From positions 4,650,001 to 4,714,000 of the forward strand of contig CDRNST010000058.1 of assembly GCA_977016875.1 (NCBI GenBank): 64,000 nt of DNA, given 5' to 3'. Shown here piece after piece: positions 1 through 64,000 of this stretch; the first letter of the stretch is position 1, and each line of letters starts with the position of its first letter. The stretch comes from Pavona decussata (Eukaryota). A model generated the notes under the pieces. It did no database searches. It had not been told where the DNA came from and saw only the letters and a list, made by a program, of their open reading frames with translations. The translations under genes were made by a program, and so were the position numbers.

Positions 1-90
1 TTTTTTCTGCGGAAACTAATTTTTGCGGATCGAGGCCAATCCGCAAAATTCGCAAAAATAAGAACCCGCAAAATTTTCATGCTACACGGT
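1..90. repeat. Right end of a truncated interspersed repeat or MITE
   Basis: Sub-terminal TTTTTGCGGA...TCCGCAAAA hairpin motifs ending in ...TGCTACACGGTA. The other end is outside the window. Confidence 0.4.
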
Positions 91-652
91 AGTGTTCTTC
101 TGGCTCAATTTGGACTTTGCCCAGGCATTTGCAGATAGTCATTTCTATGCCATGTTGTTTAACCGCTGCACACCATGCGACGTAGATCCGGCGGTTCCCT
201 ATGGAGTATACTTTTCTGGGCCACTTTTCTGTACCTTTACGAGTTGCTGGCTTGAGACCCATCTTGTGTTCCTCCACGCGTGACTTCTGGGATACCCTTG
301 TTATAACCTTGAAGCGCTCTTCATTACCCCGCCGCTTGTGCTCTTTGTAAATAATTAAAATACTTTCCTAGCTGCACGTGGGGTTATCTTTGCTCTTCTC
401 GACAATTTATTTTCCATGTGATTTACAACCGTTTTTTCCCGAAATAACTAATGAAACATTCGGAAACCGAACTCAATCGAATTAAATCGAACACATTCGG
501 ACGATTGAGTGCGATTGCAAATCGAACAAAAACGAACTAAAAAAAAGATTACCAATCAAACACGATGGAAAGTTCGATTTCCAAACTCTTGATTACTGTC
601 TCAGCTGAGAGTCTGCCCGTGCGTTACTTTTTCCACAGCGCTAATTGGCTAA

Positions 653-740
653 TACCCTGGGTGCCAGAGGTTAGAATTTTTCGTGAGATTGAGAGAGAGA
701 TACCTCCCGGTGGCGTCCTCTGCACTGGCACCCAGGTGTA
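653..740. mobile_element. 88-bp palindromic MITE with 9-bp target site duplication
   Basis: TACCCTGGGTGCCAGAGG at the left end pairs with CCTCTG..GGCACCCAGGTGTA at the right. ATTGGCTAA flanks both sides (644-652 and 741-749). Confidence 0.75.
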
Positions 741-1342
741 ATTGGCTAATTGTATAGTAGTTAACTTTTCAAGCTGGTTAGCACGTGGTAGTTTTAAAGC
801 TGGCTTGTTCGATTGATATTTTCTTCGATGTAGTTTTCCCGGGACTTGGTTATTTGCCTCATACGCTTTCTTGACTACTCTCAGTGACACCACAAAGGCG
901 CAGGGGAGTCAAATTTGAGTGTAATTTCGAATAAAATGACCGGGCGATTGCTGCGCAAATAGGATTGTGATTCAATTATATATTTACGTGACCCAACCAG
1001 TGAAGCGTCATCGCGTCTGTTAGGCCACTTATAGATCAATGACTGTGGGCGCATCTTTCGGCACTTCGTGCCTCGTTCGCGGCAAGTTGCCCTTTGGACA
1101 ACGATTATTTCGCCGTGGGCAACCGTTGTTGACTTTTGTCTTCGTGAGAAGCGTAACATGATCTCGCGACGTTTTGTTCACTTTCATTAATTTCAATATT
1201 TGACATATTTGTGTTTGCGCTGCCACTACTCGCTGAATTTAGCAGGATTTGACTCCTGTCTGCGCGCTGTAGTAATTAAGCTGACCAACAGTCGACAACA
1301 CGAGATTATCATCAAAGGCCCTCCGTTGCTCGCCTACAGTAC

Positions 1343-1759
1343 ATGTGTTCAGCTAAGGCCATGAATCTGCTTGTCATCTTAGCAGTCCTTTACTGTGTGA
1401 TTCCTGTCGCTGAGGAAGCTGTCCAACAGTGTGTCTTCTGTTCCGGCAGCGGCTGCCATGAAAGCACACCAAAGACTAAGTCGTGTAATGAGAAATGCTA
1501 CACGATTCTTTTGCGAAAGGATAGTCCAGACCAAAAAGACCCGTTTGTGGTGAAAGGATGCACTACCGACACCCTGTTTTATCGACGATCTTGTGTCAAC
1601 AGGTGTTACGACAAGAAGAAGGAGTTTGGCTCATCCATGTATTACATGTGTGTGTACTGCTGCACTGGAGACAAATGCAACACTTGTTCACGGATGAAGG
1701 GTGGTGTTGTCTTCGTTGTCGTGTCTGCTACTATCGCACTTTTCAAATCACGGTCTTAA
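1343..1759 (+). CDS. Ly6/uPAR (three-finger, quiver/sleepless-like) GPI-anchored protein, single coding exon
   Basis: Hydrophobic signal peptide (MNLLVILAVLYCVIPVAEEA), N-terminal CxxC, 12 Cys ending in the diagnostic CCxxDxCN (CCTGDKCN), hydrophobic C-terminal GPI-type tail, and AATAAA at 2093-2098. Confidence 0.88.
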   Translation: MCSAKAMNLLVILAVLYCVIPVAEEAVQQCVFCSGSGCHESTPKTKSCNEKCYTILLRKDSPDQKDPFVVKGCTTDTLFYRRSCVNRCYDKKKEFGSSMYYMCVYCCTGDKCNTCSRMKGGVVFVVVSATIALFKSRS

Positions 1760-2092
1760 TTTTTGAAGAGATGCAGCTAGCTGGCCACGGTCTTGAAAGG
1801 AGCTAAGGAAAAGTTGTAACTACCGACAAAGTCTTTAGTTTTTAGGATTCAGTTATATATTTGCTTGTCAATTTCATGTAGCACGAACAGAAAGACTCAC
1901 TCACTCGGGTTAAGTTCCGGCGCTCGCATTCCTTTCCTCACGATTAGTAAGTTGTATATCAGACTTGGTAGACTTGTAATTTGTATTAATCTAAAAGTCG
2001 TTCCATGTATGTAAATTTTGATCAGTTTGCGAAGAACGCCCGCTATCTTCTCTTTTGTTAGTAAGAAATCCTGCCTGTTGCACTTGAAACAA

Positions 2093-2098
2093 AATAAA
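2093..2098 (+). terminator. Candidate polyadenylation signal of the Ly6 gene
   Basis: AATAAA ~335 nt after the stop codon, followed by T/GT-rich sequence. Confidence 0.5.
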
Positions 2099-2862
2099 CC
2101 TTAGGTAGTTTATTTAGTTTTGGTCTTCCCCACGGTTTTCTTTAATGAAGTTGAATACCTGTTTTCATTCAAAACACTAAAGGCAGCTCAAAAATTCATC
2201 TTATCAGCGTACGTGTAACCTCAGAAGGCCCCGTCCGTAGCCATCCTAGCCTGCAGGGGGCGAAAGATTATGAGTCGAGTTTCATACTCTTACGTCTTCG
2301 TTCTAGCTTCGATCAGCTGATTCCCCTTCCATCTAAGTCGACGTTTCACAAATTTCAGTGACAGAAGAAGGCCTCTTTTTGTATCCTACAACATGTGCAC
2401 TTTTGTAATGGCTTGTCACGAAATCTGCACTTCACACTGAATGACCAGGCACAGAACTGAGCCGAAGTTGGGGATTAACTCATAGAATTGACTGACCCAT
2501 TGTTATCGACAGAAAGGTTTTGACACATTTTCCATTTGTGCTTTTTTTTTTTTTTTTCCGAGAAAGAGAAATTTTAAAATTCGGGTAAGAAAACTTTCTC
2601 GGAGACTCGGTTCTGTTTAGAGGTACTTGATTGCTGGCGAGCGTTAGCGAGACAGCACACTATTCTTGTCAATAGGGGAAAAAATCCAAAATTTTGTCGG
2701 ATGTAAGACTCGAAGCTTGCGCAGTAGAGCATTATCCGGGATGGTTGAGACGACAATCACGCGCAAATCACATGCCTGACATATAACCCGGGCTGCACAC
2801 CTCACTTTGCACTTGAGAATCGCACGCTGTCAGACGCTTTCGGTTACGAGGTGCAGTTGACA

Positions 2863-3181
2863 TTTGCTTTTGTAATCATTCATCAAGGTCACGAACGGAA
2901 AGATATCACTTTCCACGGGATTCATCATTGATCCTTTTCTTGACCTTGATGAATATTCACAAGCAAATGAAGACATCTAGCAAATAAAAATATTTAGAAA
3001 TACTTACCTATTTGTTTTATGGCAAATTCAACTGCGCCTCGAAACCGTCTGTGCGTAAGATCGTGGTAAAATTTTCCCGTGGAAAGTGATCTCAATTCTT
3101 AAGCGGTGGATCTATAAAAGCAGCCAAACACAAATTGATCTGTTTCCGTTCGTGACCTTGATGAATGATTACAAAAACAAA
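2863..3181. mobile_element. MITE-like element with ~39-bp inverted repeats
   Basis: TTTGCTTTTGTAATCATTCATCAAGGTCACGAACGGAAA (from 2863) is the near-perfect reverse complement of TTTCCGTTCGTGACCTTGATGAATGATTACAAAAACAAA (to 3181). Confidence 0.7.
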
Positions 3182-4319
3182 TAAAGACAGCAAATAGAAA
3201 AAATACCGTGGGGGCTAATAATTCAAAATCTGCGAACCACTCAACTGTGAAATCAAAGTACTCGTTGTACTTTCACACGAGTGAGCCCAACCATTCAAAA
3301 TCTGTGGAGTTTGTGCAGGATAATTCGACCGTTGAGTCATGCTCTTTCGGTCCGTAAGTGTGTCCGTTGAGGCAAAAGAATTGAAAACATGTCGATCGCT
3401 CGTCGAAGCGAACTGTGCAACTGTGAAATCAGATGATTGCTTCACTCTGAAATCAAACGACTCGTTGCACTTTCACTCGAGTTCTTTGCTCGTGGAGGCA
3501 AATAATTCAAAATCTGTGCCGTTTGGGGCGGCTGATCCGTCCACTTCACCAACACCCCCATCCCACGAAAAAGAAGCGTTTTCAACATTTCTTCCCCAAT
3601 GTGGGTTAAACAAATCACTAAACCTGCCATGACCCATTTTCAAAACAAATGCTTGCTGTAGTCATGATTTTTACAACTCATCCAACTGAAACCTACTCTC
3701 CCCACCCTCAAAGTCGGCCCCCTTTTCCAAACCCATTTACTGTTTAATTAAATCCCCACAACTTTATCCCCCTTCGCCAGCACCCACTTTCATATTGAAA
3801 TCACTAGTTTATATACTTATCGAGTGGACGTTCACTCGAGTGTAAACGCTGAACCCTTCAAATCGCTAAAATCGCCGTCTTCAACCTCAAGAACGACAAC
3901 ACACAACATTTAAAGTAAAATTACGTTTATTTTGACGTTAAATGAGAATATTTATCGCAACCTAGTACGATAATACGAGGATTTTCGACATTCCCATACA
4001 TTTCCTCTATAAATTCAAAATACAAACGGTCACACAGTTTGGGTGGGCTCCCTGTGATATTCACAGAAAGTTGAAGTACAGTGCAGTTCTCACCCGAAAG
4101 TAGCGAAGCTAATCAAGTCGGGTGGGAGCAAAAAGAATAAATGAAAGGAGACTAAAAATATTGAACACCACTACCACGATAACAGTGTAAATAACATCTC
4201 AAGATTGTCTTCATTTGGAGGTGATATCCTAAAGAAAAAATTTAAATAAGGGAATTTCCACGGGCGGCACGGAAAAACATGGTCTTTGTAGAACGGTATT
4301 GCCATGAGTTCTGATTTAA

Positions 4320-4971
4320 GGTGATTCCATCGAAAGAACGTTTGTAATGAGAATTTTTTGAAAATCTCTACAGATGTTAAGTCCATCTAGTACATCAGAA
4401 AAATAAAATAAAAAGAGGGGGTCACCGTCCTTGTTTTCACCCTAGAGGGCTGTAGTATCTCACTATTTTCTAGGCATGTGATATATTATTGTGGCATATT
4501 AAAGGAGCTAGTCTTCAGCGAGAAGTGCTTACTACTTCCAGAAAGTTAGTACTGACAATGAAATACTAGCATTTTTCTTTTAACAGTACTGTAACTTTGT
4601 AGTAAAACGACATAAAGTGGCTAAATAAATTAATCCCATAGCATAACAGGGGACATTCGAGCGGTTGTACGCTTCCCGCGAAACGTCCAAAATTGATCGT
4701 AGTAGTGATTTCACAATAATTTTTCGAAATTGAATAATGAAAAATTATTGAAACTGGGATATAACTTAGAGAGTCGTATTTTCTTTAATTTCGTTGAATA
4801 AAAAATGGGGGTCACCGTGATCGTTTAGAAGGAAAGGACCATTTATTTTCCTGCCGAGCTTAACCTCAAGGAAATCCCGCAATGTTGTGCGTGCGCGCGC
4901 TCGTGCGCGCGCTAAATGACGCGAAAAATTATGCGCAGCAAGGATGCGCAATGCAATTCAGTGGAATCACC
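4320..4971. mobile_element. Non-autonomous TTAA-target DNA transposon (Kolobok-like MITE)
   Basis: TTAA|GGTGATTCCA...TGGAATCACC|TTAA, giving RR..YY termini and a TTAA TSD. Internal repeated AAAAA..GGGGGTCACCG. Confidence 0.7.
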
Positions 4972-5097
4972 TTAATGGAAATGAAAGATGTCTTTTTTTT
5001 TTCACAGTTTAAAAACTTTGAAAAAAGGAAGAAAAAATAAACTGCTGACAATCACGTTCGCTGCTCAATTGTGTTCGAATGTCAATCGACACGTCCA

Positions 5098-5985
5098 CTA
5101 TGAGAACACGTTATTCTTAGGAACAGTAACTCGTTGCTCTGAAAACCAATTGGGATTTACAATAAAATAGTGTTTCCTTGTCTCTTGAGTCGGGTGGAAG
5201 AAACATGTATCTCGAACATAACGTACATGCTTTGCGTGCTTTGACAACAACGAGCTGGGCCTGGGCGCTACCCTCCTCAGTGTTTGTTCGTCTCCTTGGC
5301 TAAGTTGTGACACCATATCGTCCTTCAAACCTGATGCTGTTTGAAGCACATTTGGCAATTTCTGGGATTGTGCACCGCAAAATGAACCGACTAAACGTGA
5401 GGAAGGCGACTTCGAAACAACAGGGCGGTTGGCCTTGCTTGAGAAACTTGCGGATGAGGGATATTTGAACTGCACTCGCCTCGTAGAAGCCGATTCCCTG
5501 CGTACACTTTGTGCTGATGAAATCCCCAACATCTGCAACACCTGATCGTCTGCCAAATTCTCTCTTGGTGAGCCAATTTCTCTACGTATATCGCATTCGA
5601 GTGGTGGAGCGATCTTACTAAAAACGTCTGGAAGTCTTGGGCCGCTTTCGTTCCGTACGAGAAGCCTGTTGTGACCAAAATCCTTATCACCCTTATCCAC
5701 AGAAGCCTTTTCTTGCTCGTGGTACTTTTCTGTTTGCTGATCAGTGATATAGCTCGCCATTCGAGCGGCAAATGGCGGTCTTAAATAAGTCAGTCTGGTG
5801 CCTACTTCCGAGTCATATCGGACGGCTGCTGTCGGACGGCGAGGTTCGCACCAAGAATATTTAGGCACTTGACTGTATAACACAGGTCCTTCGGAGTCGC
5901 AGAACCTCGTGCTATATTCAGTGTGGAATGGTTTTGTGCGTAGCCTGTCGACGTAGGCATTATACCCTGGATACAATAGTTTCAT
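5098..5985 (-). CDS. Uncharacterised 295-aa basic, S/R/P-rich protein; paralogue 1 of a three-gene cluster
   Basis: Uninterrupted ATG-to-stop ORF. N-motif FHTEYSTRF and C-motif CFFHPTQETRKHYFIVNPNWFSEQRVTVPKNNVFS* are shared with the next two ORFs. Confidence 0.8.
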   Translation of the reverse strand: MKLLYPGYNAYVDRLRTKPFHTEYSTRFCDSEGPVLYSQVPKYSWCEPRRPTAAVRYDSEVGTRLTYLRPPFAARMASYITDQQTEKYHEQEKASVDKGDKDFGHNRLLVRNESGPRLPDVFSKIAPPLECDIRREIGSPRENLADDQVLQMLGISSAQSVRRESASTRRVQFKYPSSASFSSKANRPVVSKSPSSRLVGSFCGAQSQKLPNVLQTASGLKDDMVSQLSQGDEQTLRRVAPRPSSLLSKHAKHVRYVRDTCFFHPTQETRKHYFIVNPNWFSEQRVTVPKNNVFS

Positions 5986-6282
5986 CTTGGAAGATTTCGC
6001 GACAGTTCTATCACGGTATGGTTCTTTTCGTATACAGTTAAACTATCGTTATCATCAAGGCGCCACTACAGTGGCTGTGGTTAATGTCGGCGCTGAAATT
6101 CGTCGTTTTCTCTGCGTTCAGTATTTTTGATCGCACACAGAACTGAAAAAACTTTGGATTTCGTTTGACAAAAAATCGTACAACTTTCTCCCCGTTTTTA
6201 AGCCGGCTTAAAGAACTTGTTCATTCGAACCAGTTACTAACTCTATGGTGATTTCTAAATGTTTAAATTTCCAACGATTCAA

Positions 6283-6294
6283 GTTGCCATGGAC
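6283..6294. promoter_or_regulatory. Partial RFX X-box-like motif upstream of paralogue 1
   Basis: GTTGCCATGGAC, ~300 bp 5' of the ATG at 5985. Confidence 0.35.
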
Positions 6295-6848
6295 TCAGGC
6301 ACTGAGCCATGCCACTGGTAGCTGCTGCGTTAAATTTTTAATAAGAAGTGTCTAGGTTAACAATGCACACAGTGGGTCAGATGGTTTCGTTACCCACAAT
6401 TAATTCCAAACATCCACGAATTAAGTAAATACAGCAATCATTATTCTGGTAAAAAAATTCACACGGCGGTATAGCATGTTCCTTCACAAAGCAGTTTTCG
6501 TTGACAGTTTTCATCAGTCGATGTTGTTCAGTACTATAACAAGATTGGAAAAAGATGCTATACGAAGTCCATAACGTCCGCCTTATTTTACCTAACAATA
6601 ATAAAAATTTACGTATTTACAATTATTATATCTTAACTCACGTATTTTAATCGAACAAGGCATGCAGTTTAAATCCTTTCAGACGGAATAAAGTCTCCCA
6701 TTGTGCAATCCATCAACTTTCAAGTTATTTTTGTAACAAAGAATCTTCTGTGAGTGAGTATACTCCCGTGGTGGGAGGTAAACGGTGAAAACAGTATTGC
6801 TTATAATTATCTGCAATCGAGATCTTTCTATGACCTGAGTGTTTTAAG

Positions 6849-6862
6849 GTTACCAAGGTAAC
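6849..6862. promoter_or_regulatory. RFX X-box-like palindrome upstream of paralogue 1
   Basis: GTTACCAAGGTAAC matches GTTRCCATGGYAAC at 13 of 14 positions. Confidence 0.45.
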
Positions 6863-7240
6863 TGTAATTTCACCGAATTTTGACACTTGTTCAGCTCTTC
6901 ACTTGTTAAATTGCGGTTGAAAGTGTTTATTTTTGAAATAGATTAACTTTTATATTAAGTAACGAAGCCAAGAATATTAGGAAACTAAGCGATATTGTTA
7001 GTCTCACATATTTTACCTGTTTTAAAGAAATCTCAGCTCTCCCCATACTTCTAAACTATCTTTTCTTTAAACTTGCATTTTTTTTGAGAACACTGTTATT
7101 CTCTGAGGTGGCTTGAGTTTTTGATGCGCTTCTAACTTTTTGAACTTTTAGAATAATCGAAACTTAGTCGTATGCAAAAAAGTCACGAGTGGTTTTGGTT
7201 TTCATTGGCTCATAAAGAGGCCCGAGTATTATTAACAAAC

Positions 7241-7693
7241 TGATCACGGAGCGTAGTTAAGTGCAAAACCAAAGCAGTTATTTTTGGCACTCGATTGAAA
7301 ACAACTGTGATTATCGTATGAAACCCAACCATGGATTGAAGCTAAAATTATTGATCCACGGGAGACCGATGAAAGTCTTTTTACTATAGCTGTAAGGATC
7401 GGATGGGGGTAGCTCGGTTCGATATCAAGCATGTCTAAAAATGGTTACTCTTGTTTAAGTTCCTTTCATAGTAAATCTTAAATTAAACCCAATGTCTGGA
7501 AATAATGAAATGAAAAAAATACAGACGGATAGACGAAAAGTGTCGTCTGCATTATGCCGGTAAAATAGAACTTCAGGATCCATGTATTGTTTCAGCTAAA
7601 TCAGTCTTTATATGGTGACTAATAAATAGGTTTGTGGAGACTAGGGAAAACCCACGGCTGATCACGGAAGGAGGTAACTACGCTCCGTGATCA
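7241..7693. mobile_element. MITE with 19-bp perfect terminal inverted repeats
   Basis: TGATCACGGAGCGTAGTTA ... TAACTACGCTCCGTGATCA. TSD not resolved. Confidence 0.6.
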
Positions 7694-8750
7694 TACTAAA
7701 GGTCGTTAATTTTTTATCGCTTCTCTTTGGCCAGATTAGCACCGCTAACCTCAAAAACACTTTTCAGCTTCGCTACAGCTCAAAATCATTTCATGTTCAA
7801 GGACACTCTATACGATCAAATGTTACAAGCCATCTGGAAAAAAAATAAATGACAAATGTTCAAAATCTAGGAAATTTTCATTCCGGCCGAGCTTACAACC
7901 AAACATGAAGTGATACCAAGGACAGGTTAATCTTCTAATGGTAATAAAAGGCCCTTTGGCTCGGTAACACCACAGAATGCCCTGTCTGGGGATATTGTTA
8001 GAATGTCGGAAAGGTCGATGGCCTGGCACTGAATTGGTTGAACCGGATTATCGGTGATTCCGGCTAGAAAGAGGTACTGATATCTTGACACAACCGATCC
8101 ACGTAACTCAGTATGCATTTTTATTCACCAGCAAGGATATTTCGTTATGCTGTACTGGTAATAAGCGAGTACTTAAATAAAATTCCATTCCTGAACAAGC
8201 TGGTAAAAGAAAGCGATAAAACTTGCAAAACTTCCCACAATAATATAAGCAGCGATCATGATGGATTTCATTACGGACCAAAGCTCAACGATTTTCAGAT
8301 AATAGTTCAGTTTTTTACTCAGTTTACGCTGCTCTATTTACCACTCAGGGCTTCGGTAGTCAAGATGTTCGGGTTAATCCTGATATACCTACATGCGAAG
8401 CCTTTTTTTTAGGGCGACGCGTAAATTGTACATGGCAAGTACTACAGAAAAACAGTATATAACTAAGGCAGCTCAGATTTAATCGCTAACAGTAAGCCCG
8501 ATACCTCTTTCTGTCGTTAATAAAAGCTTCGTTGCAATGCATTGTAATTTGTTCATTCATGTTAAATAACATTATTTTACCGTCTTTGGTGTGCAGCCTT
8601 AAGTTTGTTAAGGATATTCATGAAGAAAATTAAAGTTTTCCATCATTGTTACGGTACCGGCATCAGGAGTGCGTGATGGCCCTCTGCCGGTCGTTAAAAA
8701 ATGTTGCGATAGAATTGTTTTGTCTCATCATGAATTCTTGACCTGCATTT

Positions 8751-9338
8751 TCAACCAAACAAAGTGTTTTTCCTGATAGAGTAATTCTTGCGTTCCGAAA
8801 CCCAGTCAGGACTTATAACAAAGAAGCTCCTGGTTGGTTCGTTAGCCGGGTGAAAGAAGCACTGTTTATCAATATAACGAAAGTCCTTTGGAAAACGAGA
8901 CAGCTCGCTCTGAGGTCTTCTTGCCACCAGACTCTGGGGCCGCCTTAACAAGTCTTCGGTACTTGGTCGTTCGGGCTTCGAAAGCGCCGATAGCGAACTC
9001 GCGGGTCTACGACCACTGCCTCGGCTTGAATGAGATAGATTACTACCAGGTCTTTGTATAGCACTTTTTGCTCTTGCAGTTGGTGATGGTTGCAGTCCTT
9101 GAAGATTTATTCTTGTAGGATATCCTCCTCTTTGGCGAAATGGCAGCTGAATCGCTCGTGATGTTTCCAGCTTCTGTGCCTCGTCCCATGCGCTCTTTGT
9201 CTTGAGTGCTGTAGGGATTCGGACGTTCTGTAGTGGGACACGCTCGCCGGTGAAACTTGTTGCGTATTCGCTTTTGAATTGGATCTTAGTGATAGTTTCC
9301 TGCAACAATCCCGGTGCATTTCCATATTGGGCCGGCAT
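8751..9338 (-). CDS. Uncharacterised 195-aa basic, S/R/P-rich protein; paralogue 2 of the cluster
   Basis: First ATG is at 9338 (MPAQY); the ORF-track start at 9413 is GTG. N-motif FKSEYATSF, C-motif CFFHPANEPTRSFFVISPDWVSERKNYSIRKNTLFG*, and internal RPxS repeats. Confidence 0.8.
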   Translation of the reverse strand: MPAQYGNAPGLLQETITKIQFKSEYATSFTGERVPLQNVRIPTALKTKSAWDEAQKLETSRAIQLPFRQRGGYPTRINLQGLQPSPTARAKSAIQRPGSNLSHSSRGSGRRPASSLSALSKPERPSTEDLLRRPQSLVARRPQSELSRFPKDFRYIDKQCFFHPANEPTRSFFVISPDWVSERKNYSIRKNTLFG

Positions 9339-9623
9339 GTTACAATCTTTCCGTTCCAAGACCAAACTGTAAAATATTTTCCCTTCGAGACCGGCCCGGG
9401 ATTCAGTATCCACAAAGCAATGAAATGGCCAGTGTAAAATAATGTCCCCAGACTACCTTATCGTCTGAACAGCTTACTTTCCTAACCACTGAAACCTATT
9501 CCTCACTCCACGAATGCTTCCCGAAGATCGATTTGAAGGATTTGTTTATGATAAATCCCACAGTTTTGGGACAGGGTCAATTGCTGTCCCGAGTTCGCGA
9601 AGCGATTTTTTGTTGCGTTACTT

Positions 9624-9638
9624 GTTGTCTATAGCAAC
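9624..9638. promoter_or_regulatory. RFX X-box-like motif upstream of paralogue 2
   Basis: GTTGTCTATAGCAAC, ~290 bp 5' of the ATG at 9338. Confidence 0.45.
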
Positions 9639-10871
9639 GGAGATCGTTTGCATATCGCATTAACTGTGCTAACAATTCGATTATTTCACTCTTTAGGCTC
9701 CATTGTTATGCAATTCTTTCCGTTTTGAAGGTAATTTAGGGAAGGGCTATTGTTTTGAAGCGTTATTGTTTTTACAAATCTCGAGAAAACCGCACTCAAG
9801 TTATAGGCCATTTTACAATAGTTAAGTGGATGTTTTAGCCACAATAACCACTTCCCCCTGCTCTGATCTTTCTGTCGTATCACTGCTAAATGTACCGGCA
9901 AGTTCATCAATGTCATTAAATCAGAAATTGGATTTTTTAAGATATTAAAAAAATGAACTGCATGTCACAAGAAAGTGCAACTCATTATTTTTATTGTCAC
10001 CACTGAAGAGGCAGCTACACTGATAGCGTACGCCTTCTGCTCCGGGGAGTGTAAACAATGGTGACGATTTTAGTATATATTTTAGCAGCTCCTTCATCTA
10101 GCAGTACGTAGTGTAAAGCTTCACATCACACGTGTTTCTACGATACCGTACTTAAAAGCTTACTTTACGTCATGATTGAAGTCGACCTTGAACTTGTCCG
10201 TTGCACTAATTAAGCATAATATGATCCTCAGTTCTAACTCGTCCACTCGGACTGTAAGAGATACTGCTTTCAGCAAGGTATGACGAAAGTCAGTCTAAAC
10301 TACATGTTAGTACCTTCCTCTCTAAAATTCAATTTGTTTGATTAAATTTAGATTTACGTGAATTGTTTTCTAAAACACAATATAGAAGTGCGGCTCTTCC
10401 GCCAGTTTCTGTGTGCAGCAAAACTCAGTCGTATGCTGTTAAGATTTGGACTGAATTTTACGAAAGAAAAAGGAGTCAGCGTTCAAAATTCACAGGAGTG
10501 CTCCGTCATTCAGCAGTGCAAAGTCAAGAATTCGTTTCGCAGTCCAGTCTCGATGAACAGTTCAATCTGAGCAGTCGATGAACACTTCAAAGCTCTTTAA
10601 AAATTCTACGAATCGTGAATAGCATGTACATATGAAATATGCCGCTCAACCAGTCGTAGTTCAGTTTTTGAGACAGATTTGTTTGCTGAAGTTTTTTCGG
10701 TGTGTTCGTCAATAAGCAATTAAATTAAATGTAAGTAAAAGATTAAGTTCGCGCTTTTCGACTAACAAAAACATCATTATAAACCATCCGACACCGTCAG
10801 AAATATTAACAATGAAATAATAAACCACTGCTATCAAATACAAAGAAAAGAGCGAGCTAACGTAGAAACCA

Positions 10872-11225
10872 TCAAGAAAAAGGATTGTTCTTTCGAACAT
10901 CTCGCTCAGACACCCAGTCCGGCCTCACTGTGAAATACGTCCGCCCCTCTTTGGCAATGCTGTAAAAGGCGTTGCTATGCAGAAACACGTAGTTTCCAAG
11001 TCCGCCAGATCTCGCAGCCGGCACGAACCCGGGCTGAAAGCTCTCTCGAGGCTGACCCCGCACATAATCGGGAGGGCGCCGGTACATGAAACTCGAGGCA
11101 AGCTTGATATTTGGTTGCACAAGTTTTACCTTTGGTGTGAAGCTGAAGCGGTATTCGGATCTTGAAGGATGTGTCTTGTTGACTGTCATGCACAGTAGTG
11201 GAGGTAGCTTTACTTTCTCAGGCAT
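10872..11225 (-). CDS. Uncharacterised 117-aa basic protein; paralogue 3 of the cluster
   Basis: First ATG is at 11225 (MPEKV); the ORF-track start is TTG. N-motif SRSEYRFSF and C-motif AFYSIAKEGRTYFTVRPDWVSERDVRKNNPFS*. Confidence 0.75.
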   Translation of the reverse strand: MPEKVKLPPLLCMTVNKTHPSRSEYRFSFTPKVKLVQPNIKLASSFMYRRPPDYVRGQPRESFQPGFVPAARSGGLGNYVFLHSNAFYSIAKEGRTYFTVRPDWVSERDVRKNNPFS

Positions 11226-12169
11226 AGTTAGCTTGATGCTGGATCGATCCTTTGTGCGGGAATATGTCGATAGCTGTGTCCTTTCGAATAACTTGTCGTA
11301 GTTAAGCAAAGTGAGACTCTTTCAGACTCTTCCAGACGGTAACAGACGTAAGCTGTTCAAGAAGCGCCTTCAGGTCATGTATACGCAACAGTTTGTTGAA
11401 GCAATCGGATTACATTCAGGGCTAAGAAACCAATTTCGTACAAATTAAATGGCTCTAGATCGCTCCTCGCGAAAGTGCTTGCTTAACGTGAAAATGATAC
11501 GTTTTGTTTGTAGATTTGCTGTGAATTTTGTGGAGTGTTTGTACTTTGCACGCAACACGTCTCTTGGGTCAGTGACTGATAATTGACTTTGTTAGTTTGA
11601 CTTTTGATATCTTAATCCCACAGCTTAATACTCCCTTTATATGAGTGTTCTTACTTTGGCTCTATTGACTTGACACAATAGATAGGTGACTCAAACAACT
11701 GTACTGCATTGAACATTTTACAGTGGGTAACGAAAACTGACTGAACTCCCCATGATAGTCACAACAATTACATTTTCGGTCTCCTTCAGTGGAATTCAAT
11801 TCTCTATTTACTTCACTGAATGTGGAACAATTATTAAAAAGTTGAACCAGATATAGCGTTGAATAGTGTGAACATGGGACAAAGAAATTGATCAGCTCCC
11901 GACGAGAGTGGACCCAATGACCAGCCACACACTGTCAGCTGATTGAGCAGCCCAAAATCCCCGTCTCCCCCTCCCCTCAAAAAAAAGTTACATTTTTTGG
12001 AGCAGGATGCACCCCCTGCCCCCCACCACCCAAAAAGTTGCTTTGGTTGGGTTGCTAAGAATGCAAACACGACTTGCGAATATACTCAAAATGCTGTCTT
12101 GCTCGCGCTCATATCAATGACAACAACAGCAACACTAACGACCGTCCACTATTTTTTCTCTGAGAGCGA

Positions 12170-12445
12170 TTCTTGTACGATCACTCCACATTTTTTTAAT
12201 CCGATTTCGAAATGTTCTATAACTTTTCACTGTAAATGAATATGGCAAAACGGAGACACGTTTTTAGCGCTTTGAATTGGGTCCGAAAACTGAGGAGTGG
12301 CTTTCAAAAGCTAATTCGGACGCTCGCATTTACAGGTCGCGACAATTCATTTTATTTGAAACTTCTTTGTAATAGCCAGCTCTATAAACTTTAATTTGAT
12401 ATAGGGGTTTAGATATCTACACTTTAAACCGGACGCGCTACATCA
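12170..12445. repeat. Partial copy of the element at 17154-17840
   Basis: Shares ATAGCCAGCTCTATAA..TTTAATTTGATATA...TTTAAACCGGACGCGCTACATC and, in inverted orientation, the CCACATTTTTT/GGGTCCG..AACTGAGGAG block. Confidence 0.7.
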
Positions 12446-12721
12446 GTCCAAATTTTCCTATACACACCGCTAAGATGTGCCGCTTGTGTTACAATGCATG
12501 TTTGAAAGGAGCAAAAGTGTTTCAATTTTGACAAAAACAAAGCAAAAATGTTTTAAGTTAAGTTTCTGAAGTAAGAACTGTTGACCTGTCATTTCAGAGT
12601 ATACTACGAGAGTGAGCAGCTCAACAAATTTTATTATCCAGGCTAAAAACATAAAACAAGTTTCACGCAGACTTGAAAACAACAATGGGAAAGCGTAAAA
12701 AATAAAAACGTTATTAATTAA

Positions 12722-13124
12722 GGGGGCAATTTACCTAAATTTGAATGAAATTTAAAGAGGTTTTAAGAAGGGATAGAAGAAAGAAAATGATTTTTGGAAC
12801 ACCAACAGACAGTTGATACCCACGCAAGAGCACCCCGGGTTGTTAGTGGACTAACTGGTATCCGTAATTATTAAATACAAATTCTAATTTTCAAACTTCA
12901 CTAAATCTTCAATATTTCTTATTTCTCTTAATTTAACCAATCCTTCTAAAAAAAACTACTCCTCCCAAATATATCCAAAAATCACCCCAAAATTTACAAA
13001 ATACCCCACAACACAGATTCACGGGATAATGTTAGGGTTTTTGGATAGCTTGAAACGTGAATGAGAAATTGCCGTTAAAGCCATGTCAAGTGGCAGAAAA
13101 ATGGCGTTTAGGTGAATTGCCCCC
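12722..13124. mobile_element. MITE, PIF/Harbinger-like
   Basis: TAA|GGGGGCAATTTACCTAAA ... TTTAGGTGAATTGCCCCC|TTA, an 18-bp TIR with TWA flanks. Confidence 0.65.
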
Positions 13125-16100
13125 TTACTTCTTGGGTTAGTATTGGAAAGATAATGATCTCGTCCTTTTTCAACTCATGAATGCACGCATGCGCATTGAA
13201 CGAGTTATTGTAGTGTGGGGGAATGTCACTCGCTCAGTCACACGATGTGTCGTAAACTTTATGTTAATTTAATCGAAATTCAATCAAAATCATAAACTAT
13301 TCATTAGTCTACAGATAGTGCGTGTATTCACCATCAGCCCCCATTACGGGACAAAAGTCAAGAAGCTAGAATCAACTCAACGAATAACTTATTCTTAAAA
13401 GAAAACAGCTAGTCGGTGTGTTGTCTGCTAAATCCTTTCATTTACGGAAACTAAAGGGCAACTTTCCTTTCAGGACGGATATTTTCCAAAAGTTCGACTT
13501 TGGTTAGCCTCCCTCGCAAACGCTCTTTTGACTCGTCTCGTTGGGGAGTAGGCTCGATTTCTGTCGCTCGCTTCGGAACCGATTGAGGGGCGGAAATCGA
13601 GCCCACTTGGGGAGCAAAGATTGCGCGTGGTTTTCTCAGTAAAAGAGTGCGTATTCAGCTGTAGTAGACAACAAAGTAAAAAACCAGGCTAGCCTAGGCT
13701 AACCAGACCTTTAGTTGATTTTTTCTTGGAAGTCATGGCCAGAATAGCCTGATTAGTTTACTTTCCAGATATTCTTATCGGGCCCGGTAAGTTACCCGGA
13801 CTTTCGAGAAACTGGCCTCATGGCCGGTATTTACAAGGCAACTAAGGCCATTTTTTTCTGTTTCGGCAGACATATCACAATATCGTATCATGCACCCTTC
13901 TTTGCGAAACACAGTTTTGGTCGGACAAGGGATGTAACTTTGGAATTTTCTTGTCTGCAAGAGCAAAATGAAACAAACAAATGTCTCTTTTATAAAACCA
14001 TGAAGAAAACAAGGCTGAAGTTTCTCATACAACTTGTATTGCGTATGCACCGCTACATTGGTAAGCTTAACGTACTATGTGAGTTTGTAATCCTTATTTT
14101 ATCCTGTTTTTTTAAATCTAATTAAAATTTAATTACACAGGTAATTAAAAGAGTAGCACTGAGCGTGTAATCTATTTCCTAGCCACGTTTGGGTACAAGC
14201 AAGCTGTTATTTCTTATTCGCGCTCAATGGTACAAAAGCTAGGAATTACCCTAAGAATCGACAGTCTTCACTTTAAATGCTAATTATCCATTACTAAACA
14301 TGTAGTATTTTCACAAGAAAGGACCCTTGGAAATAAAGAATGCATGCCAGCGTAAATATGGAGTCGTAAAGACTACCGACCCTAGAGTAGTATCACATGA
14401 TCTGTAATGGGACAACAAAACAACGAAGCCTATTAAGTCATAAATGACTAGTAACTATCTTGAATGTCATCAATATTTCCAGCAAGTTCTTGTTAATATA
14501 GTACTTATACTACGTAAAATCTTAAGGTTAAAACAACCCTCCCCATGGTAAGATTCTAAATTCATCCTCAAACACGAACGCAGATGATCTAACTCATTAA
14601 GGCTAACAGCTGTCGCCAGATTAGAATGAAAAAAAAAAAAAAAAAAATGAATTAATGTGTTTTCACGTTTTCAATGATTGTTCCTTTTTGAAGCGGACAG
14701 CTGTTCAGGGCATTGCGCTCTGTATATATTACGAGTTGCTGAGGCTGGTTATCGAGATCACGCTCTAAAGTTAAATTACGGAGGAAATCAGTCAGAAACT
14801 TTCAGAGTAAGTGTTTATAGTAATGTTATAGTTTCTTTATTTTTATGTGTGTTTGATCTGGTCCTCATTGTGCAGGCGCAATAAAAGGATCCAGAATATG
14901 ACACGAACTAATAACAACACATTAGATTTTGATTAAGGACGTTTGACTCAAATTTACGCTCCTAAATATAACCTTTATTAACCATTTATTTGTTAAACAG
15001 AAATATTTGCGGGTGACTTCATTTTATGAAGGCCTTATGATAATTTCCTAGAAGAGGAAAATAATGTCAACAGATATATACACCTAATTGCAACAACATT
15101 GTCACATAAATCTGAAATTGTAAGGCCCAGCCCTATAGATGATAAACCTTGCAACCATTTTGAATTATATTTAATATTCTCTGTAGTAATATCGCAATTC
15201 TCTTCTTAGCGCAGTGATTTTACGAACAAACGCTTCTTCTTAACTGTATATAGCATGCAGACGTTTTAACTGCTATAATAAAAAGCTAGCTCCTAGTTAA
15301 TCATCGTAGCTTACAGCTCTTAAAGGAAACCCACGTATTTATAGCTGTGTATTAGATTAAAACACTCGTGTGATTACGATAAAAGTGGTTAGTCCGTATT
15401 TTGAGGCGTTGTGATACCATTCCATCGGCGCGAATTTCAGGTTGGTCGTTGTGAAAAAATTCATAACTCTCCTCTTCAAAAAGCGCTATAACAAGTACCA
15501 CTTGTTGAAAAAATTGTTCAAGGACAGCTGGTTACCGTCTCCAAAACAAGATTGAAATTATTGAACACTGTGCGGAGAGACAAGTAAAACGTGTGCCTTA
15601 CATAGATTATCAGCATCCCTCACTTTTTTATGCGTGACTTTTCAAGTTTACGCATTGTTATCCAACCTATTTTCTTTATGCCTAATACTCCTTTCACAAC
15701 CTTTCTCAGCGATGCCTCTATATCCCAGTATCTTGCAGTTAACATCTGTGGAAAGTTTCATGCTTTTATAAAAAAACGCACAATTCCCTTAAATGTTTGG
15801 TCTTAACAGGTAGACTATAACGGCACATAAGACCTGTTCTACCCTCCGCGTCTAGAGGTAAAAAAGAGCAACGTTCAATTTTAACCAATTTGTCGTACAT
15901 AAGATGCCAGTTACATAAAAGCTATTTATGACGAACAGCTTGCCACTCTGAGGATTTGTTGTGCTAGCTACCAGTTCCTTTAAGCTGACATTTATAGAGA
16001 AGCGAAAGTTAAATATTTTATTTGCGTGTCATACATTTTCATGTTACGTTTTAGTTGGAATAAAGGATTAAGAAACTGCAATGAACGCTTGTTGGTCACT

Positions 16101-17153
16101 GAGAGAGAGTGTCTCTTTTTAAAGTAAAGTGCGTGTGCGGAGGTTGGCACCCGGCATTAATTTCTTAATAAATAATGGGTTTATTGATATGTTTATGACC
16201 TAAAGCTGAGAAAACATGATCCTATCTTTTCTAAATATTTAATTTCTCCTTTCAACGTTCGTTTCTTGCTTTTTCATGTCCGTGCTCATTGTTAAACCGT
16301 CAATCAGAATGTGAGATACGTAGGGCCAATATTTGGCCTGACACACAAGTCTGTGAAAGATTACCAAGCGTTATAAGAGCGAACGACCCATGTAAAAGTA
16401 ACTGAATAGGAACGCTACAAAATACACGCGGCTCGTCTCCTGTCGGATTCAAGCCCGCAGAGGGTTTTCACTGTCGCCAGTCTCGGAGGAAATCGGGATT
16501 TAATACAGAAGCAATTTAAAGAACACTGAATTATTAATGAAAATATAGACAGTATTTATATATATTTGTAAAATTCATTTATTATTCATCAAAGTTATGA
16601 CCAATCAATAGGTAGTATTTGAGGCACATGTGCACCTCGGCAAACCCCAATACAAATCAACTGAAAGCACCGGGAGGAATTGAATAGGTAGCAGGGAAAA
16701 GCTGGGGTTGATTAATTATTAAACAATAGAATTAATTTTTGATACAAAATCCTGCTCAGCTAATTGGAATTCATTAACTTTTCGCGTCCGATCTGTATGG
16801 GCTTTACCGATGGCCCGCCTTCGGCTCGCCATTTTAAACGCCCGTACAGATCTCCAGCTGATATTTTATATAGTACATATAGATAACGGTAGTCTATATG
16901 TTAAACTAGCTTTAAAATTTTTTCACTTTATTAGTAGCATACTGCGAGCTGGTGGAATACAACTATACAAATGGGCTTTAATTCCTGCTGCGCACGTTTT
17001 GTTACGCAAAAGGCGTGTTTTAAAGGCATTTTAGATCTAAGCAGCAAAATTACAACCACCTTTTTAAGCTGAACATAATATACTAGGATTACCACACAAC
17101 TTTCATTCCCTGGAAAAATAACTGTTTCATTCATTCATGCATTCTCAGGCTAC

Positions 17154-17840
17154 TTAAGGTCACCCGATACCTTCATCGCGTTTAAGCGATGTAGCGCGTC
17201 CAGTTTAAACTGTAGATACCTAAACCCCTATATCAAATTAAAGCTTATAGAGCTGACTATCAAACCATACCAAAAATTTTGAAATAAAATAAATTGTCGA
17301 ATTTTTCACGACCTCTAATTGCGAACGTCCGAATCACCTTTTTAAAGCTACAAGTCAAAGTGGATTTTGTTTTTTGCTAATTTAATTTGCTCCTCAGTTT
17401 CCGGACCCAAAGCGCTAAAAAAAATGTGTCTGCGTTTTGCCATATTCAATCGCAGTGAAACGTTATAGGGCATTTTCGAAATAGGATGAAAAAAATGTGG
17501 AGAAAAAATATTTCGAAAGAAAAAATTCGCAGACACGTTTTTGTTGTTTATATGTTAAACTAGCTACTGTCCAAATTTGACGGCAAACGAACAAATTCCT
17601 TTTGAGTTTTAGCTCTTTGAAGTGGCTCCTCCAAGTGAAAAAAATTTATTCGAGAAAACAGCCCTAAAAATTCGGCAATTCATTTTATTTTAAAATTCTT
17701 GGTTTAGTTCGATAGCCAGCTCTATAAGCTTTAATTTGATATAAGGGTGTAGGTATCTACAGTTTAAACCGGACGCGCTACATCGCTTGGACGCGCGACA
17801 CCTCTGAAGACACCTCTGAAGGTACCTCATCTTACTTATC
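17154..17840. mobile_element. Non-autonomous DNA transposon with long (~100 bp) inverted repeats
   Basis: GCGATGTAGCGCGTCCAGTTTAAACTGTAGATACC...TATAGAGCTGACTATC (17187-17261) is inverted at 17711-17787. It starts TTAAGG and is absent from the paralogous segment near 56800-56960. Confidence 0.7.
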
Positions 17841-18374
17841 TAAATCCCTGCGGCATGACTAAGTTGAAGCCGTCCAATAAACTCGCAGTTCATGGTTTAT
17901 CAAGTCGTTAACACTGGCTGCGCCTCGTGTTTTAAACTTGATAAAGCACTTTATTAACTACATTAACAATCACTGAGTTCGTTTTTCGAGCTGATGACTT
18001 TGATTACTAAAAATGGCCATACTTGGGCCTACTGCTGCTTGCATTGCAGTACACACGGTAGACAACTTTTAAGTGTCCACTGCTTACAAAATGTCGATGA
18101 AATCAATAAACATTCAACAGTTTCAGACCGACCTCTCGAAACAATTCAACAGTTCGAGAAATCAATCAAAATCTAACAAGTTTCAGGTCGAAATCCTTTA
18201 ATACATTTCCAGCCGGCTGTTTGTCTTACCTTTTTTTGTTAGTGGTTCGATTATACAGCAAATTAAAACTTCCTCGTTTCTGAAGTAGAACTGGATAAAA
18301 TGATTATTTGCATCGGAAAGGTGTGAAAAAGTTTAAACACGTGCATTGTAAACATTAAACAGTCAAGGCACAAC

Positions 18375-18537
18375 ATGTCAAGTACCGTCGGGATGGAACC
18401 ACGTAACCATGTCTCTCTTCGAGATGTGTCCGACTTACAGAATTTTTGCATCAAAAGATTTCACTGTTTAGTTTATTTCCCACAAGTATTTGCAGTAGAC
18501 ACATGTGCGTGTTTCGTACCTATTTTTAAAACATGCG
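18375..18537 (+). CDS. Candidate first coding exon of RTK-A
   Basis: ATG at 18375, open to TGC G|GTAAAT (phase-1 donor). An 81-nt intron then joins it in frame to the next exon (...FKTC-VCLSVHG-RRVRR). Signal-peptide character is only moderate. Confidence 0.35.
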
Positions 18538-18618
18538 GTAAATGTTCATGTGTACCAAGTAGACCAATTAGTCTTTAAAATTCAGTTCGTTTAATTGTTT
18601 TGTTTTTCTTTCAGGCAG

Positions 18619-18696
18619 TTTGTCTGTCTGTACACGGAAGACGAGTAAGGAGAAAAGAAGACGACGATGAACACTGGGTGGATAGTAATATTCATG
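18619..18696 (+). CDS. RTK-A exon: end of leader plus furin-type site (CLSVHGRRVRRKEDDDEHWVDSNIH)
   Basis: Polypyrimidine-GCAG acceptor, G|GTGAGT donor, 78 nt, phase 1-1. Conserved at 57557-57634. Confidence 0.75.
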
Positions 18697-20754
18697 GTGA
18701 GTAAGTAAAGGAACTAAACAACAGTCATAACTGAATCTTTACTTCATAGTCGATCCTTGGGAATTTACAGCTCAGTTATTGGCCGACAGCACTTTCTGTG
18801 GTAAATTATTCAACAGTCACATGCGTTTTGATTGAATGTACGCTTCTCGAAGGTCCTCAGCCCAACAAGAGAAAATTTACTTTTCTTATTAATATTGATA
18901 AAACATTTTGTCTTGAGTCGCGAGATATTAGTGCAGATGGAAGTTTTAGAGGTGCAACAGCAGGTCGAAAATCAGTAAGACAAGATTCCATTCTTACATA
19001 AAATGTTTCTCTGCTAAAATATCCAGAAGAGGAATACGAAAATACTAGCTGGTTTCACCAACAGTTTAAAGTACCTACGTTTCAATAACAAAAAAAGTCC
19101 AGTTTTCGTCTCAACCTCAAATAAAAAACAGAGGCTATTATATTAATACGAACTAATAAACTGGAATTTTCAACAAGAATAATGTCATAAAGCTTTTTAT
19201 CATCAAATTCTAATTGATCAGCTTGGAATTTTTATCAGTTTATTTTACGTAAAGAAACACGTTTGCATTTTCAATTCAAGTTACTTCTCTTTTCTTTAAC
19301 GTGATTTCTTTCAGTGCTATCTGCACTGTTGTTTCAAGAGTGCTGTTTCACGACCTTGTGATTCCTAACTAATTCCGCGCGTCGTGGCCATGAAGGGGGT
19401 TGGAACTGCCATGGTCATCATGATTGTTGTTGCCCTCGGCGAGAAAATAAGGGAGCGGACCTGGACGAATTGCAACAATCGGAACAGATCAGCTCCCATC
19501 GGAAAACTTGTAACGATTACATTGTTCCAGGGACTCAATTAACTTCAAAAAGGCTATTGAGCGAGTCATAACGAAGGGCGGATGGGATGAAAATGGATGG
19601 CAAGTAAAATTTCCTATTCCCTTTAACCTTTCCATATTCTATTGACAGACCTGTACAAGTCTATTGGTCATGGCCTCTGGTAAATCAATGCTATTTACTA
19701 GTCTGCAAGGTTTGGAGGTGGCTGGTTACGTTGGAGCAGGAAGGGTTCCAGCTAGAAATTTCAGTGTTCTTGAAATTCGCTAGTACTGGGCGTGTAATCT
19801 GTCGTGAAACAAGATGATATCATAACTTCTTCGTGTTCCACGAACGTTTGTTACGTATAATAACTAATGTTCAGTTTTTTCTTGTTTCCTTCTCTACATG
19901 TTCGTTTGATAAATTCAATGGGAGGACCACTTCAAAGCTCTATAACCAACAAACAATTAAACATAAAAAGTTCCAAGTTTCAATTACCTATGACTGGACA
20001 CTCAACCTCGTTCCCAGGATCTCTCCTCTTGGAGAGACCCTGAGAATGAGGTTGCTGGACACTTTGTTCGCTGACCCTAGTGAATACGTCTCTATTTAGA
20101 TCCGGAGTATTGCAGGGAATGTGAATACACCTCGCATGAATCGAATCTGAACTTATCAGATTTGTGGGCGGATAAAATACAACTTACCAGATTTGTGGGC
20201 AGATAAAAAATCTCATGAGTCTAGTCGAGGGACTGTCAAAGTGAATTAAGTGCTTATAATTATACAAATTAATCCCAAACAAGAAGCTTAAACCTGGGCC
20301 TAGGAATGATATTTTGTTGACGTATGGTAGCGGATCAGATGAAACAGTGACAGATATATAGAGCCGTTTTGTTATCTCTGAAGTTAAAAGAAGAAAAAAC
20401 CGGGAACAAATCGTCGCAAAATGTTACAGAGATTGATCTCCTTACGTCAGAGGTATTAACAAATTGGAGCCATTAAGACCAATTCACAAGATTTGAAGAT
20501 TCATACCGATGCCCCATAGTACAGGAGAACAAGGTTTTCTTACAATTAAATTATTGACATCACTCATTAATACATTCGCTATTTAGTGGGCCAAAACTTT
20601 CTTCTATTCTCTTGCAATTGTATTAAAATGGATCTCCGTCCACTTCAATTTTGTTCATATATTGTAAATAACAAATACAGCAAATCTCATTTACCAAGTT
20701 GAATTGACTATTTTTTGCCTTTTTATGACTGTGCAATTACTTTTGATCTTGCAG

Positions 20755-21078
20755 CTTGTAATTATTTGAGACTAGCTAATGGAAACTCGAAAGGAGAAGG
20801 AAGAGTGGAAATTTTCTACAATGGCACCTGGGGAACTGTTTGTGACGACAACTGGGATAAGAAAGACGCGCGTGTCGTTTGTCATGAACTTGGGTTCAGT
20901 AAGGCCCTTAGAGCTCCAACACACGCCCAGTTTGGTGCGGGAAGTGGCCCCATATGGTTGGATGAAGTACAATGCGTAGGAAATGAAAGTACTTTGACGA
21001 ATTGCGGGCACAATGGATGGAGAATTAACGATTGTAGCCACTATGAAGATGCGTCAGTGATCTGCTTAAGGAATTTGA
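20755..21078 (+). CDS. RTK-A exon: group A SRCR (scavenger receptor cysteine-rich) domain
   Basis: LRLANG..EGRVEIFYNGTWGTVCDDNWD...VVCHELG...GPIWLDEVQCVGNE..L..C.H.GW....CSHYEDASVIC. TTGCAG acceptor, GTATGC donor, 324 nt, phase 1-1. Confidence 0.95.
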
Positions 21079-21803
21079 GTATGCCAACAATATTTCGTAC
21101 CCAGACAACTATTTTTTTTGGAATAATTGCATGCAGGAGAATAATGTTTTGTTATCGTATTGTCTGATCAAGGAAAAAGAATTGGTTAAAACGCTGATCT
21201 CATCCTAGAATAATATCCAATCCTTTATTTCAGTAAAAAATGAAGGAAGCGCTATGTGGCTGGATTAAATGAATTACCAGGAGGTGGTGAACACAAATGC
21301 GTGCACTAAAATATGCAATTTGAGATAGCGGTGCAACCGCTAATCAACACAAATTGGGTCGATAATCATAGAAAATAAATAGTTGAGTTCGTCAGGTGCA
21401 ATAAATTACACCAGAGTCCGTGCTCCACAAAGAGCTTCGGTTCTAAATAGCTAAAACGGGAACTTGTTACGCATCTTTCCAACGAAAGAAGGAAAAACAG
21501 ATTTGGAAGCAATATGTTACTTTATTTGAAAATACTTTGAAAATGATGCTTACACAGATCATCGGCTAGTATTTACTATCTAAGTTCCTATTTCGAAAAA
21601 AAAAATGAAGGAAATTTCATAGATTCACCAAGTAAAACGAAGGAAGTTTGAACATGAACAAGGATCCTGCACAAGAGTGTCTGCTTAGCAGTAAATCCTG
21701 TTTCCTGTTATATTAACGATTATTAAAACCAGGATTCTTATAACCTGCGATAATCTTGCTTGGAACTTTATTAAAGTAACACGATTGTATTATGATGTTT
21801 TAG

Positions 21804-21855
21804 AGGACAAAGTCCTTGGTCACTGGCTCTTGGATGGCCGAGACCAGAACATAAG
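21804..21855 (+). CDS. RTK-A 52-nt exon: first strand of LamG domain 1 (DKVLGHWLLDGRDQNI)
   Basis: TTTTAG acceptor and AG|GTTGGT donor. Homologous 52-nt exons lie at 30788-30839 and 59123-59174. Confidence 0.85.
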
Positions 21856-22225
21856 GTTGGTCAAGGAATTCGTATTTTTTTAAGCAAGTTTATGGTAAGC
21901 CTCTTAGGAGTTGTATTCAACCATTGTTGTTGGGTTGCTGGGTCACCGTTTCTGTACTTGTATTACAATGACCGTCATTAACATTTCCTTTGTTAGAAGC
22001 TGAGTGTTTCTGTGCACGCTCGGTAAACCGGGAACTCCTGTGAACATCACAACGGAGGGGGGAGGCGGTGGAGATTTGGCATAAAGTAACTTAATATACG
22101 TTTGTTTCCAAACATTGATAGTTAAATCCAGTTTGATATGCTCTATATTTCTTAGATGCTTTACGAAAAAAAATTCCCAATTCCTTATGAGCAGCTCAAG
22201 TTCAAATCGTTTAAAGGTTGAAGGT

Positions 22226-23020
22226 TGTCCCAGGGGCAGATATTGGGGACGAGAAAAAGTATGGAGGAAAAGTAAGAACCCCTCAGGACAGACTCTTTAC
22301 GAACCAGATCCAATCGGCCGAGCAAATACTGGCTGTTGATTGGGCGGAAAAATGTTTGTATTTTTCTGCCTAATCGGCAAGCAGCAAAGGCCAAAGACCC
22401 GACAAGAAAACCAGTTTGCTTGCCATGCCTCCGTCTCAAAGGCCGATATGCCAGAAAAATCGTTCGCATGCGCAATTACTGAAGAAAGGCGATGGAAAAT
22501 ACTGTGCAATTTTGGAACGTGTTCTAACCGTAGCGCATTTTAAGAGGTTCCGAGCTTTCTGATTCGCCGATCAGCAATCAGGGGATGCCAGAAAGAATGT
22601 CAGCACTTTAAATCTTGCCAATGCTTGTGATGGAAACTTTCCAAGACGGAGACGGAGACGGAGACTTTCCCTTCAGTTCAATTATCGTCGAACGGGCAAG
22701 ACAAAGATGGCGAGTAGACTCGCCTTCTTGTTGTTCTTCGTATTACAGCACACCAAATTGGTTTTTAGCCTTTGCTGCTCGCCGATTGGACAGGATACTG
22801 AATACAAAAGATCGCCTGACCAACGAAGAGGAAGTATTTGCTTGGCAGTTTGGACATGGTCCGTAAATAATTTGTCCTCGGGGGCTCTTACTTTTCCTTC
22901 CTACTTTTATTCTTCGAATGTTTTCCCACCCGTTTCGGCTATTTCCTCGTCGCCAATATTTGTTCTTGGGTCTTCGAGGATGTCCCTGAGACACCCGATG
23001 TGTTTCTTATCCCAGGCGTC
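22226..23020. mobile_element. Imperfect fold-back (long inverted repeat) element in an intron
   Basis: ~22235-22400 is the diverged reverse complement of ~22760-22960, for example CCTAATCGGCAAGCAGCAAAGGC against GCCTTTGCTGCTCGCCGATTGG. Ends are approximate. Confidence 0.65.
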
Positions 23021-23263
23021 TTAAAGCTTCATACACCGTTCCCAGCCTACCAGTTATTCACTATTTTATTCATCTCATGTATTTAATAGTTAGATGAGAA
23101 ATATTGGATAAATGTGGGTTCAAACTAAAATCTCGGTATGAGGTTGGGCTTTATATCTGCAACAGTACATGAAAAGCTATCACTATATTTAATTGTGTAA
23201 TTAATTATGGATCTGCGTGTTAATTGTTAATTGCGTTAACAATTTTTTTTCTTGCTATTTAAG

Positions 23264-23802
23264 TTTCAGTGGGTTGCCGCCGTTTATCGAAGGAAGGTGT
23301 CCTGGCAGCAAAGCTCCCCTTTTCAACCAATCGAATTCCTTCGCCTCAGCCCCTAAAGTGAATTTCCATGGTTCCAGTTTCACAATTTCCTGCTGGATAA
23401 AGCAAACGAAATGGAGCGACATGGGGGTGATTTATGGAGACTGGCATTACCCTCGCGGGCAGTTTCTGCTTAGCGCTGCCAATCAAAGTATTGTATTCTA
23501 TCGAAACAGCACCGTAAACAAAGATTGGTGGTCGTTGCAAAGTACAAACCTTTCTTTGATTGACTGGACACACGTTGTGGTCACGTGGCATCATCTCACT
23601 CGGGATGTGGCAATCTATGCTAACGGTAAAGAAGTAGGCAAGAGGATGTATTCTCCAAAGGAAGCATTCTACGGACCCACGGGGAAGCCTTTCATGATTG
23701 GTAACGACGGCCTTACGCTTGACCAGCAGTTCCACGGATCAGTGATGGATCTTTACGTATTTGACGAGGCATTGTTGCTGGATGAAATCAACGTGATAAG
23801 AG
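23264..23802 (+). CDS. RTK-A exon: LamG-like/pentraxin (concanavalin A-like jelly-roll) domain 1
   Basis: FTISCWIK, WTHVVVTW, IYANG, FMIGND, FHGSVMDLYVFDEAL..DEI. Phase-2 acceptor and phase-1 donor. Confidence 0.92.
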
Positions 23803-25441
23803 GTGTGAGTTTCATGCATTTCCTAGTGATAAATACTGAACATTTTTAAATTTAAAAGAAATATGTTAACTTGCAGGGCTATCTCCAATAAAAAAAATTC
23901 CTCTTCTGCATGGAAAGACAGTGTTAGACATTTGAAATCCAAAAGCATTTCAAGTCCACGCTTATGAACGGGCTGGCAACGAATCTCCTTTCATTTCATA
24001 CGTTTGCCTCATTTATGGAATCATAAAACTTTTGAAGACTAACAACTCCTCCTGTTGGCATGAGTGGAATTAGCTGATTTGTTTTTTAATGTCACCTAAA
24101 CTATTAGTTTTGATTGATTGATAGCTTTGGATTCTTATAGTAAAGCTATAAGCGCTATAATCTTTTGGTACCGTATGACTGCCATACCTAATCGTACCTT
24201 TTTGGCTCGCCGAGGGTATTTTGGCTCGACGAAGGGGGATTAGCTAGTTACAGTACTCAAATTCAGACCAAATCCTGGTGATATTTTTAGAAGTTACAGT
24301 AATAAAATTTGTCGGGCGTCCTTCGTGTGGCCTGCGAAGAGAATAATACGGCGGTGTCAACAAACGACACAAAAAGTGATGAATGAAAAATTATTTAACT
24401 TTGATCTTTTTTAGTTTATTTTACTTAGAGCAAAGTGACAAATCGTTGTAATAAAATATGTGTAAAGTCGTTCTCCGCAAAACTAATATTGGCATTTGAA
24501 AACGAGACAATTACAATGTATACTGAATGTTTCAGTACTTGTCCGAAAACATCGGGCAGTTGGCGAGCGCCCTCCATTTTAGTTTTGGCGGAACGTTTTT
24601 ACTCTTTTTACCACCGGAAAACACCTGCTAAATCCTAAATTGCGAAGTTTATGTTTTAACTGGCAAAACCTCAATTTAGTTTATCGTACAATGATATTAC
24701 TTTACTTGAATTCAGTAAAATTGATATCATGCGATATCATGTCAGTGACTTGATATGGTAGATTATTAGGAGAGTAGACTAGGCTTCTGATTGGGTTATT
24801 GCGAATTTGGGTACGGTAATTCTAGATATCGATGTCACAAGTCGTTGCACCCAATATACCGCCTTTAAAAAAGATGGAAGGTGCCATTTCAAATCGGGCT
24901 CAGATAGACCCGAGTTCAGCTCTTTTACCAGCTCAAGAGTAAACAGCTAGTACTCCTTTTTCTTTTCTGACCAATCGCGTTATTTTTTATAATTTGTAAA
25001 TATTTCCCTCTACTAAATATTAGCATTGATTAGCGGATTTCCTGGATACCTAAAACTGTACTAAATACCTAAATGTCACTCTTTTCATACGCCATGCATT
25101 TACACTGATAAACGTTTCAAGCAGTGTGTTTTGAATGATCGAGCACTCAATCAATCTGTCAAATGTGTTTCTACCAAATGCAATTCATATGCACGCTCAT
25201 GAACGGTATGGCAACGAATGTCCTTTCATTTTATACTTGTGCCCTATATATGGAGTAATAAAACTTTTTTTTAAAGAGAATCTCATGTTATTTTGTTGAA
25301 TTAAAAAGAATAAGTCTGAAAATGTTTGAACAATGCACCTCCTTTGAGGGTAGCATCCCATTTTGTGAACCATGAGAAAATTGCGGTTTAGCAAACGAAA
25401 AGGGACGATTGAGTAAATATCCTTATATTTATCTTTTATAG

Positions 25442-25744
25442 GTGTTCCTTTTATCGAAAGCCAAGATAAGGTCAATGAAGTTAAAGGAGGAGCATATGCA
25501 GTCAAATGGTGGCCTCACTTGAAAGACGTCTGTCAAGTTGAGCAGTACAAAGTCAACTACAGAGGAGTCTTTTCGCAGGCTTACAAAGGCAAATGGAACT
25601 CGGTTACCGTTAATAGAAATGCGACAAGCTACATCCTACACCTTCACTGTTGGAAAGAATATGAAATAGCAGTTACGTCTCTCAATTCATATGGAGAGAG
25701 TTCGATCAATGACAGCGAGCTGTGGAAATTCAGAACAAAAGGAG
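25442..25744 (+). CDS. RTK-A exon: fibronectin type III domain, copy A
   Basis: VKW..., YKVNYR, W..VTV, SYILHL...EYEIAVTS.N.YGES. 303 nt, phase 1-1. Confidence 0.92.
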
Positions 25745-27070
25745 GTAATTTATACTTTTATTATACGACTAAGGTAGTCCGAGGGCCGATAACTAAAATC
25801 AACCAATAAGATCGCTCTATTGCCGGTCCAATAATTTCCAAGTATTGGACCGGGTATCGTCCCGAATGATCCCGCGATGCGTACCGCTTTCAACTTAAAA
25901 TCAAGATGGCGGACGCCGACGATATCTTCCGAAAAATTTGCTGTAAAACTCCAGAATGGGTGGATGATTTCGAATGTCCCTCTTTTAGTCTTGAATTGGA
26001 ATTTCTTAAGGAAACGACGAGTGAACCTGCTCCAGCAAGAGAAACATCGAGTAGGAGTAAAACAAGCACCCAAGCAGATGTGAAACCAAACGCGAAGTCA
26101 ACAGTGACAGCCAACAGCTACAAGATTCTATTTCTGAACAAAAGTCAAGCAATACAGTCAATAAAACGAGGTCCGACATGACAGCTCTAAAGCGTTTTTG
26201 TTCTACAATTAGCGAGACGAGAGAACCAGAAACTTTTACTGCGAAGGAACTTGACAATTACTTCCAATATCTTTTTAAAGATGTCAGAAAAGAAAATAGC
26301 GAAGAGTACGAACCAAGTTCGCTCACTTCAATTCAAAGAAGCTTCCAACGCTACTTTTCTGAGAAGAGGTTACCTTTTAATATATTTGAAGATCAGGAGT
26401 TCTCCCGTTGAAGTCAAGTCCTTGCCGCAAAACGAAAGAGCCTTGTTCAGAGTGGTTTCGGCAAAAAGCCAAATGCTACGCGGGAATTAACAAAAGAAGA
26501 ACAAGAAAAGCTCTTTATAACCGGGCAGTTTGGTGACCACGATCCGCTGGCCCTGAAAAGAACCCTTTGGCGGTTTCTTTCTTTGCATTTTGGCTTTCGA
26601 GCCAGAGATGAGTCCAGAAAGCTGTGCTGGGGGATGTCCTACTGGAAAAGGATCCCGAAACAGGCCGAGAACTCCTCGCTTGGCGGACGGAAAGAGGATC
26701 GAAAACACGTCAAGGAAACACATAAACTGGCTACAAAAGACATTTCTGTCCGAAACTGTTTTTTACTGGTGATGCCAGATGCCAAGTGAAAGTCTAAACT
26801 ACGTTCAAGAAACACAGGCCAGAGGAAACGAAGAAACCAGAAGCTCCGTTTTACTTGGCTATAAAGCAGAAGAGAAGTCCTGACGAGCAGATCTGGTATA
26901 TGCGTTCACCATCAGGCAAAAATCAACTGGGCAAGTTCAGTTCCCAGACGCAGTTTCAACTGCTGGCCTATAATCCGGCAAGAGAAAGGTGTGTAATCAT
27001 TCCGTGAAGAAAACTAACATCGGTAGATTGCTTGACACCAATTTCCCCGAAAACTATGTGATGCAGATAA

Positions 27071-27298
27071 AGAGCCCTAGTCAACCACACCTTTGTTTTT
27101 GTTTATATGCAAGAGTTTGGCCATTATATTTCATTCGGAGCATGTCGAAATGAACGAAATCACTGTGAAACTACTAAAGATAATGAAACATATTTTCAGG
27201 AACACAACTTACGGTAAAGTAATAAGATTTCGCTTCACCTGATGCAATATCAATAATTTCGATGGCATCGAAAATGGCGGAGGCTGACTAGGATCGTT
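27071..27298. mobile_element. MITE inserted in the Crypton ORF (TAA flanks, Harbinger-like)
   Basis: Imperfect TIR CCTAGTCAACC / GGCTGACTAGG with TAA on both sides. Removing it rejoins NYVMQ to SGYKNIQSL. Confidence 0.65.
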
Positions 27299-27578
27299 TA
27301 AGCGGCTACAAAAATATCCAGAGTTTAAGTGCCTACAAATCGGCTCTGTCTTTAGGCCACCAACGTCAGATGTCCGATGCACTCAGCGGGAGAATAGAGT
27401 CAGCAACTGCAAGCTCCAGCGATGTAAAATCTGATGATTCTGTCAAGGTTACTTCAGTTTCTAGCAAAGGTTACTCGTCAAGTCCAAATGTCCTTGAAAC
27501 CTTCTTTACTGGTGCTAACATTTCATCCATGTCAGGGTGCACATTCCAGTTCATGACAGGACCGGTTAGCATCGTTAA

Positions 27579-28184
27579 AGTGCCCCTAACCCTTCAATTT
27601 GTTTTCTTTTGGTAGATTTCCATATCTGTGAAGAACTCATTTTCGAATTTTTTTTTTAGAAATATTGAATCCTTTTTATTTTACGAGCGCTTAAAGTTAC
27701 TGAAATTTTTAAATTTTTGCGCCCTTAAAGCCCCGCTGGACAAATTTTTGTCTCGTGGGCTCATTAGGAACGAGCCAATGAGAAGCGTCCGATATTTGAC
27801 ACTTTCTTAGCTGTGACGTAAGAAAAGGACACCAGAAGGATTCAGAAGGAATCTTATGCATGCTGATTCCTTTCTCTACATTTCGAGAGTTGCTGCATCC
27901 AAAAACCACACACTTTTCAACCATTTTCTCTGTTTACAATTGAAGCATTACCGCGAATCTTTGAATATTTTTGCACGATGTCCTTTTCTTACGTCACGCT
28001 GCATATTTGGCCGAGTGGGGGACTAATGCGAACGATAGGTGAAAATATCGATAAGACTGCCTTCACTTCTAGCGCTCGTAAAAAAAAAAAGGATTCAATA
28101 TTTCTCAAAATTTTTTTCGAAAATGAGTTCTTGAAAGATATGGAAATCTACAAAAAGAAAACAAATTGAAGGGTTAGGGGCACT
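27579..28184 (-). mobile_element. Kolobok-like non-autonomous transposon carrying a THAP-domain N-terminal fragment
   Basis: TTAA|AGTGCCCCTAACCCTTCAATTTG...CAAATTGAAGGGTTAGGGGCACT|TTAA with long TIRs. Minus-strand MVEKCVVFGCSNSRNVEKGISMHKIP resembles a THAP start. Removing it restores ...PVSIVNKPAPKRPTRLIIESDDED*. Confidence 0.85.
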
Positions 28185-28513
28185 TTAACAAACCAGCTCC
28201 AAAGCGACCAACGAGGCTCATTATTGAAAGTGACGACGAAGATTGAGTTAAGCTTATATATTTCTGACTCACCCTCGCGTGTTTGGTGGCTGCTTCTTTA
28301 GTGATTGATCAACTTTTGGTATTTACTGGAGTTTCGACGTGTCAAACCAACCGTTCATTTGAGACATTTTGAAAACTTTCCAGGAGTTTAAAACGTTAAA
28401 GCAGTCCACGTTGTTAAACTTATTCTTCCCCCACTTTAGCACAATGATAAAATTGTGATTTAACAAACGAATAGAGACGATTGAGTCAATATCCTTGAAT
28501 TTATCTTTTTTAG

Positions 28514-28816
28514 GTATTCCAGTGATCGATAGCCAAGCTAAGATCAATGAAGTTAAAGGAGGAACCTATGCAGTCAAATGGGAGCCTCTCTTGGAAGATG
28601 CCTGTCCAGTTGAGCAGTACAAAGTCAACTACAGAGAAATCTTTTCAAAGGCCAACAAAGGCAAATGGAACTCGGTTACCGTTAATAGAAATGCGACAAG
28701 CTACATCCTGCACCTACACTGTTGGAAAGAATATGAAATAGCAGTAACGTCTCTCAATTCATATGGAGAGAGTTCGATCAATGACAGCGAGGTGTGGAAA
28801 TTCAGAACACTAGGAG
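28514..28816 (+). CDS. RTK-A exon: fibronectin type III domain, copy B (recent duplicate of copy A)
   Basis: 303 nt, phase 1-1. About 84 of 101 aa are identical to 25442-25744, and ~85 nt of upstream intron is also homologous. Confidence 0.92.
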
Positions 28817-29299
28817 GTAATTTTTGATGGTTCTTTTAACATCAGTTCCTGCCAAATTAAAGGCTCGCTTAAAATGAAAGAAAATAATACTGTCTAACAA
28901 TGATGTTAGCTCAGTCAAGGTAACTGAAGTTCGTGCAACAAGCAGAACGGAAATGACGTTAAAAGGCATTAGATAATAGTTAGCCTTAATTGTTCTCTGG
29001 TCACAGTATACTGGCCTGAAATACAGACTTACCTTTGGCGGGAGATTTAGTATATTCTATTCTCTGGCTGGCCGGCATCTTGACTTGGAGTAAACACGTG
29101 AATTGATTTGAGTTTACCAAAGGAACACCACCCGCCATTAAATAAGCTCGATCATTTTCGATAGACATCTCTGACAGGGCACAAAAGTCTGCTAAAAGCT
29201 ATTCGTTGATAGAAACCAAGAAATAACTTTTCGGCTTATATTGAATTAGAACTATACTACTAGACGCATTTAGCAACAGCTGATTTTTATTGGCTCCAG

Positions 29300-29513
29300 G
29301 AGACAACTGCTGTGTTGAAGCTAATTTTCAAAGTCAACCAGGATGGGTAAATTGTTCCCTGGGAAGATACCTGAATGGAGTCAGGACAAAATCGTCTGGA
29401 AAAAATGGCGGCATGGATCATGTCACAAAAGGGAGATGCTGCACACCTCCACAGGAATACCAAGATCAAACACTTGTTTGTCAAACAGCAGACTGGAAAA
29501 CTGCCCTAAGCAG
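29300..29513 (+). CDS. RTK-A exon: Cys-rich three-repeat domain, part 1
   Basis: GDNCCVEANF...GWVNCSLGRYLNGV...MDHVTKGRCCTPP...CQTADWKTALS. CCAG acceptor (phase 1) and AG|GTCTGT donor (phase 2). Confidence 0.82.
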
Positions 29514-29839
29514 GTCTGTAAAATAAGTGACTTTAAATTGGTCTTTAGTATTGAAGAACGTGCTGTTGCAATGCATGCTCAATTACAAGAACGGCTATAT
29601 ATGTTGTCGTTAAGGCAGCACATTATCCCCGAGATAATTTGATTTTCGAATACTTTTCCTTGAGCTTCCTTTATTGATGCAATGGATCTGTGATGTGGGC
29701 CGTGGATTAGAACACTGATGTAATTATTTTCCGTGTTTATCGGGGTCCGAGTATTTTCTTTGAACTGAACGATTTAGTTCCTTTCGAAATCAAATTAAAA
29801 ATCAAGCAACTAACCACATTTTAAATAGAAGAAAGACCC

Positions 29840-29898
29840 TTATAGTTATTTACTCAACTCACGAGTTGCAAAAAGAAAGCCTGAAAAATTTAGGCTTG

Positions 29899-29930
<32 letters not shown>

Positions 29931-30105
29931 AGATATAGCCGGCTCTACCAACTAAACCAACAAGCAAACTAGGAGCTGGTCATATTGTGAGTTTGTAATG
30001 TAGCCGTGAAAAATGAATGAATGAACACTTTTATATGAAACGATAATCGTTATTTGAACTGGGGGTGAAAGATCAATTTTAGGTTTTATATATTCATATT
30101 CATTT
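29840..30105 (-). mobile_element. tRNA-derived SINE-like repeat
   Basis: The minus strand carries the B-box GGGTTCGAATCCCGTTCAAGCC and a degenerate A-box region (..TTGGTAGAGC). No complete cloverleaf. Confidence 0.6.
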
Positions 30106-30147
30106 AACCACATTTTGCGCGACTATATTTTTATTTCCAAAATCTAG

Positions 30148-30434
30148 CAACCACACCTGGGCTGTCTGTCCTCACGGATATTTTCTTCAAGGATTTTACC
30201 GCTCCGATGATACTGGGACTGGGCTGCATAACATCAAGCAAGCAACATGCTGCAGGCCTAGAAACTTCAAAAGCGTCCCCCTGGACTGCTATGATCACAA
30301 TTTGACGGTTTCAGTTGCTAAAAAAGGCTGGAGTAAATGTCAAGACTGGTCCTATCTAGCCGGTGTATATAAGGGAGTCTGTGACAAGCTGCACTGTATT
30401 GAAACTTTTAGATGCTGTAGGATGCCTCCCTCAG
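30148..30434 (+). CDS. RTK-A exon: Cys-rich three-repeat domain, part 2 (biomphalysin small-lobe-like)
   Basis: NHTWAVCPHGYFLQGFYRSDDTGTGLHNIKQATCCRP...CYDHN...KKGWSKCQDWSYLAGVYKGVCDKLHCIETFRCCRM. Phase-2 acceptor and phase-1 donor. Confidence 0.85.
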
Positions 30435-30787
30435 GTATCTATGCACTGTGTACACTGTTGTGCCAAGTTGCAAACATGAATCCACGCTCTATCTTAAAAT
30501 TCTCCAAGTTCCTATTTCAATAAGATTGCGTATAAATAAGCTGCATTATACATATAAACTCCAAAGTGCACGGATCATAAAGTCTTGCTATTTTTGGCAG
30601 AACTTCTTTGATCCAGCGTTTCTAGACTGGTTCACAAGTTGAGACAAGGGATCGGAAGCCACCTTTTAATGAGTTTAGAACATCTTTAGATGCACTTAAA
30701 GCCAAGATTAACTTAATATAGTACAAGCATTAAGCAAGGACATTTGATAATGACCCCAATTAACGTTTTTGTACCTGTTGTTTTTAG

Positions 30788-30839
30788 AGATGATTGTTCT
30801 TGGCCACTGGAAGCTAGATGGCAGTGATCAGGACATAAG
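30788..30839 (+). CDS. RTK-A 52-nt exon: first strand of LamG domain 2 (MIVLGHWKLDGSDQDI)
   Basis: Homologous to 21804-21855 with the same splice phases. Confidence 0.85.
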
Positions 30840-31224
30840 GTTGGTCAATTACTATATATTTGAGCGACCAGTGAAACCTTATAGTTTTTTGTAGGAAAAG
30901 GTTTCCGTTGAAATTGAACTATATGTTTCGAACAACATAATCCTTTTCAAGGTTGACATGTAAATCATTTTAGCTAAATTAAGAATAAAAAAAAAATCGC
31001 CAACCGTTGTTTGTCACCATAACCGACTGTTCATACGTCTCTGAAATACGGATAAAATGGTACTTGGCATCGGATTGGGTTTTGATCATCAACGTTTAAC
31101 TGCGAATAGAAAAATACTAATCAATTTCCTGAGGGGATTTTTGAAAGAAGGTTACACTTTTGAATGGAGTGCTTCTTTTAAGGTTGAACAGTTACACGTT
31201 TATTAGCTTTTTTTCCTATCTCAG

Positions 31225-31775
31225 TTTCAGTGGTAATGTATCCTTTATCGAAGGGTGGTGTCCAGAAAGTAAGGCTCCCATCTTCGACCGACCAAATTCC
31301 TTCGCCACTGCTCCGATAGTCTATCTGAACGGCAGGAGTTTTACAATTGCATGTTGGATAAAACCCACGAAGATCTTAGTAGGGTACCAGATGGCGATAT
31401 ATAATGACTGGCGTTACCCATGGCAGTTTCTTTTATACATTGAAGACAAGTTGTTGAAATTTGCACGCCATAGCTTCAATGATAACTATCGGTGGTATAT
31501 TGTTAAAAGTAGCACCGTTGTCGCATTGTACACCTGGACGTAAGTGGCAGTCACGTGGAATCACGTAAAAGGGTCTTCGTTACTCTACGTTGACGGTAAA
31601 AGGGAAGGTTATCGTACCTATCAACCTCAGGGAACATTCTTCTACAAACCCATTGGGAGGCCATACAAGATTGGGAATGACGATCACGGGGACGATCACC
31701 AGTTCTACGGATCAGTAATGGATCTTTATGTGTTTGGCACAGCATTGTCAGTGAATGAGATCAATAAACTAAGAG
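31225..31775 (+). CDS. RTK-A exon: LamG-like domain 2, containing an in-frame TAA
   Basis: FTIACWIK...WT*VAVTW...LYVDG...YKIGND..FYGSVMDLYVF. TAA at 31541-31543 replaces the His (CAC) found in the other two LamG copies. Confidence 0.88.
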
Positions 31776-32169
31776 GTTGGTGTGTAATTAGCCTTTTTAA
31801 ACACCAGTCACTGATTGCATTACCAGCTTTCTTGGTGGCATGAGTGAAGATAGCTTAATTTTGTTTATTGATTTCATAGCTTTGAATTCTTGTAATAAAA
31901 CAAACAGCTATAATCTTAAAACCAGCTAAACTTTATCTGTTTTCATTTTTAAATGTTTCCCTGTACTAAATATCAGTTTTTATGTGTATTTCCTAGAAGG
32001 CCATAATAGATGCATAAATGCAACTCTCTTCATAAGCCATGCATTTACATTTATATACTTTCCAAACAGTGAGCTTTGGATGATCGAGCAATCAATCAAT
32101 CTGTCAAATTTTCCTCTTTTCCTTTCAAAATCTTAAGACTATCATGTTTCCACTTACGATCCTTTGCAG

Positions 32170-32469
32170 GTGTACCTTTTGTCGTAAACAGCAGCAAGGA
32201 AGTTATAGGGGGAGCCGTTTTAGTCAAATGGGAGCCTCCCATGGAAAGGATATGTCATGTTGTGGAGTACAACGTTTACTACAGAGAAGTAATTCTGCGG
32301 GATGAAAAAGGCCACTGGAATTTAATAACTGTCGATAGGAACACCACCAGCTATACCCTTCACCTGGAGTGTTGGAAACAGTATGAAATAACTGTCACCG
32401 CCTTTTATTCACACGGAGAAAGCGACAAGGAGGACAGAAAGATATGGAACTTCAAAACTGGACTTAAAG
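32170..32469 (+). CDS. RTK-A exon: fibronectin type III domain 3
   Basis: VKWEPP...YNVYYR...SYTLHLECWKQYEITVTA...GES. 300 nt, phase 1-1. Confidence 0.92.
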
Positions 32470-33332
32470 GTAAAAGTTGGTGCTTAACCCAGGTTTCCGC
32501 GCCACTAAGGAGTACCTATGGGTGTTCAATAATCTCTTCTGGATTGTATACTTTTATTTCCGGGAAAAAATTATGATTTTGGTTTCCTTGGGTAATCACA
32601 GTTTTAACACTGCAGATAATTGCTACTCATCATATCTTTTATCAGGGTTGCCATTAGCAGCGTGGTTGTATAATAATTTTTGAGGGAAGATTGTGATCTA
32701 AATGGCTTTTTGTTCTTTAGTTTTTAATTTTACTTACAGATTCCGTGATTTGTAAGCTCTTCTGAAACCAGCCAGCAAATGTGAATAAAGCCGCTGCAAA
32801 AATAAATATAAACTATAATACACAAATGTTTTCAAAATAATCGTTAGATCCGGTCATATTCCAATTAAACTGATAGATCAAAATTGATCGTTTGTCTCAC
32901 GGCTTTGTAGCATAAGTATGGTTAGCGACGTTTCCTCGTCTTCATGAGGCGTTGGTGTCGACTGTCTGCATGTGGATTGGTGGTAATTATCGTATTTTGA
33001 TCCTTTCCCCACTAATACAATCATGAGATAAACGACCAAGTCTGATTAATCATTAAAATCTATGATAAACGAACATCAAAATAAACCGTTTTTGAAACAT
33101 TACACAGTAACATTTGATAAGGTTTTCTCTTAAGGCGCAACTTGAGTCGAACTAATAAATGTTATCGTCTTGTCTTGAAAAAATGAGCTACCCAAAGGAT
33201 TTCTTAATCCATTTCTGAGTTTTTTTGATACAGATAGGCAATAGGCGGAGAAAGTTCGGGGGTCACCCAAAAGTTTTGGAGCGATTTTCCCCGCTATCAA
33301 ACAACTTTTTTCTTTTTAAACATTATGTGCAG

Positions 33333-33635
33333 AAACACCATTACCTCCTACAATAACAAACAGCGAAACTAAAACAATGGGCTGTAATGTCATCGTCACT
33401 TGGATGAAGCTTGCCGATAACGGATGTCCGCTGACCATGTATTCGGTGTACTATCGGGAGATACAGTCACACGAAACACGAGCAGCCTGGCAGGAAGTTA
33501 GAATCAATGGCAATTTGAAGACTCATCTTGTTCTTCCGTTAAGATGTGACACGCAGTACGTGATCGAAATGTCCGCCTGGTATGAGTTGGTCGAGAGCAA
33601 GAGATCAAGAAGGTGGAATATAAAAACAATCTCAG
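33333..33635 (+). CDS. RTK-A exon: fibronectin type III domain 4 (GC splice donor)
   Basis: TPLPPTI...VTW...DNGCPLTMYSVYYR...L.CDTQYVIEMSA...ES. 303 nt ending CAG|GCAAGT. Confidence 0.85.
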
Positions 33636-34843
33636 GCAAGTTTCCAGGAAGTTATTATTTGCATCCTTTTCTATGTTTTGTTAGAGAGTCGATGGTAGGG
33701 AGGACGCACTTTAAAGTAACTTCATCCTGGAACTGATTTTCGCATGCCAGATGGCGCTACTCCAGATCTTCTGCCATCTTCAGTGTCATGTATACGAGAA
33801 CCTTGCCTACCCCGAGATACTTCCGGATGTGAATTTAACGGGGGGGGGGGGGGGGGAGGAGGAGGTAGCTCAATAAGTTCAGTCGTAGGGTTGTCAAAAC
33901 TGTTTTTGCCTTATATACCAAGGCTATTGTTTTTGTTTGAGATCTTTCATGGAAGTAATAACAAATAACACACCATTTCCAACATATTAAAATTCTAGCT
34001 TGGCTGCGAGACTTGGGGGAATAAAACAACAGAAGTTACATTGAAGTTCAGAGATGAACAATTTTAAATTTCTTTGTTTTATTCCCATAAGGCTCGTAGC
34101 CAAGCTAAATTTTAATATATCGGAAATGGTCTATTTGATGGATCACAAGAACGTAACAGGTTACTTTCCAAACCAGTTGGCCAATTTCAGCTCCGGTATG
34201 CAGTATCACGCTGTAACTGTTTTACATGGAGTTGCAAAAATGGGAAAATTTATTTTAGATAGGGGAGGCAGATGAAAGATTATTACTTGGAAGAACGTCA
34301 ACGTTAACAAGTTCCAGCTACACTGCTCCACCCAAGCCTCGGTCAGTACCTTCCAGGGACACAGTCTCTGCACGCGAGCTAAAAGCAGCAAACACAATGA
34401 TATTTTTACAATTACTGTTATTCGATACTATGTGCGGCTGATTTTTACGCCTCCTTTCTGAAAGTTGAACAGCCCCAACAAAAGGTTTTGGGCAAAAATT
34501 AAAAGATCTTCAGCCGAATATTAAAACTTCCTGAACAGTAATATGTAACAGTGCCAAGAAATAGGCAATTATAGATCCCCTCCCCACCCTCACCCCATTC
34601 CCCCCAAATGGGTAAAAATTCCTATTTATATTTGATAATAATCTTTGAATTAGCCACATACTATAAAAATATACACAAGGTTCGTGACGGGGAATTATGT
34701 CAAAAGATAAGAGTTTGGTAAACGTGTGTTCGCATGAGGTGGAAATATGACTGGCGTTATTTCTTATGTCAGTTTAGATTGAACAGTGCAATTATTTGAC
34801 TTCTCTCAGTAACAGGAATTATTCTCTTGACAATCATTTTCAG

Positions 34844-34994
34844 ACACGAGCTCTCGGACATCTTCAGCCTTGGTGATTGGTTTAATATCGGGGATTGTTG
34901 TCCTTCTTGTGATCACTTTCATCGGGGTGACATCCTGGATTCATAAAAAAATAGTGAAAAAGAAGAAGTTGGCTCGTAAGTCGGAATCCCGGAG
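34844..34994 (+). CDS. RTK-A exon: transmembrane helix plus basic stop-transfer sequence
   Basis: ALVIGLISGIVVLLVITFIGVTSWI followed by HKKIVKKKKLARK. TTTCAG acceptor and AG|GTATTA donor. Not in the ORF track. Confidence 0.88.
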
Positions 34995-35346
34995 GTATTA
35001 ACTTTATTTATCTTTCAAAACATTTGGAACGATCTTTCACATAACTTTTAAATACTGGATACATCACAAGTTCAAAAATACTAGTATTACAACAACAACA
35101 ACAACAACAACAATTTATTATCAGAAAAGACAAATTACAATATTACATACCCACAAGTCAGCGGCGAGTTGACCAAGATGGCCGCAATTTTTTGAGCTCT
35201 GCTCGTTTTCTTTCAATTGTCCTTCTTTCCTTTCTTTTTGCTTTATACATACATTTATACTTAGTAAGGCCCAAAGTGTCTGTCATCGGTTGCCGGAAAA
35301 AATCCGACCTATGAAAACTAGCATAATGTGATTCTTCGTTTTACAG

Positions 35347-35550
35347 ATCGAAGTCAACCATTATACCCCTTCTTCGATGGGAGATTCTACCAGAACAAGT
35401 CGATTTCAATGAGGAGATTGGTCGTGGTGCATTTGGTAAAGTGCTCAAAGGTGTATTCAGGGAGTCACCTGGAATTAAGGTGTTTTACGTCAAGAACTCA
35501 GACTGTCGATTTTAAAGAAGGCCGGACAGTAGCTGTTAAAGTGTTAGAAG
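35347..35550 (+). CDS. RTK-A exon: kinase subdomains I-II, with a frameshift
   Basis: RWEILPEQVDFNEEIGRGAFGKVLKG is in one frame, which stops at TAA 35513-35515. EGRTVAVKVLE is in another frame. The shift is near 35487-35490. Confidence 0.88.
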
Positions 35551-36236
35551 GTAAACGATTTCAGAAAATATTAATCCTTTACTTACAGGATCAAAGGGTT
35601 GAAATTAAAGAATACCGATTTGCAAATGCTAAAAACAAACAACACCGCTTGTGAAAATGCAAGCTGCAAGTTATTTCAATGAATATTTTCTTTGTTAAAG
35701 CGAAACTACAAGCGACGTTCGGGACGGTTAATAAAAGGACTTTTTGCGACGCAGACATTTCGTTTCATAGACGTTTTTTAACACGGACGGTAACCGGAAA
35801 TATAATTTTTCCCTTTTTGGAGCGTTTTCACGCCATCGCGTTGGTAACGTTAAGCCACAGTCATCAACAAAAGCTTTTCCTATCCATGTTAAGGAGCAAA
35901 AGCACACCAAAAAAGGAAACATTCTACTTCCGGTTGCCGTCTATGGCTTTGACGTGTGCGACTTCTACCCATCCATATCTCAAGATCTATTACTGAAAGC
36001 ATTAAATTACGCCTCAAGATTCACCACTGTCACTTAACAAGACCGCCATATCATTATCCACGCAAAACAATCACTCCTTTACCACCAAAACTCCCCATGG
36101 ATCAAGAAAAACACAAACGACATGTTCGATGTCACCATGGGCTTATGCGACGGAGCAGAAACTACATGCTAGCCTTGATAGCGCCCAAAAATTTAAGAAT
36201 GCATCGTGACGATGGTCTCGCAATTTGCAAAGCCAC

Positions 36237-36378
36237 TGTGGAATGTTGTGAGCTTTGTAACCGCTCCTCGAGTAGTTTTTCAGTAGAACAGTTCGGATGA
36301 AACACGTTGTCCACGGTTAGAATTAAAAGCAGTTGTGTTCTCCAACTTTGGCTGGTTTAATGGACTCAGAATACTACA
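36237..36378 (+). repeat. 5' LTR
   Basis: TGTGGAATG...ATACTACA. I count 6 mismatches to the 3' LTR. Confidence 0.95.
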
Positions 36379-36403
36379 TTGGCGACGAGAAACGGATCAA
36401 AAC

Positions 36404-39400
36404 ATGGCATTGATCGGGAAAATCGAGAAATACAACGAGAAGGACAACTGGATCGAGTACACCGAACGACTCAAGCATTACTTCGCGGCGAATGAAATTA
36501 CGGACAACAACAAGAAGCGAGCGGTACTGCTAAGCGCATGTGGAGCGAAAACTTACAAGTTAATCAGTAATTTGGTAAATCCAAGGAAGCCGACCGACAA
36601 GTCGTTTACAGAGTTAGTCAACCTGGTGAAGAATCGTCTAAATCCAAGACCCTCTTCAATCGTCTATCGATTCAAATTTAACAGCTGTTTTCGTCAACCG
36701 GGAGAAACAATACAACAATATGTCGCCGAACTGAGGAATTTATCGGAGCACTGTGAATTCAACGACCAACTGGAAAAAAAATGCTTCGTGATCGACTGGT
36801 TTGTGGCGTGAATGATGAACGCATACAGCGGAGATTACTGGCGGAAAGTCAACTGGAATTCAAGAAGGCAATGGAATTAGCCGCCGTGATGGAAACCGCC
36901 GACAGGAATACACGTGATCTGAAGCACGGGAATCCGAACGAAAAACCGAAAGAACCACAAGTTAACCGCGTGACCAAGGAGCCACCGAAACAAAAACAGC
37001 CGCCAAGAAACCCGAGGCAATGAAAAGAATGCTATCGTTGTGGAGGACAGTTTCATGAGGCCGATAATTGCAGGTATAAAGAAGAAGAGTGCTATAGATG
37101 CCGTAAGAAGGGTCACAAGACAAACAAGTGTCGCAGTAAACGTAAAACGAGTTTTCAAAACAGCAACAAGTTTGGAAACACACATCGCCTGGAGACATCA
37201 GAAGAGGCAGAGGAAGAATGCGAAAAATACACGATGTTTCACCTAGCTGCAAAGGAGAGAAAACCGTATCGAGTCGACCTACAACTAAACGGAGTTCAGA
37301 CGAGTATGGAAGTGAACAACGGCGCTGCAGCTACGGTCATCAATGAAGAAACCTATAAGAGAATAATTGATAGAAATTCTGCGAAGAATCGACCGCAGAT
37401 GGGAACCGCTAAAGTGAAGCTTCGAACGTACACAGGTGAATTAGTCAAGGTCTTAGGAACTGTGAACGTTGTTGTAAATTATGAGAAGCAAGAAGTGGAA
37501 CTGCAAACACTCGTAGTGGAAGGATCAGGGCCTAACTTACTGGGAAGGGACTAGTTGAGAGTTCTGAGACTCAACTGGAAGGAGCTGTTCAAAATCCGAG
37601 TTGACGAAAACAACCATTCATGAGTCTTCACTTGGAAGGTTGATCGACCGGTACTCGGAAGTGTTTCAAGAAGGACTTGGAACATTCACAGGCCCAAGGG
37701 CGAAGATCCATGTGGAAACAGAGGCAAAACCGAGGTTCTTGAAGGGGAGACCAGTGCCATACGCCATGACAGGAAAGATTGAGGCTGAACTCAAAAGGCT
37801 ACAAGATGAGGGAACAATCGACCCTGTTCAGTTCTCTGAATGGGCGGCCCCCATTGTACCTATCCTAAAACCAGATGGCTCCATTCGTATCTGCGGAGAC
37901 TACAAAACAACTGTCAATCAAGTGTCTAAGCTGGACAGTTACCCTATCCCGAAGGTTGAAGATCTCTTGCAACTCTAGGATGAGGTAAAAAATTTACTAA
38001 ACTGGACATGAGTCAGGCCTATCAGCAATTACTTCTGGATGAAGAGTCCAAACAGTACACCACCATCAACACACACAAAGGATTGTTCCAGTACAACCGT
38101 CTGCCTTACGGAATATGGTCAGCACCTGGAATATTTCAGCGGAACATGGGGAATCTACTGCGGAACATTCCTCATGTAATCTTCCGGGTGGATGACATAC
38201 TAGTGTCCGGAGCCTGTGACGAAGATCACTTAAAGAACCTGGAAGAAGTCTTGAAACGACTAGCAAGCGCGGGCTTGCGACTGCGGAAAGACAAGTGTGT
38301 GTTCATGGAACCTCAAGTAACGTACCTGGGGCACAAGGTCAGCAAGGAAGGCATTCAACCGTTGCAAGACAAGGTCGATGCTATTACCAATGCACTAGCA
38401 CCTACGAATGTGTCAGAGCTCAGATCGTACCTGGGCATGATTAACTACTACCAGAAATTTCTGCCCAACTTGTCGAGTGTGTTGGCTCCACTACATGGGT
38501 TGCTACGTAATGAGACTTGTTGGCATTGGGGTAAAGAGCAGATGCATGCATTTCAAAAGTCGAAGGAATTCCTGAAGTCCCCTAGACTCCTGGTCCACTA
38601 CGACAGTTAGAAGAAGTTAACCTTGGCATGTGATGCATCACAGTATGGTTTGGGGGCCGTTCTTTCTAATCAAATGGATGATGGCTCAAAGCATCCAAAC
38701 GCTTATGCTTCCAGGACCCTGTCCGACGCAGAAAAAAATTACTCCAACTTGGAAAGAGAAGCACTAGCGCTGGTATTCGGGGTGAAGAAATTTCACCAGT
38801 ACATTTATGGCAGACATTTTAGCTTGGTAACTGACCACAAACCGTTAGAATCATTGTTTAATGAGAAGAAAGATATACCTACTATGGCAGCAGCGAAGAT
38901 TCAGCGTTGGGCCTTGACGCTGGTTGCCTACGACTACTCCATTGATTGCAAACCAGGACCTGAACACGCCAATGCTGATGCCCTCAGCCGACTGCCCTTG
39001 CCTGTTAGTCCGCCGACTACACCGTTGCCTGCAGGAACTGTTTTTGCAACGGAAATCCTCAATTCAACACCAGTGAGTGTGAATGAAATCAGAACCGGAA
39101 CCAGATGTGACCCGATACTGTCTCAAGTAGTCAAGTATGTACAGCAAGGTTGGCCTAATCACAACTCAGAACAAGTATTTAAGCTCTACTTCACAGGGAA
39201 AGATGAATTCAGTGTTCAGGATGGGTGTTTGCTATGGGGCAATCGAGTGGAGGTACCCCCTAAAGAAAGAGGAAGAGTGGTAGAGGAGTTACACAAGACA
39301 CATCCTGGAATTCGCCGTATGAAGGCGTTGGCGAGAGGTTATGTGTGGTGGCCGAAAATGGATGCACATTTGGAGCAGAAAGTGCGTCAGTGCAGTCCTT

Positions 39401-40384
39401 GCCAGGAAAACAGGAAGTCACCGCCAGAAGCTCCTTTACATCTCTGGGAATGGCCTCATAAATCCTGTGTCCGACTTCACCTAGATTATGCAGGTCCGTT
39501 CCTTGGAAAAATGTTCCTCAACGCGATAGATGCCCACTCCAAGTGGATGGAGGCGTTTCCAATGAACACATCAACATCAAGTGCGACTATTGACAAATTG
39601 AGAATCACTTTTGCAACACATGGTCTGCTGGAAATCGTTGTCACAGACAATGGTAGCAACTTCACAAGCAAAGAGTTTGAAGATTTTCTCAAACAAAATG
39701 GAATCCGTCCCATCAGAACTGCGCCATACCACCCTGCGTCAAATGGACTGGCTGAGAGGGCCGTACAAAAATTCAAGGAGGGAATGAAGAAAATGAGTGG
39801 AGGAAGTGTGGAGACGCGAGTTTTGCGATTTCTAGCCCGTTACAGAATCACCCCTCAGACTTCCAGAGGAGTGTCGCCAGCAGAATTACTGTTAGGGAGG
39901 AAACCCAGATCGAGACTAGACCTAGTCCACCCACAAATTGGAAGGAAAGTAACATCAAAACCAGACTTCTCAGAAACAGGCACATGACTGGCATGCTAAG
40001 GAACGCACCATGCTGGAAGGAGAAACTGTTTATGCAAGCAACTTCAGAAGAGGACCAAAACAGTCGACTAGTCCAACTTCGTTTGTAGTTCAACTGGAAG
40101 ATGGGGGACTGTTGAGAAGACACCAAGACCATCTGATACAGCGGTCCACTGTTCTCCAAGCGTCTATTCCTAATCAAGAGGAAGTCCCAGCTGACCTGAT
40201 TCCAGCATCGGTGGAAGCTGAAAAGCCAGATTTGCAGGTGGAAGAAACTCCGACCAGCTGTCAAGACACCCCACCAGCACTGATTGAGCCTGTGCAGTCT
40301 GCTCCCCTAGGTGTCCCAGAAAAACGCTACCCTACTAGGAACAGACACGCCCCTCGATACTTGGCTGATTTTGTTACTAAGTGA
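36404..40384 (+). pseudogene. Gypsy gag-pol with multiple stops and frameshifts
   Basis: LRDRLVCG, CYRCG..H...C twice, degraded protease (EVNNGA), WAAPIV/ICGDY, RVDDIL, ACDAS.YGLGAVL, TDHKPL, integrase HHCC, D(N)G and NGLAER. Stops at 37021, 37552, 37976 and 38608. Confidence 0.93.
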
Positions 40385-40476
40385 CTTGTTAGGTTATTAG
40401 GATTGAGACACTTAAGAACTGCAAGCTAAATTTGTTGTTGATTTATTGTGATAGTTTTCATGACTTAGTGAGGGAG

Positions 40477-40618
40477 TGTGGAATGTTGTGAGCTTTGTAA
40501 CCGCTCCTCGAGTAGTTTTCCAGTAGAACAGTTCGGATGAAACACGTTGTCCACAGTTAGAATTAAAAGTAGTTGCGTTCTCTAACTTTGGCTGGTTTAA
40601 TGGACTCAGAATAATACA
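40477..40618 (+). repeat. 3' LTR
   Basis: Direct repeat of 36237-36378, preceded by AGTGAGGGAG. Confidence 0.95.
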
Positions 40619-42104
40619 GCCACCCCGAAAGAAATTGAAAAAACCAAGCAAGAAGTCAACCAAGTGTTCAAATTGGAGGGCGTTAAGATCACAATTGAGG
40701 CAAACAGGAAGATCGTCAACTTTCTTGATGTGACCTTCAGCCTTACAGACGGAAACCTAAAAACAAGCTGTCGTACGTCCATCAACAGAGCAATCACCCC
40801 CCCCCCCCCCAGCAGTGCTGAAAAACATACCACTCAATAGTAACAAAAGGTTAACTGCCATCTCATCCAGCAAAGAAATATTTGACGAATCTATTGCCCC
40901 TTACCAGAAAGCTCTCACAGAAAGCGAATATAACCATAAGCTAACATACAATCCTCCACAAGAGCAAGCCTGGAAAAACAAAAGAAAAAGAACAAGAAAC
41001 ATCACATGGTACAATCCACCTTACAATTCAAACATCAAAACTAACCTTGGAAGAAAGTTCCTGTACATCATTGACAGATGCTTTCCAAAACACCATCCAC
41101 TCCACAAGATTTATCTCACCGCACAACAAGCACGTTCTTTTAAATGTTAACTCACCAACTCCACAACCTGACACCTGCAATTGCAGAAAAAAAACGGACT
41201 GTCCACTCGAAGGAAAATGCCGTCATTACTGTAGCGTTGTTAGGCTAGTGATCAATTAGTTGAGAAGTGTGATTTTGGGTCGGATTTCAAGATTCAATGT
41301 CATAAATAATTTCCAGATGTTCGTTCGGCGTGATTCGCGTTGCGTCATGAATTTAGAATGAAGACGGAAAATGAATTTAAAACACTGTCTTGCTCCGATT
41401 AAGCCGATTCTGTTGTGGAAAGCTAGACTTGAGCGCTTAAAGACCGGGTTTTGGGTGAGATTTAAGATGCGTTGGCGCCGTTAATAATTGCCAAATGTCA
41501 CACTTGTTTAGTCGGATCACAGGTCATGTTTCATTTCACTCAGATGTCAATGTCACGTATAATTCCAAATAAAAGCCCCTCTTTTCTCTTGCATAGTATT
41601 TCCTGACCTTTCTTTCTTGTGATGAACCGTAGCTAAAGTATTGTTAATAAAAGGTAATTTAAAATATTTAACACTGGTACAGAAAATGGGTCCTGTCAAC
41701 CCTATACTATTCCCCACAAAATCTAGCAGTCCACTTATCACGTCTGTCAGACGACCACACTGGAATTGTAAAAAGAATAGTACTTTCGTCCAAGGAGGGA
41801 CTAATCTATCATGTGTTAGTTTGAATAGAAAGTGGGCTTTTGGGGAAGGTGAAGTTTAGATTGTCCTCCACCAAAATTTTAAATTCGCGGGAAGACAATA
41901 CCGTCAGCTACGCAGACAAGCAGTGTGTCTCTGAGGATAGAGTTAAAGAAGAAATTGGTAGCTCCGGCTCGGATGACACATACATCTCATGACGAGGTAC
42001 AGTCTAATCTCGTACCCAGATCTCAATCGTATAGCTTACTACCAATACACACAGTCTCAAAAAATGGTTTATTTAAAATAAAATAGTGTCATAGTAAACC
42101 ACAT

Positions 42105-42330
42105 ATGAGCCTTAGGTGGCCCACACAGCATGGGACGAGCTTAACCCGTTTCTGTAGGATGAAGCAACTTAGGGTAGTGCTGGATGGGATGCTAGTCCAT
42201 TGCAAGGTTATCCCCTGCGTTTTGTAACCATTACTCCTGTGCGGAAAGAAACAATATGGGGCAAAGTTTCTCGTGTAAGTAAATAATGCTGTGGCAGGAG
42301 CAAGACCTCGAGCAACGGACCTTCAGATAC
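42105..42330 (-). mobile_element. SINE-like interspersed repeat
   Basis: TGGATGGGATGCTAGTCCATTGCAAGGTTATCCCC core. A diverged opposite-orientation relative (CTGCGATTAACTAGCATCC) lies near 52590-52720. Confidence 0.45.
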
Positions 42331-42665
42331 AGTCTCCTGAAAATACAGCGAGCATCAATAATATAATCTCACTACTACGTAGATCATAGAAATATTTTAG
42401 TGTTTGGTACTCGGCATGGTTATGGTACATGTTCGGAAGTCGGGATTCTGTAATTGAATTTTGATTTATTTTCTTAATTTCGCAAGTCGCTGTAGCTTAT
42501 TTTCCTACAACTGCTTTGAGGAATTTGCACTCCAGTATAAGTGTTATCTGATGAATTATGTAGTTCACCATAGGCGGGGCTAGGCCCAGCACTAGGTCAC
42601 TGTTAAAAGTCAATTAGACATCGCATTTTAAACACCATTTTAGTTCCAAATTATTTAATTTTCAG

Positions 42666-42850
42666 ACTCTACAGATAAAGAGGCAAGGAACCATCTTCTA
42701 GAGGAAATTGAGTTAATGAAATCGATTGGTTCTCATCGCAATTTTGTGAGCATGTTGGGTTGTTGGGTTAACTCAGAACCCATCTTTCTGCTGCTGGAAT
42801 ATCTTGCATATGCAGATCTACTGCACTGGCTCAGAAGAAAGAGGCAACAG
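42666..42850 (+). CDS. RTK-A exon: kinase subdomains III-V
   Basis: LLEEIELMKSIGSHRNFVSMLGCW....PIFLLLEYLAYADLLHWLRRKRQQ. Phase 1 to 0. Not in the ORF track. Confidence 0.92.
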
Positions 42851-43772
42851 GTGACATGAATAACTACCATATACCGTGGTGAAAGGGTCATTCTCATTGT
42901 TCCCAGAGGGTCGACCTTTCAAATTTATTTTACCATAATCAGCAAGAACGATTTCATCGACGGGGCCTATAAAAGACTTGTTTCGAGAACGTGTTTTCTT
43001 TGGCTGGTTATATACCGTTGAAAATTTAGCCCAAACCTCTAAAGAGTAAAGTGTTTGTACACGTAACACGGAGGTGCCTGAACAGATCTAGAGGTTGATG
43101 AAGTTGTTTCTGGGACCAAGCAAACTCCTCCGTACTGAATATGGAGAAATGAAGTCCGTAAGAATAGGTTGGGCTATACGTGGATCTATTAGCGACATTG
43201 AACTTGTCTTGGAAAGGTGTTCGAGTAATTGGAAAAATCCTTCTAATTTTCTGCAAAGTCATTTCAAATATGCCTTGAAATTAAAAGGACAGCACTCAGC
43301 TGCCTGTATACGTCTGAGTGGTATTGTTCATATTAAGATCATAACAGTTCAGTTGACGAAGCAGTGTACACACTTTCTTGATAGACGAGAATTCATATAC
43401 GCCATCCGGTGGTTTTAGTCTCGTATCCTTGATTAGAGATTAAGCAGAGGGCTGTGGAGAAAGGCCCACGAGGTGGTTTGTAAATCAGCCCAAATGCGTC
43501 ACTACTCTACCTCTTATTCAAACGCGAAATGGTGACCAACAAACATGGATAATTCATTCAGTGTGCGCACGCCTCTATTGCTTGTTTCGGGGAGTTGGGC
43601 CATGCACTAGCTTAAGTCCACCTTTCTGACCCCTTTGTAATTCTTGCAAATTTTCAAAATTGTCTTAAAGTTGCCGGTTTGAGAAAGGTTATGAGTCACG
43701 ACTTGGGCATTTTCCCATCTACTGACAAATCGTCTCACTCAGATTTTGATTCTTGTAATTTTCCTCCTTTAG

Positions 43773-44209
43773 AAAACCTATCGCAAATTTTACGATAACG
43801 AGGGACCTACACATGCTGCTGAAAAAACGCAAGAGTAATGGCATTGGCTGAAAATACAGCAGAAAGTGAGGGAACGTTGTGCCCTCAAGAAATATTCCCT
43901 GCAAGTGGGAATGCTGAAGACGGCGGAGGACGCTTAGATGTAATTGAAGTGCAAAGTTTCAGTGCAGATGTTAACTCTAATGTACGTTTGGATGAAAACG
44001 ATAGAGAAAGCAAGCACACAGCTTTTCCTGTAAAGACAGCAAGGGATCAAGCCGTAAAGATGGATGATCAGGAGTTCACCTGCTCTTTCTATCTTGTAAG
44101 TCCAGAAAATGCAGAGGATGGAACCAAAAGCCAGGGAGACAAGTCTCATGACGGCGAGGTCTCATTGAAGGACCCTTCTTGTTTCGAGCGGAAAATGGCA
44201 CTGGGAATG
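43773..44209 (+). pseudogene. Degenerate duplicate of the kinase-insert exon
   Basis: Colinear with 45068-45529, but a ~22-nt deletion gives TAA at ~43836. Subdomain VIa has decayed (VSLKDPSCFERKMALGM). Splice sites are intact. Confidence 0.8.
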
Positions 44210-45067
44210 GTAAGTGACTTTTGTTTGTTTGTTCGAGTTACAACCACTTCAACGCTAGCTATTAATATTAGTAGCCATACGTTAGTTCATTTGTCCTTAA
44301 AACACCTTACATATCCCCGCAACACGTCAATCATTGCAAGGAAAGATCAATTGAATGTTTGGACTAATTATGCTTAGTTGTTTTTATGTGGGCATGATTG
44401 GTAGGCATGTTTTGTGATTTAATAACAACTTTGTCCGACTACTTACTGGGACAGCTAGTTTTCATCAGGCAATTAGGTTGACGGATTAGACTTCGCCATT
44501 TATAAGCCAAAATTCGGCTGTAAGTGACAGATTTTGCCCTTACTTTTCCAGGATGAAGCTCTCTCCATAAGTCAGCACTCTCGCCATAAGTTAGCGCCTT
44601 TTCCGGCCTCTTGTTGTTTTCAGTGTTTATCCTGAGGAACTTCAGGAACTTCCATTTCTATACCTAAGAGCTAAAGTCACAGCAACTCCGTTAACTTCTG
44701 GAATTGTTCATTCCAGGATAATGGTTCTGCGATGACAGGAAAGCATGTATAGCCGTTTAAGTTCAATTATGAAGAAACAATGAAGGTTTGTCTATAAATT
44801 AGCTCAAAACACGACGCGTGACAACTCCAGCCATTTTCTGCAGCTGAATCTTACATAGCTTGCATAAATAAATTCATCCAGGGTTTAACGATTGTGCCGT
44901 ATTCTCTAGATCGACCATGTATTACAAACAGTTTCAGCAGAATGGTGGACTGAGTGCTTGCAAACATTCTCAAACTAGGCTTTAAACTTTTGCATCATTT
45001 TCACGTACCGTAATCTTTTCTCTTTTCAGTTTTTTCAGTTCTGTTTCCTTTGATTTTCATGTTTTAG

Positions 45068-45529
45068 GAAAGCTATCAAGAGTGTCACGACACCGAACGA
45101 TTTACCCTCGACGCTGACAAAACGCAACTTGGCGCGGAAAATGATTCAAAAGTGATGCTACTAGCTAAAAACCCTGCCGAAAGCAAGGAATTGGGTTGTG
45201 AGGAAACTACGGCTTCAAGGATTGCTAAAGGCGAAAAGGAACACGGGGATATTACTCAATTGCAAATTTGCAGTACAAGTGATAACTCCAAACAACTTCT
45301 GAATGAAAATACAAGCGAAAGCGATCACGCAAGTGGCTGTGGGGAGTTAAACGTGGATAATGCTGCAAAGGATTTCGAAGGCTTGGCTTGCTCTTCTCAG
45401 TCTGCAAATGAAAGTGTTACTCCAGAAAATGCAGCGGATGGAAACGACAGCAATGGAGATGAGCCGCACGATGACGATTTCTCTCCAAAGGATCTTCTTC
45501 GTTTTGCTTGGCAAATAGCGCGGGGAATG
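45068..45529 (+). CDS. RTK-A exon: acidic kinase insert plus subdomain VIa
   Basis: Open phase 0-0 exon ending FSPKDLLRFAWQIARGM|GTAAAT. Confidence 0.9.
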
Positions 45530-45828
45530 GTAAATAATGTTAGTTTGTTTTTTATGAGTGTCACTTGAACGCCGGTCGATAATACACATACGTTGTTCGG
45601 GTAACAGTTCAGCTTTAAATACTGTTATGTGACCATTTCTTAGAATGAGGTTAAGAGCAAGGAAACAGGAGATTTTTAATTTTCAGAAATTGGTGTTCAT
45701 TATTTATCTCAATAGGAATTTTGAACGCATCCATTGTCAATCGCGATTTCTTTATAAAATCCGTAAAAAATTCATTGATACATCGATCTAGTATGGATTG
45801 ATTAATTGATTTTCTATTCCTGCCACAG

Positions 45829-46040
45829 GGTTTCTTGTCAAGTAAAGGATTTATTCACCGCGATCTAGCGGCAAGAAATATTCTCCTTGGGGAGGGCAAA
45901 GTGGTCAAAATTTCTGACTTTGGACTGATGCGCCACATTTACGGAGACATCTACAAAGTCAACAAAGGGAAGAAACTCCCCGTAAAATGGATGGCACCCG
46001 AGGCACTTTTTAACAGTGAATACACTACGAAAAGCGACGT
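45829..46040 (+). CDS. RTK-A exon: catalytic and activation loops
   Basis: [30 protein letters not shown] and YTTKSDV are tyrosine-kinase signatures. Confidence 0.97.
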
Positions 46041-46778
46041 GTAAGTGTTGTGACATGTATCTTAATTAGCCATGCAGAAACTGTTACCCAGTAACAAGCA
46101 TTAAGGGTTTTATATATTTTGCACAATAGGAAACGTTTGTGCATCAGCTAAGATACGTCTACCTCTACGAGCAAGCAAGATCAAGCAAAATGCTGGGGTG
46201 TGATTGTGCGTTAGTTTGGCAGTCCATAAGAAATGTATTATGTACTATTTTCTATTTTTTTTTTCGGGCAAGGCGCGCACCGCCGTTGAAAGCATTAGTG
46301 TATGACCTTTTTTCATATTTGTTCAATGAAACATGTCTTTTTTGTATGAAGGAGCCTCTGCGGAGGAGAGAGTTGCAATAATACCCTCGGAGTTATAGAG
46401 AGTGGTCGGCTATATCCGTCTAACATGGATCACAAAACATGGACAGTCTAGATTGCGTTAATAGTAGAAATCTGGAAGGAAGTGCGGGTGGAGATTTCGT
46501 CATACACACTCAACAATGCAGGCGCAATGATCGACTTTTAAAACTCTAACTTTGGATTCTTTTGTAATTTTCAAAAAAAATGTCTCTGTGTAGGTCGACA
46601 GCCATGTTGGGGTGGGGGTTATCTTTCTTCATGTACGGTAATGATTTGTTTTTCTTTTCTGGACAGTTTTCCCTTTATGTTGTTAGTTTAATTCTTCTTT
46701 AATTTGTATGCCATTTCACGAAAGTCTAGCCTAGAACACGAAGATTATTCATGGACATTTATCCTGTAATTTTTTCAG

Positions 46779-46819
46779 ATGGTCTTTTGGAGTTCTGCTG
46801 TGGGAGATTGCCACAATGG
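46779..46819 (+). CDS. RTK-A exon: subdomain IX (WSFGVLLWEIATM)
   Basis: 41-nt exon, phase 2 to 1, canonical splice sites. Confidence 0.93.
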
Positions 46820-46859
46820 GTAAGAAAACAAGAAAAGAATGAGTTGTATATATAAATTG

Positions 46860-47460
46860 TCTGACTGCCTGATTGACCGACTGGCTGACGGATAGACGGA
46901 AGGACTGACCGATTGATTGACTGACAGGTCTGACTCACCCACTCACTGACTCGCTAGCTCACCTGATAATGATTTATCATGACTTCAGATCAGCTGACAG
47001 TGATTGTGGGTCAGGAGGTGACTGGTGGGGCCAATCCAGGTCCTGAAGGCCTGCCCACGCGTGGGACATGTGGGAGAGTGCTGCAGTTGAATTGGTGGCA
47101 AATAAAACTGTGGGTTAAACAGATATCCACGATTCTAAGCGCTTCTATGACGCTATCTATCCTGTGTGCAGAGACCATTCTTTCGGCTCCTCTCCCCTCC
47201 TCAGCTCCGAATGACTGACTGGCTAACTGAATCATTGTCCCACTCATCCACTGACTGACTCATGCCAAAAGAAATTTAATCAGTGACATGCTGAATGGAT
47301 TGATGATTCACTGAATGACACACCAACTGAATGGCTGAATGACTGACAGAATGTTTGATTAACAGACTCACTGCTTGCTATTTTTTTTCTCGCTTGTTTG
47401 CTTGCCATGGATTGGTCGATTGATTGAGTGAAAGGTGATGATTGGCTGATACGTGTCTGC
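46860..47460. repeat. Degenerate (GACT/GATT)n tetranucleotide tract interrupted by ~230 bp of unrelated sequence
   Basis: CTGACTGCCTGATTGACCGACTGGCTGAC..., resuming at ~47210. Confidence 0.6.
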
Positions 47461-47800
47461 TTGATCGAGTGCATGGCTAAGGAAGAGGAAGGGGGCGAAA
47501 AGAAGTGGAAGTCAAGAGGGACAGTGTGCAAATTATTTTCGAAAAAGATCTTATTGTCAATACGCGAATGGAGAAAAGTGCTGCCACAGCTTACTACAGC
47601 TGGTGCTACCAGTGTTGTATTTTTAACGTAACTTAACTCTTAATGATTGTTAGACCTTAACCACGTCAAAAATAGGAACCAAAAGTCCTTTTAGACTAAC
47701 ATCAATTCAGACAGCTTTACTAGAGGGTACAATGCACCAGCGTTTTTGTATGTACAGATCAAGTATTGCATATCATTAAAAGCATGATTATATTTCCAAG

Positions 47801-47897
47801 GAGGAAATCCGTATCCTGGATTAGACAACAAAGAGATGTACAATCTTCTTAAGACTGGCTATCGCATGGAGAAACCAGACTCGTGCTCTAGTGAAGT
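47801..47897 (+). CDS. RTK-A exon: subdomain X ([31 protein letters not shown])
   Basis: Phase 1 to 2, canonical splice sites. Confidence 0.93.
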
Positions 47898-48401
47898 GTA
47901 AGTTCTTTTTGTTCTCTTTTTATATGATATATCTTTAATGAAACTGATTCCTAGTTTGTTGGCAACGGTAAACAAATACTCAAATGTCCATTCTTATGAG
48001 CTTAGATAAGCCATTTCTTTTTAAAAATGACCGAAGTAATTGCGGCTATTTTAAAGAGAATGCTCATAAGTTATTTCACCACCATCATAACCATGATCAT
48101 CCGACTTATGACATTCCGCTATTAGTGTTAATTAGGCCACCAATAGCGTGAAAGTCAGTGTACATTTTCTTATGCCCGTCACTTTTCCAATGGTGTCCCG
48201 CTTGTGCCTGCAGCACCTTCCGCGCATTTGACTTTATTCGGTCTCAGGCCTGCACATCAGAAGACCTTTCGAAAATCTTTTCTAGCCAATTTGATGCACA
48301 CATGCAGCTTAAGTATACCGTCCCAAGTCTTTTGTTCCAGACTATGAGGTCTGGTCAGGTCTTTTTCTAAACCCGGTTTTCCTTACGCAATGGAAGCACA
48401 T

Positions 48402-48548
48402 TATAGAGCGTTTTCATTAACGTGACTACTTGCCATATTGGTTTACTGAAACAAAAGAAAGCATTTGCATAAAAATGGAGTTTAACTCCCAGAGGCTTAG
48501 TTTGGGACACCAACATGGGTGCCATTTCTTTGTGTGAATACACTCTAT
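48402..48548. mobile_element. Short MITE
   Basis: TATAGAGCGTTTTCA ... TGAATACACTCTAT inverted termini. Confidence 0.55.
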
Positions 48549-49092
48549 TAGAAGGATACAGCGGAAACTGTTGCAACATTTAGAGAAGGTTAAGGATGAG
48601 CCTCCTTTCCGATCACTGTTTTTTTTTTTACTTTCCTTCTCGTATAACATATATTACCATGAATTCATTATCGCTGAATTCGCAAAACCGGAGCGCGAAT
48701 TTCTTGACAAGCATATTTCTTTTTGAGTGTCAAAGTGAGGGCTTCTGTTCTATAATTCCACGGGATTGCTAGCCATGTGAAGGAAATTTGGTTTGCCGAG
48801 GTAAAAAAAAAAATCTTAACCTCGGCAGCATTTCAACCCATGTGGGTTACAATACCTGCTGAAGACAGAGGCGATCATGAAACCACTGAGAGCATTGGTG
48901 GCCGCGGACATGTCTGGCGTCTGGCGGACTCCAGTCACAGTTTCATCTAATATGTGCCCAACCCTCAGCATAAACTTTCTCTGCCCGAAATATTGGTTCT
49001 CGCCAGTACAGGACTACAAAATTCAAAACACAGTGTTTATTCAAAGATGAAATCGCCATTGAACAATTCGTAATACTGCAGTAATTTTTTAG

Positions 49093-49279
49093 ATTCCAGC
49101 TGGTAATGGAGTGTTGGAATGAGAAGCCCAGTGAGCGACCGACATTTGATCAGGTGACGACATTGTTGGAGACGATGCTTATGGAGGACACCCCTTACTT
49201 TGACCCTGGATTGCTGGATGAGTCGAAGGCGTACTACAATGTGATGCCGGAGGAGGAGATTGTCGTGGAAACCACTTAG
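49093..49279 (+). CDS. RTK-A last coding exon: subdomain XI plus Tyr-containing tail
   Basis: FQLVMECWNEKPSERPTF...TPYFDPGLLDESKAYYNVMPEEEIVVETT*. Confidence 0.93.
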
Positions 49280-49496
49280 AAGAACCGTTTAAACCCTAAT
49301 AATTGATAAAAAGATCCAGACCATGTTTAGATTGTAGTTTACAGTGTTAAAAATGCGTTATAACCCATTTGAAAAAGACCACGTTTATCCCGTTTCTTAG
49401 TGTTTTAGTTGTAAAGGTAAGTCAGACATTGATTAATTTATAGAACATTGTCATAGATAAGATTTATGTTTTTTCTACATTTTGGCTCTTTCTTGG

Positions 49497-49725
49497 AGTC
49501 CTTGCCATTTGTCAGAACTGACTGGCCAGAGCGGTCAATTCGCAAATGGACTTTACCGATTTGAAGGTTAACTTTTGTCCTAGTCCTCCGAATTTCTTCA
49601 AAATAGCGCATACCATTTACGGAGTCATTACTTTTCAAGATTTTGCATTACCATGCCTTCAAAATGACGCATTCGATTTACAGACCAAAAGTTATGGCCA
49701 GCCAGTTCTGCAAATTGAAAGCACT
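49497..49725. mobile_element. MITE in the 3' region
   Basis: CCATTTGTCAGAACTGACTGGCCA ... TGGCCAGCCAGTTCTGCAAATTG inverted termini. Confidence 0.55.
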
Positions 49726-50489
49726 ATTGGTCACCAGACGAAAAACAAGGTATAAAAGGAGCATCTATAATTCTATTACGTATATAGGCGTAAAAAGTTG
49801 ACATAGTTTTTGTTAATATTTTAGTTTAATAGTTTCCAGATCGTGTTATTTGCAGTTTCAAGGAGGTCTAGTGCATAAAAAATTATGAGTATATTCCATA
49901 GTGTTTGAGGTTATAAATAATGCATTACCAGTTGATTTAAATGAATGCAAAGTATAAGTTAACTTGTTTACAGGATTACGTGATAAAATGCAACAATATG
50001 CTGATAGTGAAGGCTTTTATTCGGTTAGAAGACATGCCTCTCTGCAGAATTTAATTTATTACTTATATATTTACAGGATTTGAGATTACCGTTATTTCAG
50101 CTGAAAGTAAAAATTAAAAGGTTTGGAATCTGACATGACTTTATGACTTGTGAATGTCTGCTAAGGCTTATGTCGAAGGATTTGGTCGGTAAAAGTACTA
50201 ACCCCCTTATAAAACGGTCCAGAAGAGGAACTTTAGTCTTCTTATTGTTTTCGAAGCTATAACCGTGCGCAAAAGAGTACCCTGAAATTGTTTTTTTTTT
50301 AACATTCATTGTATTTCGACTCAATTTGGCCTGGCTCAACGCATTGCACCTATAGTTAATCTATTTTGATTTTGCCGACGAAGGACACAATCATCCCAAG
50401 CTTTAGAGCATTTTCGTATCATAGATATCAAAATATGACATAGAAAATTCTCAAGTTATGAGACACGTGGCGTGTATTCGAAATTGCTT

Positions 50490-51985
50490 AATGTATGTCC
50501 GTTGGTCCGCGAGCACATTCAATGTTTATCGGAGTACCTGGAACAGTGATCTGTAACTACCTAGCTTGTAAAACCAAAACCTACCTGCTTTGGACCTTCA
50601 ACCTTAATTTCGACCGTGCTGCTGTGCTATCTGTTGAAGTTCCCTGTTTTAATGTTCACGCACATAGAAAAGGCGACATAAGTGGGGGAGAAAAAGGTGG
50701 GGGAGTAGCCAGGACCAGAGCGCTGCCTGCCGCATGTAAGGCCAGTCGAAGTGGCTAGGTTAGTGTCAGCGAGTGGCATGGAAGACCGTGAGATGATTGT
50801 CACGGAGAAACAGCTGCTCTTAGCAGCGCCTCTCCATGCCAAGCTCCTAGAGGGTAGATTAGCAAGGGGAAGTGGTCGTGGCCTCTGTTGCTCACCCAAG
50901 CTAAATGACCCCGAAACCTTTTTAGTGTGGGACTAAAGGGTTGGCGCCAGCAACACTTGTCCCCTTGATTCTGGAGCAGAATTCTCCCACACTGAGGTTG
51001 CTAAAACAGGTGTTTAGAAATCAAACGGGTTTCCCCACCAGAATGGTGCAAGGCAGCATTCTGTTAGTAAGCCTCAGACAAGATGCTGCACTAATTATTA
51101 ATGTACTAAATCTAAGTGCAAGGTAATGCTAACTAAAAAGTTCAACGTCACAGAGCTGGCTAAAGGCCTAGGTCAAGGCGTACAAAGGTACTGTTATACA
51201 AGAAGGAAAAATGGGTACATGTGCATACTGTTTATGTGACAGTAGGTGTCCCTTGCTTAAATCCACGGGTCAAAGGTTGAGTTGTTCTGAGAAGAAATGT
51301 GGCTTTGATGTCAGGTAACCATGGTTGCAGGTATTTCCAGGATGGTAGTGTGAGGAAAATGAATAAATCTTTGGTAGGCGTCATATCTCCAGCGACCAAG
51401 TGTCTTGATGAGACAGGATGGGAGGTTAGCACCAGCAGAAGTAGTTGTTGCGGCCCCAATGTGGAAGCTGTGGGTGTTGTAGTGGATGGGTTAAAGGCCA
51501 CAGAGGTCATCTAAAGTAGGGTATGTAGGTTCGAGACCAGGGTTCGGCGTGTGAGAAAGCTGCCATCATGGAACTGGAAGAGAGGGGTCTGTACACTATA
51601 TTCTGGTGTTTGTAGTATGAATTCTCTTACTGCAGATACCGCACATATCTTGGAATGGGACTTGGCGATGGCGACCGGAGCAGTTCGCTGGAATTGATCT
51701 GTCTTGGATTTCGTAATGCAGATATCGTGTTGAGGGTTGTTGATGTCAGGATCGATGGTAATGTCCTGGCAAGTGAGGAAGATGTTGTGGTCGAAAGGAC
51801 CATTACATGTTAGTTCACTGCGCCTCAAAAAGCCAAGAAAGGCCAGGGTAAATGCGGCACAGAGCATAACGGTATCTACGTCAAGCGAGTGGTAAGGGTC
51901 AAGTTAATTGCGGGTCTTATGCAATAAAGGAAGGGTGATAGGCTGCCGGTTGCGCCTAGGAAACCCCAGGACACGTTTGATCGGT
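50490..51985 (-). mobile_element. DIRS-type retrotransposon fragment (tyrosine recombinase and 3' end)
   Basis: Minus strand reads AFLGFLRRSEL, KSKTDQF, ICAVSA, PLFQFHDGSFLTR, HSFHIGAAT and IKTLGRWRYDAYQRFI. It is disrupted, and the left boundary is approximate. Confidence 0.85.
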
Positions 51986-53379
51986 TAATTATGGTTCTTT
52001 GCGAGTTTACTTTTTTTCAGGACCGATTTGCGATTACAGTTACGCGTTTTCTGAACAATATTCGACCATTAAAAAGTGTGCGTTAAAAGAATTGATTTCA
52101 TGTTGTCTTGTGTCTTCGATTTTGCACATTCTTATCTAGTTGGTGTCTAGAGGGAAAAAAGAGCAATGTTCACTTTCCTTAACTTGATGTAGATTTTTCT
52201 GAATGTGTATGGAAAACAAACCAGAAGAGGCCGAAAGCCGGATATGTGCCATATTAAAAAGTCACGTGGCCGCCTGCTTTCCCTCATGCTCGAAGCATTA
52301 TGATACCAGACGAACGTTTTTTACAACATTAGCCATGCACAGATCAATACTTAGCGTATGATAAACAGGACCCCTCAATCAGTAAAACGCGGTATTATCG
52401 TCAACTACGTGTAATACCGGGCCAAACTACTTGTGACACCAACATCAGCTGCCTCTGTGGAACAGAAATATTTGACATCTGTTCAACACCCTAACATCAT
52501 CAATAGACATAACGCGATAAGTTGCAGCCCAGTATCATGGTGTTATTTCCCTGTCAAGAAACTAATTACGTCACAGTGTCTTCCTTTACTCAAGTGTATA
52601 AATAGGATACTTGCGAATCTTAAAAGAAACCTAACAAAATACTGTGGGCTGCCCTGCGATTAACTAGCATCCGAGATCCAAGAAGAATACCACTATCCTT
52701 AGATAATTTTATGCTACAAACACAGAGTAAAGGCTAAACCAAAACTTCGCGGGTGCTCCTCAACAAAACAAAACAAAAAAACAAACAACAACAACAACAA
52801 CAACAAGAAAAGAGGATGTACGTTTTTTTTAATAGAAATCCTAGAAAACTATATATAACCATGAAGCTAATAAACTGTAGCCCTGTAAGAATTTCAAGCC
52901 CTCACATAAATTGCACTCTAGCACTCAGAAAATAATGGGCTAACAAAGTGTGTCAGGCTTTTCTGCGATTCCCATTGGCTCCTGAGAAAACTCTATTGTA
53001 ACTTTAAGGTTTGAAAATGAACTTTTCAAAGAGTGTTCACGACTACATTGGTTATTTTCAAATTGATAGATGTTCATTGGAGCCGATCAAAAGCGCTTTT
53101 GGGCTTGGTCGCGTTAAGGATGACGTCATCATACTAAATTTGGTATGAGTGATATTTTTATGGGAAGTGTTATTTTCATGTTCTGTGGTATCCTCCCTGG
53201 CTTCAAATGACAAAGTTTTTTTGGCATTTGCTATTTTAAGGCGCAAAGTATTCTGAGAAGGTTCTAATAATTATATTTACTTTCATAATTATTAGTAATG
53301 ATGGTTTATTAGATATCACATAGTCGCACCTAGAAGTGAATTACAATGTGTTTAAAGAGAATTTGAAAATGTACAATGT

Positions 53380-54215
53380 CTTTTAACGCTTACTGAGTCT
53401 ATACGATATTGCTGGGAGAAAGCTCTTTTTCCACCTTTCTGTTCGGCATTTAGTCATGGATGCTTAATTATACGGTTGACTTATGGTGCGTGTTGGAGGT
53501 AGTAAGTGATCCTGACATCAAGGCGGGTAGCATTTTCACAAGATAGAGCATCAGAGTAGTGCTCCTCCGGGAACAGAATACGCAGTGCTTGTTTCTGAAC
53601 ACGTTCAATATCATTAAGATAGGCTGTGATGCTTGATGCCCAAGTAACGCAACAATACTCTAGGACAGAAGGCACAAGCGCGAAATAGACCATTCCACGT
53701 CACTGTATTACACAAAGTGATTCCAAGCACTTTGTGGACAGAGACGAAATCCAGAGGGCGGTTGTTCACACGTGATGCTGGTAGCTCTGGTTTGATTCTA
53801 AGAGGGCAAATGAGCATCTCTTTGCATTTCTTAGGATTGAGTTTCATGCGGTTGTTAGTTCGAGATACTGTCAAGGTCACCTTGCAAGGATGATGCACTT
53901 CCGGGGGTGAAAACTTCGGAAATAGATAGATCATCAACATACTTCCAGTGACTGGAGTGCAGCGGTGATTTTAGTGCCAAATCATTGATCATGATGAGAA
54001 ATAGAATAGGGCCAAGCTTCGTGCCGTGTGGTACGCCTGTATGGACCGGAAGTCACTCGGAGATCACATGACAAAATTTGACAGCCTGCAGGCGACGACC
54101 ACTTAGAAAACTGCAAATCCATCTTATGAGGAACGAACGGAAGCCGAGATGAACGAGTTTAGAGACCAAAATGGTATGGTCTATGTGGTCGAAGGCCTTA
54201 TTACTAAAATCCAAG
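53380..54215 (-). mobile_element. 5'-truncated LINE (CR1/L2-like) reverse transcriptase fragment
   Basis: Minus strand reads KAFDHIDH, WICSFL, GVPHGTKLGPILFLIMINDL, KYVDD, MKLNPKKCKEM, LEYCC..W and IERVQKQALR. Confidence 0.88.
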
Positions 54216-57200
54216 TAAGAGACATACAGATATTTTGTGGGTTGCTCGAGACTGGACAGTCAGTTATGGATGGCGAACATATTATCGCAAGGATCGTTTT
54301 ACCTCGTCTTTACCTTTTCATATGAAATTAAATATGATATAATCTGCTTTCTTTATTACTTCCATGCCTTATCTGAAATAATAAACGTTTTGACAATGTT
54401 GAGTCTACCCCTAACTGTTCAATTCCTCTATTTCCACATTGTAAGGTACGTGTAATTAAACAAATGTTTTCTGCGAAGTTCAGTTTCTGTCGAATGATCT
54501 TATCATACGCAAAGTGTACACCCAAAATTTTTACTGCTTTTTCTTAACTTAAGTTCTTCTAATTACATTTTTGTGTACAAGTGTGGGGGTTGAATTTAAC
54601 CTAAATAAGTATTTTCGTCTTTTCACAGTTGATACGTAAGACCACAGCATGCTCCAAATTCATCGGTGACATCGGTGAATTCGCTTGAATTGGTTACTCG
54701 TTTAAAGTTGGTAAAAATAAAGCTTGCTTTTGAATCCAGTCCATTGAGTACATCAGTTTAGTCTGCACAGCCGAGTGTGCTAATCTATATCCTAGTCACG
54801 TTCGCGCTCAATGGTAAAAAAAAAGCCAAGAATTACCAATTTAATACGGCATGGTAAGGATTGTAAATGGAGAGTAACAATCTTGAACATCATAAATGTT
54901 TACAACATGTTCTTGTTAAAATACTAGTAATACCAAAATCAAACGTTTAAAACAATCGCCCCCATGGTAAAATTTCAAATTCATCTTTAAAAACACATGG
55001 ATATTATTCAACTTATTAGGCCAGCAGATGTTGCCATATTAAAATGAAAAGAGGAAAAAAACAGCAAAAACGTTTCTCTTGATAAGGATAGTTTTTTGTG
55101 CTGTTCTTTTTTTCACTTTATGAGACTAGATCTGTCAGGAAAATTGATTAACGTTACTTCTTAACTCAGCCGATCTTTGCACCGAATATGAATTAATGAG
55201 TTCTTGTGTTTTTCATGTCCCTTTTAGAAGTCGACAGCTGTTCAGGGCTTTGCGTTCTGTGTACATTAGGAGTTGCTTAGGCTGGCTATCAAGATCACGT
55301 TCTAAAGTTTAATTTCAGAGAGAATCATTCAGAAACTTTCAAGTAATTAGTATTTATTTATAGTATTGTTATAGTTTTTTTAATATGTGTGTGGTTGATG
55401 TGGCCATCGTTGTACAGGCACAATTAAAGGATCCAGAATGTGACGCGAACTAATAACGAATAACGAAAGATGCACAATTTTGGCCAATGATGTTTGGCTT
55501 GAGTTCACGACTTCCTGGATCATTTAGTTTTTTAAAAAAATACATTTGCATGGTGACATGATATATATAAAAAAACTACAATTTCTTCTTCGTCGTTCTA
55601 CATAATCAGTTTATTCGCGGAAGGACCACCAGAACAAAAGGACATGGGTTTTGTGGCCGGGCTGTGAAGGTCTTTATTTCTCACGCTTTAGAAAGTAAGC
55701 ATAGGACGTTTATCCTAAGTCATCAGTGACACTGGATAATCAGTTGACTTCGGTAATTTCAGTAGTATGCTAACAAGTAACAATTGCTTGCTGAGAAATT
55801 TGAAATTGATGTTGTTTTTGAAAGGTATTGATATTTTGAGCGAATCAGAATCGACGCGCGTGGTACTACCTTTGTGCTGTTACTTTACTTTGCCCTTATT
55901 AAAACCTGATCTTTCAAGAAAACTGATCTTTGCGCAAAATGAATTAATGACAGAGTTCTCTTGTTTTCCATGTTCCGTTTTTCAAGCCAACAGCTGTTCA
56001 GGGCTTTGAGTTCTGTGTACATTACGAGTTGCTGAGGCTGATTATCAAAGATCAAGTAGTAAAGTTTGACTTTGGAGGGAATCATTAAAAAAACTTTTGA
56101 TTGAATTTTTACTAATATTGTTGTTATAGTTTTTTGTACGCGTTTTTACATCGTGTTCGCCAAACACGTATTAATTAGCATAATCATCATGGCTTGCCGC
56201 TCCTCAGTGGACACCCACGCGTTAATAGCTATATAATACTAGCACTCGTGTAATAAAGATAAAAAAAACTGTTTAGCCCGTATTTTAAAGCGTTGTGAAA
56301 CCCCTTATTCGGTTCGAATTTCATGTTGGTCGTTGTGTAACAAGGAAAGAAATTCTCCTTTTAAGAAAAAGAAAAGAAAAAAAAAAGAAACATTATTGGA
56401 AACTTTATATTGCGCTAATTAACAAGGTCCACTAGTTAAAACCGTCCTCGAATGGATACCGTCTCCAAACAAGATTCAAATCTTCGCACACTGTGCAGCT
56501 AGGTAACTAACGTGTAACTTGCCTACATTATTAGTATCCTTTACCCTTTGTTTTGTGACCTTTTAGGCTTGTTATTCAAACTCTGCTGTTCCTTAGCTCG
56601 TTTATACCCAGTGGCACATAACACCTCTTCTTCCCTCGGCGCCTGAAGCTAAAAAAAAAAACAATGTTCAAGTTTAACCAATTTGTCGTACATAAGACCA
56701 CAGTTATATAAACTCCATTTTTCATGAAAAGCTTAATTGTCTCTCTGGCTCTCTTTTTGCTACTGCTAGTTACCACTTGTTTATAGCTGATATTTATGCA
56801 GAAACGAACGTTTTATTTGTGCGTTGCCTGTCAATACAAACTTTACTAATCATCCCGTCATTCGACGTGTTGCTTTGAAGAATAAAAATGCCCATTTTTA
56901 AGTCTACTGCTACTTGCATGGCAGTAGCCAACGTTTAAGTGTTAACTGCTGACAAAATAAAGATGAAATCGATAAACACTCAACATTTTTTGGCCGACAT
57001 ATCGAAACAACATTTCGAGATATCGATAAACATCCAACAAGTTTCAGGCCGAAGTCTTATAATTTATTGCCGGCCAGGTGTTTATCCGGCACATATCGTA
57101 GTTTATAGTGGCGATCAATATTACATATGTTTGTTCTACTTCTTCCCGCTTAACAGTTTTTTTTATAAATGATTCGACTACATAGCGAATTTAAAATCTC

Positions 57201-57556
57201 GTTTCTTAAGAAGAACTGGATCAAATGATCATTTGCATCGAGAAGGTGTGAAAATAATACGATGGCAAACATCTAAAGTTTAGACATGTGGATATAAAAC
57301 ATTAAACAGTCAAGGCGCAACCCGTCAAATCCTCCCGGGATAGAACCACCTAACCTTGCCTCTCTTCGAGATGCATCCGACTTACAGAATTTTGGCATTA
57401 AAGGATTTCACTGTTTAGTTTATTTCACAAATTAATTTGCTGTAAACATATGTGCGTATTGCGTACCTATTTTTAAAACATAAGCTAAACGAGTCCAGGC
57501 GTACCAAGCAGACCAAACTTCATTTCGTTTAATTGTTTTGTTTTTCTTTCATGCAG

Positions 57557-57634
57557 CTTGTCTGTCTGTACACGGAAGACGAGTAAGAAGGAAAGAAGAC
57601 GACGATGACCACTGGGTGGATAGTAATATTGACG
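57557..57634 (+). CDS. RTK-B exon: leader/furin-site exon (CLSVHGRRVRRKEDDDDHWVDSNID)
   Basis: 78-nt homologue of 18619-18696 with conserved splice sites. Confidence 0.75.
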
Positions 57635-59122
57635 GTGAGTAAGTAGATGAACTAAACAACAGTCATAAGAGAATCTTTTTAATTTATCTCATAGTCGATC
57701 CCTTGGATTATAGAGCTCCTTTATTGGCCGACTGCGTTTTTTTTGGTGGATTATTACGAAAGTTGAAAGAACCCACATTTCTACAAAGAAAAGACCACTT
57801 TTTGTCTCAATCAAATCCAGATATCTGAGGTGATTTCATTAATTCCTTCCGAACAAACTAAGAAACCATAATTTAACAGGAATAAAGTCATAAGACTTAG
57901 GAAATTCTAATTAATCAGCTTGGTATTTATGTAAGTTTGAATAACGTAGAGAAACACCTTTGTATTCGCAAGTATTTGTGTTTTCGTTAACGTCATTTAT
58001 CTCAGTGCTATCACTGTTCTTTCACGAATGTTCTGACACGACTTTGTGAAGACTCTTCCAACTAAAGCCGCTTTTCGCGGCCGTGAAGGACTTAAAACTG
58101 CCTTGATCATCATGGTTGTTGTTGTCCTCGACGTTAAACGGAGCAAAGCAGCTTTGTTCAGAAAACTTGTAACGATTTCAAATAGCTGTTCCATGGACTA
58201 CTCAGCGAGCCATAACGTAGGGGTTGGCTTTTTAAAGGGATGAAATGATGAAGTACTGTTCCCTTTAACCCTTCCATTTTCTATTGACAGACCTGTACAA
58301 GTCTAATGGTCATGGCCACTGGTAAGTCAATTCTGTTTACTCGTCTGCAAGGTTTGGAGGTGGTTGGGTTATTCTGGGGCAGAGAGGGCTCCATCCAGAA
58401 ATTTAAAAGTGTTCTTCAAACTCGCTAGCACTACGCCTGCAATCTGTTGTAAAACAAGATGTCGGATATCACAACTTATTCGTGTTCCAAGATGTTTGTT
58501 ATGCATATTCATGTTATGTGTACTTTTCCTATTTTCTTTTTTCCGTCTCTACATTTGTTTGTTTCATTCAATAGAAGGAACAATGCACAGCGCAGCTCTA
58601 TAACGAACAAATAATTAAGCATTCAAAGCTCCAAGTATTACCAGGTTACCTATGAGTTTTCACTCTTGTCACTGATCCTAGCGTATGCGTCTTTATTTAG
58701 ATGTGGTTTATGACAGAGAATGCGAATACACTACAAGAAATTACACCGATCTGTGTGCATTACGCCATTGAGGTCATGCATTTTAGAAATGAATCCACGA
58801 CCATGCAGTACTTTAAAATCTACACGTTCCGTTCCTTTTTTTATTTTTCGATGAGATTGCGTATAAATAACCTGAATTATCCATATATACTCAAGCGTAC
58901 ACGGAAAATAAACTCCTGTTACGTTTGGCAGAATTTATCTTTCACAAAGTTTCCATACTGGATCAGAGTTGAGAGACAGGGCTAAAACCCGCCCTTTAAT
59001 GGGTTTAGGACATTTTTTGATGGCTTAAACGCCAAGATATACTTAATATAGTACAAGCATTGCGCAAGGACACAGGATTATGACCCCAACTAACGTTTTT
59101 GTACCTGTTGTTGCATTTTTAG

Positions 59123-59174
59123 CGATGACTGTCCTTGGCCACTGGAAGCTAGATGGCAGTGATCAGGACATAAG
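59123..59174 (+). CDS. RTK-B 52-nt LamG first-strand exon (MTVLGHWKLDGSDQDI)
   Basis: Near-identical to 30788-30839. Confidence 0.85.
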
Positions 59175-59376
59175 GTTGGTCAATTACTACATATTTGAGC
59201 GACCAGTAAAACATTATAGTTATTTGTAGGAAAAAGGTTCCGCTGTAATTGAACTATATGTTTCGAACAACATAATCCTGTTCAAGGTTGACATGTAAAT
59301 CATTTTAGCTAACTTAGTAATCGAAAATTCGCCAACCGTTGTTTGGCACGATAGCTAAATGTTCATACGTCTCTGA

Positions 59377-59657
59377 TACACTCGATTGCAAAAACGTTGA
59401 CACCTAAAAAGCATAAACCATGAACGATGAGGCCCAACGGATTTGTGGGTAGTGTTTAAAAATTGCCCCTTGTTGGCCAACTTGACACTTTAAGGAAAGT
59501 TTGGACAGTTTTCATCATTCACCAGGTGCAACTAATTTTGGTTATCAACCGTCGCACGAGAGTAGGAAATTAACTACACTTATACCCATAAACCCATTGG
59601 GTCTCATCGGTCACGGTTTATGCTTTTTAGGCGTCAACGTTTTGGCAATCGAGTGTA
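59377..59657. mobile_element. MITE with ~75-bp TIRs
   Basis: TACACTCGATTGCAAAAACGTTGACACCTAAAAAGCATAAACC ... GGTTTATGCTTTTTAGGCGTCAACGTTTTGGCAATCGAGTGTA. Absent from the homologous RTK-A intron (~31045). Confidence 0.85.
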
Positions 59658-59659
59658 TT

Positions 59660-60266
59660 CTTGGTTTTCACATGACGTCATAAAAAACTGAAATTCATAA
59701 CTAAACACAATTTTGGGTTTTTATCTTCATCACATATAAGAAAATCTAAATTTCCATCGGCTTGCTTGTTTTCAGCAGGATAGCATTCTTTGTTTTGAAA
59801 ATAGTGCAGTTTAAATTTTAGATTTTTGCGCAGTGCGTGACAGAAGGATTGCAGCTCTAAACATGTCACGTACATGAAAACATCGATTCGCCTCGTGTTT
59901 TTTTTAGGTCTGATCAGCTAACATGTAATAGAAGCGTTAATGTCAATGTGTGAAAGTTCAGCAGAGAGAAGAAAGGCTTTGAAATAGCCAAGGTAAACTC
60001 CAGATGTTTTTGCTGGTTTCCGGCTGCCATGTTGGTGCCCATCAGACAGGGCACCAACATGGCGTCCCATACTAAACTCTGTAATTTTCCGTGGTACATT
60101 TTCTCGAATAACTCGATTAGGAGATATCGCACAGCCCTGTAGCTTTCACACGTTGTTTATGTATCACTCTTCTACAACATATCAATTTCTTGACTTTATC
60201 TATTGAATGGTTGAGGATTTTATTTTTTCCCTTGCGTGACGATGTGTGAGGTGAAAACCACCTATA
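59660..60266. mobile_element. Second MITE abutting the first
   Basis: TGGTTTTCACATGACGTC ... GTGAAAACCACCTATA termini. Homology to the RTK-A intron resumes right after it (TACGATTAAAATGGCATTTGGC). Confidence 0.6.
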
Positions 60267-60299
60267 CGATTAAAATGGCATTTGGCAACGGATTGGAGT

Positions 60300-61805
60300 G
60301 AGACTGTTAATTACTGGAGGGCGTATAATCTGTTGGACAGTACGGTACTACACTATATTGTACCAGTTGTTCGTACGTCCCTCGTGCCCACTTGTTTTTT
60401 ATTCTTCACAGCCTACATCTTGGATTTCTCGACTTCTAAAAACCTCAGTTACCCGCTAAAATTGATCCAAAATTAATTATAAACGAAAAATATTAGAGTA
60501 GCGATAATGCGTTTCAATTTTTAGAACATAACACTCTAAATTCTTAAAACATGGCTATCAATTTTTTATTGCCATGGAAAATCAAGTCACGTGAGCAAAT
60601 AATTTTGTCAGATTAACTTTCAGACCAAAGGAGGATGTTACTATCTTCCCGGCATGCACCGCGTCGCAACTATATTATCAAACGGCTGGCCCCAGGTGAA
60701 TCTCATTTTTCAATGGACGCCGTCGAGATAGTAACGCGGCAACTCGAGGTTTTCAAGAAATCGAGTGTTATTTACTTGAATTGCGTGGATTTAGCCGTCG
60801 ATATCAGGCAGTCTTCGGAAATGCTGAATTTATAGAGTATAAGATGCTTCTCGGGCACGTGAACTTTCCAGATGAGCTGAAAAATCGGAGATTGGTGCTG
60901 TTTCCGAACACGCCGCAAACAGTGACAGTTTGAAAACGTTCGATCGACCGCTTTAAGCACGTTTCGTGCCTTTCTCGGCGACCTCTTCAGATGTTGACTT
61001 GAGGGTAATGGCTCCTACAATAAAACAAAATACATGAAGCGAAAACATGTAAAGAAAATCTTGAATACTAGGAGCTTGGAACAGAAGTCCCAAGCAATAT
61101 AAATATAGGTCGAATCATGTACAAATCGCGGCAAAAATCCCTCACATTCAACTTCAACATTTTTGTTGAAAACGCGGAGTCAATAGGAGTCGATCAGTTC
61201 CCAGTGAAACTTTGAAATATAAAAGCTAGTATTTGAATATTATAATCCTATTGACTCGTCGTTTAAGTTCCGAAATAACGCATTCAAAATAGGTCATGCA
61301 TATTCAATAACAACAGTCATGGTTGACAAGCCACGAACAATACGCAAAGTATTGCTGTTTTGAAGAATATCTCTCTCTGAAAAATATTCCTTTCCCTTAT
61401 TTGAATGTAAATGAAATAAATAAAGATAAATTACTCACCATGGATCATTTGTGATACGAAGAAATCCAGCTCAAACTTGGCCTCAAACACGCGCATTCCT
61501 CTCACTGACCGGAAGCCATTTTACCGAAATTGGCGCAAGGTACGATGGGAAGATAGTAATATCCTCCTTTGTTCAGACCTACATGCAAACTCAACCCCCC
61601 CCCCCCCTCCCCCACACCTTGCGTGATATAAGGGGAGAGGGTGGTTGGACCCCCTCCTGCTTTTTCGTTGCGTTACGGTAGTTTGAAAAGTTTTGATCTT
61701 TAATTTAATAGATAGCCTTTTATGTCGGCTACATAATAATGTTAATATTATAGGAGATATAAGCAAATGGCGCTGCTGGGTGTCAGTGACGTCATACAAC
61801 GCGAT
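60300..61805. mobile_element. ~1.5-kb insertion(s) of unclassified repeat sequence in an RTK-B intron
   Basis: Lies between CGGATTGG and GTTTTGATCATC, which are nearly contiguous at 31071-31090 in RTK-A. Confidence 0.5.
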
Positions 61806-61981
61806 AACGTTTTGATCATCACCTCTTAGCTGAAAAAAAAAACAACAACAACAACAAAAAAATCAAAACAAAAAAAAAAATTATAATAATAATCAATTCC
61901 TGACAGGGTTTTTAAAAGAAGGTTATACTATCTAAATGGGGAGATATTGTTTATTGGTTGACGTTTCTTTTCTTATCTCAG

Positions 61982-62532
61982 TTTCAGTGGTAATCCATCC
62001 TATATCGAAGGGTGGTGTCCAGGAAGCAAGGCCCCCATCTTCGACCGATCAAATTCCTTCGCCACTGCTCCGATAATCGATCTCAATCGCAGGAATTTTT
62101 CCATTTCCTGTTGGATAAAACCAATGAGGAGACTTGTAACTGGCGACGACGAAACGATTTATAACGACTGGACTTCACCATATCAGTTTAGACTTGCTCT
62201 TGTAAACCGGAAGGTCTATTTTGAGCGCCGTAGCACCGACAATATCCATGAGTGGTACTACTTTAGAGGCGTTAAAGTTTCTTCGAACATTTGGACACAC
62301 GCGGCAGTCACGTGGGATCACGCAACTGGAAATTCAACAATTTATGTTAACGGTAAAAACGCAGGTTATCTTACGTTTCCCTCCAGAAAAATATTCTTCT
62401 ACTCGCCTACGGGAAAGCCATACAAAATTGGCAATGACGGTCACCCGCACGATCACCAGTTCCATGGATCAGTTATGGATCTTTATGTTTTTGGCACGGC
62501 ATTATCACTGGATCAAATCAATAAACTAAGAG
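61982..62532 (+). CDS. RTK-B exon: LamG-like/pentraxin domain (intact)
   Basis: FSISCWIK, WTHAAVTW, IYVNG, YKIGND and FHGSVMDLYVF. Same splice sites as 31225-31775. Confidence 0.92.
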
Positions 62533-63434
62533 GTTATTGCCTAATTTCCTTTTTATAAACATAAGTCACTGGTTACATTTTAACTCTTCGTCGTGGCATA
62601 AGTGAAATAAACTGAAATTTAAGGCACTAGTTTTGATTGACTGATAATAAAACAGAGCCCATGATCTAAAAACCGGCTAAACTACTCGGTCTGGAGTTTT
62701 ATTTTTAATTTAAATTACTTGTTTCTTAGGTTCTTTTTGTCTATTTCGTCCATGTTGCACGGGTTTAGTCATCCTTTTACCATGGGGAAGTTTAAAAAGC
62801 TAATTTAAAAACTATTAACGTTAACTACTAACGTTAACGTGAAGATTGCCTTCGCGGGGGGGCATAAACGTTTGAGTGTGGTTGCGCTAAATATCCATGT
62901 CGCAACTCATCGTATGCAACATATCGGCCTCAAGAAAGATCGAAGGTACCAGGTTCAAATCACACTCAGATACTCTCAAGTTCAGCTCTTCAACCAGCTC
63001 GAACTAAACAGCTAGTCCTCCATTTTAAATTTAATTGGTTTTGATTTATAAATATTTGCTTGAACTTAATATAAGTATTTAATGACGGTGACTCCTTTTG
63101 CTATTGGGCAAATGTTCTAAGCATCTCAGGACGATCCGAGAGACCCAGATTTCTTTGGGACGGCACCTAGAGTTATTGTCGCTTAATTACCTCTTAAATT
63201 GCATGCATTTCTATCCTCAATTTTATTTTTGAATTCCAAATCATCTTGCTGTACCTAAAACTGTAATAAACAGCTAAATACACTTCCTTTACCAGCCATG
63301 CACTTACATGTATACGATTTCCAAACAGTGTGCTTGCGATGATTAAAAACTTATTAACAGCTAATCTGTCAACTTTTTTCCCACGCTATTGAAATCGTTA
63401 AGATAATCATGTTTCTATTTATGATCCTCTGCAG

Positions 63435-63734
63435 GTGTACCTGTTATCGTAAACAAGGGCAAAGAAGTTACAGGTGGAACCGTTCTAGTCAAATGGGAGC
63501 CTCCCATGGAGCGAATATGTCCTGTTCTGCAGTACAACGTCAACTACAGAGAAGTAATTTTGCGTGCTGAAAAAGGCCATTGGAACTCAATTTCTGTCAG
63601 TGGAAACACCACCAGCTATACCCTTCACCTGGAGTGTTGGAAACAGTATGAAATAACCGTCACGTCATTCTATTCATACGGAGAAAGTGACAAGAAGGAC
63701 AGCAAGATATGGAACTTCAACACTGGAACTAAAG
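63435..63734 (+). CDS. RTK-B exon: fibronectin type III domain
   Basis: 300-nt homologue of 32170-32469, phase 1-1. Confidence 0.92.
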
Positions 63735-63865
63735 GTAAAGGTTGGTGCTTAACCCAGATTTTCGTGACACTAAGAGGTAGCTATGGGTGTTTAATACTCT
63801 CTTCTGGATTGCATACTTTTATTTTCGGGCAAAAATTATGACTTTGTTTTCCTTGGTTAATCACA

Positions 63866-64000
63866 GGCTAAACTAGTCGGTCTGGAGTTTTATTTTTTAT
63901 TCAAACCATTTGTTTCTTAAGGTCGTTTTGTCTCCTTCTTCCATGTTGCATGGTTTTAATTAGTATTCCTTTCACCATGGAGAAGTTTTAAAACTAATTT
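63866..64000 (+). repeat. Direct repeat of 62675-62810 (start of a second ~1.19-kb unit)
   Basis: GGCTAAACTA.TCGGTCTGGAGTTTTATTTTT...CCATGTTGCA...CCATGG.GAAGTTT.AAA.CTAATTT occurs at both sites. Confidence 0.8.

Follow-up and report, generated by a model that had tools for sequence, protein, structure and literature searches.

Three co-oriented open reading frames on the minus strand of the window (the whole 64-kb stretch of DNA analyzed), encoding proteins of 295, 195 and 117 aa (ORF1, ORF2 and ORF3), are, as judged from profile searches, ancient tandem paralogues in an unnamed metazoan protein family. This family shares a tail motif with SPMIP6, a microtubule inner protein (MIP) of the mammalian sperm tail, so the ORFs probably encode small structural proteins inside cilia or flagella. 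We lean toward the view that they are MIPs of cilia or flagella, anchored to the lattice at the N-terminus and on the tektin side at the C-terminus. The idea put forward in a first-pass annotation of this DNA, a family of two-anchor tethers, is largely supported, but its "trio" should be "four".

Table 1 Features of the three-gene locus, with positions counted from the first nucleotide of the window
Feature	Position	Strand	Basis
ORF1 CDS, 295 aa, single exon	5098..5985	-	ORF list
ORF1 C-terminal domain, residues 235-295, CFFHP...YFIVNPNWFSE...KNNVFS	5101..5283	-	alignment; ORF2-only profile
RNA-type contig cover, ORF1 and 5′ leader	5400..6462	-	contigs from three studies; no joints
ORF1 conserved N-terminal block, residues 1-85	5731..5985	-	column identity; translation checked
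ORF1 Mn-like unit FHTEYSTRF (residues 20-28)	5902-5928	-	translation checked
Candidate RFX X-box GTTACCAAGGTAAC, perfect palindrome, ~865 nt upstream of ORF1 ATG	6849..6862	.	strict match
AATAAA signal downstream of ORF2	8120-8125	-	sequence
RNA-type contig cover, ORF2 with 5′ and 3′ untranslated parts	8159..9516	-	contigs
ORF2 CDS, 195 aa from first ATG, single exon	8751..9338	-	ORF list
ORF2 C-terminal domain, residues 126-195, RRPQSLVARRPQ...CFFHP...FFVISPDWVSE...KNTLFG	8754..8963	-	alignment
ORF2 N-terminal motif PGLLQETITKIQFKSEYATSFTG	9246..9314	-	translation checked
ORF2 Mn-like unit FKSEYATSF (residues 21-29)	9252-9278	-	translation checked
X-box-like site, one mismatch, ~285 nt upstream of ORF2 ATG	9624..9638	.	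conservation in L018, L022
ORF3 CDS, 117 aa from first ATG, single exon	10872..11225	-	ORF list
ORF3 C-terminal domain, residues 76-117, NYVFLHSNAFY...YFTVRPDWVSE..KNNPFS	10875..11000	-	alignment
RNA-type contig cover, ORF3	10882 to beyond 11399	-	contigs
ORF3 N-terminal motif LPPLLCMTVNKTHPSRSEYRFSFTP	11133..11207	-	translation checked
ORF3 Mn-like unit SRSEYRFSF (residues 21-29)	11139-11165	-	translation checked

The ORF list bore out the coordinates and lengths that the annotation had given for three co-oriented single-exon ORFs (Table 1). Transcript-like contigs (from runs of three studies, presumed to be RNA) were confined to three gene islands and contained no splice joints, and the intergenic DNA flanking these islands was uncovered. 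For ORF1, the contig comparison spans from position 5400 onward, with the 3′ end of the transcript falling outside it. The mechanically called ORF2 begins at a GTG at position 9413. Orthologues of the ORFs occur throughout Hexacorallia, from corals to sea anemones. ORF1 has 55 homologues, every one unnamed or "uncharacterized"; ORF2 has 38, including proteins of Montipora, Nematostella (A7RSA8) and Actinia, all "uncharacterized"; and ORF3 has 20, including Nematostella A7RSA9 at 65% identity. Synteny in other anthozoans, a check that the annotation had suggested, was also found: two other corals hold ORF1 orthologues in the same position, a second coral keeps the order ORF3-ORF2-ORF1, a third keeps ORF2-ORF1, ORF3 adjoins ORF2 in Nematostella, and a more distant genome has an ORF3-like gene next to an ORF1-like one. 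Whole-gene dN/dS was 0.10-0.47 across the three ORFs, with ORF1 evolving fastest (0.35-0.47), ORF2 intermediate (0.14-0.24) and ORF3 most conserved (0.10). These results, with purifying selection, orthologues, synteny and presumed-RNA contigs found for all three ORFs, demonstrate that they are real, separately transcribed, intron-free genes under purifying selection.

Selection is concentrated at the ends of the proteins. The C-terminal domain gave dN/dS values of 0.06-0.27 in ORF1 and 0.06-0.07 in ORF2 (column identity 0.75), whereas the ORF1 linker gave 0.58-0.66; likewise, mean pairwise column identity was 0.63 in the ORF1 N-terminal block versus 0.26 in its linker. The termini are far more constrained than the linkers, in agreement with the proposal of an old duplication with motifs under selection. 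DNA-level similarity among the three coding sequences was absent (best blastn E ~1), and the S/R/P-rich, basic middles do not align, both as the annotation had stated.

At the protein level, by contrast with DNA, the similarity among the three ORFs lies far beyond chance by profile comparison. We searched the 602-Mb genome in six frames with profiles built from the orthologues of one paralogue only. The ORF2-only profile recovered ORF1 (E 2.8e-14) and ORF3 (E 4e-4); apart from a single additional locus, it gave no other match below E = 1. The ORF3-only profile found this fourth locus (a long-form exon, E 6e-6), ORF2 (E 0.0018) and ORF1 (E 0.0079). The fourth locus, on a different contig, is a multi-exon "long form" with at least seven exon-sized matches in this genome; it bears both the N- and C-terminal motifs and is the member that most closely resembles bilaterian proteins. 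The locus is therefore not the self-contained trio first described, having an intron-containing fourth relative elsewhere in the genome and belonging to a metazoan family. A profile search of 1.84 billion proteins returned 51 matches, including uncharacterized proteins of Saccoglossus, Diadema, Saccostrea, Ostrea, Owenia, Elysia, Babylonia and Paralvinella. In all of these bilaterian proteins the motif is C-terminal, closing uncharacterized proteins of hemichordates, sea urchins, molluscs and annelids, and most bilaterian members with a complete N-terminus start with an Mn-like unit.

The C-terminal motif of the family (DYxHxNSxF..T....RGxFIIxPDWVSE) lies close to the stop codon. In the alignment of ORF1-ORF3, the shared domain ends in PDW(V/F)SE...KNNxF[SG] and runs to the stop as the annotation had noted, but it measures 45-70 aa rather than ~40. 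Pfam returned nothing at E ≤ 10 for the three ORFs, consistent with the earlier failure to recognize a named domain, and nothing at E ≤ 1 for ten bilaterian members. AlphaFold2 predicted no fold (pLDDT 50.8), as would be expected of an extended MIP.

The C-terminal module is probably the same element that ends mammalian SPMIP6 (also SMRP1 or C9orf24). Bovine SPMIP6 was the top PDB match in three of three motif-profile searches (177,635 sequences), and is the only solved-structure relative found through this motif. It was matched at residues 269-297 of 304 (8OTZ chain B0), i.e., at its extreme C-terminus, and the E-value, 0.41 with the profile of cnidarian short forms, improved to 0.0032 and then to 0.00049 as the profile was moved toward the long forms of Bilateria. 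SPMIP6 was the sole PDB match of the first profile, and the other matches of the later ones had E ≥ 0.12. The similarity, S-x-F..T....R..Y-V-V-H-P-E-F-V-S-E, sits a few residues from the end of SPMIP6. Bovine SMRP1 lies beside protofilament A12 in the A-tubule lumen, packed on tektin-4 with a 16-nm repeat (bioRxiv 10.1101/2022.09.29.510157); its C-terminus is lost along with the tektins in Tekt1-null sperm (PMC13066092), and human SPMIP6 marks multiciliated cells as well as sperm (PMC13430588). There are also differences: the SPMIP6 core reads PEFVSE where the coral family has PDWVSE (F versus W), the remainder of its sequence does not align with the family, and SPMIP6 has 304 aa whereas the coral genes are three tandem, intron-free paralogues of 117-295 aa plus the long form.

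The likeness to SPMIP6 and to Mn units could instead reflect chance or convergent short linear motifs in an unrelated family of basic, disordered proteins, in which PDWVSE would engage some other partner (e.g., spermatid nuclear or chromatin proteins, or adaptors of an unknown complex). We regard this as unlikely. The SPMIP6 match spans 26-29 residues, with E 5e-4 in a database of PDB size, and the match of the N-terminal motif (see below) has E 0.02, so both are short and only moderately significant; PDWVSE alone is also met by chance in unrelated bacterial chains, and the S/R/P-rich middles resemble many nuclear proteins. Pfam PF15181 (SMRP1) matched none of the three ORFs, the ten bilaterian members or 42 motif segments, and full-length family profiles and one single-sequence search likewise did not reach SPMIP6. 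Among PDB axoneme chains of sea urchin or other invertebrates, none carried the motif, though a sea-urchin homologue exists. However, the SPMIP6 match extends beyond the PDWVSE-like core into the upstream S-x-F..T....R..Y-V-V, the element lies at the very C-terminus, its position throughout the family, the match gains in strength with each addition of more distant members, and each of two independent profiles singles out an axonemal protein among 177,635 sequences.

The second of these profiles concerns the N-terminus. The three ORFs share a unit of the form [KRT][ST]EYxxx[FY] with its Tyr at residue 24-25, and the family as a whole has a wider form, [KRT][ST]-E/Q-Y-x-x-x-[FY], lying in the first 30 residues. 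T22, E23 and Y24 are invariant in ORF1 (14 sequences), as are E24 and Y25 in ORF2 (16 sequences) and in ORF3 (12 sequences), and the ORF2 N-terminus aligns with those of ORF3 and the long form. The motif alone gave no statistically detectable similarity between paralogues, so its support comes from E-Y, which keeps an invariant position within each set of orthologues. The annotation had likened it to the tubulin-binding Mn motif, and the best PDB match of the N-terminal profile was indeed a flagellar-associated protein of Chlamydomonas in which T/S-E-Y-x-x-x-Y units occur six times (E 0.021, marginal). The published minimal Mn syntax is [TS]-[TS]-x(4)-[YF] (PMC10973386); HTEYSTRF, KSEYATSF and RSEYRFSF carry, by eye, E at the second position, so the coral units depart from the strict syntax. 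The likeness to Mn-repeat proteins (MAP6, SAXO1/2/5 and Chlamydomonas FAP363-type) consists of S/T-E-Y-x-x-x-F/Y followed by T/x-K in a basic, disordered protein. Those proteins carry arrays, however, whereas each coral protein has one unit, and MAP6 and SAXO lack the C-terminal module. Because Pfam was empty at E ≤ 10, the MAP6/SAXO families were not matched either, and we rejected membership in them. SMRP1 has been placed by Andersen et al. among proteins with a single Mn unit (PMC10973386).

We also examined upstream DNA for RFX X-boxes (GTNRCC-N(0-3)-RGYAAC). Strict matches numbered three in 64 kb versus 0.6 expected, and one of these, the 6849 site, lies upstream of ORF1, ~390 nt beyond the last RNA contig. 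Corals L018 and L022 have a consensus-fitting site at the same distance from ORF1, inside a conserved block and with substitutions that keep the consensus. The ORF2 site, ~110 nt beyond the last RNA contig, is an identical 15-mer at the same place in both corals (promoter block 83% identical), and Nematostella has a one-mismatch site at a similar distance from ORF2; one-mismatch sites have a background of 0.36 per kb, so the ORF2 site is suggestive only. These two are the only X-box-type sites between 4 and 13 kb, and no X-box was found upstream of ORF3. In tektin genes, used as a control, one of three had a strict X-box; the genome contains both RFX and tektin genes. Together with the SPMIP6 match (E 4.9e-4), the sites lend independent support to the earlier guess of an axonemal or sperm-flagellar role, a location that we infer.

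Alternatively, the family may be real and related to SPMIP6 while the short cnidarian paralogues act outside axonemal doublets, at centrioles, cytoplasmic or cortical arrays, a spermatid manchette-like array or the microtubule exterior. SMRP1 was originally named for its manchette association, Mn units are also known in cytoplasmic-microtubule MAP6 and centriolar MDM1 (PMC10973386), and the RNA-type contigs are probably whole-colony and uninformative on cell type. We nevertheless consider such a location rather improbable, as both motifs have axonemal chains as their relatives of solved structure, a ciliogenic program is suggested by the X-box sites that precede ORF1 and ORF2, and every language-model lead is a ciliary MIP family (an independent search with ORF1 listed an SMRP1 cluster among several others). 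That the ORFs are chance, pseudogenic or transposon-derived is scarcely credible and, as far as sequence evidence goes, already refuted: they lack introns, are unannotated in some assemblies, and the Nematostella ORF3 orthologue is missing among the called genes of its locus (L001), but dN/dS is well below 1, orthologues and synteny persist from corals to sea anemones, the genome has only four copies and the window no tandem repeats, and contigs from several studies cover the ORFs.

Under the favored MIP reading, the three proteins would be small and intrinsically disordered, and would reside in motile cilia and sperm flagella. Their N-terminal unit would bind the tubulin lattice from the luminal side, and the C-terminal module a second partner in the lumen, most likely a tektin filament as for SPMIP6, with the variable basic linker (about 30, 100 or 150-200 residues) setting the reach between the two anchors. 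The tektin-dependent C-terminus of SPMIP6 (PMC13066092) fits this layout and the two-anchor tether first proposed, in which tubulin and tektin binding by the coral proteins would be the predicted contacts.

Other luminal MIPs offer partial parallels. NWE proteins (CFAP68, CFAP95, CFAP107, SPAG8 and CFAP161), of which the CFAP68 and CFAP107 clusters were weak language-model leads for ORF1, combine a hydrophobic run and (N/D)-W...E with Mn units. Their consensus, [ILV]-L-I-G-N-W-x-E, lies N-terminal to two Mn units (PMC10973386), whereas the coral W motif, F-I-I-x-P-D-W-V-S-E, is C-terminal with one extra residue between W and E. No NWE protein chain matched the motif profiles in the PDB at E ≤ 10, and with the order reversed and the spacing different we rejected membership in this module. 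The TSC21 (TEX37) cluster was a weak language-model lead only. No sequence relationship to the coral family was detected for SPMIP9 (TEX37) or CIMIP2C (FAM166C), but both serve as a working analogy for wall-to-tektin bridging: in both, loss of the tektins removes the C-terminal part and leaves the N-terminal part on the microtubule wall (PMC13066092).

The first-pass annotation had described three co-oriented single-exon open reading frames with short motifs at both ends, and this description was confirmed and is far from chance. In the proteins of the three genes, ORF1, ORF2 and ORF3, the N-terminal nonamer lies at residues 20-28, 21-29 and 21-29, respectively, and each C-terminal motif extends to the stop codon. 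Also borne out was the claim that the trio lacks DNA-level similarity, since blastn among the three coding sequences gave nothing better than E ~1. The region contains no N and no tandem repeats. Contig runs from three studies of the same species, which we could only guess to be RNA and which give neither levels nor tissues, cover 5400-6462, 8159-9516 and 10882 to beyond 11399, and the intergenic DNA between these islands is bare of such contigs. The sole joint they contain is a 31-nt skip in one contig (9350-9382, in the ORF2 5' leader), which is without intron ends. Because the contigs are confined to three islands and show no intron-type joint, they fit three transcription units that are separate and unspliced. 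In other individuals, RNA-type contigs carry a 12-nt insertion at 8690-8693, just 3' of the ORF2 stop; this insertion and the 31-nt skip are most simply indel polymorphisms.

Coordinates of the three genes, their upstream X-box-type sites and the long-form gene of the same genome
Feature	Sequence	Position	Strand	Details
ORF1	window	5098-5985	minus	295 aa
Perfect palindromic X-box	window	6849-6862		upstream of ORF1; strict match
ORF2	window	8751-9338	minus	195 aa counted from first ATG
One-mismatch X-box-like site	window	9624-9638		upstream of ORF2; ~110 nt beyond last RNA contig
ORF3	window	10872-11225	minus	117 aa counted from first ATG
Long-form gene	G000 contig C122	3795458-3801405	minus	loci L005, L019, L021; match to P0133

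All three genes are conserved in other anthozoans. Orthologues number 55 proteins for ORF1 (Acropora among them), 38 for ORF2 (including "uncharacterized" proteins of Montipora, Nematostella (A7RSA8) and Actinia) and 20 for ORF3 (including Nematostella A7RSA9, at 65% identity). Synteny is likewise maintained: a second coral assembly (L018) holds the three genes in unchanged order and orientation, with identities of 90% (ORF3), 79% (ORF2) and 53% (ORF1), ORF2 and ORF1 again adjoin in a third coral (L022), and in Nematostella ORF3 and ORF2 lie head to head with 1.2 kb between them. A more distant genome (L029) has ORF3-like and ORF1-like genes tail to tail. The Nematostella ORF3 orthologue present in UniProt (locus L001, 8423-8770, minus strand) has no called gene in the more recent chromosome-level record, which may be an annotation gap. 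Measured against the two coral orthologue sets, dN/dS was 0.10 for ORF3, 0.14-0.24 for ORF2 and 0.35-0.47 for ORF1. The terminal motifs had been supposed to be under selection, and dN/dS was 0.06-0.27 in the C-terminal domains versus 0.58-0.66 in the ORF1 linker. Column identity in ORF1 was 0.63 for the N-block, 0.26 for the linker and 0.70 for the C-domain.

To relate the three genes to one another, profiles built from the orthologues of a single family were run against the whole 602-Mb assembly in six frames. With the ORF2-only profile, ORF1 came out at E 2.8e-14 (over 100 profile positions), contig C122 had a locus at 8.2e-8 and ORF3 scored 4.0e-4, with no further match at E < 1 across the assembly; the ORF3-only profile found C122 (6.2e-6), ORF2 (0.0018) and ORF1 (0.0079). 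ORF1, ORF2 and ORF3 are thus paralogues. The C-terminal region they have in common spans 45-70 residues and aligns nearly without gaps. Owing to its shortness, the N-terminal unit escapes profile detection between paralogues; its E-Y, at residues 23-25, does not vary within any of the three orthologue sets, and the N-termini of ORF2 and ORF3 share the longer pattern P-x-L-L..T..K.....S-E-Y-x-x-x-F-T. The match on C122 corresponds to the final exon of a gene with several exons (the long form), whose exons we located one by one: the transcript-derived protein P0133 (393 aa) maps there in at least seven exon-sized pieces over ~6 kb. Its first exon, M-P-Q-W-V-Q-L-P-P-N-L-V...G-K-S-I-Y-T-T-D-Y, carries the N-terminal pattern of ORF2 and ORF3, and its last exon ends D-Y-D-Y-V-H-D-N-S-F-F-T-N-T...G-Y-F-I-I-A-P-D-W-V-S-E. 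A transposon origin of the trio is rejected on the four copies in this genome, the conserved synteny and the absence of repeats. A secreted-peptide reading is rejected as well, as no N-terminus resembles a signal peptide by eye.

The family extends well beyond corals. When 1.84 billion representatives were searched exhaustively with a profile, 51 proteins scored E <= 0.001; outside the cnidarian families, the matches are uncharacterised proteins from Saccoglossus, Diadema, Saccostrea, Ostrea, Owenia, Elysia, Babylonia and Paralvinella, all with the PDWVSE motif near the C-terminus. Most members with a complete N-terminus start with W/K-T-Q-Y-x-x-D-F or a similar unit, and a few have two or three motif copies. 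Pfam contained no relevant family for the three ORFs, ten bilaterian members or 42 motif segments, and a literature search found no papers naming the Nematostella, Actinia or Saccoglossus family accessions. Given the wider family, the long form and the lack of a Pfam match, the trio represents an intron-free branch, in anthozoans, of a metazoan family without a name; a retrocopy followed by tandem duplication is a plausible origin for it. The trio had been presented as a family in its own right; its members do stand as three tandem paralogues, but the family is metazoan and includes a fourth, ancestral-looking member, the long form on C122. Two of the matches, library proteins with many apparent motif stretches (P0126 and P0130), were discarded as translations of tandem DNA repeats. 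In another ENA assembly, P0117 (196 aa; L030 6001-6591) has three tandem copies of the PDWVSE module, and a further single copy ~2 kb away (L030 3653-3874) resembles the long-form last exon. P0121 and P0122 have two copies each. In a lophotrochozoan subgroup (P0143 and P0152 of Ostrea, P0122 of Paralvinella), the module is followed by a second conserved motif, W-P-G-R-R-C-K-S-A-P-P-P...R-N-P-I-T-W.

Three versions of the C-terminal profile were searched against every sequence with a solved structure. Bovine SPMIP6 (SMRP1) ranked first each time, at residues 269-297 of 304 in the sperm doublet structure 8OTZ, with E-values of 0.41 (cnidarian short forms only), 0.0032 (bilaterian members added) and 0.00049 (long forms only). 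The aligned segment comprises S-x-F, T, R, Y-V-V-H-P and V-S-E and so reaches beyond the core, while the remaining matches (E >= 0.12) were bacterial chains merely containing PDWVSE. For the N-terminal profile, the best match was a Chlamydomonas flagellar-associated protein with six T/S-E-Y-x-x-x-Y units (axoneme structure 8GLV, E 0.021). Full-length family profiles (ORF3, bilaterian long forms, ORF1 and ORF2) gave no relevant match in the PDB and did not reach SPMIP6, nor did one single-sequence search. Leads from a language-model atlas were all weak (below 0.9) and comprised DUF4722, SMRP1, HDNR/CMIP6, TSC21, CFAP68, CFAP107 and TEX33, every named one being a ciliary inner-protein family; the DUF4722 and TEX33 leads were without Pfam support. 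On the C-terminal profile matches, we judge a link to SPMIP6 probable at the level of this module and do not claim membership of its Pfam family. The closest characterised relative is SPMIP6 and not MAP6/SAXO, to which the first-pass annotation had likened the N-motif. An AlphaFold2 model of ORF3 (47-row alignment) had a mean pLDDT of 50.8, no secondary structure and no fold, as would be expected of an extended inner protein, and proves nothing.

Published work on SPMIP6 turns the earlier notion of a two-anchor tether into a concrete model. SMRP1 lies beside protofilament A12, on tektin-4 and the TEKTIP1 N-terminus, with a 16 nm repeat (bioRxiv 10.1101/2022.09.29.510157), and is listed among single-Mn-unit proteins in a catalogue of luminal binding modules (Andersen et al., PMC10973386). 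Tekt1-null sperm lose the tektins together with "the C-termini of SPMIP6, TEX37 and FAM166C", while the TEX37 N-terminus remains wall-bound (PMC13066092). In humans, C9orf24/SPMIP6 also marks multiciliated cells (PMC13430588). By analogy, the N-terminal unit would sit on tubulin and the C-terminal module on the tektin side; the first-pass interpretation stands for the most part, with its second anchor more likely tektin- than tubulin-directed. We lean towards such a ciliary location and tether mechanism for the ORF1-ORF3 proteins. The catalogued modules (DM10, Mn, NWE, SNYG, ELLEn, PYG and GFG) do not include the PDWVSE motif, which is a module not previously described; NWE differs from the motif of the coral ORFs in both consensus and position. 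A more speculative proposal, which we consider doubtful, is that PDWVSE is an undescribed element, used across metazoans to dock on the luminal tektin bundle (or some other partner in the A-tubule) and conserved as the SPMIP6 core, and that anthozoans made one multi-exon gene into three intron-free "rulers", which share both anchors and come in three linker lengths. Each ruler would reach from the tubulin wall to its own position in the lumen.

Upstream sequences offer an independent pointer. X-boxes upstream of ciliary genes are established (PMC2873420), and the 64-kb window holds three strict X-boxes versus 0.6 expected. The one upstream of ORF1 has consensus-satisfying counterparts at the same distance in both other corals (806-865 nt from the ATG), and it lies within a conserved block with substitutions that preserve the consensus. 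The ORF2 site is identical in the three corals inside an 83%-identical block, and a one-mismatch site lies about as far upstream of the Nematostella ORF2 orthologue; because one-mismatch sites occur at 0.36 per kb, the coral ORF2 site is suggestive only. These two are the only X-box-type sites between 4 and 13 kb, and none was found upstream of ORF3. Exon 1 of the long form is preceded, at 600-800 nt, by two one-mismatch X-box-like sites. The genome has coding sequence for RFX DNA-binding domains and for at least four tektins; its tubulin and tektin genes are all interrupted by introns, and among three tektin genes examined as controls, one had a strict X-box upstream. The conserved sites upstream of ORF1 and ORF2 are a hint of putative RFX regulation.

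Most microtubule inner proteins are short and disordered and evolve fast, which makes their relatives outside vertebrates and Chlamydomonas hard to find. On balance, the ORF1-ORF3 proteins seem somewhat likelier than otherwise to belong to this known class of luminal microtubule proteins and to carry an undescribed module. If so, SPMIP6 would gain invertebrate relatives, the partner of a new conserved module could be read directly from existing cryo-EM maps, and the three naturally occurring linker lengths, in a cnidarian amenable to experiment, could test how tethers position luminal filaments; Nematostella holds two of the three genes. SPMIP6 knockout mice are fertile (bioRxiv 10.1101/2022.09.29.510157; PMC12808527), so a dramatic phenotype is not to be expected. 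If this assignment is wrong, the genes still define a conserved, unannotated metazoan family.

Elsewhere in the window, plus-strand ORFs at 36335-39987 carry sequence that resembles, by eye, gag, reverse transcriptase/RNase H and integrase. Together they look like a retroelement of Ty3/gypsy type broken up among several frames, and G+C is raised and AT skew strong in this stretch. Exon-like plus-strand ORFs at 20715-21167, 23217-23849, 32076-32576 and 62124-62558 resemble, again by eye, SRCR, two pentraxin/LamG-like and FN3-like domains, and both pentraxin/LamG-like ORFs carry HGSVMDLYVF. These ORFs probably belong to at least one multi-exon receptor-type gene adjoining the trio.

Follow-up and report, generated by a model that had tools for sequence, protein, structure and literature searches.

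A stony-coral receptor tyrosine kinase family with an SRCR, LamG, FN3 and dermatopontin-like ectodomain, and a copy in Pavona decussata that is most likely a young pseudogene

The 64,000-nucleotide stretch of Pavona decussata DNA analysed here (the window) contains one of the roughly 20 copies of a family of type I receptor tyrosine kinases (RTKs) from stony corals. The family is real as a one-gene receptor kinase, because its exon order is shared by several loci and RNA contigs from paralogues contain splice joints, including that from the transmembrane (TM) exon to kinase exon 1. As the initial annotation had stated, the ectodomain, with its SRCR, ConA-like LamG, FN3 and Cys-rich modules, fits no classical vertebrate RTK class. 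The copy in the window is most likely a young pseudogene. Taken as a whole, the reading of the locus as one multi-exon gene of a birth-and-death family, recently decayed at this site, is fairly probable.

An intact member would be a protein of about 1,600 residues; splicing in a second kinase-insert exon would bring it to about 1,770. It would start with a signal peptide, followed by SRCR domains (1-6 between paralogues), Laminin_G_3, FN3 (1-2), a dermatopontin-like domain, a second Laminin_G_3 and FN3 (2-4). One TM helix would then lead to a PDGFR/VEGFR/FGFR-type kinase with a long acidic insert and a YYNVM tail.

Gene model and ectodomain modules

The rebuilt model had 22 exons on the + strand, from 18667 to 49279, with splice phases that chained. 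All introns were bounded by AG/GT except one, which had a GC donor. Leaving aside the second kinase-insert exon, the total was 4,840 nt, or 4,842 nt, a multiple of three, counting two deleted bases. The exons first listed were not phase-compatible alone, and both the GC donor and two 52-nt micro-exons had been missed. With these micro-exons, both of phase 1 to 2, in place, the phases continued without a break from SRCR to the stop. Micro-exon 2 (30788-30839, EMIVLGHWKLDGSDQDI) was defined by RNA joints and conserved in the neighbouring copy and in the paralogues C10 and C51. Micro-exon 1 (21804-21855, KDKVLGHWLLDGRDQNI) matched it, and its AG/GT sites were conserved in C10 and C51. The two likely form the first strands of LamG2 and LamG1, respectively.

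A gene start at 18375 was not supported, since the sequence there was not conserved as coding; conserved 5' exons lay at 18667 and 19315. Tentative exon 1 (18667-18696) comprises an ATG and nine further codons (MNTGWIVIFM), the start of a signal peptide, and a GTGAGT donor. This assignment is based on conservation and not on RNA: compared with the downstream paralogue, C10 and C51, about 90% of its nucleotides were conserved, while its flanks were 70-79% identical. Tentative exon 2 (19315-19357) would encode the remaining signal peptide, and its tttcag acceptor and the exon itself were conserved in four copies. Its frame A chained in phase 1 to the SRCR exon; in C10 this frame contained a TGA, and in C51 a 14-nt deletion altered the exon length. 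The furin-site exon proposed near 19369-19539 was not supported either: the sequence was not conserved as coding and fell outside the best model.

The other proposed domain exons proved to be real and to lie on the + strand: Pfam returned SRCR, Laminin_G_3 twice and the split kinase, four FN3 exons were found, and the TM segment was visible. The SRCR exon (20755-21078, phase 1-1) matched PF00530 with E 2.5e-34 in the open frame 20703-21164, and its AG/GT sites were conserved in C10 and C51. LamG1 (23264-23802, phase 2 to 1; open frame 23205-23846) was a Laminin_G_3 domain of ConA-like type (PF13385, E 5.5e-20). The "pentraxin-like" part of its earlier label did not hold, as the Pentaxin match reached 19.3 bits against a Pfam cut-off of 25. 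LamG2 (31225-31775) matched PF13385 in two pieces, in the open frames 31145-31540 and 31544-31840, which are separated by a premature TAA.

Among the FN3 exons, c (32170-32469, phase 1-1; open frame 32073-32573) and b (28514-28816; open frame 28459-28824) matched fn3 with E 2.3e-7 and 1.1e-5. FN3a (25442-25744, phase 1-1; open frame 25417-25806) stayed below threshold (fn3 E 0.017, 15.7 bits, cut-off 25; FN3_DSCAM-DSCAML_C E 2.4e-4, 21.8 bits, cut-off 39) and was called because it is 90% identical to FN3b. By this sequence comparison FN3b is a recent duplicate of FN3a. FN3d (33333-33635, phase 1-1; open frame 33320-33733) was also below threshold (fn3 E 2.5e-4, 21.6 bits, cut-off 25; FN3_DSCAM-DSCAML_C E 1.5e-6, 28.8 bits, cut-off 39). 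It ends in the GC donor, CAG|GCAAGT, which is conserved in C10 and C51; a conserved phase-1 GT donor is absent. A piece of an RNA contig begins at 34840, with TCAG shared. The exon also contains an RSRR motif. The TM and juxtamembrane exon (34844-34994, phase 1 to 2), read from the sequence in the open frame 34831-34998, consists of the hydrophobic segment LVIGLISGIVVLLVITFIGVTSWI followed by HKKIVKKKK.

The Cys-rich three-repeat domain was confirmed in two exons. Repeat 1 is encoded at 29300-29513 (phase 1 to 2; open frame 29284-29523; 86-87% conserved in C10 and C51), and repeats 2 and 3 at 30148-30434 (phase 2 to 1; open frame 30083-30520; 38 matches in the own genome). An RNA contig spans 30146-30432. 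The module had no match in Pfam, where the DERM model (PF14704) was not reached even at E 1. Language-model features of the second exon gave an Atlas score of 0.97 to DERM clusters. Its AF2 model (pLDDT 84) had TM scores of 0.54-0.66 to models of dermatopontin and mollusc aerolysin-like proteins, and 0.54 to a cnidarian dermatopontin cluster. The module looks dermatopontin-like. It shares three C-P-x-G-[YF]-[FY]-L-x-G ... C-C repeats with the dermatopontin family, which includes invertebrate haemagglutinin/aggregation factors. However, it carries L-H-x-I-E in place of the D-R-x-W motif, and it forms part of a receptor instead of being a small secreted protein.

Two introns contained mobile-element remains. 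Between FN3a and FN3b, 25870-27924 holds a Crypton-like remnant (+) and a THAP-like ORF (-), with weak matches to QRICH1, DUF3504, Phage_int_SAM_4 and THAP. Between kinase exons 1 and 2, a degenerate Ty3/gypsy-type LTR retrotransposon (36237-40618, + strand) retains RVT_1, RT_RNaseH and rve matches in ORFs split across several frames, 142-bp LTRs that are 95.8% identical, and a 5-bp target-site duplication, GCCAC.

The kinase domain

The split tyrosine kinase is complete by Pfam and of the PDGFR/VEGFR/FGFR type, with all kinase motifs present across the exons. Exon 1 (35347-35550) encodes GRGAFG ... VAVK. Exon 2 (42666-42850; PF07714 E 1.7e-10) extends from the alpha-C helix to the hinge, and its nearest solved kinases are FLT3, FGFR3 and CSF1R. 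A kinase-insert exon (45068-45529) has an open frame and splice sites, is 92% identical in C10, and encodes 154 acidic, Ser-rich residues with LLRFAWQIARGM at the end. The second kinase-insert exon (43773-44209) is a duplicate of it. The exon at 45829-46040 (PF07714 E 1.2e-27) carries the activation-loop tyrosines and PVKWMAPE; KIT, PDGFRA, MuSK and VEGFR1 are its nearest solved kinases. The model continues with (V)WSFGVLLWEIATMG at 46779-46819, which is 100% identical in C10, and with GGNPYPG...YRMEKP at 47801-47897. The last exon (49093-49279), in an open frame, contains the C-terminal end of PF07714 with ECW..RPTF, then TPYFDP, AYYNVMPEEEIVVETT and the stop. The YYNV tail noted earlier is present before the stop and also reads YNVM.

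Among solved structures, those of class III/V and FGFR-type RTKs, which Yeung et al. 2021 (PMC8662651) group as 'FPVR', were the best sequence matches to the two kinase exons compared. Like these receptors (PDGFR, KIT, FLT3, CSF1R, VEGFR, FGFR), the coral protein is type I, has a kinase interrupted by an insert after the hinge and before helix alpha-E, and contains PVKWMAPE. It differs in an ectodomain of SRCR, LamG, FN3 and DERM-like modules without Ig-like domains. Its insert differs as well: it is long and acidic, contains one tyrosine, and runs to 154 residues, or perhaps about 300 if the second exon is included.

Family variation and sensing

The family is expanded and partly tandem, as had been proposed. 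Kinase-exon copies with at least 79% identity numbered 23 in the own genome, several loci shared the exon order, and family exon matches totalled about 18-23. The LamG1 exon had 73 own-genome matches, and several hundred SRCR exon candidates were found in the genome. The window copy, C10 and C51 had one exon order, from SRCR through to the end of the kinase. In C10, where the copy lies at 2.709-2.733 Mb, and in C51 the splice sites were kept, and the alignment showed no stops or frameshifts across these exons. SRCR, LamG1-type, DERM and LamG2-type exons were co-located at three C151 loci and at C58:4.79 Mb. The next tandem paralogue starts at 57605 on the + strand and extends to the window end at 64000, as seen from self-comparison, open frames and alignments. 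In this short form the SRCR-LamG-FN3-DERM block is missing, and exons 1-2, a micro-exon (about 59118-59169), LamG (open frame 61962-62555) and FN3 (63425-63838) are kept; its kinase exon lies beyond the window at C58:4724771. Two contigs from other coral assemblies (L030 and L031, one Montipora-like) carried shorter forms or a related architecture. Module number varied as well: SRCR is repeated 1-6 times in paralogues, and the number of FN3 exons varies, with three copies of FN3c in C51 and, at the position of FN3a and FN3b, just one exon in both C10 and C51.

Early-branching animals and their relatives include RTKs that are confined to one lineage and have ectodomains of lectin type or of novel kinds, such as the Hydra 'Sweet Tooth' RTK with C-type lectin domains and the RTK families of choanoflagellates. 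The coral family resembles them in that a conserved tyrosine kinase was exon-shuffled onto carbohydrate-binding or adhesive modules and expanded within a lineage, but it has other modules in another order. Modules of the LamG, FN3 and dermatopontin types typically occur in adhesion proteins and in the extracellular matrix. Neubauer et al. 2016 (PMC5119243) surveyed the scavenger and pattern-recognition proteins of the SRCR superfamily in cnidarians. The coral receptor shares a canonical SRCR domain with them; unlike them, it has this domain at the N-terminal end of a receptor with a kinase. In that survey the word 'kinase' occurs once, in the title of a cited reference, so no SRCR protein carrying a kinase is described there. 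Our literature search found no paper describing the family or an SRCR-LamG-DERM ectodomain on a kinase, and we found no full-length transcript or annotated protein of it.

Because of the domain types and the birth-and-death style of evolution, the family may plausibly sense non-self, symbionts or allogeneic tissue. A developmental or adhesive role, in sensing matrix or cell-cell contacts like other receptors with FN3 and LamG domains and like dermatopontin, which binds matrix, is quite possible though somewhat less than even in likelihood. The matrix-type modules fit it, as does the ectodomain dN/dS of 0.52-0.58, which indicates purifying selection overall and no clear positive selection. Against it, the roughly 20 copies, tandem arrays, variable SRCR and FN3 counts and decayed copies resemble fast-turnover recognition families, and the ectodomain diverged faster than the kinase. 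Neither point is decisive.

Lesions and transcripts

The initial annotation had read the locus as phase-compatible exons; as assembled, the window copy is not an intact gene and carries lesions at three places. In LamG2, an in-frame TAA stands at 31541-31543 where three paralogues read CAC. In kinase exon 1, a 2-bp deletion after 35488 puts GRGAFG and VAVK in different frames; in C10 and C51 the exon reads through in a single frame over 206 nt. The second kinase-insert exon is 437 nt long, with a 22-nt deletion after 43829, and in C10 and C51 is an open 459-nt exon of phase 0-0 with a conserved acceptor and GTAAGT donor. With a premature TAA, a 22-nt deletion and a frame change that separates the glycine loop from the catalytic lysine, the window copy would be unable to signal.

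It is unlikely that this copy works, its lesions being assembly or haplotype artefacts or bypassed by splicing, and yields a full receptor or a kinase-less or secreted decoy. The exons are otherwise well kept (the kinase exons are 95-100% identical to C10), all splice sites are intact, and the lesions are known from the assembly alone; the DNA contigs over 35492 all carry the paralogue letter and thus do not represent this allele. The TAA also lies within a newly created AC|GTAAGT, and use of this donor (31538|GTAAGT) would keep phase 1 and remove the stop. However, three separate changes break the frame, and CAC to TAA is a two-base substitution, an improbable sequencing error. Splicing out the stop would also remove half of the LamG fold, and bypassing the 2-bp deletion would cost the glycine loop or the catalytic lysine.

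The RNA contigs were 90-96% identical to the window copy and therefore derived from paralogues. One from run X12 contained the GT..AG joints 30434>30788 and 30839>31225, which lead from DERM exon 2 through the micro-exon into LamG2. The placement of ectodomain and kinase exons on one transcript was borne out in paralogue RNA of this run by the joint between the TM exon and kinase exon 1, though not over the whole length. That the two sets of exons form two genes, one for an adhesion protein, secreted or in the membrane, and one for a cytoplasmic or short receptor kinase, is very improbable. In favour of this reading, no single transcript across the whole locus was seen among the RNA contigs, the short form adjoins, and gene callers on related contigs yielded fragments only. 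Against it stand the TM-kinase joint, the continuous phases from SRCR exon to stop, and the stretch from FN3d to the kinase, which holds neither a start nor a stop nor any conserved 5' exon. The exon order, kept at several loci of the own genome and in part in two other assemblies, also speaks against it.

As a one-gene receptor, an intact member would be expected to bind a multivalent extracellular ligand through its lectin-like or adhesive ectodomain, which would gather receptors. The kinases would then cross-phosphorylate the two activation-loop tyrosines (YGDIYK), and tail tyrosines of the pY-x-N and pY-x-x-M types would recruit SH2 adaptors. These steps of dimerisation, autophosphorylation and SH2 docking follow established RTK biochemistry, through which the intact copies of this coral family would signal.

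Exon joining and the continuity of the gene

The sequence of the window has a G+C content of about 40% and contains no N runs. Forward-strand open frames recognised by Pfam span 20.7-49.3 kb, and over 18667-49279 we obtained a 22-exon model with AG/GT at every intron (one of them GC) and consistent phases. All searches were run exon by exon. Without the second kinase-insert exon the model is 4,840 nt long; counting two bases deleted from the first kinase exon, the length is 4,842, a multiple of three.

The initial annotation described its exons as phase-compatible. This was true of the chain once micro-exons and a GC donor had been added, but the listed exons alone clash. The SRCR exon and the second exon of the Cys-rich module end in phase 1, and both LamG exons start in phase 2. 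Direct splicing from SRCR to the first LamG exon (LamG1, 23264-23802), or from the Cys-rich module to the second (LamG2, 31225-31775), was therefore rejected for the phase clash. RNA contigs from a public run, placed on 30000-35999, carry the GT..AG joints 30434>30788 and 30839>31225, and the 52-nt micro-exon between them (EMIVLGHWKLDGSDQDI) leads from phase 1 to phase 2. A twin micro-exon lies upstream of LamG1 (21804-21855). The phase switch allows the listed exons to chain. Judged by position and sequence, the micro-exon probably supplies strand one of the LamG fold. At the last FN3 exon (FN3d), a conserved GC donor, CAG/GCAAGT, is found at 33635, and there is no phase-1 GT donor common to the paralogues; a candidate at 33650 was rejected because it is missing from the two main comparison paralogues, on contigs C10 and C51 of the same genome.

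The 5' end is less regular. Exon 1 (18667-18696, forward strand), a conserved ATG exon, and exon 2 (19315-19357, forward strand), which is hydrophobic, were inferred from conservation among four copies only. Together they are a signal-peptide candidate, with the frame and donor of exon 2 inconsistent across the four copies. Exon 2 of the C51 copy carries a 14-nt deletion. In exon 2 of the C10 copy (about 6047-6089 of locus L002, C10:2710047-2710089) TGT is replaced by TGA in the frame on which chaining works for the window copy and for the neighbour, the next tandem paralogue downstream. Either the 5' model is wrong, or the otherwise intact C10 copy is also damaged. Neither the start proposed earlier at 18375 nor the furin exon at 19369-19539 was retained, as they gave no Pfam match and their sequence is poorly conserved. 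An R-x-R-R motif occurs just once, as RSRR within FN3d.

The ectodomain and the kinase might have belonged to separate genes. The public RNA contigs are 90-96% identical to the window copy and so derive from paralogues, and no single one covers the whole gene. They join the second Cys-rich exon to the micro-exon and then to LamG2, and likewise connect the transmembrane exon, which stops at 34994, with kinase exon 1, starting at 35347. These joints, the unbroken phases and the conserved exon order argue strongly against separate ectodomain and kinase genes.

Modules of the ectodomain and the kinase

The module list of the initial annotation was largely real. The SRCR exon matched PF00530 at E 2.5e-34 (118 bits against a cut-off of 26.1). 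LamG1 matched Laminin_G_3 (PF13385) at E 5.5e-20 (72.5 bits, cut-off 27.6), and LamG2 matched the same family in two pieces, the second half at 31.8 bits and the first half at 20.8 bits. The first LamG module had been called LamG/pentraxin-like. The LamG part of this assignment stood, while the pentraxin family PF00354 reached 19.3 bits against a cut-off of 25 and covered the C-terminal half alone. Four FN3 exons are present. FN3b and FN3c were above the Pfam threshold; FN3a and FN3d were under it, and their assignment rests on similarity to other FN3 exons.

The Cys-rich module (29300-29513 and 30148-30434) consists, in alignment, of three repeats of the form C-P-x-G-[YF]-F-L-x-G ... C-C-R-P. 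It gave no Pfam match to dermatopontin (PF14704) or any other family, and a set of 23 family members likewise produced none with an E value of 1 or below. The language-model feature score against dermatopontin clusters in the Atlas was 0.97. The structure was predicted with a pLDDT of 84, and the predicted fold had a TM score of 0.54 to a cnidarian dermatopontin and 0.66 to mollusc aerolysin-like proteins, with other clusters outscoring dermatopontin. Among solved structures no convincing relative was found (Foldseek E 0.65 or worse, VIA Z 3.2 or lower, PDB profile E 4.1).

The transmembrane exon reads as about 23 hydrophobic residues and then the basic stop-transfer sequence KKIVKKKK. Downstream, four exons matched the tyrosine kinase family PF07714, two of them passing the threshold (E 1.2e-27 and 1.7e-10) and two under it (0.0024 and 0.027). 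The glycine loop, the VAVK lysine and the P+1 loop PVKWMAPE are all present. Two short kinase exons, with WSFGVLLWEI and PYPG, were located by pattern. The kinase insert is a 154-residue exon between kinase exon 2 and the HRD exon, and it holds a single tyrosine.

The nearest PDB sequences of the kinase exons are KIT, PDGFR, FLT3, CSF1R, VEGFR and FGFR. The coral kinase shares the split domain with an insert with the PDGFR/VEGFR (class III/V) and FGFR (class IV) receptors. However, those classes have an Ig ectodomain, and the coral ectodomain is without one: at a limit of E 0.1, Pfam matched none of its exons to an Ig family. The earlier statement that no classical vertebrate receptor tyrosine kinase (RTK) class is matched was borne out. 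Judged from sequence, the gene would work like a PDGFR/VEGFR/FGFR-type receptor kinase; lacking the Ig ectodomain, it falls outside those classes. In intact members, general RTK biochemistry would predict ligand-driven clustering of the receptor, then autophosphorylation of the activation loop and SH2 docking on the YYNV/YNVM tail.

Probable decay of the window copy and the sequence around it

The C10 and C51 copies can be read without a break from the SRCR exon to their stop codons, whereas the frame of the window copy is interrupted. In LamG2 a TAA occupies 31541-31543, where C10, C51 and the neighbour have CAC. Since this is a two-base change, an assembly error is unlikely. In kinase exon 1 two bases are missing after 35488 (ACAAGT>ACGT), so that GRGAFG and VAVK lie in different frames. 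The public-run contigs over 35492 all carry the paralogue letter, so they give no independent view of the lesions. The nonsense change at 31536-31545 also creates a consensus donor, AC/GTAAGT, whose use would keep phase 1 and splice out both the stop and LamG2's second half; the kinase frameshift would not be rescued by it.

A second kinase-insert exon (43773-44209) has a 22-nt deletion in the window copy. In C10 and C51 it is open, 459 nt long and of phase 0-0, with good splice sites. We noted that it is a duplicate with its own acceptor and GTAAGT donor (equivalents at loci L003 for C10 and L005/L009 for C51), and that a degenerate helix alpha-E (CFERKMALGM) forms its end. Such an exon could be used in addition to the other insert exon or as an alternative to it. 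Overall, the window copy is most likely a pseudogene in an expanding family, and taken alone the window gives this more ordinary result.

Transposons have entered the introns. A degenerate Ty3/gypsy-type LTR retrotransposon lies in the intron at 36237-40618, with gag, RT, RNase H and integrase spread over several frames. Its 142-bp TG..CA LTRs are 96% identical and are flanked by a 5-bp target duplication, GCCAC. By eye, an older element with RT-like motifs surrounds it (35.65-36.23 and 40.62-41.26 kb); the one flank of that element scanned gave no Pfam match. At 25870-27924 there is a Crypton-like remnant, giving weak QRICH1, DUF3504 and integrase SAM-like matches, and a minus-strand THAP-like ORF. 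This debris sits between two FN3 exons that are 90% identical, and the insertion may be connected with the duplication of the exon.

Upstream of the gene, an ORF on the forward strand (1280-1756) encodes ten cysteines, the last of them in CCTGDKCN, between a signal-like N-terminus and a hydrophobic C-terminus. By eye it looks like a Ly6/uPAR three-finger protein; it had no Pfam match. Three minus-strand ORFs (5101-6042, 8754-9452 and 10875-11321) share the N-terminal motif CFFHP..E....F.V.P.W.SE and have Ser/Pro-rich C-terminal parts. No Pfam family was found in any of them. They may form a small tandem family.

The family in Pavona decussata and other corals

Six-frame searches of the animal's own genome (602 Mb in 1,180 contigs) gave 73 LamG matches, about 44 of them at 46% identity or more, together with 18 matches to the second dermatopontin-like exon at 60% or more and 23 to the HRD exon at 79% or more. 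The HRD-exon count and a short-form neighbour support the earlier suggestion of a tandemly expanded family. The SRCR, LamG1-type, Cys-rich and LamG2-type exons keep their order and spacing at C10:2.71 Mb, C51:5.59 Mb, three loci on C151 and C58:4.79 Mb, the last on the contig of the window. The exon peptides of the window, SRCR through to the last kinase exon, are colinear on C10 and C51, with splice sites kept and no stops or frameshifts in these exons. The exon counts vary by copy, from one to about six for SRCR, one or two for FN3 after LamG1, and one to three for FN3c. In self-comparison the short-form paralogue, from about 57.6 kb in the window, lacks the SRCR-LamG-FN3-Cys block; its 5' region aligns with 14.4-20.0 kb, after which the match resumes at the equivalent of 30.5 kb. 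Because of this missing block and the varying exon counts, we conclude that the family is modular and partly tandem.

Very large tandem arrays of SRCR exons were also seen at C10:4.44-4.90 Mb, at C198:1.28-1.41 Mb and elsewhere in the genome. A first look gave 484 SRCR exon candidates, and the 150 that were scored all had E 1.5e-35 or better.

The ectodomain evolves faster than the kinase, with dN between copies of 0.067-0.082 versus 0.019-0.026. Omega lay at 0.52-0.58 in the ectodomain and at 0.20-0.50 in the kinase, and there is therefore no clear sign of positive selection. Between the window and C10 copies, which lie on different contigs, dS was 0.037 in the kinase exons (42666-49279) and 0.13 in the ectodomain exons. 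This difference points to a 3' half that underwent gene conversion or is of chimeric origin.

An exhaustive search of representative proteins with LamG1 found no annotated full-length homologue, giving only ORF fragments above 49% identity and bacterial Laminin_G_3 proteins; the named cnidarian matches were short LamG-only proteins. Two contigs with such fragments, from other coral assemblies, were examined further. At 45-75% identity, L030 carries Cys-rich, LamG and two successive FN3 modules together with the complete set of kinase exons. No copy in the P. decussata genome exceeds 53% identity to its LamG, so the contig comes from another organism. L031 holds LamG, FN3, FN3 and kinase, and its LamG and a Montipora capricornis protein cluster together at 90%. 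Given these two architectures, the predicted family is present beyond P. decussata. The literature searched contains no description of an SRCR-LamG-dermatopontin-like ectodomain on a kinase, nor was the architecture found there as one already characterised.

RTKs are generally treated as about twenty conserved classes. The coral family is a multi-copy one, its distinct ectodomain built from phase-1 domain exons in numbers that vary between paralogues. Annotation misses such genes, with their 52-nt micro-exons, GC donor, transposon-filled introns and decayed copies beside intact ones. Immune or symbiont sensing by the family is hypothetical. In its fullest form, which we regard as rather improbable, the intact members would be germline-encoded receptors of stony corals for pattern or partner recognition. 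They would read surface glycans of microbes, algal symbionts or allogeneic tissue through the SRCR, ConA-like and dermatopontin-like modules and signal straight to phosphotyrosine without an adaptor kinase, and they would evolve by exon shuffling and birth and death. If true, corals would have an animal equivalent of the receptor-kinase immunity of plants. Should the ligands be microbial or symbiont surfaces, recognition would be tied directly to phosphotyrosine signalling in a reef-building animal, with a bearing on symbiosis, disease and allorecognition.
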